UHGV virus genome: UHGV-0105381
From: a virus
DNA: 24,558 nucleotides
Reading direction: 5' to 3' (one strand)
How positions within the stretch are numbered: the first letter of the stretch is position 1; the number at the start of each line of letters is the position of its first letter. Position numbers and translations under genes: made by a program. Below the pieces are notes generated by a model. The model was not told where the DNA came from and made no database searches. It saw only the letters and a list, made by a program, of their open reading frames with translations. Positions 1-24,558 of the stretch are shown here, piece after piece.

Positions 1-8
1 GGGGCATA

Positions 9-49
9 ATTGGGGGCATTGCTGGTTCGATTGTAAATGTGCCCCCAAT
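9..49. repeat. 10-bp perfect inverted repeat ATTGGGGGCA (9-18) / TGCCCCCAAT (40-49) with 21-nt spacer, abutting the int start codon; candidate regulatory or recombination site
   Basis: Read directly from sequence; arms are exact reverse complements. Function not shown. A GGTTCGATT T-loop-like motif lies in the spacer but no tRNA stems are present. Confidence 0.6.
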
Positions 50-1336
50 ATGTCCAGAAATACCCTCAACAAATTAACAGACCGTCAGTGCAAAGCAGCT
101 AAGCCACGAGACAAAACTTATAAATTGTCTGATGGTGGTGGTCTTTATCTTGAAGTATCCCAGACCGGGTCGAAGTATTGGCGAATGAAGTATCGCCGCC
201 CATCAGATAAGAAAGAAGACAGACTTGCTTTTGGTGTATATCCAACCATTAGCTTACAAGACGCCAGAGAAAAACGAGACAACGCCAAAAAGTTGTTAGT
301 CAAGGGGATAGATCCCAAAGCAGAGCAAAGAGAAGCAAAAGCAGAAGAAAAAGGTGCATTCACTTTTGAGACAATAGGACGTCAATGGGTTGAAAGCCAC
401 CAGATGTGGAACGAAGCCCACCGAAAACGCGTACTTAGAAGCCTTGAAATGTATATTTTCCCTCACATTGGCACTTCGGATATTCGCAAACTGGAGGCGA
501 TGACAATTTTACCTTTGTTTAAGAAGGTAGATGACGCCGGGAAACACGATACAGCCAACCGACTTAAACAACGAGTTAAGGACATCATACATAGCGCCCG
601 TCTGAGCGGCATTAAGACAGAAATCATCACGAATGATCTCGATGTCCGGTTAATGCAATATGAAACTAAGCATCATGCCGCACTACATCCCAGAGATTTA
701 CCAGACTTTTTCACTCGATTGGGCAGCTTTAAAGGTAATCCTCTTACCCGCCTTGCCATTGAGCTAACCATGTTGACCTTTGTTCGTTCAAGCGAGTTAA
801 GGTTTGCCCGTTGGAAAGAGTTTGACCTTGATCGGGCTGAGTGGATTATCCCTAAAAAAAGAGAGCCTATCGATGGTGTGAGGTTTTCCACCCGTGGCAC
901 AAAGACGGGAAAAGACGAACATATCGTGCTTCTTAGCCGTCAGGCTGTTTCTATTGTAAAGCAGTTGAGAGAACTAAGCGGAAGCTACGATGTTGTGTTT
1001 CCGAATGAAAGAAACACCAAAGGCGTGATGAGTGAAAACACGGTAAACAAGGCATTACGCTTAATGGGCTATAACACGCAAGAGGACGTAACTGGACATG
1101 GATTCCGTGCCACAGCCTGTAGTTCCCTGATGGAGTCCGGTTTGTGGCAGGAGGACGCAGTAGAGCGCCAGATGAGCCACAAAGAATATAAAGACGTTAA
1201 AAGAGCCTACAAGCACAAGGCTGATTACTTAGAAGAGCGCAAACTAATGCTTCAATGGTGGGCAGATTATCTGGACGCCAATCGAGAAATACACATAAGC
1301 CCTTACGAGTTCGGAAGGAGAACACGCCGTGACTAA
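50..1336 (+). CDS. int: Tyrosine recombinase / integrase, P4-like type with N-terminal arm-binding domain
   Basis: 428-aa ORF; N-terminal region (KLTDRQCKAAKP...YKLSDGGGLYLEV...KYWRMKYR) typical of P4-family integrases; C-terminal HGFRAT (H-x-x-R box) followed by conserved Tyr region. Family assignment recalled, not searched. Confidence 0.9.
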   Translation: MSRNTLNKLTDRQCKAAKPRDKTYKLSDGGGLYLEVSQTGSKYWRMKYRRPSDKKEDRLAFGVYPTISLQDAREKRDNAKKLLVKGIDPKAEQREAKAEEKGAFTFETIGRQWVESHQMWNEAHRKRVLRSLEMYIFPHIGTSDIRKLEAMTILPLFKKVDDAGKHDTANRLKQRVKDIIHSARLSGIKTEIITNDLDVRLMQYETKHHAALHPRDLPDFFTRLGSFKGNPLTRLAIELTMLTFVRSSELRFARWKEFDLDRAEWIIPKKREPIDGVRFSTRGTKTGKDEHIVLLSRQAVSIVKQLRELSGSYDVVFPNERNTKGVMSENTVNKALRLMGYNTQEDVTGHGFRATACSSLMESGLWQEDAVERQMSHKEYKDVKRAYKHKADYLEERKLMLQWWADYLDANREIHISPYEFGRRTRRD

Positions 1337-2069
1337 GATGACAGGACTAGATGCGTTTTATAACGAGTCAGAAGATAAAATCTGGTTTGGTAATCTGATC
1401 AGCGAACTGGCAAGACTAAACAATGAAAATGAAAGAATGATAGCTGCCGCTATCTTAAGTAACTACAGATTGAGCAAGACTAAACCAGATACTTTAGGGG
1501 GGCTGGGCTTTTATCAGTTCGATTGGGTATCTGGTTTTACGACTAATGAAGACTTTGAAAAGCAGAGTGTGGAGTTTTTAGGTCTTCTGGCTATGGGGCA
1601 TGAATACAGGGAGAGCCCGATACCGGGGGAAGAAGGGACTTTCAACGTTAGGAAAGGAGAAGACTTTTTATATCACGATGATGAGGATGATTGGTATGGG
1701 TCTTACGATTCGTTTTATTTCAAGCGGTCCGAGCTTGTGAGCTTCTTCCCAGAACTGGAAGATCACAACATTGATGAACCGATAGCAGAGGAAACAGAAA
1801 GTGGGTCGCTCCCCAGTGACTGGCGCGGCAAAAACACCGCCTGGAAAATGATTGCTGGGCTGGCGATTGCTTTATATGAATCCAGCGAGGACGTTAGAAA
1901 GAATGGAAAGCTCAACCAGTCCGCGGTGTGCGAGAAAGCAGCAAACAACATCGCAAAGTACAGTGAAGAATACAATGATGCTGGCATGACCATGGATAAT
2001 CTAAGAACGCTTCTAAAAAAGACTTTGCAGCGGCACGCACCCAATTTTTTGGGAAAGATAACCAAGTAA
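1329..2069 (+). CDS. Hypothetical acidic protein, translationally coupled to int (alternative ATG start at 1338)
   Basis: 246-aa ORF; GTG at 1329 has AAGGAG about 8 nt upstream and overlaps the int stop (TAA 1334-1336). Asp/Glu-rich central region; no motif recognised. Confidence 0.55.
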   Translation: MTKMTGLDAFYNESEDKIWFGNLISELARLNNENERMIAAAILSNYRLSKTKPDTLGGLGFYQFDWVSGFTTNEDFEKQSVEFLGLLAMGHEYRESPIPGEEGTFNVRKGEDFLYHDDEDDWYGSYDSFYFKRSELVSFFPELEDHNIDEPIAEETESGSLPSDWRGKNTAWKMIAGLAIALYESSEDVRKNGKLNQSAVCEKAANNIAKYSEEYNDAGMTMDNLRTLLKKTLQRHAPNFLGKITK

Positions 2070-2225
2070 AATAATTGATGTTCCCAAATTAGCTGGAGAG
2101 ACGAAAACAAACGCCCAATTTGGGACAATTCCTTTCCCGAAAACTTTTTCTCCAAATTCACAGAAAACTTAAAAAAACAATGATTTACTATCTCACATAG
2201 TCAAGCAACGTATTACGAGGTAGAT

Positions 2226-2417
2226 ATGAAAAAGTCGCTGATTCGGCTATCTGAGGTTTTGAAACGCACTGGCTATAGCAAGGCGTGGGTATATGCTCTG
2301 ATGAGCCGAGGACAATTCCCCCAATCAGTCAAGATTGGTTCTCGCGCAATAGCTTTTATTGAAAGCGAGATCGATGACTGGATCGATCAACGTATAGCCG
2401 AATCGCGTAGCAACTAA
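2226..2417 (+). CDS. alpA: AlpA-family phage transcriptional regulator / excisionase-like DNA-binding protein
   Basis: 63-aa ORF with RLSEVLKRTGYSKAWVYALMSRGQFPQSVKIGSRAIAFIESEIDDWI, matching the AlpA (Phage_AlpA) pattern; GAGGT RBS 7 nt upstream. Confidence 0.85.
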   Translation: MKKSLIRLSEVLKRTGYSKAWVYALMSRGQFPQSVKIGSRAIAFIESEIDDWIDQRIAESRSN

Positions 2418-2465
2418 AGAACAGAAACAAACAGGATACAAACAATACGTTATTAGGTATTAAGA

Positions 2466-2657
2466 ATGCAGTTGAAACCTACCAATCAAAAACTGAACGT
2501 AACCCATGTTGATTTTGAAACCTTCGCGGCACTGATTAGGTCAGAGCCACAAAAGGTGAGCACCAGCACCTGGGTTTATGATGTGAAATCCACCAGCGGT
2601 GGAAAAGCTATCGGCATTGCCTCTGGCGATGATTACTTAGTAATAGATCTGATTTAA
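2466..2657 (+). CDS. Small hypothetical protein
   Basis: 63-aa ORF in the same orientation as neighbours; weak RBS; no motif recognised. Confidence 0.35.
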   Translation: MQLKPTNQKLNVTHVDFETFAALIRSEPQKVSTSTWVYDVKSTSGGKAIGIASGDDYLVIDLI

Positions 2658-2682
2658 TCGCACAAAAATTGTAGAGTAATTT

Positions 2683-2704
2683 GGGGAGACAGGAAGTCTC
2701 CCCC
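2683..2704 (+). terminator. Hairpin GGGGAGAC-aggaag-GTCTCCCC followed by a T-containing tract; possible intrinsic terminator
   Basis: 8-bp perfect stem read from sequence, downstream of the 2466-2657 ORF; the U-tract is interrupted, so termination is uncertain. Confidence 0.4.
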
Positions 2705-2738
2705 GTATTGCATTTTGGTACAACAGTAAGGGAATAAA

Positions 2739-2933
2739 ATGATTAATTACCTGACCGTTAAAGACGCAGCAGAATATCTTGGCGTCTGTCTGTCACGCTT
2801 CTATCAGTTAAAGCGATATATCCCAAGCTTTCCTCCCTATATAAATCAGACCATCAATGGACGCAAGCGCCGGGTGTGGCTTGCCTCCAGCCTTGATCAA
2901 TTTGCCGACAGATTTCTGGGGGGACGAAAATGA
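2739..2933 (+). CDS. Small helix-turn-helix DNA-binding protein (excisionase/MerR-like HTH)
   Basis: 64-aa ORF; LTVKDAAEYLGVCLSRFYQL resembles Xis-type HTH; AAGGGA RBS; stop overlaps next ORF start (ATGA). Confidence 0.55.
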   Translation: MINYLTVKDAAEYLGVCLSRFYQLKRYIPSFPPYINQTINGRKRRVWLASSLDQFADRFLGGRK

Positions 2934-3316
2934 GCACTCTTACACGCTCTCAGGTCGCCGCGAATATACGCGATAGCCTACTAAGTGGCAGGAAGCTTAC
3001 CCCAAAGGAGTTTGACGACATATTAAGGAAAGCCGGAAATCACGAACGTAGTCGCGTTTTAACGCTGTTACGCAACGATTGGGGAATTCCTGTTGAGCAG
3101 TTTAAAACAGGGGCGTATCACGTCACAGAACGCAATTTAGAAGCATACCACAGCGATAAAGACGAAACATTGAAGATCTGGAGGACGAACGCCAGATATG
3201 TAAAGACATTGCGTAAGGTAAACATAACGTTGTCGTTGTTGCGTGGGCTGGTGGGCAAAGTGCCTGAAGACACGCTTAGAACTGTTTACAAGGGTATTGA
3301 AACCAAATACCTGTGA
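2930..3316 (+). CDS. Hypothetical protein
   Basis: 128-aa ORF translationally coupled to the upstream HTH gene; no recognised motif. Confidence 0.5.
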   Translation: MSTLTRSQVAANIRDSLLSGRKLTPKEFDDILRKAGNHERSRVLTLLRNDWGIPVEQFKTGAYHVTERNLEAYHSDKDETLKIWRTNARYVKTLRKVNITLSLLRGLVGKVPEDTLRTVYKGIETKYL

Positions 3317-3328
3317 TTGACAAAGCAG

Positions 3329-3355
3329 AAAGCCGACTTTGCGAGAGTCGGCTTT
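3329..3355 (+). terminator. Hairpin AAAGCCGACT-ttgcgag-AGTCGGCTTT; possible terminator after the 2930-3316 gene
   Basis: 10-bp stem read from sequence; 3' arm ends in TTT but no long U-tract follows. Confidence 0.4.
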
Positions 3356-3384
3356 GAATCAATTGAAATATATGAACTTTACAC

Positions 3385-5150
<1,766 letters not shown>

Positions 5151-5269
5151 TGGAGCACCTGTGTTGTTCTGAGGTGAGCATATCACCTCTGTTCAGGTGG
5201 CCAAATTCAGTGTGCCACTTCAGCCACTTCATGAACTAGACGGCAGTTGAGTCGCTTGGGTGGTGATTA

Positions 5270-5503
5270 CTATTCTGCTTCAAACTCAGAAATTAGTTGA
5301 TGAACACGTTCAGTATATGATGGGTTAGAACCTAGAAACTCTTCCACTGTCTGAATGGTTTCATCATCCTCCCATTCAAAATGGCTCACAGGTGACGAAT
5401 GACCCGTCCTGACTTGGTAGGAGCCATTGTCCAATTTGTCTAGGAAGATATAAGTTTCATTATCATGACCCGTATTTCGGTAAAAAATTTGCTTTGAGTT
5501 CAT
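5270..5503 (-). CDS. Small acidic hypothetical protein, divergent from the terminase small subunit gene
   Basis: 77-aa ORF with a GAGGAT RBS about 8 nt upstream of the ATG; no recognised motif. Confidence 0.45.
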   Translation of the reverse strand: MNSKQIFYRNTGHDNETYIFLDKLDNGSYQVRTGHSSPVSHFEWEDDETIQTVEEFLGSNPSYTERVHQLISEFEAE

Positions 5504-5527
5504 TAAAGAAATCCTCTAGAGAAAACT

Positions 5528-6055
5528 ATGGCACTCACCGACAAGCAAGAAATGTTCTGTCGCGAGTACCTCATCGATTTAAACGCCACGCAAGCGGCTA
5601 TTCGGGCGGGGTACAGCGCAAAAACAGCCAACCGTACCGCATCCGAAAACCTGTCAAAACCTGACATACAATTCAGAATCTCCGAATTGAAAGCACAACG
5701 CAATGACTCTGTTGGAATAAATGCAGAATACGTACTTAATCGCCTTCTTGAAATCGACCAGATGGATGTGCTCGACATTCTCCTGCAAAACGGTGAGTTA
5801 AAGCCCATTAAAGACTGGCCTAAAGTATGGCGCACAACGCTATCAGGAATGGATGTCGTGGAGATGGTATCCGCAGATAGTTCCGCACTTCTGAAGAAAA
5901 TCAAATGGCCAGATAAGGTCAAAAACCTCGAACTTCTTGGTAAGCATGTTTCCGTTCAGGCATTTAAAGAACAAGCTTCTCATGAGCTAACCGGCAAAGA
6001 CGGCGGCGCAATCCAGATTGAAACATCACCGATGAGCACTCTATTCGGAAAATGA
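5528..6055 (+). CDS. Terminase small subunit (HTH-containing, Terminase_2-like)
   Basis: 175-aa ORF immediately upstream of, and overlapping, the large terminase; N-terminal KQEMFCREYLIDLNATQAAIRAGYS motif typical of small terminases. Confidence 0.85.
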   Translation: MALTDKQEMFCREYLIDLNATQAAIRAGYSAKTANRTASENLSKPDIQFRISELKAQRNDSVGINAEYVLNRLLEIDQMDVLDILLQNGELKPIKDWPKVWRTTLSGMDVVEMVSADSSALLKKIKWPDKVKNLELLGKHVSVQAFKEQASHELTGKDGGAIQIETSPMSTLFGK

Positions 6056-7467
6056 CCTCGATTAATCCTATCTTTGAACCGTTCATTGAGGCGCATCGCT
6101 ACAAAGTCGCCAAAGGCGGTCGAGGTAGCGGTAAGTCATGGGCAATTGCGAGGCTGCTTGTTGAAGCGGCGCGTCGGCAGCCTGTGCGCATCCTCTGTGC
6201 TCGTGAACTGCAAAACAGTATCAGCGATTCGGTAATCCGGTTGCTTGAAGACACCATCGAGCGGGAAGGGTATTCGGCTGAGTTTGAAATTCAGCGTTCA
6301 ATGATTCGTCATCTCGGAACGAATGCTGAATTCATGTTCTACGGCATCAAAAACAACCCGACGAAGATTAAATCGCTCGAAGGCATTGATATCTGCTGGG
6401 TGGAAGAAGCGGAAGCGGTAACGAAGGAATCATGGGATATCCTGATCCCAACCATCCGTAAGCCGTTCTCTGAAATATGGGTGAGCTTTAACCCGAAGAA
6501 CATCCTCGACGATACCTATCAGCGATTCGTCGTAAATCCTCCCGATGATATTTGCCTGCTGACGGTGAACTACACCGACAACCCGCACTTTCCTGAAGTT
6601 CTCCGTCTGGAGATGGAAGAGTGCAAACGCAGAAATCCGACACTGTATCGTCACATCTGGCTTGGTGAGCCAGTAAGCGCAAGTGATATGGCAATCATCA
6701 AACGTGAATGGCTTGAAGCCGCAACCGATGCGCACAAGAAACTCGGATGGAAAGCGAAAGGCGCGGTTGTCTCTGCGCATGACCCGTCAGATACAGGGCC
6801 AGATGCTAAAGGTTACGCATCGCGTCACGGTTCGGTGGTTAAGCGCATTGCCGAAGGTCTGCTGATGGACATCAACGAGGGTGCTGACTGGGCTACTTCG
6901 CTGGCGATTGAAGACGGCGCTGACCATTACCTGTGGGATGGTGATGGTGTTGGTGCCGGGCTACGCAGACAGACAACGGAAGCGTTCTCCGGTAAGAAAA
7001 TCACCGCCACGATGTTTAAGGGTAGTGAATCGCCATTCGATGAAGATGCGCCTTATCAGGCCGGAGCATGGGCTGATGAAGTCGTACAGGGCGACAACGT
7101 TCGCACTGTTGGCGATGTGTTCCGCAATAAGCGAGCGCAATTCTATTACGCACTGGCTGACAGGCTGTATCTGACATATCGGGCGGTTGTCCACGGTGAG
7201 TATGCAGACCCCGACGACATGCTGAGCTTCGACAAAGAAGCGATAGGCGAGAAGATGCTGGAGAAGCTGTTTGCAGAACTGACGCAGATTCAGCGCAAAT
7301 TCAATAATAACGGGAAGCTGGAGCTTATGACTAAGGTCGAAATGAAGCAGAAGCTCGGTATTCCATCTCCTAACCTGGCTGATGCGCTGATGATGTGTAT
7401 GCATTGCCCGGAGTCGGCTGCGCAACCCGACTATTCCAGTTACTCAATTCCTTGTGGTGTAGGTTGA
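6052..7467 (+). CDS. Terminase large subunit (ATPase/nuclease)
   Basis: 471-aa ORF with Walker A GGRGSGKS and Walker B-like ICWVEE; size and order match Sf6/P22-type large terminases (recalled). Confidence 0.95.
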   Translation: MTSINPIFEPFIEAHRYKVAKGGRGSGKSWAIARLLVEAARRQPVRILCARELQNSISDSVIRLLEDTIEREGYSAEFEIQRSMIRHLGTNAEFMFYGIKNNPTKIKSLEGIDICWVEEAEAVTKESWDILIPTIRKPFSEIWVSFNPKNILDDTYQRFVVNPPDDICLLTVNYTDNPHFPEVLRLEMEECKRRNPTLYRHIWLGEPVSASDMAIIKREWLEAATDAHKKLGWKAKGAVVSAHDPSDTGPDAKGYASRHGSVVKRIAEGLLMDINEGADWATSLAIEDGADHYLWDGDGVGAGLRRQTTEAFSGKKITATMFKGSESPFDEDAPYQAGAWADEVVQGDNVRTVGDVFRNKRAQFYYALADRLYLTYRAVVHGEYADPDDMLSFDKEAIGEKMLEKLFAELTQIQRKFNNNGKLELMTKVEMKQKLGIPSPNLADALMMCMHCPESAAQPDYSSYSIPCGVG

Positions 7468-7468
7468 T

Positions 7469-9667
7469 ATGGCAGAAAAAAAGATGACTGACTGGCATCG
7501 CAAGGTGCTGTGCAACTTTGATAATGCCTGGTCAGCAACGCAGGATATGCGTGAGCAGATTATTGAGGCTCAACGTTTCGTCCGGGTGTCCGGCGCACAG
7601 TGGGAAGGCAGCACAAACGCTGGTTACTCATTTGATGAAGGCAGGTTTGAGCATTACCCGCGCTTTGAACTGAATAAGATTGCCCGTGAATGTGATCGCA
7701 TCATTGGCGAGTATCGACAGAATCGCATCAGCGTTAAATTCAGGCCGAAGGACGATAAGGCATCGGAAGCGTTGGCCGAAAAGATGAACGGCAAATTCCG
7801 CGCTGACTATCAGGAAACATCCGGTGGCGAAGCGTGTGATAACGCATTTGATGATGCTGTAACGGGTGGATTCGGTTGTTTCCGCATGTGTGCCGATTAC
7901 GAAGATGAAATGGATCCGAGTAACGAGCAACGCCGTATAAGCCTTCTTCCTGTTTACGACCCAGCGACATGCGTCTTCTTTGATCAGGACAGCAAGCAAT
8001 ATGACCGCTCTGATGCTATGTGGGCTATGGAAATGTTCTCCATGACGCCCAAAGCGTTCGAGGCTGAATACCCTGATTCCATCGCGGCAAGCCTTTCTCG
8101 TGATGACACTGGCACTCAATATGACTGGTCAACGCCCGATGCCATCTATGTTGGACGCTACTACGAAGTTCGCATAGAGAAGGTGAAGCTCACGGCGTGG
8201 CGCAACCCTGTTAGCGGAGAAACGGCAATCTATGATGAAGAGCAAATCAAAGATGTTGTCGACGAGCTAACCGATGGCGCATTCGAACTGATTGGTGAGC
8301 GAACGGTGAAGAAACGCCGCGTTTATTGCGGCCTTCTGTCTGGCGCTGAATGGCTGGAAGAACCGAAGCGTATTCCGGGCGAACATATTCCTCTCATCCC
8401 GGTATATGGGCGTCGCTCATTTGTTGATAATCAGGAGCGAATCGAAGGCCACGCAGCAAAAGCGATGGATGCACAGCGTCTTGAGAACCTGATGGTTTCC
8501 ATGATTGCAGATAACGCTACTCAGGCTGGCGGTGATGGCATTCCTGTAGTTGATGTTGACATGATTCCTGGTCCTCTCGCCAATCATTGGGCGGAGCGCA
8601 ACAAAAAGCGCCCGGCGTTCCTGCCGATGGTAAGTCTGAAAAACAAAAACGGAGATATTACTGCGCAGGCTCAGGTCAGCAGTTATACACCTCCAACACA
8701 AATGCCTCCTGCTCTTGCCGGGCTATTACAGTACACCGGAACGGCTATTCAGCAAATTACAGGTGCGTCGCAGCTTGAGAACATGCCGAGCAACGTCGCT
8801 ACCGATACCGTTGATAGCATCTTTAACAGGATGGACACGCAGTCATATATCTACATGGACAACATGGCTAAATCCATGCGTCGCGCTGGCGTTGTGTGGC
8901 TTTCTATGGCGCGTGAGGTCTATGGCAGCGATACGCCAATGCGCATCGTTAATGAGGACGGCAGCGATGACGTGGCGCTGATGACTGGTGAAGTGGTTGA
9001 CCGTCAGACAGGGCAGGTTATCGCGCTTAACGACCTTTCGCAGGGTAACTATGAAGTGACTGTCGATGTCGGTCAGTCGTTCGCTACTCGCCGTGATGCA
9101 ACGGTTAAGTCGTTACTTTCCATGCTGGCACTTATCCCACCAGGAACGCCGAAGCACGACCTTGTATCGTCGATGATTCTCGACAATATGGACGGCGAAG
9201 GGATGGACGATCTTAAAGAATACAACCGCAATCAGTTGCTTCTGTCTGGAGTTATCAAGCCGAGAACACCAGAAGAACAGCAGATGGTTGAGCAGGCGAA
9301 ACAACAACAGGCCAGTCAGCCGGATCCGGCTATGGTTGCAGCGCAAGGTCAGCTTCTTGCTGGTCAGGCTGAATTGCAGAAAGCGCAGAACGAACAGGCA
9401 GCCATTCAGGTTAAAGCATTCCAGGCACAGACTGATGCTCAGGTTGCTGCGGCAAACGTTGTGAAAATCCTCGCATCTGCCGATAGCCAGCAGAAATCTG
9501 ATATCCGCGAGGCTCTGAAACTGCTCGGACAGTTCCAGCAACAGCAAGGAGACAATGCCCGTGCTGATGCAGAGCTTGTCCTGAAAAGTCAGGCGCAGGG
9601 ACATGCACAACGCATGGACATCAGCAGCATCCTGCAAAAATCAACTCAGCAACAACCACAGCAATAA
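7469..9667 (+). CDS. Portal protein (P22 gp1-like)
   Basis: 732-aa ORF; segments (KRRRVY, GEHIPLIPVYG, PEEQQ...QPDPAMVAAQGQLLAGQAELQKAQNEQ, ARADAELVLK...HAQRMDISSILQ) match recalled P22 portal including the C-terminal barrel region. Confidence 0.95.
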   Translation: MAEKKMTDWHRKVLCNFDNAWSATQDMREQIIEAQRFVRVSGAQWEGSTNAGYSFDEGRFEHYPRFELNKIARECDRIIGEYRQNRISVKFRPKDDKASEALAEKMNGKFRADYQETSGGEACDNAFDDAVTGGFGCFRMCADYEDEMDPSNEQRRISLLPVYDPATCVFFDQDSKQYDRSDAMWAMEMFSMTPKAFEAEYPDSIAASLSRDDTGTQYDWSTPDAIYVGRYYEVRIEKVKLTAWRNPVSGETAIYDEEQIKDVVDELTDGAFELIGERTVKKRRVYCGLLSGAEWLEEPKRIPGEHIPLIPVYGRRSFVDNQERIEGHAAKAMDAQRLENLMVSMIADNATQAGGDGIPVVDVDMIPGPLANHWAERNKKRPAFLPMVSLKNKNGDITAQAQVSSYTPPTQMPPALAGLLQYTGTAIQQITGASQLENMPSNVATDTVDSIFNRMDTQSYIYMDNMAKSMRRAGVVWLSMAREVYGSDTPMRIVNEDGSDDVALMTGEVVDRQTGQVIALNDLSQGNYEVTVDVGQSFATRRDATVKSLLSMLALIPPGTPKHDLVSSMILDNMDGEGMDDLKEYNRNQLLLSGVIKPRTPEEQQMVEQAKQQQASQPDPAMVAAQGQLLAGQAELQKAQNEQAAIQVKAFQAQTDAQVAAANVVKILASADSQQKSDIREALKLLGQFQQQQGDNARADAELVLKSQAQGHAQRMDISSILQKSTQQQPQQ

Positions 9668-9757
9668 TTAACCCATAACGTGCAATGGCTGTCTTTATGA
9701 GGCCTGGCACCCTATTGCCTTCCGATGGGCTGAACATCGAGTAAACAGGGGTAACAA

Positions 9758-10651
9758 ATGGACCAGATGGCAGAAAACACACCAGAAGTTGAAATCGAAA
9801 CCGACGCGTCAGAGCAGATTCCTGATGATGTCGAACTGGCTGAAGAAGTCGAAACAGAAGATGGCAGTGAGTCCTCCGGCAATGGTGCAGAGGAAGCTAG
9901 TGAAACTGATGACGACGAATCAGAACAGGAATTCTACTTTGGTGACGAAAAGCTGGATTCGCCAACCAGCGAAGATGGCGCAGAGCATGGACTGGTAAAA
10001 CACCTGCGCAAGACGATTAAAGAGAAAGACCGCGAGCTGAAAGAGCTGATGCGTCAGTCTCAGAAACCCGTCGAGCAGCAGCCGGTAATCACTCTACCAC
10101 CGCGGATGCCAAAACTGGACGATGAGGACATCGGTTTCGATGAAGAAATCTACCAGCAACGCATGGCTAAGTGGGCAGAGGATAACGGCAAGTACCAGCA
10201 ACAGGAGATGGCTCGCAAGCAGAAGGAGCAGGAGCTTCAGGCTGCCTATCAAGAGCGATTATCCAAATATCAGCAACGTGTTAAGGCTCTCAAAGTTCCT
10301 GGCTATCAGGAAGCTGAGCAGGCCGTACTCGAGGAAATCCCCATCGAGACACAAAACGCGATCCTGTTTGAGTCAGAGAAGCCGGAAATCGTTGTTCTGG
10401 CGCTCGGTCGCAACGCTGAACTGCGCAAGCAACTGGCAGAAGCTACAAACCCCGTAGCAATTGGTCGTCTGCTGGAACGTATCGAATCGAAGGCCAGAAT
10501 CATGCCAAAAGCAAAAACCACGGCAGCCACAACCCCGACAGTTAAGGGGAGCAACGGCGCAGTAATCAATAACCTCGACAAACTGAAAGCCAAGGCGCTG
10601 GAAACTGGTGACTGGACGCCGTATTTCGCCGCTAAAAAGGCAAAAAAATAA
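9758..10651 (+). CDS. Scaffolding protein (P22 gp8-like)
   Basis: 297-aa ORF between portal and coat; acidic N-terminus, coiled-coil-rich, basic C-terminal tail; position and size as in P22-like phages. Confidence 0.85.
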   Translation: MDQMAENTPEVEIETDASEQIPDDVELAEEVETEDGSESSGNGAEEASETDDDESEQEFYFGDEKLDSPTSEDGAEHGLVKHLRKTIKEKDRELKELMRQSQKPVEQQPVITLPPRMPKLDDEDIGFDEEIYQQRMAKWAEDNGKYQQQEMARKQKEQELQAAYQERLSKYQQRVKALKVPGYQEAEQAVLEEIPIETQNAILFESEKPEIVVLALGRNAELRKQLAEATNPVAIGRLLERIESKARIMPKAKTTAATTPTVKGSNGAVINNLDKLKAKALETGDWTPYFAAKKAKK

Positions 10652-10669
10652 CCTATCGGAGCATTAAGC

Positions 10670-11923
10670 ATGGCTAACCAATTAGCAAAAGACCTTGAAA
10701 TCATGTTCGAAAACTACGTTGAAGGCTTTGAGGCCGCCTGCGTAGTTTCCCGTAACGCTAAAAAATTCCGTCCCGGTGATACAGCAATGCAGCGAGCAGG
10801 TGATGTTCTGTATCGTCCGCAGCATTACCACATGAACATTGAGGAAGGCCTCGACCTCAGCGGCAAAACGCCAACAGCACTGGTTCAGCGCCTTGTTCCT
10901 TCTGTGTTCAAGGAGCCGAAAAACATTCTGTACACTCTGGATGCGCGTGAAATGCGTGACCCGGAACATAAAACTGAAGCTGGTCGCGCCGCAGGTATGC
11001 GCCTTGCTGCACAGATTGACTCGGACCTGATTTCCATGGTCACGCAGCGTGCTACTAACGTGATCACAATGGCTGACTCAACCACTGGTTCACAGGGCCG
11101 TGATTTGTGGAACTGTGCGGCAGGTATTGATGCCACCATGACGGCGATTGGTGTACCACAGGGTATCAACCGCCGCTCTTTCTGGAACCCCTTCAACTAC
11201 AAAGACCTTGCTGGCGAGCTTGGTCACCGTGCCTATGCTCAGGGCGCAACCCTGACAGCATACGAAAAAGCGCAGATCCCTCCGGTTGCTTCCTTTGATA
11301 GCTACAAGACCGATATTTCTGGTCGATTACCGAAAGGAAGCACTGAATCCTTGACAGTATCAGGCCAACCTGAACACAAGGTTGAAGCGAAAGATTCAAA
11401 TGGTATGCCAGTTGATAACCGACAGGGGACTATTACGGTATCTGCATCTGGCTTGCAGGTTGGTGATGCGTTCACCATTGCCGGTGTGAATTCCGTACAC
11501 CAGATCACAAAAGATACCACCGGTCAACCGCAGGTATTCCGTGTTCTGGCTGTTAGCGGAAATACCGTAACAATTTCTCCAAAGATTCTCCCTGTTGAAA
11601 ATACTGATGTTGCGAGTCGTCCATATGCAAACGTCGATGCCAAACCGGCAGAATCAGCAGCAATCACCATTCTCAACAAGAACGCAGCACCTGCTAACCT
11701 GTTCTGGGCTGATGGTTCTGTTGAGCTTATGTACGGCAAACTGGCGTTCCCGACTGGTCAGGGTCCACAGGTAATGACAGCAACCACCGAGCAGGGCGCT
11801 ACGCTGATCATGTCTTACGCCTTCGACCACATCAAAGGCGTAACCACTGCTCGTTTCACCACTCTGTACGGTTGCTCTGTACTTGTTCCTGAATATACGG
11901 GCATCGTTATTGCCGGGCAGTAA
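10670..11923 (+). CDS. Major coat protein (P22 gp5-like)
   Basis: 417-aa ORF; position, size and conserved stretches (e.g. NLFWADGSVEL) consistent with the P22-type coat protein; followed by a strong terminator. Confidence 0.9.
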   Translation: MANQLAKDLEIMFENYVEGFEAACVVSRNAKKFRPGDTAMQRAGDVLYRPQHYHMNIEEGLDLSGKTPTALVQRLVPSVFKEPKNILYTLDAREMRDPEHKTEAGRAAGMRLAAQIDSDLISMVTQRATNVITMADSTTGSQGRDLWNCAAGIDATMTAIGVPQGINRRSFWNPFNYKDLAGELGHRAYAQGATLTAYEKAQIPPVASFDSYKTDISGRLPKGSTESLTVSGQPEHKVEAKDSNGMPVDNRQGTITVSASGLQVGDAFTIAGVNSVHQITKDTTGQPQVFRVLAVSGNTVTISPKILPVENTDVASRPYANVDAKPAESAAITILNKNAAPANLFWADGSVELMYGKLAFPTGQGPQVMTATTEQGATLIMSYAFDHIKGVTTARFTTLYGCSVLVPEYTGIVIAGQ

Positions 11924-11929
11924 TTTTGG

Positions 11930-11950
11930 TGGGGCTTCGGCCCCATTTTT
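11930..11950 (+). terminator. Rho-independent terminator after the coat gene (TGGGGC-ttcg-GCCCCA + TTTTT)
   Basis: GC-rich stem with a tetraloop followed by ATTTTTATT, read directly from sequence. Confidence 0.8.
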
Positions 11951-11964
11951 ATTGGGAGAAGACA

Positions 11965-12153
11965 ATGGCACGAACAATGCTCTATAAGCCTGGCAACATG
12001 ATCACCTGTGGTCAGTTTGCTGTCGATTACATCATTGTTGATGACGAAGAAGTTAAATCTCACCTGAAAAAAGGTTGGGTAAAAACTCCTGAAGAAACCG
12101 CAACGAAGCAAAAAGTGGCTAAGGCGGAAGAAGATGGCGAAAACGAAGGGTGA
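11965..12153 (+). CDS. Small hypothetical protein between coat and gp4-like genes (ORF-track alternative start 11926)
   Basis: ATG at 11965 preceded by GGGAGAAG RBS; overlaps the gp4-like start by about 20 nt; no motif recognised. Confidence 0.4.
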   Translation: MARTMLYKPGNMITCGQFAVDYIIVDDEEVKSHLKKGWVKTPEETATKQKVAKAEEDGENEG

Positions 12154-12595
12154 TCTCGTTCTAAAGGCTTTACGAAAAGCCGGGCTGTATTCCAGTGCCA
12201 CGTTGACAGATGCTGACCCTCAGGCAATTGAAGATGCCATTAATGACCTCGAAGACATGATGGCAGCATGGCAGGCTAAAGGTATCGAGCTTGGGTATCA
12301 GTTTGCTGATACAGAAAACGGCATCATGCCGTTACCGGACGATGATTCAGGTATCCCTGCATGGGCAAATGATGGCGTCGCTTTGAAACTCGCTGTGCAA
12401 GTGTGCATGGATAACGTCATTCAGCCGTCAGACGCTCTCCTTACCGCTGCTGACAGTGCATATCAGACAATCTGTATCGCTTTAACCAAAATACCACCAC
12501 TTGAGCGGCGAAATGACATGCCTCGCGGTAGTGGTAACAAAAGCGCGTTTACGTGGAATCGGTTTTACATCGAGAAAGATGATCCGAGTACGTGA
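12134..12595 (+). CDS. Tail accessory / head-completion protein (P22 gp4-like)
   Basis: 153-aa ORF; KTKGDLV..ALRK.G...ATLTD..PQ...DA.DDLE.MMA.W and C-terminal GSGN motifs match recalled P22 gp4. Confidence 0.85.
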   Translation: MAKTKGDLVLKALRKAGLYSSATLTDADPQAIEDAINDLEDMMAAWQAKGIELGYQFADTENGIMPLPDDDSGIPAWANDGVALKLAVQVCMDNVIQPSDALLTAADSAYQTICIALTKIPPLERRNDMPRGSGNKSAFTWNRFYIEKDDPST

Positions 12596-12604
12596 GGTGA
12601 ATAA

Positions 12605-14023
12605 ATGCCGATTCAGCAACTTCCGCTTATGAAAGGTGTCGGCAAAGACTTTCGAAACGCCGACTATATCGACTATCTGCCAGTGAATATGTTGGCTACA
12701 CCCAAAGAAATCCTGAACAGCAGCGGATATCTTCGCTCATTCCCGGGCATTGCCAAACGTTCTGATGTGAACGGCGTATCGCGAGGCGTCGAGTACAACA
12801 TGGCGCAGAATGCTGTTTATCGCGTGTGTGGTGGCAAACTGTATAAGGGCGAAAGTGAGGTCGGTGATGTTGCCGGAAGTGGTCGCGTATCAATGGCGCA
12901 TGGTCGAACATCACAGGCGGTAGGCGTTAACGGGCAACTGGTCGAATACCGCTATGATGGCACGGTTAAAACCGTCTCAAACTGGCCTGCAGACAGCGGG
13001 TTTACGCAGTATGAGTTAGGTTCGGTTCGCGACATTACGCGTTTACGTGGGCGTTATGCGTGGTCAAAAGACGGCACTGATTCATGGTTTATCACTGACC
13101 TTGAAGACGAATCGCATCCTGACCGTTACAGCGCACAATATCGTGCCGAGTCTCAGCCGGACGGCATCATCGGTATCGGGACATGGCGAGACTTCATCGT
13201 CTGCTTTGGTTCATCGACTATTGAATATTTCTCCCTTACTGGCGCAACCACCGTTGGTGCTGCTTTGTATGTCGCACAGCCATCACTGATGGTGCAAAAA
13301 GGCATCGCCGGGACTTACTGCAAAACGCCGTTTGCTGATTCTTATGCATTCATCAGCAATCCGGCAACAGGTGCGCCGTCTGTATACATCATCGGCTCCG
13401 GTCAGGTGTTACCAATCGCCAGCGCGAGCATTGAGAAAATCCTCCGCTCCTACACTGCTGATGAACTGGCTGATGGCGTGATGGAATCGTTGCGGTTTGA
13501 TGCTCATGAGTTGCTGATTATTCACCTGCCGCGCCATGTACTCGTGTACGACGCATCTTCAAGCGCTAATGGTCCGCAATGGTGTGTGCTGAAAACAGGC
13601 CTGTATGACGATGTGTACCGCGCTATCGACTTCATTTACGAAGGCAATCAGATAACGTGCGGCGATAAGCTGGAATCGGTTACCGGTAAATTGCAGTTCG
13701 ATATCAGCAGCCAGTACGACAAGCAACAGGAACACCTGCTGTTTACTCCATTGTTCAAAGCGGATAACGCAAGAGTGTTTGACCTTGAAGTTGAATCGTC
13801 AACTGGTGTTGCGCAGTACGCTGACCGCCTGTTCCTCTCTGCTACCACTGACGGCATCAATTACGGTCGTGAGCAGATGATTGAGCAGAATGAACCGTTT
13901 GTTTACGACAAACGCGTTTTGTGGAAGCGAGTCGGGCGCATCAGGAAAAATGTCGGCTTCAAATTGCGCGTTATCACGAAGTCACCTGTCACTCTGTCTG
14001 GTTGCCAGATAAGGATTGAGTAA
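12605..14023 (+). CDS. Tail accessory protein (P22 gp10-like)
   Basis: 472-aa ORF, the same length as P22 gp10 and in the syntenic position between gp4 and gp26 homologues. Confidence 0.8.
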
Positions 14024-14724
14024 TGGCTGATTCGAATCTCAACACCCCTGTTATTGTGCAGGCGACGCGGCTCGATACATCAATCCTTCCACGCAATATA
14101 TTCAGCCAGTCTTACCTGTTGTATGTCATTAATCAGGGGGCTGATGTCGGCGCAATTGCCGGGAAGGCAAATCAGGCTGGTCAGGGCGCTTACGATGCCC
14201 AGGTAAAAAACGATGAACAGGATGTCGAACTGGCTGATCACGACGCAAGAATCACCGCAAACACAAAAGCGATAAATCTCCTTGAGGTCAGGTTAACAAC
14301 CGCCGAAGGGAAGATAGTCATACTACGTAGCGATGTTGATTACTTGCTGGATGAGGTTATCGATATTCAGGCGCATCTGGTCACTGTTGACCAAATGCTG
14401 GATGACGTAGAAAACGATGTCTCTGGCATTAAGAGTGATTACGTATCGAAAACCGTAACCGAATCGCAGTCTCTTGCGTCACCGCTGGATGTAAAAACAT
14501 CATATTCAGTTGATGGAATTCAGGTTGTTGGAGCAAGAAATACCGGATGGACTGCAGCCACAGGTACACCTCTTTTGGGCTCATTCAACGCTAACCAGTC
14601 ATACACAGTCGGCACTACGTACACACAATCCGAAGTCGCAGCCCTCGCTACAGGGTTGCAGCAGGCGCGGCAGCGTATTCTGGCGCTTGAAACGGCACTT
14701 AGATTACATGGGCTGATTGACTGA
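14023..14724 (+). CDS. Tail needle / cell-envelope-penetrating protein (P22 gp26-like)
   Basis: 233-aa ORF; N-terminus [65 protein letters not shown] and C-terminus [13 protein letters not shown] closely match recalled P22 gp26. Confidence 0.9.
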
Positions 14725-15179
14725 TGATTACATTCAAACCAACGCGAAACATCGACCTGATAGAAGCCGTAGGAAATCACCCTGACATTATCGCCGGGAG
14801 CAACAACGGTGATGGATACGACTACAAACCTGATTACCGTTACTTTGAGGTGAACGTGCACGGGCAGTTCGGCGGAATTGTTTACTATCAGGAGATTCAG
14901 CCGCTAACCTTTGATTGCCACGCCATGTACCTGCCAGAGATTCGCGGCTTCAGCAAGGAAATCGGGCTGGCGTTCTGGCGATACATTCTGACTAACACCA
15001 CCGTTCAGTGCGTCACATCGTTCGCTGCGCGCAAATTCCGCCACGGGCAGATGTACTGCGCAATGATTGGCCTTAAGCGTGTAGGGACCATCAAGAAATA
15101 CTTCAAAGGCGTGGATGACGTGACGTTTTACAGCGCCACACGCGAAGAACTAATCGACTTCCTGAATCACAGGAGATAG
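14724..15179 (+). CDS. Virion-associated protein in the P22 gp14 position
   Basis: 151-aa ORF, start overlapping the gp26-like stop; assignment by synteny only. Confidence 0.55.
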   Translation: MITFKPTRNIDLIEAVGNHPDIIAGSNNGDGYDYKPDYRYFEVNVHGQFGGIVYYQEIQPLTFDCHAMYLPEIRGFSKEIGLAFWRYILTNTTVQCVTSFAARKFRHGQMYCAMIGLKRVGTIKKYFKGVDDVTFYSATREELIDFLNHRR

Positions 15180-15181
15180 CC

Positions 15182-15874
15182 ATGTTATATGCATTTAAGC
15201 TGGGCAGAAAACTGCGCGGCGAGGAACCTTATTACCCTGAAAAAGGCGGGAAAGGTGGCAGTTCTGATAAAAGCGCAAAGTATGCAGCAGAAGCTCAGAA
15301 GTATGCCGCAGACCTGCAAAATCAGCAGTGGCAGACGATCATGAAAAACCTTGCTCCGTTCACGCCTCTTGCGGAGCAGTATGTTAACCAGCTTCAGAAC
15401 ATTTCCAGTTTAGAAGGTCAGGGGCAGGCACTTAATCAGTATTACAACTCTCAGCAGTATAAAGACCTTGCAGGTCAGGCTCGTTACCAGAGTCTTGCTG
15501 CTGCGGAGGCGACTGGCGGACTTGGTTCGACAGCTACAAGCAATCAACTGGCCACGATTGCCCCGACTCTCGGTCAGTCGTGGTTGTCGAACCAGATGAG
15601 CAACTACAACAATCTGGCAAACATTGGCCTTGGTGCGCTGCAAGGTCAGGCGAACGCCGGGCAGACATACGCCAACAACATGAGCAGCATTGCGCAGCAA
15701 AGCGCAGCACTTGCCGCTGCTAACGCCAATAAACCATCAGGCCTTCAGACAGCAATTAGCGGTGGCACGTCTGGTGCGATTGCCGGTGCAGGTCTTGCCA
15801 GCCTTTTGGGAACATCAACGCCTTGGGGCGCTGGCATTGGTGCTGGTATCGGATTGCTTGGCTCGTTGTTTTAA
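15182..15874 (+). CDS. Ejection (DNA-transfer) protein, P22 gp7-like
   Basis: 230-aa ORF, syntenic; N-terminus MLYAF.LGRKLRGEEP.YPEKGGKGGS as recalled for gp7-type proteins; Gly/Ala-rich C-terminus. Confidence 0.75.
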   Translation: MLYAFKLGRKLRGEEPYYPEKGGKGGSSDKSAKYAAEAQKYAADLQNQQWQTIMKNLAPFTPLAEQYVNQLQNISSLEGQGQALNQYYNSQQYKDLAGQARYQSLAAAEATGGLGSTATSNQLATIAPTLGQSWLSNQMSNYNNLANIGLGALQGQANAGQTYANNMSSIAQQSAALAAANANKPSGLQTAISGGTSGAIAGAGLASLLGTSTPWGAGIGAGIGLLGSLF

Positions 15875-15883
15875 GGGGTAATA

Positions 15884-17179
15884 ATGGCTACTTGGCAAGG
15901 ATCAAATGGCGGATTGTTGGCTGGTATCGGCGGCGTCAACTCAAACGCTCCGAGCGTAAATGACATCGGCAATACGCTTCAGCTTATCAGGCAGAACAAT
16001 GATATTGAGCGTTCAGGCGCTAACAATGTTGGGCTGACTGCTTTGCAAGGCCTTTCAGGTATTGCAGGAGTGTTTCAGCAGGAAAAGCAGGCTCAGCGGC
16101 AGAAAGAATTTCAGCAGGCGTACGCTAATGCTTATACGTCTGGTGATCGCGGTGCTTTGCGTCAGTTGGCTACTCAATATCCAGACCAGATTGAATCCGT
16201 TCGTAAAGGCATGGGATTCATTGATGAAGACCAGCGCAATTCCATCGGTACCTTAGCGGCTGGCGCACGCCTTGCGTCATCGTCTCCAGAAGCAATGCAA
16301 TCATGGCTGCAAAACAACGCCAAGGAACTGACTCGCGTCGGTGTTGACCCTAATAACGTTGCTCAGATGTATCAGCAGAATCCTTCAGGATTTGGTGAGT
16401 TTGTTGATCACCTTGGAATGGCTGCTCTTGGTCCGATTGATTACTTCAATGTTCAGGACAAGATGGCTGGTCGTGAGATTGACCGAGGCAGGCTGGCAGA
16501 GACAATCCGCAGCAATCAGGCAGGAGAAGCACTAACAGCTCGAGGTCAGGACATCCAGATACGTGGACAGAACATCAGCGCACAGAATGCTGCTCTTTCC
16601 CGAGAAATACAAAGAGCAGAATTACAAGAAAAGGCTCTGGACAGACAGATAGCCAGAGAAAGCAATCAGTTAAAGCTTGAAGAGCTAAAACAGAAACAGG
16701 CAGATGTTCGGCAAAAGGCTGACATAGCCCGCGCTGACAGGCAGGCCGCCGCTCAGGGTGCAGTTGATACGTTCAGCACCGCGCTTGATTCTCTCAACGA
16801 GATAGAGCAAAGCCCCGGCCTTTCAAAAGCAGTAGGAATTCGCTCAGCGTTTCCGACAGTTCCTGGCTCTGATGCGGCTAACTTTGAAGCAAGGCTCGAC
16901 ACCTTTAAAGCTCAAACATTCCTTCCTATGGTGCAGTCCCTGAAGGGTATGGGCGCTCTTTCAGATGCAGAGGGTAAAAAATTATCCGATGCGGTTGGTG
17001 CCCTAAGCCCCAAAATGAGTGAAAAGGCTTTTCGTGACTCTATCGGAAAGATTAGAAATCAGCTTGAAAGCAAGTTGAGCACTGTTAAAAAACAGTTTGA
17101 TTATCAGGAGCCGGTGCAGAATATGCCAGGGCAACAATCTACTACTGGCAGTAACTTTTCTTCGCTATGGGGTGATTAA
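15884..17179 (+). CDS. Ejection (DNA-transfer) protein, P22 gp20-like
   Basis: 431-aa ORF, syntenic; coiled-coil-rich central region. Confidence 0.7.
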   Translation: MATWQGSNGGLLAGIGGVNSNAPSVNDIGNTLQLIRQNNDIERSGANNVGLTALQGLSGIAGVFQQEKQAQRQKEFQQAYANAYTSGDRGALRQLATQYPDQIESVRKGMGFIDEDQRNSIGTLAAGARLASSSPEAMQSWLQNNAKELTRVGVDPNNVAQMYQQNPSGFGEFVDHLGMAALGPIDYFNVQDKMAGREIDRGRLAETIRSNQAGEALTARGQDIQIRGQNISAQNAALSREIQRAELQEKALDRQIARESNQLKLEELKQKQADVRQKADIARADRQAAAQGAVDTFSTALDSLNEIEQSPGLSKAVGIRSAFPTVPGSDAANFEARLDTFKAQTFLPMVQSLKGMGALSDAEGKKLSDAVGALSPKMSEKAFRDSIGKIRNQLESKLSTVKKQFDYQEPVQNMPGQQSTTGSNFSSLWGD

Positions 17180-19176
17180 TGGCTAAAGCATGGAAAGATG
17201 TTATCGCCTCTCCACAGTATCAGGCGTTAGCACCAGAACAAAAAGCGCAGGCTCAGGAGCAATACTTCAATGAAGTCGTTGCCCCGCAAGCCGGAGAAAA
17301 TGCAGAGCAGGCTAAGCAAGCTTTCTATGCTGCCTATCCATTGCCATCTGTGCAGCCAGTGGAGACACAACAACCAGTATCACAGCAACAACCACAGCAA
17401 AGTGGATTTATGTCGGATCTTGGTGAAGCCGTGAAAGAAACTGGTCGCGGACTGGTGCAGGCTGGCGTGAACGTGGCAAACATACCTGCATCAGTTGCCG
17501 ATGCTGTAACAAGCGCGGCGGCTTGGGCTGGCGGTAAACTCGGAATTGGCGATGGGACATATCACCCAGCGCCACGAGTAACAACGCAGGGATTAGAGCA
17601 GGACTTTGGCCTTCAGCAAGGCGCGCTGACTCCACAAACTACAGAGGGCAGGGTATTTGCTGAGGCATTGCCTTACCTCACTCCTGCTGGCATTGAGAGA
17701 GCGGCAACACAGGCACCAACACTCGCTGGTAGAATCGCTCAGGGTGCAACTCGCCTTCTCGCTGAAAACGCAGTCGGGTCACTTGCTGCAAATAGTGCGA
17801 AAGATGATGCGGAAGCACTCGCTACCGATTTAGGCATTGGCGTTCTGGCTGGCGGCGCTATTAACGCTGCCGGACGTGGATTAGGCGCTGCTTATCGTGG
17901 CGTTCGTGGTGCTATTGCACCAGAAGCGCAGCAAGCTATCAGATTTGCAGAGCGTGAAGGAGTGCCTCTGCACACCACAGACCTGTTACAGCCTAGTTCC
18001 CGCGTCGGAAAAATGGCGCAAACGACAGCAGAAAATATCCCCCTGGCTGGCACAAGCGGAATGAGAGCAACGCAACAGGAAGCGAGAAGCCAGTTGGTTC
18101 AGAGATTTGCTGATAAATTCGGTGAGTATGATCCAGCGGTTGTTATTGACAGCCTTAAAGCGAAAACATCAGGAATTCGTCGCGCTGCAGGAAATCGACT
18201 GGAGCAGGTTCAGAATGCTATGGCGGGAATAAACATTCAGCCTGCAAGAGCAATTCAGCAGATTGATACAGAAATATCTAACCTGCAGAAGCTTGGTAAG
18301 GTTGCTGATAACGAGACTATTTCAAAACTTCAGTCCTATCGTGATGAGCTTGTTCGCAATGCTGGTCCTGATGGTCCGGTAAATCTGGATTTGAAGCAAT
18401 TAAGCGATCTGCGCAGCCAGTTCAGAATGGACGTGAAGGGTGAGCGACCAGTGTTACCAAACCGTTCCGATGCTGCCATTCAGCGCGTTTACAAGGCAAT
18501 GACCGACGATATCAATGGTGCCATTGGTCAGAATCTTGGCAACGATACTCTCCGTAAATATCAGCAGGCCAATGCCGTCTACGCTGACGAAGCCGCGAAA
18601 CTAAAGAATACCAGGCTGAAGAATGTTCTCATGAAAGGCGATCTGACGCCGGAAGTTGTCAACAACATGCTATTCAGCAAGAACAAATCGGAAATTAAGA
18701 CGCTGTATAACTCAGTTGGTCGTGTTGGCAGGGCGCAAATGCGCAATGGCATCATTGGAAAGGCGATGGAGAAATCTGGCGGATCCCCTGACCAGTTCCT
18801 TCGGCAGCTTAACATCCTGCAAAACCAGACTGGCATCACATTTAAGGGGCAGGACGCTGCTTATCTGAAAGGATTAAAAAACTACCTGCAATCTACGCAG
18901 CAGGCTGCAAAAGCGGCAGTAACAACACCCACAGGGCAGCAAACTATCCCGTTCATTATTGGGTATGGGACGGCAATGAACCCTGCGACAACTGGCGCAG
19001 CAGTAAGCTACGGACTTCTTACTCGCGCCTATGAGAGCGAGCCATTCAGAAATGCAATGCTCAGAATGGCAAACACCCCACGCGGATCAACAGCGTTTGA
19101 GAAAGCCATGCAGCAGGCACAAAAGGCAATTAACGCTATGACGCAGGGGGCTAAGTCTGATGCGTTGTCAGAATAG
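17179..19176 (+). CDS. Ejection (DNA-transfer) protein, P22 gp16-like
   Basis: 665-aa ORF, syntenic, Ala/Gly-rich; last gene of the contiguous rightward structural operon. Confidence 0.7.
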   Translation: MAKAWKDVIASPQYQALAPEQKAQAQEQYFNEVVAPQAGENAEQAKQAFYAAYPLPSVQPVETQQPVSQQQPQQSGFMSDLGEAVKETGRGLVQAGVNVANIPASVADAVTSAAAWAGGKLGIGDGTYHPAPRVTTQGLEQDFGLQQGALTPQTTEGRVFAEALPYLTPAGIERAATQAPTLAGRIAQGATRLLAENAVGSLAANSAKDDAEALATDLGIGVLAGGAINAAGRGLGAAYRGVRGAIAPEAQQAIRFAEREGVPLHTTDLLQPSSRVGKMAQTTAENIPLAGTSGMRATQQEARSQLVQRFADKFGEYDPAVVIDSLKAKTSGIRRAAGNRLEQVQNAMAGINIQPARAIQQIDTEISNLQKLGKVADNETISKLQSYRDELVRNAGPDGPVNLDLKQLSDLRSQFRMDVKGERPVLPNRSDAAIQRVYKAMTDDINGAIGQNLGNDTLRKYQQANAVYADEAAKLKNTRLKNVLMKGDLTPEVVNNMLFSKNKSEIKTLYNSVGRVGRAQMRNGIIGKAMEKSGGSPDQFLRQLNILQNQTGITFKGQDAAYLKGLKNYLQSTQQAAKAAVTTPTGQQTIPFIIGYGTAMNPATTGAAVSYGLLTRAYESEPFRNAMLRMANTPRGSTAFEKAMQQAQKAINAMTQGAKSDALSE

Positions 19177-19269
19177 CTTTTCAAACACCAGGAACGTGCA
19201 AAAACCAAATATGTAGAACGCGAGGTTTATCGTATCCCTCTGCATAGGCGATGATACATTTGCTGATTG

Positions 19270-19755
19270 TTATCTGATGTTACTGCTACTGTTGCATGTG
19301 ACTGTATTTCCAAACCCTGAATTGCAGTTTGTGTAAGTTTCAACTCGTGTTGGATAGGGTTGAGTTATAACAGGCTGTCTCGCTTTTTGCTCGATCGCTT
19401 GCATTGTGTTTACAGCCTGATAATTCAATAAAGCCTGCTGGAATGCTTGGCTTTGCGCTATTTGTTGGGCTTGTTCTTGGCTTTGTAGTTGAACATAAAG
19501 ATTCTGAAGCTCAAGTCTTGCCTGCGCGTCACTTATCTTGCCATCATCGACACCTTGCCCGAGCATCTTCGCAGCAAGGACATATAACTTAGGTGTTGGT
19601 GCTGATGCCATGCGTGAGTCGTTCTTCACGCTAGCATCAAGGCAATTAGCCATATCGCTAAGCTTTGGATAGCGTTGTTCGCAATTTGCCTGATAGTCGC
19701 TAACCTTTGCGCACCCTGCCAGCAGAAGCGGGATAATTAACAGTGATTTTTTCAT
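19270..19755 (-). CDS. Lipoprotein of unknown function (moron in the sieA position)
   Basis: Start at MKKSLLIIPLLLAGC with lipobox LAGC; AAGGAGAG RBS upstream; the ORF-track N-terminal extension is probably not used. The +2 residue is Ala, which by the +2 rule predicts outer-membrane sorting. Confidence 0.7.
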   Translation of the reverse strand: MKKSLLIIPLLLAGCAKVSDYQANCEQRYPKLSDMANCLDASVKNDSRMASAPTPKLYVLAAKMLGQGVDDGKISDAQARLELQNLYVQLQSQEQAQQIAQSQAFQQALLNYQAVNTMQAIEQKARQPVITQPYPTRVETYTNCNSGFGNTVTCNSSSNIR

Positions 19756-19889
19756 ATGATTAACTCTCCTTATCTTTGCCATCATGGCACTGTTGGGTGT
19801 AAATGAGTTATTAACTCAATCGACAATATCTTCACGAAAATACTTTTTATTATTAAGATCTTTCTGATTCTAACAAAACGGAAAGTAAT

Positions 19890-20309
19890 ATGAAGAGGAT
19901 TATCGGCGTCGTTGCTGGCGCTATATTGTTATCTGGGTGCGCAACTATTGTTGGTGATGAAACGCAGCTTGTGCAAGTGAACAGCAATCCTTCTGGCGCG
20001 AGCTTTAAGGTAAAAGATGAATCTGGTGTGATTGTTGCGCAAGGTAAGACTCCACAAGGTGTAACACTCGCCAAGTCAGATGGTAGCTATTTTGGCAAAA
20101 AGAGCTACCAGATCACTATGGAGAAGGATGGGTACGAACCAGTTACCCTGCCAATCAAAGCCAATGCTAATGGTTGGTATATTGGTGGGAACCTTGTGTT
20201 TGGTGGGTTAATTGGTTGGCTTGCTGTAGATCCATTTAATGGTGGGATGTATACCTTGAAGCCTAAAGAGGCAAATGCATCCCTTATACCGTCCACAAAG
20301 CAAGACTAA
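19890..20309 (+). CDS. Lipoprotein with PEGA-like domain (moron in the sieA position)
   Basis: 139-aa ORF; signal peptide with lipobox LSGC; SNPSGASFKV...GKTPQGVTL...YQITMEKDGYEP resembles the PEGA domain pattern; Gly-rich hydrophobic C-terminal segment. Confidence 0.7.
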   Translation: MKRIIGVVAGAILLSGCATIVGDETQLVQVNSNPSGASFKVKDESGVIVAQGKTPQGVTLAKSDGSYFGKKSYQITMEKDGYEPVTLPIKANANGWYIGGNLVFGGLIGWLAVDPFNGGMYTLKPKEANASLIPSTKQD

Positions 20310-20316
20310 TAAATGG

Positions 20317-20340
20317 AACCCACCATCAGGTGGGTTTTTT
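20317..20340 (+). terminator. Rho-independent terminator (AACCCACC-atca-GGTGGGTT + TTTT) between the convergent lipoprotein and mnt genes
   Basis: Perfect 8-bp stem followed by a T run, read from sequence; overlaps the 3' end of mnt on the other strand. Confidence 0.8.
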
Positions 20341-20577
20341 GTACAAATCCTTCAGCGTATCAAACACCATCTTCTTAACAAGTTCAGACTGCTCATCAGC
20401 GATGCGTTCCGCATCGTCTCGATAGCCTGAAATTTTGGATGGCCTTGATACAGCATCAGTCACTATCTGAACTAATTCTGAATTAAGAGAGCGGCCATTG
20501 GATTTGGCTCGCTGTTTTAGTTTTTCCTTTAATTCGTAAGGTAGCCGCAGATTAAATTGCGGGTCATCTCTTCCCAT
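20326..20577 (-). CDS. mnt: Mnt repressor (ribbon-helix-helix, P22 immI-type)
   Basis: 83-aa ORF; DDP.FN.R.P.E..EKLK.RA..NGRS.NSEL.QIV.DA.S.PS...GYR.DAER.ADEQSELVKKMVFDTLKDLYKK matches recalled P22 Mnt almost throughout. Confidence 0.9.
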   Translation of the reverse strand: MGRDDPQFNLRLPYELKEKLKQRAKSNGRSLNSELVQIVTDAVSRPSKISGYRDDAERIADEQSELVKKMVFDTLKDLYKKPT

Positions 20578-20641
20578 TCTTGATGCCTCGCTCTTGTGAG
20601 TGGATCGGCATCTTATTATCTGCTGGTTGCATCCTCAATAA

Positions 20642-20654
20642 GACCACGGTGGTC
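20642..20654. promoter_or_regulatory. Candidate Mnt operator: perfect 13-bp palindrome GACCACGGTGGTC
   Basis: Palindrome read from sequence in the mnt/tailspike divergent intergenic region; the core CCACGGTGG resembles the recalled P22 mnt operator (GTCCACGGTGGAC-like). Confidence 0.55.
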
Positions 20655-20712
20655 GTATTTTTTGATTAATAATGAATCACTGCGGCCATTCCTTGTATCT
20701 GGAGCAAATTAA

Positions 20713-23358
20713 ATGACAGACATTACAGCCAATGTTGTAGTGAGTATGCCTTCGCAACTCTTCACTATGGCTCGTTCTTTTAAAGCCGTAGCCAATGGCA
20801 AAATTTATATCGGTAAAATTGACACTGACCCGGTAAATCCTGAAAACCAGATTCAGGTCTATGTTGAGAACGAAGATGGTTCTCACGTTCCTGTTGCACA
20901 GCCAATCGTCATCAATGCCGCAGGGTATCCAGTATATAACGGACAGATTGCCAAATTCGTTACCGTGCAAGGCCATTCTATGGCTGTTTATGATGCGTAT
21001 GGTGCACAGCAGTTCTATTTTCCTAATGTGCTGAAGTATGACCCGGATCAGTTTAAACAAAAAGTATTATCAAATGATATGCTAAATATGTCTCCTCTTT
21101 ATTTTGGAGCTAAGGGGGATGGGATTAGCGATGATACTGAAGCATTTGTCGCGTTGGAAATGGATATAAAAAATAGGGTTATTGATTTAAGTGGAAGAGC
21201 ATTTTTTGTTACTAAAAGTTTTATTGGAAATAGCTATATAAATGGTTCTTTTATTCGTGATGGCAGTAAACGAATTGCGATTGGTGATCTTAAATTAAGA
21301 GATAAAAGAGAGCCATTGATATTTTCCGGAATGCCAAAAGTATATAACACCAGACACACGTTGCGCAGAACTGAAGGTGCGGGTGGTTTATATGCGGTCA
21401 TTCAGGGGTGTTGTTATGATGAAATTAACGACAAGATTTTTACTTTATCATCTACCACAGCATACGGTTATTGCATTAATGCCTTTGACGTGACGAATTC
21501 TGGTGAACTAGGAAGATACGACAGAACCCGTTCTACTGAACTTGGGCATCAGGGGCTTGGATTGCATCATAATCCTGATGGTACTGTCGTGCTGTGGACA
21601 TCGAAGCCTTATGGAACCGATGCCGCCAATCAATGTATTTCGATGGAAAATATATTGAGTTACACAGGGACAACCAACGGAGTATCTGAAGGTTTTATCA
21701 CCTGGAAGTTGTTCCCCTATGATGGAATGAGCGCAAGCTCTACTCCAACTGTATCAAGTTGTGAAAACTATCTACTTGCCAAGAAAATTTCATCGGATGG
21801 AATTACCTGCACGGTTCGTGTTTTCGACATAGTCAGCATGTGGAATAACAGAGCTCATAAAACTGATTATAGTGATGATTATTTAGTTGAGTTTAGCTAT
21901 CAAAAACCATCACAAGAAGCATTTACCCAATCAATTGCTTGCGATGGGGCATACATTTACATACTTGAGTCACATACGTATGTTGGCATGACTAATTATA
22001 TTTACGTATTTGACTTAACAGGCAGGTTTATTGAGCGAGTAGATATTTCAACTGTTGGTGATGATGAAGCAAAATCTGACAGTACAGGAACTCCTGTTTA
22101 TAAAGAGCCTGAGTCCCTAACAGTAATTAGAACGGAGAGTGGGTATGTTTTAACGCTGGGGATATGCACATATAAAGGAGTTGCTGAGAACGGGAAAAAT
22201 GTATATCTGTTTGATATAGGCAGGTCTGGTTCGGTAGTGCAAAGCAAAGCAAGCCGTTCTGTATCCAGTAATACTGGTCTTCATAGTTCTGGCTCCCCGG
22301 AGTTCAAATATGGAGTAAGGGAGTACAATGATACTTTTCACTGGATAGTTTGGCCAACAAGAAAGGGTATTCAAACTAACCGGGATAACCCTATATTGTT
22401 TCTTGATGGCGGAATTACTGGTGGAATGCAGTTAGCTTCAAACGGCACGGAAGGGATGAGCAACTCATGGGTTTCCCGGCATCAGTCAGACACCGCAGAA
22501 GGACCAAGAGCAATAATGTATAAGTCTCGCTCTGGTGTTGTATCAACTGATAATTTTGGAGCTCTGCAGACAGGGGATGTATTGGGTACTCATGTATGGG
22601 CCGGTGATACAGGTAGTAAGGCTGTGCAATGCGCACACATTAAATGCGTCACAAGAGGTAATCCTTCCGGAGACAATATCCCGGTTGCTTTCTACTTTGG
22701 AACCATGGGAGAGAGTGACGGCTTGCGTGACAGATGGGTATTAACAGAATTAGGTCATTTTCGACCATCAGGTTCAAATCTTTATGATATTGGTACACAG
22801 TCGAATACTGTCAGAAACCTGTATATAAATAATAGCCCCATTGTAACCAGCGACAGAAATTATAAGCAGGATGAAGCTTCATTATCTGATGCAGAACTAC
22901 GGGTTGGAATGGCTATTTACCCGCTGATAAAAAAATTCAGAATGAAGGATGCTGTAAAAGAAAAAGGCTTGTCAGCGCGTGAGCATATCGGTGTAATTGC
23001 GCAAGATATACAATCCATCTTTGAATCTGAGGGGCTTGATGCATTTTCTTATGGGGTTCTTTGCTATGAAGAGTGGGATGATGAGTATGAGAAAGTCTAT
23101 GCAACAAGAAATGTGACCAGAAAAATTTTAATTGATGAAGAGTCTGGTCAGTATGATGAAATCACAGAGGAAGAAGAGTATGAAACTGGTGAAGTAAGGT
23201 TAATTATGGAATCAGGAAGAAAATTATCAGTGCGCTATGACGAGTTAATGTTTCTGGCAATGAGCGCACTATATCATCACCATGAGCAGGATATTGCCAA
23301 TATCACATCAAAGATTAATAATCTGGAAAAATTATTAAAGTTAACACTAAATGGTTGA
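20713..23358 (+). CDS. Mosaic tailspike: P22-type N-terminal head-binding domain, pectate-lyase-like beta-helix receptor-binding domain, C-terminal intramolecular chaperone (peptidase S74-like) domain
   Basis: 881-aa ORF; aa 1-114 ([11 protein letters not shown]...[33 protein letters not shown]...[12 protein letters not shown]...NVLKYDPDQ) match recalled P22 gp9; [14 protein letters not shown] follows; C-terminus has an SDAELR...GVIAQDIQ autoproteolytic chaperone-like region. Nucleotide composition turns AT-rich after about nt 21050. Confidence 0.9.
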
Positions 23359-23379
23359 TATGTGGTACTTTTAATGTAT

Positions 23380-23406
23380 GCCCAGCTACATGCTGGGCAA
23401 TGTTTT
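23380..23406. terminator. Hairpin GCCCAGC-tacat-GCTGGGC followed by AATGTTTT, between the convergent tailspike and glycosyltransferase genes
   Basis: 7-bp perfect stem read from sequence, 22 nt after the tailspike stop; T-rich downstream on the plus strand. Confidence 0.7.
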
Positions 23407-24520
23407 AAATTTCAGCTATAAAACCTTCATAATTATTTTGTAAAAAAGGTTTGATGAACTTACGCTGAGGGGTATAAATCATATCCTGATTTACTAAATC
23501 TGAGCGGATATTGAAAGTGGTTGAGAGCATGTTAAAGAACATCCTTTTCTTTTGCTCGTTGCCACCTGCTTTACCACATACCTTTTCCATCATTTCAAGG
23601 CATATCACCAGCCACGCATTGTAAAGCTTGGCCTTTTCTTCGTTAGTTTTTCCGCAAAAGTAAATCGTGTTAATAACCGAGTTAAGAATGAAGTGTCTAT
23701 CTTCAAGAGGAAATTTTTGCCTTGATAAATGACCATTACCATGGAATGTTAAATGATAATAATCTTTGTCAGCAAGAATAGATATATTGTTTGCTACAGA
23801 TAGAGATTGAACCATAAATATTTTATCTTCAGCTACGGTGATAGCTGGGTTGAAGAGAATGTTATGCTCTTTAAGCATATTTCTTCGGAAGAATTTGAAA
23901 ATAGTTAACGACCGCAAGAGGTGATGCTTGGTTATATCTGCCTTATCTACAATTTTCACCTTGTATGGACGGATAGGCACCTCGCGATTACCATCTGATG
24001 CAATTTTGAAGTAAACAATATCACTATTATTTTTATCAGCAATATGAACCCCTCTCTCAAGAAGAGTTTCGTCAATATAGTCATCGGAATCCATGAAGAA
24101 AATATAACGCCCTTTTGCTGCTTTTATCCCCTCATTTCGCGGGGTTGAAGCGTTACCTGAACCAATTTCTCGGCGAATAATTCTGTAGTTAATATCCGGT
24201 GCTATATTATATTCTATAGCAGCAATGCTTTTGTCACTTGAACAATCATCGACAAAAATAACCTCAAAGCGATCCTTATTAATTGTTTGGTTATTAAGTG
24301 AGTTAATGCATTTAAGAATAAGTTTTTCACGATTATGAACAGGGATAACAACTGACACATCTAATGGGCAAAAATGGTTAATCTCATTAACTACAGTCGT
24401 TATTTTAGTAAAAGCCGCCAACAAAGCTGTTGTTAAATCAGTAGAAGATAAAAGGCTTTCTTTTTTAGTATTAGCTTTTATGTTAAAATAGAACCAATTA
24501 TTACGAGGTACAAAATCCAC
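23405..24520 (-). CDS. Family-2 glycosyltransferase (GT-A fold); 5' end unresolved, reading frame stays open upstream to the window edge
   Basis: VSVVIPVHNREK nucleotide-sugar binding motif and FFMDSDDYID (DxD) motif; AT-rich; minimal ORF starts at GTG 24520 without an RBS, and the frame continues through the tetranucleotide tract with no stop. Confidence 0.85.
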   Translation of the reverse strand: MDFVPRNNWFYFNIKANTKKESLLSSTDLTTALLAAFTKITTVVNEINHFCPLDVSVVIPVHNREKLILKCINSLNNQTINKDRFEVIFVDDCSSDKSIAAIEYNIAPDINYRIIRREIGSGNASTPRNEGIKAAKGRYIFFMDSDDYIDETLLERGVHIADKNNSDIVYFKIASDGNREVPIRPYKVKIVDKADITKHHLLRSLTIFKFFRRNMLKEHNILFNPAITVAEDKIFMVQSLSVANNISILADKDYYHLTFHGNGHLSRQKFPLEDRHFILNSVINTIYFCGKTNEEKAKLYNAWLVICLEMMEKVCGKAGGNEQKKRMFFNMLSTTFNIRSDLVNQDMIYTPQRKFIKPFLQNNYEGFIAEI

Positions 24521-24536
24521 GCTTACAAATGGCTGT

Positions 24537-24558
24537 CTGGCTGGCTGGCTGGCTGGCT
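24537..24558. repeat. Tetranucleotide tandem repeat (CTGG)n, at least 5.5 units, truncated by the window end
   Basis: CTGGCTGGCTGGCTGGCTGGCT read directly; on the glycosyltransferase coding strand it is (CCAG)n/(AGCC)n and in frame encodes (QPAS)n. Confidence 0.9.

Follow-up and report, generated by a model that had tools for sequence, protein, structure and literature searches.

The complete virion module of a P22-like Escherichia coli prophage as a probable remnant of very recent IS911-driven truncation

Genes and features of the window

The window, i.e., the whole stretch of 24,558 nucleotides analyzed here (virus genome UHGV-0105381), carries a colinear set of P22-like (Sf6/Gally-type) virion genes on the + strand, running from terS to the tailspike. 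These encode the terminase small subunit (terS, 175 aa, 5528-6055, Terminase_2), the terminase large subunit (terL, 471 aa, 6052-7467, Terminase_3), the portal protein (732 aa, 7469-9667, Pfam P22_portal), the scaffold (297 aa, 9758-10651) and the coat protein (417 aa, 10670-11923, Pfam P22_CoatProtein), followed by a block at 11965..15179 that starts with a 62-aa ORF between coat and gp4, continues with gp4 (153 aa, 12134-12595), gp10 (472 aa, 12605-14023) and the tail needle gp26 (233 aa, 14023-14724), and ends with gp14 (151 aa). The ejection proteins gp7 (230 aa), gp20 (431 aa) and gp16 (665 aa; 17179-19176) occupy 15182..19176, and the 881-aa tailspike, with a P22 head-binding domain and a C-terminal Peptidase_S74 chaperone domain, is encoded at 20713-23358. 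All 13 virion genes (5528-23358) are uninterrupted ORFs, each matching its expected P22-type family end to end (PHROG and Pfam), and the stops and starts of these ORFs overlap or abut as usual. In these respects, the sequence-only reading, which had described full-length genes from terS to the tailspike with intact overlaps and had cited the sizes of gp10, gp26 and the portal, was accurate, and the start coordinate that it gave for the module, 5223, proved to be exactly the first base beyond an IS911 copy (3974-5222). An ORF of 77 aa with unassigned function (5270..5503, - strand) normally precedes terS in this phage type; in complete relatives, it is found between an 82-aa gene and terS.

Genes for holin, lysozyme, Rz, Q, O/P-type replication proteins, c2/cro and phage int/xis were found nowhere in the window. 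With immC, replication, Q/late promoter, lysis and int/xis genes absent, the window does not represent a complete inducible P22-like prophage; the early, Q and lysis functions missing here are all present in relatives (L020, L022, L024, L016). The earlier claim that the module comes without lysis, replication or immunity genes thus holds for lysis and replication, but not for immunity, as a Mnt/Arc-type immI repressor (Pfam Arc and Repressor_Mnt) is encoded at 20326-20577 on the - strand. It is part of an immI-like region (19270..20577) that also includes accessory ORFs of 161/171 aa (19270-19785, - strand) and 139 aa (19890-20309, + strand), for which no match to defence systems (PADLOC) or named families (NCBIfam) was obtained.

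Downstream of the tailspike, the - strand encodes a GT2-family glycosyltransferase domain (23405..24520; 371 aa when read from an internal GTG), which is the 3' part of a glycosyltransferase gene of about 440 aa whose 5' end lies beyond the window; full-length relatives comprise 429-455 aa and have a conserved N-terminal leader in common. The right end of the window (24558) coincides with the end of the source contig and falls inside a tetranucleotide microsatellite, (TGGC)n = (GCCA)n, the start of which is seen at 24530..24558 (- strand) within the glycosyltransferase coding region. Across genomes, the tract varies from 4 to 70 units, and leader and glycosyltransferase domain are in frame only if the unit number is divisible by 3; with a tetranucleotide unit, two of three tract lengths are therefore out of frame. 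An in-frame tract was found only in L042 (12 units, 442 aa), and full-length homologues with 0-2 repeat units keep the leader. The tract thereby combines the features of a simple-sequence-repeat contingency locus, namely an in-gene repeat, variable unit numbers and a frame shift. The right end as a whole (Mnt, tailspike and (GCCA)n-bearing glycosyltransferase) is kept in every remnant examined and is probably the part with a host-level function, i.e., surface-polysaccharide modification.

The left part of the window (50..3973, + strand) does not consist of phage early genes, but of a P4-type integrase island at tRNA-Arg (argW), as assigned by Pfam and PHROG. It comprises int (50-1336), a 246-aa ORF (1329-2069), AlpA (2226-2417), a 63-aa ORF (2466-2657), HTH_17 (2739-2933), a 128-aa ORF (2930-3316) and, starting at 3385, the N-terminal part of a rolling-circle-type Rep that is cut by IS911 at codon 196, compared with 350 aa for the uninterrupted protein. 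The island is 100% identical to that of E. coli GMF054, where Rep is intact and followed by genes for an HNH endonuclease and a resolvase and by csc/dsd genes. Intact islands are present at a coverage of at least 80% in 214 complete genomes, and the three intact copies examined contain no structural genes. With Rep interrupted by the IS and intact copies free of structural genes, the locus does not show the native linkage of int, alpA and rep with hijacking or capsid genes that is typical of a satellite. When sought, neither a phage att core nor, in the island, a secondary att site emerged; the only matches were chance 8-mers.

IS911 and its two junctions

The IS element (IS3 family, 3974..5222, - strand) is 1,249 bp long, has the ends TGAAGTGG...CCACTTCA and carries orfA (4848-5186, - strand, HTH_Tnp_1) and orfB (3982-4821, - strand, rve). 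It shows the hallmarks of IS911, with a length of about 1,250 bp, TG...CA inverted-repeat ends, an orfA/orfB transposase and a target duplication of 3-4 bp, and the same element is annotated as IS911 in matching genomes. The copy is 100% identical to the IS in L019, and its transposase ORF matches IS-rich Shigella-like genomes only. The mechanism of IS911 has been described (PMC2909936).

At the left junction, the window reads cccgAAA directly before the IS, and L056 provides the matching other side, with the IS directly followed by AAActaagtt. Combined, the two reveal a 3-bp target duplication, AAA; read in this way, the left junction is the original IS911 insertion into Rep. On the phage side, there is no target duplication, and the right junction is therefore regarded as secondary, marking either the endpoint of a deletion or what is left of the tip of a second IS copy. 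Here, an 8-bp filler (GCCACTTC, 5223..5230), which together with the next A duplicates the terminal 9 bp at the right end of the IS, is followed by phage sequence that restarts at 5231 beside an IR-like motif, TGAACTAG; intact phages have cctttggatg directly followed by atgaactag at this site. We conclude that IS911 is the agent of prophage truncation. Neither of the two IS junctions had a match in 5,426 complete E. coli genomes, and the right one was likewise missing from the JGI metagenome and GTDB genome collections. The HNH gene 3' of Rep was looked up for a reciprocal junction, and its representative P0009 displayed the intact island only. An IS in E. coli PK6 was considered as the same insertion upstream of terS, but was rejected, as it is ISEc52 (IS3-family, 93% identical) at another position in another, argW-type prophage.

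The argW island (1-3973) and the virion module might have been joined erroneously during assembly, through the 1.25-kb IS. This would concern the left neighbor only and not the nature of the module, which would still occupy torS/torT with int-xis-...-IS911 in front of it, as is the case in L019, and Rep would carry a simple IS911 insertion of its own. We consider such a mis-join somewhat unlikely, albeit with an appreciable chance of being true. In the chromosome of the clone (GMF054), torS/T is found 1.4 Mb upstream of argW, both having the same orientation, so that an adjacency of the truncated rep and the late genes with torT on the right would amount to a circle or duplication junction rather than to a deletion or inversion compatible with viability. 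In L056, Rep does contain a canonical IS911 insertion with AAA duplication, one MEGAHIT contig (L015) stops 127 bp into the IS, and the truncated Rep protein occurs in metagenome assemblies only, never in isolates. On the other hand, a SPAdes contig (NODE_168) and a MEGAHIT contig (k113_9502) from different samples follow the same path at 100% identity. For De Bruijn assemblers, a repeated IS is normally a break point rather than a stretch that they traverse. As routes to a real join, single or double inversion, excision plus reintegration, tandem duplication and cointegrate formation were modeled and discarded: each viable route leaves at least two identical IS copies, a result at odds with the uninterrupted path that both assemblers took through the element. 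A local inversion or deletion in a tandem argW array was rejected as well, as the late operon of argW-type P22-like prophages points to argW and the phage in the window is of the torS/T type at 100% identity. Given the chromosome order of the clone, the join between island and phage is topologically odd.

Relatives and graded truncations

Complete prophages of the window's type (Gally/Sf6-like) are located between torS and torT, a known prophage site occupied by the P22-like phage Gally (PMC9928086, PMC6814406), and Gally is among the nucleotide matches to the window. Positions 5231-17467 (12,237 bp) are 100.000% identical to L019 and L021, both IS-deleted, and 99.992% identical (one SNP in 12,237 bp) to L020, a complete prophage in which cII-O-DnaB-nin-Q-holin-lysozyme-Rz are present. 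Positions 13405-24558 are 99.97% identical (3 SNPs in 11,154 bp) to L007, a prophage with a complete left half (= L016). In coding sequence, the remnant departs from the complete phages at two points only, both of them nonsynonymous changes, which is too few to give dN/dS any power. The gp10 SNP A13880, a nonsynonymous and lineage-specific change, is common only to IS-truncated relatives, and all 24 contigs read with the window's gp10 variant (24/24) are truncated forms. These identities strongly support the view, put forward earlier as one of two options, that the early region was lost very recently.

A prophage that is complete but rearranged, with early and lysis genes elsewhere in the genome (beyond the right end, in a circularly permuted insertion or across an inversion), appears improbable to us. 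Such an arrangement would be suggested by the window stopping at a contig end, by int and early genes coming after the tailspike/glycosyltransferase region on the circular phage map, and by IS junctions without a common target duplication, which are a sign of rearrangement. However, k113_9502, a sister contig of 331 kb, matches window positions 1-24023 at 100% identity and, being the contig from which the gene content to the right of 24558 in this strain was derived, would place torT-torR-torCAD, i.e., the native right prophage end, directly after the glycosyltransferase gene. Also at odds with a rearranged prophage, the window's gp10 allele occurs in IS-truncated forms only, and the closest relatives, L019 and L021, are devoid of the whole stretch from the early-left genes to the lysozyme gene; at torS, a small early-left remainder (int, xis and 4-5 ORFs) may have survived.

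The flanks of GMF054 are 99.98-100% identical to window-type contigs, which places them in one clone, and within this clone the same IS is found at graded positions. It abuts the lysozyme gene in L019, L039, L060 and L064, with opposite IS orientation in L021 and L057, and abuts position 5231 in the window, L014 and L033/L058. Further to the right, it abuts terL at 6193 (L062) and 6248 (L061), where terS and part of terL are gone, gp7 at 15386 in GMF054, where terS to gp14 are gone, and gp20 at 16645 in L043, where everything up to gp20 is gone; in L006, gp16 is frameshifted. As the same IS cuts into virion genes at nested positions in sister strains, the virion module is evidently not protected.

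Expression of the late operon

At the end of Q, L020 has a site matching the sigma-70 consensus at 11 of 12 positions, which lies inside the interval deleted from the window, and no such site is present between the IS and terS in the window. With P_R' and Q lost, the late operon is most likely silent and, since the Q-utilization site and the lysis genes are gone as well, the remnant alone most likely cannot make or release particles. In lambda and P22, the Q protein acts in cis at P_R'; as this promoter is deleted here, the Q protein of a helper could not switch the operon on. The island genes upstream are all co-oriented with the late operon and only weak terminator-like sites were found, so that read-through from the island across the IS into the late operon is conceivable.

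The second option raised by the sequence-only reading was that the virion module is kept by selection, be it as a GTA-like or tailocin-like device or as a module mobilized by, or lent to, a helper phage. This we consider very unlikely. The integrity of all 13 structural ORFs and the retention of the full module after early-region loss in several independent contigs (L019, L021, L057 and nine similar ones) would be in keeping with selection, but age alone (0-3 SNPs relative to complete phages) suffices to explain the former. Sister strains do contain disrupted homologues, which the reading itself had named as speaking against domestication, namely the IS911-truncated variants of the same clone lacking terS/terL, terS-gp14 or terS-gp20, along with the frameshifted gp16; the structural module is thus not kept intact across related strains, as would be expected of a GTA or domesticated module. 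Moreover, the deletion has taken the late promoter along with the Q site and the lysis genes, leaving the operon beyond the reach of a helper's Q. A tailocin would consist of a tail-only module, whereas terminase, portal, scaffold and coat genes are present here along with a short podovirus tail machine, and a podovirus head-plus-tailspike architecture is not known from any tailocin.

Provided that the join is real and that a helper phage, acting through AlpA, induces island transcription that reads across the IS, IS911 might have fused a complete but promoter-less P22-type packaging/capsid/tail module to the 3' side of a co-oriented int-alpA-rep' operon, giving rise to a newly formed satellite-like chimera that makes its own particles. 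We attach only the slightest probability to this idea; if true, the chimera would capture in nature one way in which capsid-forming satellites could originate.

Discussion

Taken together, positions 5223-23358 are very probably the late half of a Gally/Sf6-type torS/torT prophage that was recently truncated by IS911, a case of ordinary decay that requires no selection. According to this scenario, IS911 would have inserted into the phage lysozyme gene in this lineage, and IS911-made deletions would then have taken the c2/cro, replication, nin, Q/late-promoter and lysis genes. The deletion endpoint of the window would by chance have come to lie 297 bp upstream of terS, so that every virion gene survived. 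With only 0-3 SNPs in 10-12 kb separating the remnant from complete prophages, the event is too recent for frameshifts to have accumulated, and intact ORFs are the null expectation. A simple deletion at torS/torT would have left torS-side phage DNA to the left of the IS; the flank observed there, Rep of the argW island, speaks against it.

A caution follows for similar loci, namely that an intact virion module without early genes does not point to domestication if live phages carry the identical sequence. The decisive test is the comparison of sister strains, which here revealed the graded IS911 truncations in one clone. The locus represents a clean natural time series in which an IS dismantles a prophage from one side while conversion genes persist at the other end.

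Among known phages, the P22-like temperate podoviruses Gally (an LF82 prophage), Sf6 and CUS-3 agree with the window in the order and families of their virion genes, from terS/terL through gp16 to Mnt and tailspike, and Sf6, CUS-3, Gally and others share 95-96% nucleotide identity over 44-72% of the virion block. Compared with Gally, Sf6 and CUS-3, the window is devoid of the early-left, immC, replication, nin, Q and lysis regions and has a different cassette for the receptor-binding part of the tailspike and the downstream conversion gene. Likeness to capsid-forming PICIs and P4-like satellites is superficial: a P4-type integrase and AlpA are followed by packaging and capsid genes, but the adjacency was made by an IS that destroys the island Rep, and the module has a full tail machine plus tailspike and is identical to that of a bona fide phage.

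The right end resembles neuO of prophage CUS-3 in that a gene for a polysaccharide-modifying enzyme with a short-repeat switch in its 5' coding region lies beside a P22-like tailspike gene; neuO has been described as a "mobile contingency locus" with a short tandem repeat in the 5' coding region (PMC3046976, PMC13001214). The two differ in the enzyme, a GT2 glycosyltransferase here versus the O-acetyltransferase of neuO, and in the repeat, which is a tetranucleotide (GCCA)n encoding (ASQP)n here and a heptanucleotide in neuO. With switching predicted from the repeat, the phase-variable glycosyltransferase may constitute a second phage-borne contingency locus in E. coli after neuO. As a decaying prophage, finally, the locus is akin to the IS-truncated cryptic prophages of E. 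coli (CPS-53/KpLE1 at argW and others in K-12), which are likewise remnants of IS insertion and deletion and keep morons, e.g., O-antigen-modifying genes, next to the attachment site. Relative to these K-12 elements, the remnant described here is far younger, near-identical to live phages and equipped with a complete virion module, and a graded series of further truncations is seen within one clone.

An Intact Virion Module beside IS911

ORF calling combined with PHROG/Pfam searches divided the window (24,558 bp) into an argW island part, an IS911 element and phage DNA; a tRNA search of the whole window found none. Positions 50-3973 encode a P4-type tyrosine integrase (Arm-DNA-bind_3/Phage_int_M/Phage_integrase), AlpA, a pair of small HTH proteins, two ORFs of unknown function and the start (196 codons) of a rolling-circle-type Rep. 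This is followed on the minus strand by a 1,249-bp IS3-family element (3974-5222) with the ends TGAAGTGG...CCACTTCA, annotated as IS911 in matching genomes. From 5231 to the end, the phage DNA carries, in this order, a 77-aa ORF, terS, terL, portal, scaffold, coat, a 62-aa ORF, gp4, gp10, gp26, gp14, gp7, gp20, gp16, two accessory ORFs, a Mnt/Arc repressor, an 881-aa tailspike and, on the minus strand, a GT2 glycosyltransferase (GT).

The virion genes are indeed full-length, as the sequence-only reading had noted: each occupies one uninterrupted reading frame that matches its PHROG/Pfam family from end to end, and the junctions are compact and overlapping, as in a late operon. The accompanying statement that lysis, replication and immunity genes are missing held for holin, endolysin, Rz, Q, replication genes and c2/cro, but not for immunity altogether, as 20326-20577 encodes a Mnt-type immI repressor. 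The ORF and PHROG/Pfam searches likewise found no phage int/xis gene in the window. Between gp16 and Mnt (19270-20309), where P22 has sieA, lie the two conserved accessory ORFs, of 161/171 aa (minus strand) and 139 aa (plus strand). The latter shows weak PEGA/transthyretin-like similarity, and PADLOC and NCBIfam scans of both gave no match; a role in superinfection exclusion is possible.

The argW island (L003, a locus of E. coli strain GMF054, 12050-19840; its truncated copy at window 50-3973) comprises int, a 246-aa ORF, AlpA, HTH, a 128-aa ORF, a 350-aa rolling-circle-type Rep, an HNH endonuclease and a resolvase. It matches 550 of the 5,426 complete E. coli genomes (214 at ≥80% coverage) and lacks structural genes, the candidates for its nature being a satellite or an integrative plasmid-like element.

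A Near-Identical Prophage at torS/torT

The virion block belongs to the P22-like (Sf6/Gally-type) modules and shares 95-96% identity with Sf6, CUS-3, Gally and phages like them. Exact-protein look-ups with terL, the 77-aa ORF, gp10, tailspike and GT retrieved dozens of contigs in which the same prophage lies between torS and torT, a documented attachment site that holds a prophage in about 5% of E. coli strains and is also the site of the P22-like Gally (PMC9928086, PMC6814406). Complete prophages (L020, L022, L024, L018, L016/L007, L034-L036, L038) contain cII, O, DnaB, nin genes, Q, holin, lysozyme and Rz, then 50-aa, 82-aa and 77-aa ORFs, then terS.

Over window 5231-17467, the complete prophage L020 differs by 1 base in 12,237, and L019 (complete genome CP181872.1) and L021, both with IS-associated deletions, are 100.000% identical; L007 differs by 3 bases in 11,154 over window 13405-24558. 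Coding sequence is affected only by a nonsynonymous change in gp10 (A13880) and by a single amino-acid substitution in the tailspike. With 0-3 differences from complete or IS-deleted relatives over 11-12 kb, the proposed very recent loss of the early region is borne out. The gp10 allele of the window is confined to IS-associated forms, all 24 of the 24 contigs read being truncated.

IS911 and the Loss of the Early Region

In L019 and L021, a copy of IS911 lies inside the lysozyme gene of the phage; the DNA from a few early-left genes up to this copy is lost and the virion module is complete. The IS of the window is 100% identical to the L019 copy and differs from that of L021 by 1 base. Relative to L019, the window is without a further 1,343 bp, namely the truncated lysozyme gene, Rz and the 50-aa and 82-aa ORFs. 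The lysozyme insertions (L019 6588-7836, L021 6585-7836; also L057, L059 and L060) share an identical position with opposite orientations among strains and different left flanks, which suggests either repeated IS-mediated inversion/deletion or a strong insertion hot spot.

IS911 is reported to target sequences that resemble its own ends. In the window, the right end of the IS is directly followed by the 8-bp filler GCCACTTC (5223-5230), which together with the next base (A) duplicates the last 9 bp of the IS, and phage sequence restarts at 5231 beside TGAACTAG, a motif similar to the IS end TGAAGTGG. Judging from these bases, the filler looks like the leftover tip of a second IS copy, or it may be the footprint of an end-directed transposase attack or end-targeted IS911 insertion. 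IS911 moves by a copy-out/paste-in mechanism with 3-4 bp flanks (PMC2909936).

Nested Truncations within One Clone

E. coli GMF054 carries the same argW island at 100% identity, and its flanks are 99.98-100% identical to window-type contigs on the argW-left and tor sides alike, so that GMF054 and the window-type strains represent one clone. Within it, the IS–prophage junction lies in the lysozyme gene on the IS right-end side (L019, L039, L060 and L064; L006 inferred from contig geometry) or in the same gene with opposite IS orientation (L021, L057, L059), at 5231 (this window, L014 and L033/L058), in terL at 6193 (L062) or 6248 (L061 and 4 similar contigs), in gp7 at 15386 (GMF054, arranged as torS-'int-IS911-'gp7-gp20-gp16-...-GT-torT) and in gp20 at 16645 (L043). 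Other contigs break at 9958 in the scaffold gene (L063), 20303 (L045) and 21245 (L072). The window thus represents one step in a graded series, with an endpoint that happens to fall 297 bp upstream of terS. The suggestion of selection on the particle-forming module is contradicted by this series of truncations in sister strains; the virion module is unprotected in this clone. In L006 (15345-17343, equivalent to window 17179-19176), a single-base indel splits gp16 into ORFs of 313 and 362 aa in a remnant otherwise 99.98% identical, which may reflect an early inactivating mutation or else an error in sequencing.

Several other identities were considered for the block. It does not qualify as a complete prophage, for want of early and lysis genes, or as a GTA or domesticated module, since sister strains do not conserve it; head genes and a podovirus-type tail speak against a tailocin. 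Nor does it qualify as a satellite, the island Rep being destroyed by the IS and the intact island copies examined having no structural genes. The virion block represents prophage decay of an ordinary, well-understood kind, seen at a very early stage. Of more interest than the intact module itself are the nested series of IS911 deletions, the putatively phase-variable GT and the odd adjacency to argW.

An unrelated P22-like remnant at argW (L027, OY754443.1) retains only fragments of tailspike (228 aa) and gp16 (502 aa). This heavily eroded prophage surrounds a 255-aa fusion ORF (P0007; 10001-10768) in which the N-terminus of a Rad52-family phage recombinase is followed by island Rep residues 211-350, and P0007 occurs on contigs from 25 blocks of the collection. 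The fusion is a second, independent phage–island deletion at argW.

Expression Capacity of the Late Operon

In L020, an 11/12 sigma-70 consensus site (TTGACA-18-CATAAT) is found at the end of Q, the expected location of P_R'. The interval deleted in the window takes in the region of this site, Q and the lysis genes; a promoter scan from the IS to terS found no consensus promoter, and IS transposase transcription points away from terS. Q acts in cis at the late promoter in lambdoid phages and P22, and the Q protein of a helper phage would therefore be unable to activate the operon. We infer that the late operon of the window is silent. The upstream island genes are co-oriented with it, and only weak terminator-like sites occur within the IS.

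The Junction with the argW Island

The left flank of the IS reads '...cccgAAA' within the island Rep gene, and the JGI contig L056 starts inside the same IS, of which it has the last 55 bp, continues with 'AAActaagtt...' and then runs into the distal island in its normal form. Rep thus has a canonical IS911 insertion flanked by a 3-bp duplication, and this insertion is the parent of the left junction of the window. The ENA contig NODE_168_length_44747, found via the exact truncated Rep protein, matches window 1-14047 at 100% identity; by its geometry, 24558 is the last base of the source contig. The rep'-IS-77aa-terS join recurs at 100% identity over window 1-24023 in the independent MEGAHIT contig k113_9502 (L033/L058, ENA ERZ27333779; 330,977 bp). 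GT-anchored look-ups do not list this contig by name. Even loci with 13 of 17 exact proteins in common receive separate entries there, so that the contig must be grouped as 'similar' to L064, which would place torT-torR-torCAD after its GT.

On the GMF054 chromosome, torS/T and argW have the same orientation, with torS/T 1.4 Mb upstream, so that the order argW-island'–late genes–torT joins the end of this 1.4-Mb segment to its own start. An excised circle or a tandem duplication would produce such a junction, but a viable deletion or inversion would not. Two origins are conceivable for the join, namely a multi-step rearrangement in a rare subclone and an assembly artefact common to two pipelines. 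All IS-recombination routes that we constructed to a viable single-copy chromosome leave at least two identical IS copies; both assemblers traverse the IS without a break, and the truncated Rep protein is confined to six contigs, all from metagenomes, with no isolate genome encoding it. The conclusion on the virion module is unaffected by either origin.

The Retained Right End and Its Glycosyltransferase

Mnt, tailspike and GT at the torT end are kept in every remnant, the smallest included. Directly upstream of an internal GTG start of GT (24520) lies a (TGGC)n = (GCCA)n microsatellite (window 24530-24558, continuing past the window end; 29318-29599 in L026 of GMF054). The window stops seven units into this tract, which accounts for the end of the short-read contig at this point. 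The tract has 70.5 units in GMF054, and unit numbers across loci were 4, 10, 12, 14, 16, 20, 23, 25, 26, 31, 37 or 70. At the protein level, the repeat gives an (ASQP)n linker that connects the GT domain to a conserved leader of 52 aa; leader and domain are in frame when the unit number is divisible by 3. Only 12 units (L042) place the upstream ATG, ribosome-binding site and 52-codon leader in frame with the GT domain, yielding 442 aa.

Full-length GT homologues of 429-455 aa occur in E. coli, Leclercia, Campylobacter and other genera, and in the closest full-length relatives examined the conserved leader '...KFALDF' is followed by 0, 1 or 2 ASQP units; the forms of 371-376 aa carry the NCBI label 'partial'. 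The conserved leader and this label point to a translational phase-variation switch inside a real gene, and the repeat, as predicted from its sequence, looks like a phage-borne contingency locus. Such a putative switch would be the most plausible reason why the remnants are retained, with an analogue in neuO of the P22-like prophage CUS-3 (PMC3046976, PMC13001214).

What the first reader, a model, noticed from the sequence alone, without database searches (positions are those of the whole stretch)
19270..20309. Two divergent lipoprotein morons replace sieA between the ejection genes and mnt
Where P22 has sieA there are two divergently transcribed genes, each with a signal peptide and lipobox (LAGC, LSGC; Ala at +2 predicts outer-membrane sorting). 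One carries a PEGA-like motif and a Gly-rich hydrophobic tail. Lipoprotein-mediated superinfection exclusion is established (T5 Llp, Cor), so these are candidates for exclusion or host-surface modification.
Basis: partly seen in the sequence, partly recalled or inferred. Interest (0 to 1): 0.55.

Follow-up and report, generated by a model that had tools for sequence, protein, structure and literature searches.

The report
Two prophage lipoprotein genes at sieA slot
A P22-like prophage of E. coli carries two unrelated, independently acquired genes for outer-membrane lipoproteins where phage P22 keeps its superinfection-exclusion gene sieA; both are real and switched on in the lysogen, and one is a good but untested candidate for a new way of blocking phage DNA entry.

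Summary
ORF-A (19270..19755, minus strand, 161 aa) and ORF-B (19890..20309, plus strand, 139 aa) are divergent genes with conserved lipoboxes. They lie between the gp16-like ejection gene and mnt of an E. coli Lederbergvirus prophage about 97% identical to phage Gally here.

Both are real genes (dN/dS 0.066 and 0.011). Published LF82 RNA-seq shows their Gally orthologues are the most expressed prophage genes after the c2 repressor, while the flanking ejection genes stay at background.

They are not a two-gene system, because they assort independently.
- **ORF-A (phrog_6067)** was found only in the sieA slot of P22-like prophages in every full-length homologue examined. It often sits in an mnt–orf59a–X arrangement with X in place of sieA. 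It is not homologous to SieA and has no recognisable fold relative.
- **ORF-B (phrog_6823)** belongs to a large, unnamed, very conserved proteobacterial lipoprotein family. It has a PEGA/transthyretin-like sandwich plus an invariant Gly/aromatic loop. Phages have captured it at several classical moron slots.

Exclusion is plausible for ORF-A and weaker for ORF-B; neither is tested. The region is the known "ant moron" and both genes are catalogued as hypothetical. This is a moderately interesting lead, not a new kind of system.

The parts
19270..19755 (-). ORF-A: 161-aa lipoprotein precursor (phrog_6067). Signal peptide and lipobox LLAG|C15; helical domain about 18-100 with conserved C25/C38; Gln-rich helix to about 125; disordered Pro-rich linker; conserved C-terminal Cys loop C144...C154.
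   Evidence: dN/dS 0.066.
19756..19889 (.). 134-bp AT-rich divergent intergenic region, presumed to hold both promoters. Minus-strand sigma-70-like sites: TTGTTA-16-AATAAT and TTCATA-16-TAGAAT. Weaker plus-strand candidate: TTCACG(19831)-17-TAAGAT(19859).
   Evidence: Searches give consensus matches only. RNA-seq of Gally shows both genes transcribed while flanking late genes are silent. No start site was mapped.
19890..20309 (+). ORF-B: 139-aa lipoprotein precursor (phrog_6823). Lipobox LLSG|C17; PEGA/transthyretin-like beta-sandwich 25-93; invariant Gly/aromatic hydrophobic loop 94-120; closing beta-hairpin 121-131.
   Evidence: dN/dS 0.011.
20317..20336 (.). GC-rich hairpin AACCCACC-ATCA-GGTGGGTT with T-runs on both sides. 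Bidirectional intrinsic terminator shared by convergent ORF-B and mnt.
   Evidence: The same element is annotated as a Rho-independent terminator in epsilon34.
20326..20577 (-). mnt (Arc/Mnt-family repressor), context gene. No arc or ant follows it in this window.
   Evidence: Arc 1e-21, Repressor_Mnt 1e-18.
17179..19176 (+). gp16-position ejection protein, left border of the slot. Preceded by gp20-like (15884..17179) and gp7-like (15182..15874) genes.
20713..23358 (+). Tailspike, right border of the 'ant moron' slot.
   Evidence: Head_binding 9e-67; Peptidase_S74.

Best explanation
These are two unrelated, independently acquired, prophage-expressed cargo genes (morons). They sit in the hyper-variable 'ant moron'/immI slot between the last ejection-protein gene and the tailspike gene of a P22-like prophage. 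[quoted passage not shown]

ORF-A is specific to P22-like phages and occupies the sieA position. My committed reading is that it is a non-homologous functional replacement of SieA. Anchored in the outer membrane, it would reach into the periplasm with its helical head, long Gln-rich helix and C-terminal disulfide loop. There it would interfere with assembly or function of the gp7/gp20/gp16 DNA-ejection conduit of incoming P22-like phages.

ORF-B is a phage-captured copy of a widespread stand-alone proteobacterial envelope lipoprotein. It is a beta-sandwich held flat on the membrane by a short tether, with an invariant Gly/aromatic loop that probably dips into the membrane or binds a conserved envelope partner. 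It most likely alters an outer-membrane property that benefits the lysogen, such as envelope robustness or masking of a conserved outer-membrane component. Any anti-phage effect would be secondary.

Shown here or in published data: gene reality, lipobox conservation, position, independent assortment, and expression in the lysogen.

Inferred: localisation, target and phenotype.
For: Identity and context:
- The window matches E. coli GMF054 at 100%. It matches phages Gally and vB_EcoP-720R6 at about 97% over the 1.6-kb region tested.
- gp7, gp20 and gp16-position genes lie to the left; mnt and the tailspike lie to the right.

Slot equivalence:
- The P22 map is 16 / sieA(-) / orf59a(-) / mnt(-).
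- ORF-A homologues in Serratia, Morganella, Yersinia, Proteus phage Brookers and Salmonella VSe13 always lie between the gp16-position gene and the tailspike, convergent on gene 16.
- In 80 IMG/VR loci I counted three arrangements. 42 have mnt then ORF-A on one strand with nothing recognised between them. 18 have mnt, a P22 orf59a homologue, then ORF-A. Only 16 have ORF-B as neighbour.
- The pan-SieA motif FxRYPxEAxxFNK is absent from all 173 loci carrying ORF-A or ORF-B, and present in the P22 control.
- Only 22 of 66 P22-like phages carry sieA (PMC10883804).
- Other occupants of the same slot are also small secreted or membrane proteins.

Expression (PMC9928086 Table S1):
- GALLYPH_13 and GALLYPH_14 give log2(fpkm+5) of 7.9-10.3 and 9.4-11.0 outside overnight LB. 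The adjacent ejection genes give 2.3-4.2 and c2 gives 10.5-12.

Selection:
- dN/dS is 0.066 for ORF-A and 0.011 for ORF-B.

ORF-B family:
- At least 4586 homologues were found, in 303 species from Enterobacterales to zeta- and deltaproteobacteria at 50-60% identity.
- There is no conserved neighbour gene, and only 6 of 80 loci are next to a lambda-J-like gene.
- In siphophage prophages the gene sits between the tail chaperone and tape measure genes, or between I and J. These are the HK97 gp15 and gp22/23 moron slots.
Against: - No functional test exists for either protein.
- That slot also holds genes unrelated to exclusion in other phages, such as orf59a, hkcB/hkcC and ant.
- Strong purifying selection, above all on ORF-B, is not what an arms race with fast-evolving ejection proteins would predict.
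- Both genes are expressed more strongly in the B1/B6 and macrophage samples than in overnight LB. That also fits a host-adaptation role.
- The authors of the Gally study scored the prophage as having no morons in overnight LB, where the two genes are 4.5x and 3.3x background against a 5x cut-off.
- The ORF-A model is only moderately confident (pLDDT 63.9).
Confidence: 0.45

Rival explanations
1. Both are host-fitness or virulence conversion factors of the Bor/TraT/Lom kind. They would give serum, macrophage or envelope-stress resistance and have no role in phage exclusion.
For: - Both Gally orthologues are up in macrophages against LB: log2FC 2.55 and 3.84, q<1e-26. They are also high in the B1/B6 samples.
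- The ORF-B family is mainly chromosomal and widespread in non-phage contexts.
- Purifying selection is very strong.
- A shorter relative of ORF-A, lacking the C-terminal Cys loop, persists in what looks like a decayed prophage end.
Against: - ORF-A was found only next to the ejection genes of P22-like phages, in place of sieA, in every full-length homologue examined. A general fitness factor has no reason to stay there.
- There is no similarity to Bor, TraT or Lom families in Pfam.
- The LB sample is stationary phase, so the fold changes may reflect growth phase rather than host cues.
Confidence: 0.3
2. One or both act as classical receptor-masking exclusion lipoproteins of the Cor/Llp type. 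They would bind a conserved outer-membrane protein from the periplasmic side and block adsorption or irreversible binding of other phages. A secondary benefit would be to stop progeny being wasted on cell debris.
For: - The architecture matches Cor and Llp: a small outer-membrane lipoprotein, with conserved cysteine pairs in ORF-A.
- The extreme conservation of ORF-B fits a conserved host target.
- ORF-B lies on the late-operon strand, so it would also be read late in infection (inference).
- ORF-B homologues occur in lambdoid prophages whose relatives use outer-membrane protein receptors.
Against: - The only matches to Cor models cover the signal peptide, residues 1-20 or 1-30, and are far below cut-off.
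- P22-like phages adsorb through O-antigen and the tailspike.
- Most ORF-B family members lie in genomes with no phage context.
Confidence: 0.15
3. The two divergent genes form one two-component system, for example a complex or a toxin/immunity-like pair.
For: They are adjacent and divergently arranged around a shared 134-bp control region. They are co-regulated in the Gally RNA-seq.
Against: - Only 16 of 80 ORF-A loci carry ORF-B, and 17 of 80 ORF-B loci carry ORF-A.
- epsilon34 has ORF-B with a different partner, and VSe13 has ORF-A with a different partner.
- The mosaic junctions fall 10-17 bp upstream of each start codon.
- In complete E. coli genomes there are 186 with ORF-A, 124 with ORF-B and only 25 with both adjacent.
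Confidence: 0.03

Closest known systems
P22 SieA (superinfection exclusion, inner-membrane protein; Leavitt et al. 2024, PMC10883804)
   Same: ORF-A has the same genomic slot, strand and size (161 against 164 aa). It lies convergent on gene 16, and in relatives it is downstream of mnt with or without orf59a. Both are prophage-expressed. ORF-A and SieA never co-occurred in the 173 loci examined.
   Different: There is no sequence relationship (hhalign probability 0.2%). SieA is a polytopic inner-membrane protein with a cytoplasmic FxRYPxEAxxFNK motif. ORF-A has a lipobox, no transmembrane segment after the signal peptide, and is predicted to be anchored in the outer membrane.
Cor (phi80/N15/HK022) and T5 Llp: outer-membrane lipoproteins that exclude phages by inactivating FhuA
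   Same: Both are small phage-encoded lipoproteins with a type II signal peptide and no Asp at +2. ORF-A also has conserved cysteine pairs. This is the established precedent for lipoprotein-mediated exclusion in E. coli (my own knowledge).
   Different: HMM matches to Cor are confined to the signal peptide and are far below cut-off (phrog_1119 E=0.003 over residues 1-20; NF047972 11.7 bits against 31). No fold match was found. The carrier phage is not known to use FhuA.
HK97 gp15 (moron-encoded exclusion protein) and the HK97 gp22/gp23 morons
   Same: ORF-B homologues in lambdoid and HK97-like prophages occupy the same two slots: tail chaperone / tape measure, and I / J.
   Different: gp15 is annotated at 189 nt, about 62 aa. 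It is an inner-membrane protein unrelated in sequence (my own knowledge). The shared feature is the slot, not the family.
Lambda Bor/Iss, F TraT and lambda Lom: prophage- or plasmid-encoded outer-membrane (lipo)proteins giving serum resistance
   Same: These are also morons that encode outer-membrane proteins expressed in the lysogen. The Gally paper notes that Bor of a co-resident prophage is induced in DMEM.
   Different: No Pfam, NCBIfam or PHROG similarity was found.
S. thermophilus TP-J34 Ltp (lipoprotein that blocks DNA injection by targeting the tape measure protein)
   Same: This is a precedent for a membrane-anchored lipoprotein that acts on the DNA-delivery machinery rather than the receptor. 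That is the mechanism I propose for ORF-A. The work is cited in PMC10883804.
   Different: It comes from a Gram-positive host, has an unrelated sequence and fold, and acts on the siphophage tape measure protein.
PEGA domain (PF08308) / transthyretin-like beta-sandwich; SlyB/Pcp-type glycine-zipper lipoproteins (recalled analogy only)
   Same: The ORF-B core is a prealbumin-like sandwich. PGAP names it 'peptidase associated/transthyretin-like domain-containing'. Like SlyB, it combines a lipid anchor, a beta-sandwich and a Gly-rich hydrophobic element.
   Different: It is below the Pfam PEGA threshold. The domain order differs from SlyB, and no glycine-zipper Pfam family was hit. The SlyB comparison comes from memory and was not tested.

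Membership tests
Bacterial lipoprotein (signal peptidase II substrate) | N-terminal basic region, hydrophobic core and lipobox [LVI][ASTVI][GAS]C within about 35 residues, with the Cys conserved in homologues | tested here: met
   ORF-A is MKKSLLIIPLLLAG|C15 and ORF-B is MKRIIGVVAGAILLSG|C17. A lipobox is found in 38/38, 49/53 and 49/50 aligned homologues, and the Cys columns are invariant.
Bacterial lipoprotein (signal peptidase II substrate) | Actual lipidation and cleavage (globomycin sensitivity, palmitate labelling) and outer-membrane localisation | not testable with these tools
   Only the +2 rule applies. Ala is at +2 in both, and Asp never occurs there in the families.
Moron (autonomous cargo gene inside a phage operon) | Present or absent between conserved flanking genes when related phages are compared | tested here: met
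   P22, epsilon34, VSe13, Brookers, Gally and 160 IMG/VR loci carry different gene sets between gene 16 and the tailspike. The region was described as the 'ant moron' in PMC2629481.
Moron (autonomous cargo gene inside a phage operon) | Own promoter and terminator, and transcription in the lysogen independent of the surrounding operon | tested here: met
   A terminator lies at 20317-20336. Promoter matches are weak. Published RNA-seq of the 98-100% identical Gally orthologues shows them 16- to over 100-fold above the adjacent ejection genes outside overnight LB. Start sites are not mapped.
SieA family (types A/B/C) | Sequence homology, including the conserved FxRYPxEAxxFNK motif | tested here: not met
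   hhalign probability is 0.2%. The motif is absent from the window and from all 173 related loci, and present in the P22 control.
SieA family (types A/B/C) | Polytopic inner-membrane topology | tested here: not met
   ORF-A has no hydrophobic segment after the signal peptide (maximum Kyte-Doolittle 19-residue mean 0.47). The model is a soluble helical domain.
SieA family (types A/B/C) | Blocks DNA injection by P22-like phages | not testable with these tools
   This needs plating, K+ efflux or DNA-entry assays.
Cor / Llp exclusion lipoproteins | Match to the family model beyond the signal peptide | tested here: not met
   The phrog_1119 hit covers residues 1-20 only. NF047972 scores 11.7 bits against a 31-bit cut-off. 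ORF-A has no hit at all.
PEGA domain (PF08308) | Score at or above Pfam's gathering threshold | tested here: not met
   17.6 bits against 20.8, E=0.0037, residues 28-93.
PEGA domain (PF08308) | Prealbumin/transthyretin-like beta-sandwich fold | tested here: met
YceK/YidQ lipoproteins (DUF1375; name given by JGI to some ORF-B homologues) | Match to PF07119 | tested here: not met
   No Pfam hit even at E<=10 for the whole protein or its C-terminal part. The JGI label appears.
Known anti-phage defence systems (PADLOC-DB v2) | Match to any model | tested here: not met
   No families matched either protein at E<=1.

The most novel reading that the evidence does not exclude
ORF-A would define a second, non-homologous class of P22-type DNA-ejection blocker. 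It would be anchored in the outer membrane and act in the periplasm, and would fill the sieA slot in many of the two-thirds of P22-like phages that lack sieA. Its wider superfamily comprises 252 representative clusters of small lipoproteins with two conserved cysteine pairs, at least some of them in phage-like contexts. That superfamily could be a general family of anti-injection lipoproteins.

ORF-B would be the first handle on a large, unnamed, extremely conserved proteobacterial outer-membrane lipoprotein family. Its invariant Gly/aromatic loop would insert into or organise the outer membrane.
Probability: 0.3. Interest if true: 0.65.

Novelty: new member of a known kind. Interest (0 to 1): 0.42.

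Why it matters
SieA is the only characterised blocker of the P22 ejection-protein conduit, and most P22-like phages lack it. A non-homologous lipoprotein in the same operon position gives a direct, cheap experiment on how that conduit can be attacked from the outer-membrane side. It could also provide a probe for where gp7, gp20 and gp16 assemble.

The LF82/Gally data show both genes are among the most expressed prophage genes in an adherent-invasive E. coli inside macrophages. The published analysis nevertheless concluded that Gally carries no morons, so these genes have been overlooked in a clinically studied strain.

ORF-B also flags a very large, highly constrained lipoprotein family with no Pfam model and no known function.

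Tried and rejected
- **Two-gene system:** rejected on independent assortment.
- **ORF-B 'tail' as a C-terminal transmembrane helix:** rejected. It is an internal loop followed by a confident hairpin, with Kyte-Doolittle mean 1.3.
- **Homology of ORF-A to SieA:** none.
- **Homology to Cor, Llp, Bor, TraT or YceK:** none beyond the signal peptide.
- **PADLOC:** nothing.
- **Sequence search of PDB with both profiles:** nothing meaningful.
- **Contexts of remote ORF-A relatives:**
  - Pattern scans failed for the divergent alignments.
  - Two single remote proteins found nothing in viral contigs.
  - Three contexts were obtained. One lies behind a 4839-aa MuF_C polyvalent protein gene. One is in a DnaB/LPD37 phage-like contig. 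One is in a chromosomal relic. This is too few to generalise.
- **Literature:** no paper mentions these genes by locus tag, and there is no paper on PEGA lipoproteins in phages.
- **RNA-seq condition labels:** conditions B1 and B6 are not defined in the legend I could read. I take them to be bacteria in macrophage culture medium, from the main text.
Full report
**1. The observation**

The window is part of a P22-like (Lederbergvirus) prophage of E. coli.
- The 1.6-kb stretch around the finding is 100% identical to E. coli GMF054. It is about 97% identical to phage Gally (the active prophage of AIEC strain LF82) and to vB_EcoP-720R6.
- To the left lie gp7-like, gp20-like (Inj_translocase) and gp16-position ejection genes.
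- To the right lie mnt (Arc plus Repressor_Mnt domains) and a tailspike with a P22 head-binding domain.

Between them are two divergent ORFs.

ORF-A is on the minus strand.
- The mechanical ORF runs 19270..19785.
- The ATG at 19755 has AAGGAG 8-9 nt upstream, while the longer start has no Shine-Dalgarno sequence.
- All aligned homologues start at MKK. I therefore take 19270..19755, giving 161 aa.

ORF-B is 19890..20309 on the plus strand, 139 aa.

Both open with a basic N-terminal region, a hydrophobic core and a lipobox (LLAG|C15 and LLSG|C17), with Ala at +2.
- The lipobox is present in 38/38 and 49/53 aligned family members.
- The Cys columns are invariant, and Asp never occurs at +2.

By the E. 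coli +2 rule (established knowledge), both should be passed to the outer membrane by the Lol system.

Two descriptive points need correcting.
- The PEGA match is below Pfam's threshold (17.6 against 20.8 bits), although the fold is of that kind.
- The Gly-rich hydrophobic stretch is not a tail. It is an internal loop (about residues 94-120) followed by a confidently modelled hairpin that returns to the sandwich.

**2. Are they genes, and are they expressed?**

Among distinct alleles in IMG/VR prophages, dN/dS against the window allele is 0.066 for ORF-A and 0.011 for ORF-B. Several ORF-B pairs have 23-26 synonymous and no non-synonymous differences.

The Gally orthologues are GALLYPH_13 (98.1% identical to ORF-A) and GALLYPH_14 (100% identical to ORF-B). 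Re-analysed RNA-seq of the LF82 lysogen is in Tables S1 and S4 of PMC9928086.

| Sample | GALLYPH_13 | GALLYPH_14 | Comparison |
|---|---|---|---|
| Overnight LB (normalised counts) | 70 | 51 | prophage median 15.6; authors' moron cut-off 78 |
| Other four conditions (log2(fpkm+5)) | 7.9-10.3 | 9.4-11.0 | c2 repressor 10.5-12.0; three adjacent ejection genes 2.3-4.2 |

- The two genes fell just under the cut-off in overnight LB, and the paper concludes that Gally has no morons.
- In every condition they are the second and third most expressed Gally genes.
- They are therefore transcribed autonomously from the prophage.
- Their GC content is 0.42-0.44 against about 0.50 in the ejection genes.
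- A GC-rich hairpin with T-runs on both sides separates ORF-B from convergent mnt. It is annotated as a terminator in epsilon34.
- Promoter-like hexamers in the 134-bp intergenic region are only consensus matches.

**3. They are two modules, not one system**

- epsilon34 carries ORF-B (its gene 15, 97.8% identical) next to an hkcB-like gene instead of ORF-A.
- VSe13 carries ORF-A next to a short unrelated gene.
- The nucleotide matches to these two phages end 10 and 17 bp upstream of the respective start codons. The intergenic region is therefore specific to this pairing.
- Of 80 IMG/VR loci with ORF-A, 16 have ORF-B. Of 80 with ORF-B, 17 have ORF-A.
- Among 5426 complete E. coli genomes, 186 have the ORF-A allele, 124 the ORF-B allele and 25 the adjacent pair.

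**4. ORF-A**

Position:
- Every full-length homologue whose context I examined lies between the gp16-position gene and the tailspike of a P22-like prophage, convergent on gene 16. This holds in E. coli, Salmonella, Serratia, Morganella, Yersinia and Proteus. Remote or shortened relatives are listed under 'Wider family'.
- P22 has 16(+), sieA(-), orf59a(-), mnt(-).
- In Yersinia prophages and Proteus phage Brookers, ORF-A follows mnt on the same strand after 15-18 bp.
- In the IMG/VR set, 42 loci show mnt then ORF-A with nothing recognised between. A further 18 show mnt, a P22 orf59a homologue, then ORF-A. The latter is the P22 arrangement with ORF-A in place of sieA.
- The motif shared by all three SieA types is absent from all 173 loci that carry ORF-A or ORF-B, and is found in the P22 control.
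- Only 22 of 66 sequenced P22-like phages have sieA.
- Other occupants of the same slot are an hkcB-like protein with an N-terminal transmembrane segment, a 122-aa protein with a signal-peptide-like start, and a 51-aa transmembrane protein. The slot therefore consistently collects small envelope proteins.

Sequence and structure:
- ORF-A is not homologous to SieA (hhalign probability 0.2%).
- It has no Pfam, NCBIfam or PADLOC match. Its PHROG family is of unknown function.
- The model (pLDDT 63.9 overall, about 80-87 for residues 20-100) shows a small helical domain, a long Gln-rich helix to about residue 125 and a disordered tail.

Wider family:
- An exhaustive profile search finds 252 representative clusters of 125-135-aa lipoproteins.
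- They share Q22, C25, C38 and A79, plus a C-terminal Cys loop separated from the head by a linker of variable length.
- None has a Pfam family or a name.
- Three remote contexts were obtained, which is too few to generalise:
  - one convergent behind a 4839-aa MuF_C polyvalent protein gene;
  - one in a DnaB/LPD37 phage-like contig;
  - one shorter relative, lacking the Cys loop, beside a lone holE-like gene between dsbB and minCDE, probably a prophage relic.

**5. ORF-B**

Structure:
- Only about seven residues separate the lipidated Cys from the first strand.
- The most conserved part of the whole family is N94-G-W-Y-I-G-G-N-x-x-F-G-G-L-I-G-W-L-x-V-D-P-F-N-G-G-M-Y-T-L-x-P125.
- This segment is modelled with low confidence and is moderately hydrophobic (Kyte-Doolittle mean 1.3).
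- I infer an interfacial or re-entrant membrane element, or a partner or oligomer interface, rather than a transmembrane helix.

Family size and spread:
- At least 4586 proteins match the profile.
- Pattern matches occur in 303 species, from Enterobacterales and Pasteurellaceae to Halomonadaceae and to beta-, zeta- and deltaproteobacteria. Identity is 50-60% over the full length.
- There is no conserved neighbour gene. Only 6 of 80 species loci lie next to a lambda-J-like gene. Within Photorhabdus the gene is syntenic near a gene I read as murJ. In Xenorhabdus it has an ordinary chromosomal context.

Capture by phages:
- In P22-like prophages it is always between gene 16 and mnt on the late-operon strand.
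- In lambdoid E. coli and Proteus prophages it lies between the tail chaperone and the tape measure gene.
- In other lambdoid prophages it lies between I and J.
- The last two are the positions of the HK97 gp15 and gp22/23 morons. gp15 is a known exclusion protein (Cumby et al. 2012, cited).

ORF-B is therefore a stand-alone envelope lipoprotein repeatedly captured by unrelated temperate phages.

**6. Mechanism**

I commit to the following.

ORF-A is a functional replacement of SieA acting from the other side of the periplasm.
- It would be an outer-membrane-anchored protein whose helical head, extended helix and disulfide loop interfere with the gp7/gp20/gp16 conduit of incoming P22-like phages. 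This is inference from position, phage specificity, compartment and expression.
- I put the probability of exclusion by ORF-A at about 0.45.

ORF-B more probably changes an outer-membrane property useful to the lysogen, or masks a conserved envelope component, than targets a particular phage. This rests on its mostly chromosomal family, its extreme constraint and its promiscuous capture.
- I put host-envelope function at about 0.35 and receptor-masking exclusion at about 0.25.

The main rival for both is a Bor/TraT-like host-fitness role. It is favoured by their higher expression in the B1/B6 and macrophage samples than in overnight LB. Because that LB sample is stationary phase, the contrast may simply reflect growth phase.

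**7. Comparison and novelty**

- The variable region is the 'ant moron' described in 2008, where epsilon34 gene 15 was already noted as matching bacterial genes of unknown function.
- Both proteins are in PHROGs and RefSeq as hypothetical proteins.
- Lipoprotein-mediated exclusion is an established kind (Cor, Llp, Ltp), but neither protein belongs to those families.
- What this analysis adds:
  - the operon-level substitution of ORF-A for sieA;
  - the independence of the two modules;
  - the expression evidence that contradicts the 'no morons in Gally' conclusion;
  - the size and conservation of the ORF-B family.
- Verdict: real, ordinary in kind, uncharacterised in function. It is a moderately interesting and easily testable lead.

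Noticed in passing
window 20713..23358 (+): The tailspike joins a P22 head-binding N-terminus to a C-terminal Peptidase_S74 'chaperone of endosialidase' domain (aa 713-774). The receptor-binding part is therefore of the auto-cleaving intramolecular-chaperone type rather than the P22 endorhamnosidase type.
   Followed up: partly
window 23405..24520 (-): A family-2 glycosyltransferase (Glycos_transf_2, 1e-31) lies just right of the tailspike on the opposite strand. It is probably the gtrB-like part of an O-antigen conversion module, a second prophage-encoded way of changing the cell surface.
   Followed up: partly
window 20326..20712: mnt is an orphan. No arc or ant follows it, and the tailspike gene starts 135 bp away. 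In LF82/Gally, mnt is induced 40-fold in macrophages, yet its deletion had no phenotype (PMC9928086). What Mnt represses here is unknown.
   Followed up: no
window 17179..19176 (+): The gp16-position ejection protein (665 aa) has no Pfam hit at all, not even Phage_P22_gp16. PGAP labels copies variously as 'P22-gp16 family', 'DNA transfer protein' or 'lytic transglycosylase domain-containing'.
   Followed up: no
L004, L006, L007 and L008, about 10260..11430: Lambdoid E. coli prophages that carry the ORF-B homologue between the tail chaperone and tape measure genes also carry a porin gene (Porin_1/Porin_4). It is inserted between the gpM-like and gpL-like minor tail genes and is a second envelope moron in the tail operon.
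   Followed up: no
L275 6001..6411: A 136-aa relative of ORF-A (44% identical, lacking the C-terminal Cys loop) sits beside a lone holE-like DNA_pol3_theta gene, between dsbB and minCDE. It looks like the retained end of a decayed P22-like prophage.
   Followed up: no
L191 212..589: A remote ORF-A relative lies immediately convergent behind a 4839-aa polyvalent protein gene (ddrB-ParB, Eco57I, helicase, MuF_C). That is a protein type thought to be injected with phage DNA. The arrangement echoes ORF-A behind gene 16, but this is a single case.
   Followed up: no
L109-type members of alignment A1 (e.g. P0116, P0118, P0120): Many environmental gammaproteobacterial ORF-B homologues (about 168 aa) carry an extra conserved C-terminal segment, '...SIVLLxDVPxxLRxxM...', that is absent from the phage copies.
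   Followed up: no
PMC9928086 Table S1 (Gally = window orthologue): GALLYPH_17, the small hypothetical gene between the tailspike and attR, and the tailspike itself are also induced in macrophages (log2FC 4.9 and 4.4). The whole right end of the prophage, not only the two lipoprotein genes, responds to that condition.
   Followed up: no

Follow-up and report, generated by a model that had tools for sequence, protein, structure and literature searches.

Several P22-like phages carry a shortened form of the immI region of phage P22, an "ant moron" reduced to mnt. Phages ST64T, ST104, and Para1 were described as carrying only mnt and one unknown gene (Villafane 2008, PMC2629481); the same study considered whether Mnt and Arc might take part in late read-through to the tailspike and mentioned a link between Pant transcripts and gene 9. 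The layout was described, and the question of a new function or a remnant raised, by Villafane 2008 and Zaworski 2020, and both alternatives were put forward earlier for phages L, ST64T, and ST104 (PMC8022706, PMC2629481). In the mnt-only phages ST64T, ST104, L, SE1, ST160, Gally, and vB_EcoP-720R6 (720R6), mnt is divergent from the tailspike gene and adjoins it across a homologous gap of 135 to 146 bp. These phages share one operator class and one mnt promoter (Pmnt) and lack arc, ant, and sieA; in Sf101, likewise mnt-only, the operator is of a third class. The complete P22 immI region has, in addition to mnt, the genes arc and ant, the sar RNA, the promoter Pant, the Arc operator Oarc, and an ant terminator.

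The window, i.e., the whole 24,558-nucleotide stretch of DNA analyzed here, represents the half of a P22-like (Lederbergvirus) Escherichia coli prophage that carries the late genes, with virion genes ~95 to 96% identical to those of phages 720R6, CUS-3, Sf101, and Gally. Positions 20300 to 20760 match the E. coli GMF054 chromosome at 100% identity. The region from 20578 to 20712 belongs to the known mnt-only form, with the published layout: it is the exact 135-bp gap between the mnt start codon (20577, minus strand) and the tailspike start codon (20713), it is homologous to the gap of the ST64T, L, ST160, and Gally type, and mnt is divergent from and directly adjoins the tailspike gene. The operator class and Pmnt are also those of this group. 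Identity to the mnt-only phages is 95 to 96% for Gally and 720R6, 82% for ST160 and SE1, and 75% for L, ST64T, and ST104; the near-identical E. coli versions in Gally and 720R6 are annotated "Mnt repressor." The arrangement of mnt, gap, and tailspike gene recurs in 110 of 5426 complete E. coli genomes (~2%). The window differs from the other mnt-only phages in belonging to a sublineage with an 11-bp tailspike-leader deletion and a T-run after the operator, and the receptor-binding part of its tailspike and its neighboring moron genes also differ; in L and ST64T, the C-terminal half of Mnt differs from that of the window.

Upstream of mnt, a gp16-type injection gene (17179 to 19176) is followed by two lipoprotein-like morons, one on the minus strand (19270 to 19785) and one of 139 amino acids on the plus strand (19890 to 20309), at the place where P22 has sieA. 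Two promoter-like sites for the minus-strand open reading frame (ORF) lie at 19849 to 19894. The 139-aa ORF, which has a weak, sub-threshold PEGA-domain match, is common to epsilon34 (gene 15), Gally, and 720R6. Between this ORF and the mnt 3' end lies a strong hairpin terminator (20317 to 20336; -15.0 kcal/mol, z = -3.1) with its T-run on the plus strand, overlapping the last mnt codons. On the other side of the gap, the tailspike gene (20713 to 23358, plus strand) encodes 881 amino acids with a P22-type head-binding domain, a middle part without a Pfam match, and a C-terminal Peptidase_S74 chaperone domain. Directly downstream and convergent is a family-2 glycosyltransferase gene (23405 to 24520), plausibly a serotype-conversion gene.

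The initial annotation had described mnt as intact and unaccompanied by arc or ant, and both statements hold. The gene (20326 to 20577, minus strand) is an uninterrupted ORF of 83 codons whose product is 75 to 76% identical to P22 Mnt over its full length. Both expected domains score well above their Pfam cut-offs, namely, the N-terminal ribbon-helix-helix domain (Arc, PF03869; 1.1e-21, 76.8 bits versus 20.4) and the C-terminal tetramerization domain (Repressor_Mnt, PF11423; 1.4e-18, 66.7 bits versus 20.9), and the protein matches PDB entries 1mnt (7e-34) and 1qey (3e-12). The exact protein was found on 514 contigs. A tblastn search of the window with P22 Arc matched only mnt itself, through ribbon-helix-helix similarity, and one with P22 Ant gave no match at an E value of ≤1e-3. 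The sar RNA (Rfam RF00262) gave no match at an E value of ≤1 in positions 19000 to 21200, versus 97.8 bits for the P22 control, and direct reading of 20578 to 20640 revealed no TAGA or TCTA half-site of an Arc operator. The window lacks arc, ant, sar, an operator-overlapped Pant, and an Arc operator. Mnt family membership and the positions of Pmnt and of the operator, as well as operator symmetry, are what the window shares with P22 immI.

Within the gap, a perfect palindrome, GACCACGGTGGTC (GACCAC-G-GTGGTC), occupies 20642 to 20654, with 6-nt arms around one center base, and ends 58 nt before the tailspike start codon, at the coordinates and distance given by the initial annotation. Such a palindrome is unremarkable taken alone, because the window contains 17 perfect 6-N-6 palindromes (~6 in shuffled sequences). 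Its significance comes from its register, its closeness to the promoter, its single occurrence, and the conservation of its arms across diverged lineages while the center varies. When the window (CTCAATA followed by AAGACCACGGTGGTCGT, 20640 to 20656) is set against P22 (CTCAATA followed by AGGTCCACGGTGGACCT), 13 of 17 positions are identical to the annotated P22 operator in the same register. The predicted 17-bp site, AAGACCAC-G-GTGGTCGT, lies 1 bp from the -35 hexamer of Pmnt and, relative to the predicted mnt start, spans about -37 to -53 with its center near -45; a two-fold symmetric site of ~17 bp just upstream of the Pmnt -35 is the placement characteristic of the Mnt family. Among 46 distinct haplotypes of the window's mnt type, 39 have perfect arms, and the center base is nearly evenly distributed (G in 14, C in 12, A in 11, and T in 9). 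A free center base between constant arms is the pattern that would be expected of a site for a dimer-of-dimers protein. We are therefore highly confident in predicting, from this register and conservation and from the strand and half-site correspondence described below, that the palindrome is the cognate Mnt operator, so that the earlier assignment of the palindrome to Mnt is very probably correct.

The operator is single copy in the window, as it is in the complete Gally genome, and additional operators as further cis targets were ruled out in both sequences. In one phage-L-type locus (L240, 2400 to 2500), the operator is split by a 38-bp insertion, and AAGACCACCGTG is duplicated, giving a second complete operator further out.

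The consensus scan lists the palindrome as terminator-like on the plus strand, and a T-run (GTATTTTTTG) is present, as would suit an RNA hairpin acting mainly as an intrinsic terminator or attenuator before the tailspike. We regard this as extremely unlikely. The predicted fold is only -6.3 kcal/mol (z = -0.6), versus -15 kcal/mol for real terminators nearby, and is not a stable hairpin; the T-run is missing in 720R6/Gally, ST160, and L; and the arms fit the family of Mnt operators and no conserved stem context. On folding energy and T-run non-conservation, an intrinsic terminator was rejected.

The claim that the divergent region contains only the palindrome was accurate as to its presence there and incomplete as to the rest, as the gap also contains a good mnt promoter and a tailspike leader. 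Pmnt (20610 to 20638, minus strand) consists of a -35 hexamer, TTGAGG (20638 to 20633), a 17-nt spacer, and a -10 hexamer, TAAGAT (20615 to 20610). The mnt ribosome-binding region, as read from the sequence, is at 20585 to 20591 (minus strand), with GAGG 8 nt before the ATG, and is kept in 10 of 11 mnt-only lineages. The 5' leader of mnt (20585 to 20610, minus strand) also has a short inverted repeat that overlaps the ribosome site with its 3' arm; the arms read CACTT..AAGTG in L and CACC..GGTG in VSe13, L174, and L223, and these lineage-specific arm sequences suggest that the stem is conserved.

On the tailspike side of the operator, positions 20657 to 20712 comprise an AT-rich joint, GTATTTTTTGATTAATAATG, followed by the last ~40 nt of a conserved pre-tailspike segment containing the tailspike Shine-Dalgarno sequence GGAG (20701 to 20704, plus strand). 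Most P22-like tailspike genes have, ~25 to 45 nt upstream, a small RNA hairpin on the plus strand (CCGYAGC-loop-GCUGYGG, including G-U pairs), and P22 has two copies of this segment. Covariation support for the hairpin is weak, with five pairs, two of which show double changes. In the window's sublineage, the 11-bp deletion (at ~20680 to 20692 relative to 720R6; compare L002:3420-3460 and L004:4150-4204), which lies between CTGYGGC direct repeats, removed it. In several relatives (L008, L034, L042, L046, L056 to L060, L065, L069, and L070), a truncated 5' tailspike stub, upstream of mnt in locus coordinates, directly follows the mnt gap, and the real start is ~280 to 800 bp further on; these stubs resemble traces left by tailspike swapping at the conserved leader/head-binding junction.

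The sequence of the operator is accompanied by a corresponding difference in the protein. The recognition segment of the window's Mnt, its β-strand, reads R-D-D-P-Q-F-N-L-R-L ("type Q"), that of P22 Mnt R-D-D-P-H-F-N-F-R-M, so that strand residue 6 is Gln rather than His, and the half-site is AGACCAC rather than GGTCCAC. All 96 collected loci with an Mnt beginning MGRDDPQFNLR (28 distinct mnt sequences, some contigs having been fetched twice) are mnt-only, without arc and ant, and nearly all have AAGACCAC-N-GTGGTC. Where the strand is that of P22 (DDPHFNFRM) and the gap is of the P22 type, all loci carry GGTCCAC-G-GTGGACC, arc, and ant. The exceptions are L075/L079, L076, and L077, which have the DDPHFNFRM strand and a gap without GGTCCAC-G-GTGGACC; they are of the CUS-3 type, with a second mnt-like gene upstream, and the pairing of the window's strand with AGACCAC is independent of them. 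It is thus almost certain from these pairings that the palindrome belongs to a second Mnt specificity class, in which the strand PQFNLR goes with the half-site AGACCAC, as PHFNFR goes with GGTCCAC in P22. Specificity is known to switch when strand residues are exchanged between Arc and Mnt (Knight and Sauer 1989 and Raumann 1995, cited in PMC3413123). The strand PQFNLR of the window's Mnt is identical to residues 8 to 13 of P22 Arc; unlike Arc, the window's protein has the Mnt tetramerization domain, and its operator is a 17-bp Mnt-type site rather than the 21-bp one of arc.

An exact-pattern scan of viral contigs for the operator brought up further loci, among them L090, L116, and L119; 90 of the 120 loci lacked a Mnt, Arc, Ant, or tailspike homologue and are probably chance matches. 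The same scan recovered complete cassettes on IMG/VR contigs (L090/L214, L217 to L221, and L227) with the strand MARDDPQFNLRM, sharing with the window RDDPQFNLR and the operator TCAATAAGACCACGGTGGTCT. Unlike the window, these cassettes have kept a strong Pant (TTGACA-17-CATTAT) and an arc homologue, six of the seven also have an ant homologue (L217 yielded none), and their Mnt C-terminal part and mnt leader are unrelated to those of the window. L116 and L119 are unrelated viral contigs encoding a 146-aa ribbon-helix-helix protein (SREDPQFKLRMP...), with three tandem (A/G)GACCAC-N-GTGGTC sites upstream of its own gene (7680 to 7760 and 8170 to 8250, respectively), and this is, judging from the sequences, an independent use of the window's strand and half-site pair. 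Elsewhere, the strand QFHLRL goes with TACC-N5-GGTA (Sf101, IME10, and VSe13), QFRIRL with GTCACAC-N-GTGTGAC, and PFGLRM or PLGVRI with CTACAT-N-ATGTAG. Such natural pairs of Mnt strand and operator may provide a small data set for DNA recognition by ribbon-helix-helix proteins.

CUS-3, with which the initial annotation had suggested a comparison, shares the virion gene module of the window (95.5% identity in the late genes) and has Mnt-family genes before its tailspike. Unlike the window, it has kept ant and has two tandem mnt-like genes, and its P22-type copy has no adjacent cognate operator. In this locus (L271, 4006 to 4535), the copy with the DDPHFNFRM strand has no P22-type operator nearby, and the gap toward ant contains an unannotated small Arc-like ORF (MKVKTLRMPEKLEK...).

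The initial annotation had also proposed that Mnt directly controls tailspike expression in the lysogen. Direct repression would need a rightward promoter overlapped by the operator. We scored every position and spacer of the gap with a sigma-70 matrix in the window and eight comparison loci and calibrated the scores with the 245,270 combinations of position and spacer on both strands of the window. The matrix uses general consensus frequencies, so that the scores given below rank sites and are no measurement, and weak or factor-dependent rightward promoters could escape this scoring. Leftward, Pmnt of the window (TTGAGG-17-TAAGAT) scored 10.5 bits, at the 99.998th percentile of window positions, with a predicted start near 20603, and is positionally homologous to P22 Pmnt (TTGAGA-17-TATCAT; 13.1 bits). 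Rightward, none of the gap's position-spacer combinations rose above chance: the best (TTGTGA-17-TATCTG), which is not at the Pant position, scored 2.9 bits in ~600 trials, versus 15.5 bits for P22 Pant (TTGACA-17-TATATT) and 11.3 bits for Pant of the complete same-class cassette L090 (TTGACA-17-CATTAT). A separate consensus scan listed no promoter in the window gap and detected both Pmnt and Pant of P22 as well as Pant of L090; the window's Pmnt matches the consensus at 8 of 12 positions and was hence not listed.

The position homologous to P22 Pant (20605 to 20633, plus strand) reads TCGGCA (20605 to 20610) and TGCATC (20628 to 20633) at a spacing of 17, leaving no recognizable promoter. Across mnt-only lineages, the former Pant -10 varies among TGCATC, TGTATC, TATATC, CATATC, TTTATA, TGTAAC, and CAAATC, and the TTG of the Pmnt -35 and the TAnGAT of its -10 are kept in most of 11 such lineages. 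A Pant that survived, with the operator overlapping a tailspike-facing promoter so that Mnt keeps the tailspike silent in the lysogen, would fit several features of the region: in P22 the operator covers the Pant start, the operator is conserved, and the ant terminator is gone, so that any rightward promoter would feed directly into the tailspike gene. Transcripts from P22 Pant reportedly reach gene 9. Against these stand the lost hexamers, the below-chance rightward score next to the strong Pant of P22 and L090, the negative consensus scan with positive controls, and the unconserved -10 position, and we consider a surviving Pant very unlikely. The proposal of direct control is thus unsupported, and on these sequence grounds on/off control of the tailspike by Mnt is improbable. 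We infer from synteny and established P22 biology that the tailspike would be served by read-through from the late operon, as in P22.

The alternative offered by the initial annotation, a deletion remnant, has a correct half, in that Pant, arc, sar, and ant have been lost, but the cassette that remains is conserved. Comparison of the window's mnt with that of ST160, which is likewise mnt-only, gives a dS of 0.475 and a dN of 0.054 (dN/dS = 0.11); against phage L, synonymous sites are saturated, and the DNA-binding half has a dN of 0.10. Despite this saturation, a hand count shows differences from L at only ~17% of positions in the 78-bp stretch that begins at the mnt ATG and ends with the operator, so this stretch is constrained. 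Within the window's mnt type, the promoter hexamers, the spacer, and the operator arms have 0.17 to 0.6 variant alleles per position; third codon positions have 0.8 to 1.1, the DNA immediately beyond the operator has 2.1, and the operator center has 3.0. The gap backbone (GATGCCTCAC..GTGGA..GGCATC..CTACTG..CAAT plus the operator) recurs in phages of E. coli, Salmonella, Shigella, and Proteus and is kept in 11 lineages, one of them a Proteus phage. Of the 46 haplotypes, 38 combine an intact mnt with perfect operator arms; decaying copies are those with a stop codon in mnt (two) or a single arm mutation (six). The mnt cassette is therefore under purifying selection and is not simply decaying.

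These data bear directly on the possibility that mnt and its operator are functionless and persist only through recent deletion or linkage to the tailspike. The decaying copies just mentioned and the high genetic flux in the region would agree with plain decay, as would the genetic work on phage L, which found no functional immI and whose authors list "remnant" as an option. A dN/dS of ~0.1 between mnt-only lineages whose synonymous sites are half to fully saturated does not, nor does the constancy of promoter, ribosome site, and operator arms while the center base, promoter spacer, and downstream DNA vary. The layout is moreover spread over phages of four host genera, and the exact protein recurs on hundreds of contigs. 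We consider a plain decaying remnant quite unlikely.

The gap backbone is also found in the Sf101/VSe13 class, although both the strand and the palindrome differ there. Because both partners differ on a shared backbone, it appears that repressor and site are kept matched in cis, which would be unnecessary if Mnt acted solely in trans; recombination could also produce this pattern.

We judge it reasonably probable that the region is a self-contained mnt cassette and that the tailspike is read from the late operon. The ancestral immI region would have lost Pant, Oarc, arc, sar, ant, and the ant terminator, leaving a minus-strand unit that runs from the operator through Pmnt and mnt to the terminator. 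Antiterminated late-operon polymerases would transcribe the tailspike gene as in other P22-like phages, reading through the terminator at 20317 to 20336, running antisense over mnt, and crossing the operator. In the lysogen, Mnt would be made constitutively from Pmnt and would bind the operator directly upstream of the Pmnt -35. The likeliest cis effect would be modest autoregulation of mnt. In P22, Mnt bound at this position is said to stimulate rather than repress Pmnt, and autorepression is therefore not assured.

A second possible effect of this arrangement is that Mnt hinders tailspike-bound polymerases. As the main role of the cassette, operator-bound Mnt together with polymerase at Pmnt would trim the late-operon output of the tailspike and block leak-through from the upstream morons in the lysogen, an idea already hinted at in the literature. 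By geometry, all rightward transcripts must cross Pmnt, which opposes them, and the operator; this site is conserved in cis despite there being no promoter to repress, and the other strand and palindrome on the same backbone in Sf101/VSe13 argue that cis pairing matters. However, the strong terminator at 20317 to 20336 already handles leak-through, autoregulation explains the cis conservation equally well, and antiterminated late polymerases usually displace bound repressors. We therefore regard interference with tailspike-bound transcription as an unlikely main role and return to the self-contained cassette with late-operon transcription of the tailspike.

Such a cassette may also act in trans. 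Mnt could silence Pant of incoming antirepressor phages of the same operator class and thereby protect the prophage from induction. The complete same-class cassettes would be the targets, and the two whose neighboring DNA was compared (L218 and L227) adjoin Yersinia-like or Enterobacter-like phage DNA, unlike the P22-like E. coli setting of the window. A blastn search of complete E. coli genomes with the cassette L219 returned only P22-type cassettes, at ~70% identity. With the two compared cassettes beside Yersinia- or Enterobacter-like DNA and no same-class cassette at detectable similarity in the complete E. coli genomes, a trans target in E. coli is hypothetical. The best phage match, Erwinia phage Midgardsormr38, was rejected as a same-class complete cassette, as its Mnt is of a different class.

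The layout itself adds nothing new, being a common and annotated variant of P22 immI. What is added here is purifying selection on the cassette, a second operator class shared with complete antirepressor cassettes, and the lack of a recognizable tailspike-facing promoter, and these leave autoregulation, hindrance of tailspike-bound polymerases, and immunity in trans as the candidate roles of the lone Mnt. We tentatively suggest, as a possibility and no firmer than that, that selection has kept the lone mnt cassette as an autonomous module and that it is not debris. The matching of repressor and operator in cis, with two specificity classes on one gap backbone and no promoter to repress, would then imply an undescribed cis role, such as gating or insulating tailspike-bound transcription; a standing defense against antirepressor phages of the same class would be an alternative or additional role. 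The question raised by these phages is thereby sharpened to why a repressor without its known target persists in so many P22-like prophages.

What the first reader, a model, noticed from the sequence alone, without database searches (positions are those of the whole stretch)
23405..24558. AT-rich GT2 glycosyltransferase with a tetranucleotide tract in its 5' region: candidate phase-variable serotype-conversion gene
A minus-strand GT2 gene (VIPVHN and DxD motifs) sits convergent with the tailspike, where P22-like phages carry O-antigen conversion genes. Its frame continues upstream, with no stop and no RBS at the first in-window start (GTG 24520), into at least 5.5 copies of CTGG, i.e. (CCAG)n on the coding strand, translating as (QPAS)n. 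Gain or loss of one unit would shift the frame, the classic slipped-strand contingency mechanism known for lipooligosaccharide glycosyltransferases in Haemophilus and Neisseria. Tetranucleotide contingency tracts are not a commonly described feature of enterobacterial prophage conversion genes.
Basis: partly seen in the sequence, partly recalled or inferred. Interest (0 to 1): 0.75.

Follow-up and report, generated by a model that had tools for sequence, protein, structure and literature searches.

The report
Hypermutable repeat switch in prophage glycosyltransferase
A phage-carried sugar-transferase gene in E. coli contains a run of 2 to 69 copies of the four-letter unit CCAG whose length differs even between laboratory sub-strains, shifting the gene in and out of frame; this kind of random on/off switch is hardly known in E. 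coli.

Summary
The window ends inside a (CCAG)n tract on the coding strand of a GT2 gene that is convergent with a P22-like tailspike. Near-identical complete genomes show what lies beyond the window: 46 or 69 perfect units, then a 52-codon leader with a Shine-Dalgarno sequence and an ATG. Tract-free homologues read straight from that leader into the enzyme, so the tract lies inside the ORF, in a hairpin loop at about codon 53. Across 31 complete-genome loci and 4 viral contigs the tract has 4-69 units, and protein records add 2-, 3- and 5-unit in-frame forms. Ten E. coli B laboratory genomes carry 7, 10, 21, 34, 35 or 45 units, while 4.7 kb of flanking sequence is identical. About a quarter of loci are in frame. 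The catalytic ORF is intact everywhere, and dN/dS is 0.08. This is a slipped-strand contingency switch. The closest precedent is neuO on prophage CUS-3, which uses a heptanucleotide repeat. The enzyme resembles the teichoic-acid glycosyltransferases TarS and TarP. Its partner tailspike resembles S. aureus phage receptor-binding proteins. Hosts are strongly enriched for a polyol-phosphate group 2 capsule locus, so the likely target is capsule rather than O antigen. That target is not proven. I found no publication describing this locus.

The parts
24530..24558 (-). 3' end of the (CCAG)n contingency tract on the coding strand (CTGG on +). There are 5.5 perfect units (24537-24558), one variant unit (ACAG) and a partial unit. 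The tract runs off the window end.
   Evidence: Full tracts of 46 and 69 units occur in near-identical loci L001 and L002.
23405..24529 (-). Post-tract coding region of the glycosyltransferase. It holds the second half of the small N-terminal module, a long helix, the GT-A catalytic domain (VIPVHN, DSDD) and a helical C-terminal subdomain. The stop codon is at 23405-23407.
   Evidence: Pfam PF00535 E 1e-31. Family alignment A1. AF2 model of homologue P0002, pLDDT 90.8. Similarity to TarS, TarP and RmlT.
24518..24520 (-). GTG that gene callers use as the start of a 371-aa product. It is probably not the native start.
   Evidence: No Shine-Dalgarno sequence upstream. It falls inside the conserved N-module at strand 62-68 of the model. 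PGAP uses it only where the tract is out of frame.
23379..23399 (.). GC-rich hairpin (TGCCCAGCTACATGCTGGGCA) in the 46-nt gap between the convergent tailspike and GT genes. It is a likely bidirectional terminator.
   Evidence: Terminator-like site at L001 6080-6100, which maps to window 23379-23399. Sequence visible.
20713..23358 (+). Tailspike, the partner gene of the module. It has a P22 head-binding anchor (1-113), a central beta-propeller-type receptor-binding domain (about 115-700) and a C-terminal S74 intramolecular chaperone.
   Evidence: Pfam. PDB sequence search. The central domain has only 17 homologues, two of which sit convergent with GT homologues in other phage types. AF2 plus Foldseek: the top 9 hits are S. 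aureus phage RBPs.

Best explanation
The gene is a prophage-borne contingency locus. SHOWN: the true ORF starts outside the window at an ATG with a Shine-Dalgarno sequence. It encodes a 52-residue leader, then (CCAG)n, which reads as (QPAS)n in every frame, then the GT2 body that lies in the window. The tract occupies the loop of a beta-hairpin in a small conserved N-terminal module. Only one class of n mod 3 gives the full-length enzyme: n = 2 mod 3 for the window allele and n = 0 mod 3 for the E. coli B allele. The other two frames stop within 35 nt of the tract. Repeat number changes on laboratory time-scales while the flanks stay identical. INFERRED: the changes arise by slipped-strand mispairing at replication, which gives heritable, reversible, stochastic ON/OFF switching whose rate rises with tract length. 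INFERRED, less certain: the enzyme is a cytoplasmic TarS/TarP-like transferase that adds a sugar to a polyol-phosphate (ribitol-phosphate type) group 2 capsule polymer. That is the same glycan read by the adjacent propeller-type tailspike or fibre. Lysogens would then flip between decorated and undecorated capsule, trading superinfection exclusion, other-phage sensitivity and antigenicity.
For: Anatomy: ATG, SD, leader and tract seen in L001 and L002. The same leader is fused directly to the GT in tract-free alleles (L003 after removing an IS2, identical to P0002; also P0008). In a 27-sequence family alignment the tract site is the one hypervariable loop between conserved strands. In the AF2 model (pLDDT 90.8) the loop is residues 54-61, between strands 45-53 and 62-68. 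Hypermutability: unit counts are 4, 5, 6, 7, 7, 10, 10, 11, 15, 18, 19, 20, 21, 34x3, 35x4, 45, 46, 50, 60, 66, 69, plus 12, 18, 18, 18, 23, 59 derived from match spans and validated on 5 controls. Ten E. coli B-lineage genomes show 7, 10, 21, 34, 34, 35, 35, 35, 35, 45 units with 0-1 mismatch in 4,700 flanking nt. Four independent assemblies agree on 35. Sister isolates CFSAN061763 and CFSAN061768 differ by one unit with 0 mismatches in 5,156 nt. The window allele itself exists with 2 units (ON, P0126 and P0130), 4, 46 and 69 units. Frame logic: every single-ORF annotation (449-513 aa) sits in the predicted n class, and 8 of 31 complete-genome loci are ON against 1/3 expected. Maintained gene: the body ORF is intact (370-375 aa) in all 28 loci whether ON or OFF. 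dN/dS is 0.079 at dS 0.47. Function: TarS E 5e-62, TarP 6e-57, RmlT 2e-35. Foldseek TM is up to 0.85 on the target. Family members lie in capsule loci beside CDP-ribitol-synthase-type and TagF-like genes in Campylobacter, Psychrobacter and a metagenomic contig, and in region 2 of an E. coli-type kps locus (P0008). REL606's own kps region 2 is of this type and is IS1-inactivated. That capsule type is in 51 of 5,426 genomes but in 19 of 30 GT hosts. For non-B genomes the figures are 8/18 against 12/5,375, OR 358, p 3e-16. The tailspike core is most similar to the RBPs of S. aureus phages phi11, 80alpha, P68 and NF5. Adsorption of phi11 and P68 depends on GlcNAc-decorated ribitol-phosphate teichoic acid (PMC6532042).
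Against: No switching rate, read-level heterogeneity or phenotype was measured; everything is comparative. Both long-tract genomes of the window allele are OFF. Some counts come from long-read assemblies, and two tracts look error-prone (HET6 has an extra C; DETEC-P881 is garbled). REL606's 7 units could be a collapse from clone-based sequencing. In E. coli B the capsule pathway is broken by IS1, so the variation there shows mutability but not selection. Twelve of 30 hosts have neither polyol-phosphate capsule type tested, so the acceptor assignment is incomplete. The tailspike model is only moderate (pLDDT 70, TM about 0.38). Low-level initiation at the internal GTG, which would make OFF leaky, is not excluded.
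Confidence: 0.8

Rival explanations
1. The tract is an unstable but functionless low-complexity linker in a decaying prophage 'moron' gene. On this view the frameshifts are ordinary pseudogenisation, not a selected switch.
For: The ON fraction (8/31) is about what neutral drift over frames gives. In E. coli B the presumed acceptor pathway is inactivated by IS1 and the P2-like prophage is itself defective. Both 46- and 69-unit copies of the window allele are OFF.
Against: The catalytic ORF is intact in 28 of 28 loci despite being OFF in most. dN/dS is 0.08. The tract is kept at the same codon in at least four diverged GT bodies and on two phage types. A frame distribution near 1/3 is also what sequenced contingency loci show. 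Perfect tracts of up to 69 units are not expected to persist without selection for mutability.
Confidence: 0.12
2. The switch is real, but the acceptor is O antigen or LPS core, as the first reader assumed (classical serotype conversion), not capsule.
For: P22-like phages classically carry O-antigen-modifying genes near the tailspike and int (established knowledge). P2-type fibres often bind LPS core. Twelve of 30 hosts lack both polyol-phosphate capsule types tested. Some E. coli O antigens contain ribitol- or glycerol-phosphate (own knowledge, not tested).
Against: There are no gtrA- or gtrC-like partners. The closest non-phage relatives are all in ABC-transporter capsule loci, including an E. 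coli-type kps region 2. Hosts are strongly enriched for one capsule type (OR 358). The tailspike carries an endosialidase-type S74 chaperone, and relatives carry the endosialidase N-terminal domain.
Confidence: 0.25
3. The tract lies in the 5' UTR or promoter, and the enzyme starts at the GTG (24520) as annotated. Repeat number would then tune transcription or have no effect.
For: PGAP annotates a 370-373-aa GT from this GTG in most genomes.
Against: There is no SD before the GTG. The leader is conserved at protein level across 27 family members, with invariant W29, V37 and R69. It forms one folded module together with residues downstream of the tract. Tract-free and in-frame alleles give a single 429-513-aa ORF. 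Both alternative frames stop within 35 nt.
Confidence: 0.03
4. The length differences are assembly or sequencing artefacts of a hard-to-assemble repeat.
For: Draft assemblies break at the tract. Two long-read assemblies show internal errors. Short-read metagenome contigs may collapse repeats (4-5 units in L004 and L029).
Against: Four independent assemblies of E. coli B derivatives give exactly 35 and two give 34. In the 24 of 26 complete-genome loci with perfect tracts, lengths differ by whole units and the flanks are error-free. The lengths agree with independent PGAP ORF calls, ON or OFF, in every genome.
Confidence: 0.03

Closest known systems
[quoted passage not shown] 2005, as summarised in PMC3046976)
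   Same: Both are carried by a P22-like E. coli prophage in the tailspike-proximal accessory slot. Both have an SSR inside the 5' coding region whose unit is not a multiple of 3, and very wide copy-number ranges (2-93 for neuO, 2-69 here). In both, only one class in three is ON and the repeat is translated into a variable peptide. neuO modifies a group 2 capsule; the same is probable here.
   Different: neuO has the heptanucleotide AAGACTC two nt after the start codon; here the unit is the tetranucleotide CCAG at codon 53, inside a folded module. neuO is a left-handed beta-helix acetyltransferase; this is a GT2 glycosyltransferase. This locus also occurs on P2-like prophages. Its acceptor is not polysialic acid, and no experimental data exist for it.
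Tetranucleotide contingency loci of Haemophilus influenzae and Neisseria (lic2A, lgtC, lex2A LOS glycosyltransferases; AGCC tracts in mod genes); from own knowledge plus PMC2651432 and PMC11868660 as listed
   Same: These also have a tetranucleotide tract within the 5' ORF of a surface-glycan glycosyltransferase, with frame-dependent ON/OFF. The repeat is the same sequence as the AGCC tracts of phase-variable mod genes, rotated by one base.
   Different: The host here is E. coli, where the 2025 phase-variation review cites only fim and pap mechanisms. The locus is phage-borne and mobile. The tracts are much longer than is typical. The enzyme families are unrelated (the LOS enzymes are GT25 and GT8).
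TarP, the prophage-encoded wall-teichoic-acid glycosyltransferase of S. aureus, with TarS and Listeria RmlT
   Same: These are the best sequence and fold matches (E 5e-62 to 2e-35; TM up to 0.85 on the target). TarP is prophage-encoded. It re-decorates a ribitol-phosphate polymer that is also a phage receptor, and so alters the host range of other phages (PMC6532042).
   Different: Identity is only about 25%. Those hosts are Gram-positive. TarS and TarP carry C-terminal oligomerisation or extra domains, whereas this protein has an N-terminal alpha/beta module. tarP has no SSR. The acceptor here is inferred, not shown.
gtrABC O-antigen glucosylation cassettes of P22, SfX and other P22-like phages
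   Same: Both are lysogenic-conversion functions in P22-like prophages, and both are phase-variable in Salmonella.
   Different: The gtr system has three membrane proteins acting through a bactoprenol-linked sugar in the periplasm, and its phase variation is by Dam/OxyR methylation (title and abstract of PMC3688519, plus own knowledge). Here there is one soluble GT2 and an SSR frameshift.

Membership tests
Simple-sequence-repeat contingency locus (Moxon type) | Perfect tandem repeat, with a unit length not divisible by 3, inside the ORF or promoter | tested here: met
   (CCAG)n lies between codon 53 and the rest of the ORF; tracts of up to 69 units are perfect.
Simple-sequence-repeat contingency locus (Moxon type) | Repeat number is polymorphic among closely related strains while the flanks are conserved | tested here: met
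   E. coli B lineage has 7-45 units with 0-1 mismatch in 4.7 kb. Sister isolates have 7 and 6 units with 0 mismatches in 5.2 kb.
Simple-sequence-repeat contingency locus (Moxon type) | Full-length product only in one reading-frame class; early stops in the other two | tested here: met
   ON only at n=2 mod 3 (window allele) or n=0 mod 3 (B allele). OFF frames stop 9-33 nt after the tract.
Simple-sequence-repeat contingency locus (Moxon type) | High-frequency, reversible switching measured within a clonal population, with a phenotype | not testable with these tools
   Needs reporter or fragment-length assays or raw reads. Only between-genome comparisons were possible.
neuO-type mobile contingency locus (CUS-3) | Carried by a prophage, next to the receptor-binding protein gene | tested here: met
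   The window is a P22-like late operon. The GT is convergent with the tailspike. It is also beside the fibre gene of P2-like prophages.
neuO-type mobile contingency locus (CUS-3) | Heptanucleotide AAGACTC repeat directly after the start codon of an LbetaH O-acetyltransferase | tested here: not met
   Here a tetranucleotide CCAG lies 157 nt after the ATG of a GT2. The locus is analogous to neuO, not homologous.
neuO-type mobile contingency locus (CUS-3) | The enzyme modifies the group 2 capsule of the lysogen | tested here: inconclusive
   Hosts are enriched for one polyol-phosphate kps type (19/30 against 51/5,426), but 12 hosts lack it and there is no chemistry.
GT2 / GT-A inverting glycosyltransferases (Pfam PF00535) | Significant match to the family model, with the DxD metal/nucleotide-sugar motif | tested here: met
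   PF00535 E 1.2e-31, 110 bits against a cutoff of 23. D207-S-D-D210 and D154-D155 are invariant in 27 sequences.
TarS/TarP/RmlT-type polyol-phosphate polymer glycosyltransferases | Catalytic plus acceptor-binding helical subdomain homologous over about 310 residues | tested here: met
   Profile against PDB: TarS residues 2-311, E 5e-62; TarP E 6e-57. Foldseek E 1e-25, TM up to 0.85 on the target.
TarS/TarP/RmlT-type polyol-phosphate polymer glycosyltransferases | C-terminal oligomerisation or extra domains of TarS, TarP and RmlT | tested here: not met
   The protein ends at the helical subdomain (434 aa), and matches cover only TarS 2-311 of 572. It has an N-terminal alpha/beta module instead.
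TarS/TarP/RmlT-type polyol-phosphate polymer glycosyltransferases | The acceptor is a ribitol-phosphate polymer | not testable with these tools
   Support is indirect only: neighbours are CDP-ribitol-synthase-type and TagF-like genes.
gtrABC O-antigen conversion cassette | Three-gene unit: GtrA flippase, GtrB bactoprenol GT and a membrane GtrC | tested here: not met
   It is a single gene. No further ORFs are annotated between it and int or the prophage end. The model shows a soluble GT-A with no membrane domain.

The most novel reading that the evidence does not exclude
A mobile two-gene cassette has moved between podovirus-, myovirus- and siphovirus-type prophages of Enterobacteriaceae by swapping only the anchor domain of the receptor-binding protein. 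The cassette pairs a phi11-like propeller receptor-binding protein with a TarP-like glycosyltransferase. It targets teichoic-acid-like (ribitol-phosphate) capsules, which makes it a Gram-negative counterpart of the S. aureus WTA/TarP/phage-receptor system. In E. coli the transferase has acquired a hypermutable tetranucleotide tract, born from a CCAA-CCAG proto-repeat. Lysogens would therefore stochastically switch capsule glycosylation on and off. This would be the first tetranucleotide contingency locus in E. coli, and it is present even in E. coli B laboratory stocks.
Probability: 0.4. Interest if true: 0.85.

Novelty: new variant of a known kind. Interest (0 to 1): 0.72.

Why it matters
E. 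coli is usually described as switching surface structures by DNA inversion or methylation. SSR contingency loci are seen as a speciality of Haemophilus, Neisseria, Campylobacter and Helicobacter, with neuO as the lone E. coli exception. This locus shows a second, unrelated and widespread case, with hundreds of isolates across three protein clusters. It uses a classic tetranucleotide tract of exceptional length and moves on at least two phage types.

Annotation pipelines currently mis-handle it. They produce split genes, '(LAGW)n hypothetical proteins' and 'PT domain' peptides, and short-read assemblies break at it, so it is systematically invisible. It offers a tractable E. coli model for tetranucleotide instability, because E. 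coli B stocks already differ. It also points to an undescribed phage-capsule interaction in which the prophage both reads and rewrites a teichoic-acid-like K antigen. That bears on phage host range, phage therapy and capsule-based typing or vaccines.

Tried and rejected
1. The phage GenBank collection (megablast) gave no match.

2. The exact leader-tract junction was absent from the one-genome-per-species collection, so I have no evidence outside E. coli for the tract itself.

3. Literature: searches on tetranucleotide, prophage, E. coli and glycosyltransferase terms; on CCAG with REL606 or BL21; on the literal repeat and the QPAS peptide; and on contingency, prophage and tail fibre terms found no description of this locus. 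The CCAG hits were Dcm motifs or primers. Studier et al. 2009 (J Mol Biol) could not be read.

4. A protein search with the Campylobacter CDP-ribitol synthase returned no E. coli sequence in the top 120, so it was useless for host co-occurrence.

I got round this with a chimeric query. That showed the EC958-type gene is absent from all GT hosts, so I rejected the idea that the remaining 12 hosts carry that capsule type.

6. The internal GTG start was rejected (see the rival explanations).

7. A gtr-type O-antigen cassette was rejected on gene content.

8. NCBIfam has no equivalog for the GT (best hit 81 bits against a cutoff of 423) and no match at all for the tailspike.

10. The apparent circular permutation in Campylobacter homologues rests on one weak BLASTP hit (E 0.002). 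I do not rely on it.
Full report
**1. The observation**

The minus strand of window 23405-24520 encodes a 371-aa ORF starting at a GTG. It is a family-2 glycosyltransferase (PF00535, E 1.2e-31; motifs VIPVHN and DSDD). Upstream of the GTG the frame stays open to the last base of the window. The final 29 bases are a period-4 repeat: TRF reports 24530-24558 with 7.2 copies. There are 5.5 perfect CTGG units (CCAG on the coding strand) preceded by one variant unit, ACAG. A 20-nt version of the pattern is expected 0.00 times in shuffled windows. No Shine-Dalgarno sequence precedes the GTG. The gene has 34.5% G+C in a 47.1% window. It is convergent with an 881-aa tailspike (P22 head-binding domain plus S74 chaperone), and a GC-rich hairpin lies between the two genes. 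The rest of the window is a P22-like late operon: terminase, portal, coat, ejection proteins and an Arc/Mnt-like regulator. The description is therefore correct.

**2. What lies beyond the window**

Two complete E. coli genomes hold the region at 99.9% identity: strain C from cow's milk, and GMF054. In both, the tract continues as a perfect (CCAG)46 or (CCAG)69. Before the tract come 157 nt encoding MKTDITAISENIVEFFEKTTLRDHIKKTWLYNENCFVIDFEYKGVKFALDFT, with an ATG and AGAGG 7 nt upstream. A TTCACA-17-TATAAT promoter-like site lies about 235 nt further up. The total number of such sites in the region is not above chance, however.

The window stops where it does because short-read assemblies break at the tract. 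All 24 contigs read that encode the identical partial protein P0001 end at the tract boundary. Other partial proteins begin with QPASQP….

**3. The tract is inside the gene**

An 89%-identical allele in strains CUVM3 and CPww7 has no tract. After removing an IS2 and its 5-bp target duplication, it is one continuous 434-aa ORF, identical to database protein P0002. Its leader aligns residue for residue with the one above.

Twenty-seven full-length family members share this N-terminal module (invariant W29, V37, R69). The tract site is the single hypervariable, indel-rich loop between two conserved strands. An AlphaFold model of P0002 (mean pLDDT 90.8) places the site in the loop (residues 54-61) of a beta-hairpin within a small alpha/beta module. 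A long helix and the GT-A domain follow.

CCAG repeated reads QPAS in all three frames, so the tract never creates a stop. It only sets the downstream frame. Both wrong frames terminate within 35 nt.

A tract-free relative in a capsule locus (P0008) reads …G CCAA CCAG AC… at this exact position. That is one A-to-G change away from two tandem units, which gives a plausible origin for the tract.

**4. The tract is hypermutable**

The leader DNA finds 31 loci in 30 of 5,426 complete E. coli genomes. Two are the window's P22-like context. Twenty-nine are a 58%-identical allele in P2-like prophages, between the sheath and fibre genes and again convergent with the receptor-binding gene.

Directly counted unit numbers are 4, 5, 6, 7, 7, 10, 10, 11, 15, 18, 19, 20, 21, 34, 34, 34, 35, 35, 35, 35, 45, 46, 50, 60, 66 and 69. 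Six more (12, 18, 18, 18, 23, 59) follow from match spans, a method validated on five controls.

Ten genomes of the E. coli B laboratory lineage give the clearest evidence:

| Genome(s) | Units |
|---|---|
| REL606 | 7 |
| AS19 | 10 |
| ATCC 11303 | 21 |
| B, B-StaR, B-LamR, B-ZidR | 35 |
| B-RalR, B-DidR | 34 |
| B-DolR | 45 |

Their 4,700 flanking bases show 0-1 mismatch. Four independent assemblies agree on 35, which argues against assembly noise. Sister isolates CFSAN061763 and CFSAN061768 differ by one unit with no other difference in 5,156 nt. CUVM3 and CPww7 differ by three units and are both in frame.

The window's own allele occurs with 2 units (in frame; P0126 and P0130, 430 aa), 4, 46 and 69 units. 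Two long-read assemblies (HET6, DETEC-P881) have internally imperfect tracts. I treat those as unreliable.

**5. Frame logic and maintenance**

Single long ORFs (449-513 aa) are annotated exactly where n falls in the predicted class. Elsewhere PGAP splits the gene into a leader-QPAS peptide and a GTG-started 'glycosyltransferase'. Sometimes it adds a spurious reverse-strand (LAGW)n protein. Eight of 31 complete-genome loci are ON, close to the one-third expected when sampling a switching locus.

The catalytic ORF is intact (370-375 aa) in all 28 loci examined, ON or OFF. dN/dS between the window allele and the 89% allele is 0.079 at dS 0.47. The tract sits at the same codon in at least four diverged enzyme bodies: P0001, the B type, the P0012 type and P0004. 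These features fit a maintained contingency gene better than a decaying pseudogene.

**6. What the enzyme probably does**

The profile of the family matches S. aureus TarS (E 5e-62), the prophage-encoded TarP (6e-57) and Listeria RmlT (2e-35) over the catalytic and acceptor-binding subdomains. The model superposes on them with TM up to 0.85 on the target. All three decorate poly(ribitol-phosphate) teichoic acid in the cytoplasm.

Non-phage family members lie in ABC-transporter capsule loci next to a cytidylyltransferase-SDR fusion (CDP-ribitol-synthase architecture) and TagF-like polyol-phosphate transferases. This is seen in Campylobacter coli, Psychrobacter and a metagenomic contig. P0008 (53% identical, same leader) lies beside kpsS-C-U-D in an E. 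coli-type group 2 locus.

I then checked a real host. REL606's kps region 2 encodes a TagF-like transferase and an IspD/TarI gene separated from its SDR half by IS1A. That capsule type occurs in 51 of 5,426 complete genomes but in 19 of the 30 GT hosts, including strain C, which carries the window allele. Outside the B/BL21 lineage the figures are 8 of 18 against 12 of 5,375 (odds ratio 358, p 3e-16). With sister pairs collapsed the odds ratio is 268 and p is 4e-12.

The association is not complete. Twelve hosts lack this type, and none has the EC958-type ribitol locus either.

**7. The partner gene**

The tailspike's central 586 residues have only 17 homologues among 5.8 billion proteins. They occur behind at least four different N-terminal anchors and always end in the S74 chaperone. 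Two of them are the proteins that sit convergent with GT homologues in a Leclercia prophage and in a lambdoid prophage: P0287 (73% identical, with P0006) and P0293 (56% identical, with P0013).

Tailspike identity and GT identity fall together:

| Source | Tailspike identity to window | GT identity to window allele |
|---|---|---|
| Window-type loci | 100% | 100% |
| CUVM3 (L003) | 97.6% | 89% |
| Leclercia | 73% | 58% |
| Lambdoid contig | 56% | 44% |
| P0012 type | 38% | 52% |

The P2-type fibre of E. coli B has its own anchor (PF12571), a distantly similar central region (E 2e-6) and the same chaperone.

A moderate AlphaFold model (pLDDT 70, with a core near 90) finds as its nine best PDB matches the receptor-binding proteins of S. 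aureus phages phi11, 80alpha, P68 and NF5 (E 1e-11 to 1e-14, against about 1e-6 for generic propellers). A related tailspike weakly hits PF21311, the phage five-bladed propeller RBD. Adsorption of phi11 and P68 depends on GlcNAc-decorated ribitol-phosphate teichoic acid. TarP, itself prophage-borne, changes which phages can adsorb (PMC6532042).

So two independent lines, the enzyme and the receptor-binding protein, point to the same polymer chemistry.

**8. Mechanism and confidence**

- Shown: the anatomy, the frame dependence, and length change at laboratory time-scales.
- Inferred with high confidence (about 0.8): slipped-strand mispairing gives reversible ON/OFF switching of the enzyme.
- Inferred with moderate confidence (about 0.5): the enzyme glycosylates a polyol-phosphate group 2 capsule that the prophage's own receptor-binding protein recognises. 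ON lysogens would then alter the receptor or antigen.
- Not addressed: switching rates, the sugar donor, and the phenotype.

**9. Comparison and novelty**

The principle is known. The closest case is neuO on prophage CUS-3. It has a heptanucleotide tract of 2-93 copies in the 5' coding region, is ON at multiples of three, and modifies the K1 capsule (PMC3046976). The present locus is analogous, not homologous. It differs in repeat unit, repeat position, enzyme family and probable acceptor, and it occurs on two phage types.

The tetranucleotide design matches Haemophilus and Neisseria LOS genes, but those are chromosomal and unrelated. A 2025 review of phase variation cites E. coli only for fim and pap. 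A 2025 preprint on phage contingency loci (T2/T4) does not mention prophage glycosyltransferases. No searchable paper prints this repeat or its peptide in this context. Subscription literature could not be searched.

I rate the finding a new variant of a known kind, with interest 0.72.

Noticed in passing
window 50-4047: A P4-type tyrosine integrase (50-1336; PF13356, PF22022 and PF00589) sits directly upstream of TerS, TerL and the portal gene, together with unknown ORFs and a 220-aa ORF (3385-4047) that weakly hits REP_ORF2-G2P (E 7e-07). This is not the canonical P22 gene order. It may be a satellite or PICI-like insert, or a mosaic junction.
   Followed up: partly
L001 7230-7430; L002 7230-7712; L009 2531-2773: RefSeq/PGAP annotates the reverse strand of the tract as a 'hypothetical protein' made of (LAGW)n, or the leader-QPAS peptide as a 'PT domain-containing protein'. 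It splits the gene in OFF genomes. This is systematic mis-annotation caused by the tract.
   Followed up: yes
E. coli strain C NZ_CP029371 (L001, and record positions 13728-15241); CUVM3 (L003, L024): Single genomes carry two copies of the gene family on two different prophages. Strain C has a P22-type copy with 46 units and a P2-type copy with about 59 units. CUVM3 has a tract-free P22-type copy that is IS2-disrupted and a P2-type copy with 15 units that is ON.
   Followed up: partly
L052 (REL606 3,012,353-3,028,461): E. coli B's group 2 capsule locus has a polyol-phosphate-type region 2 whose cytidylyltransferase-SDR gene is split by IS1A. BL21 derivatives keep this locus but gave no match to the GT leader, so they appear to have lost that part of the P2-like prophage.
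   Followed up: partly
window 21055-22812 (tailspike central domain): This receptor-binding domain is very rare (17 homologues in 5.8e9 proteins). It is recombined behind at least four different phage anchor domains (PF09008, PF18668, PF12218/PF21311, PF03906). Its best fold matches are S. aureus phage RBPs.
   Followed up: partly
P0041 (Campylobacter coli, L041 8001-9317): Campylobacter and Psychrobacter homologues (about 49% identical over the GT body) seem to carry the small module at the C-terminus instead of the N-terminus. This could be a circular permutation, but the evidence is one weak BLASTP hit (E 0.002).
   Followed up: partly
window 19270-19785 (-), 19890-20309 (+): Two small accessory ORFs lie between the ejection-protein genes and the Arc-like regulator. 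They match only function-unknown PHROGs (6067 and 6823).
   Followed up: no
L019 (HET6), L025 (DETEC-P881): Two complete genomes have imperfect tracts. HET6 has 12 units, an extra C and then 20 units. DETEC-P881 has about 85 units with scattered substitutions and indels. These could be long-read errors or genuine tract decay, and the sequence alone cannot tell which.
   Followed up: no
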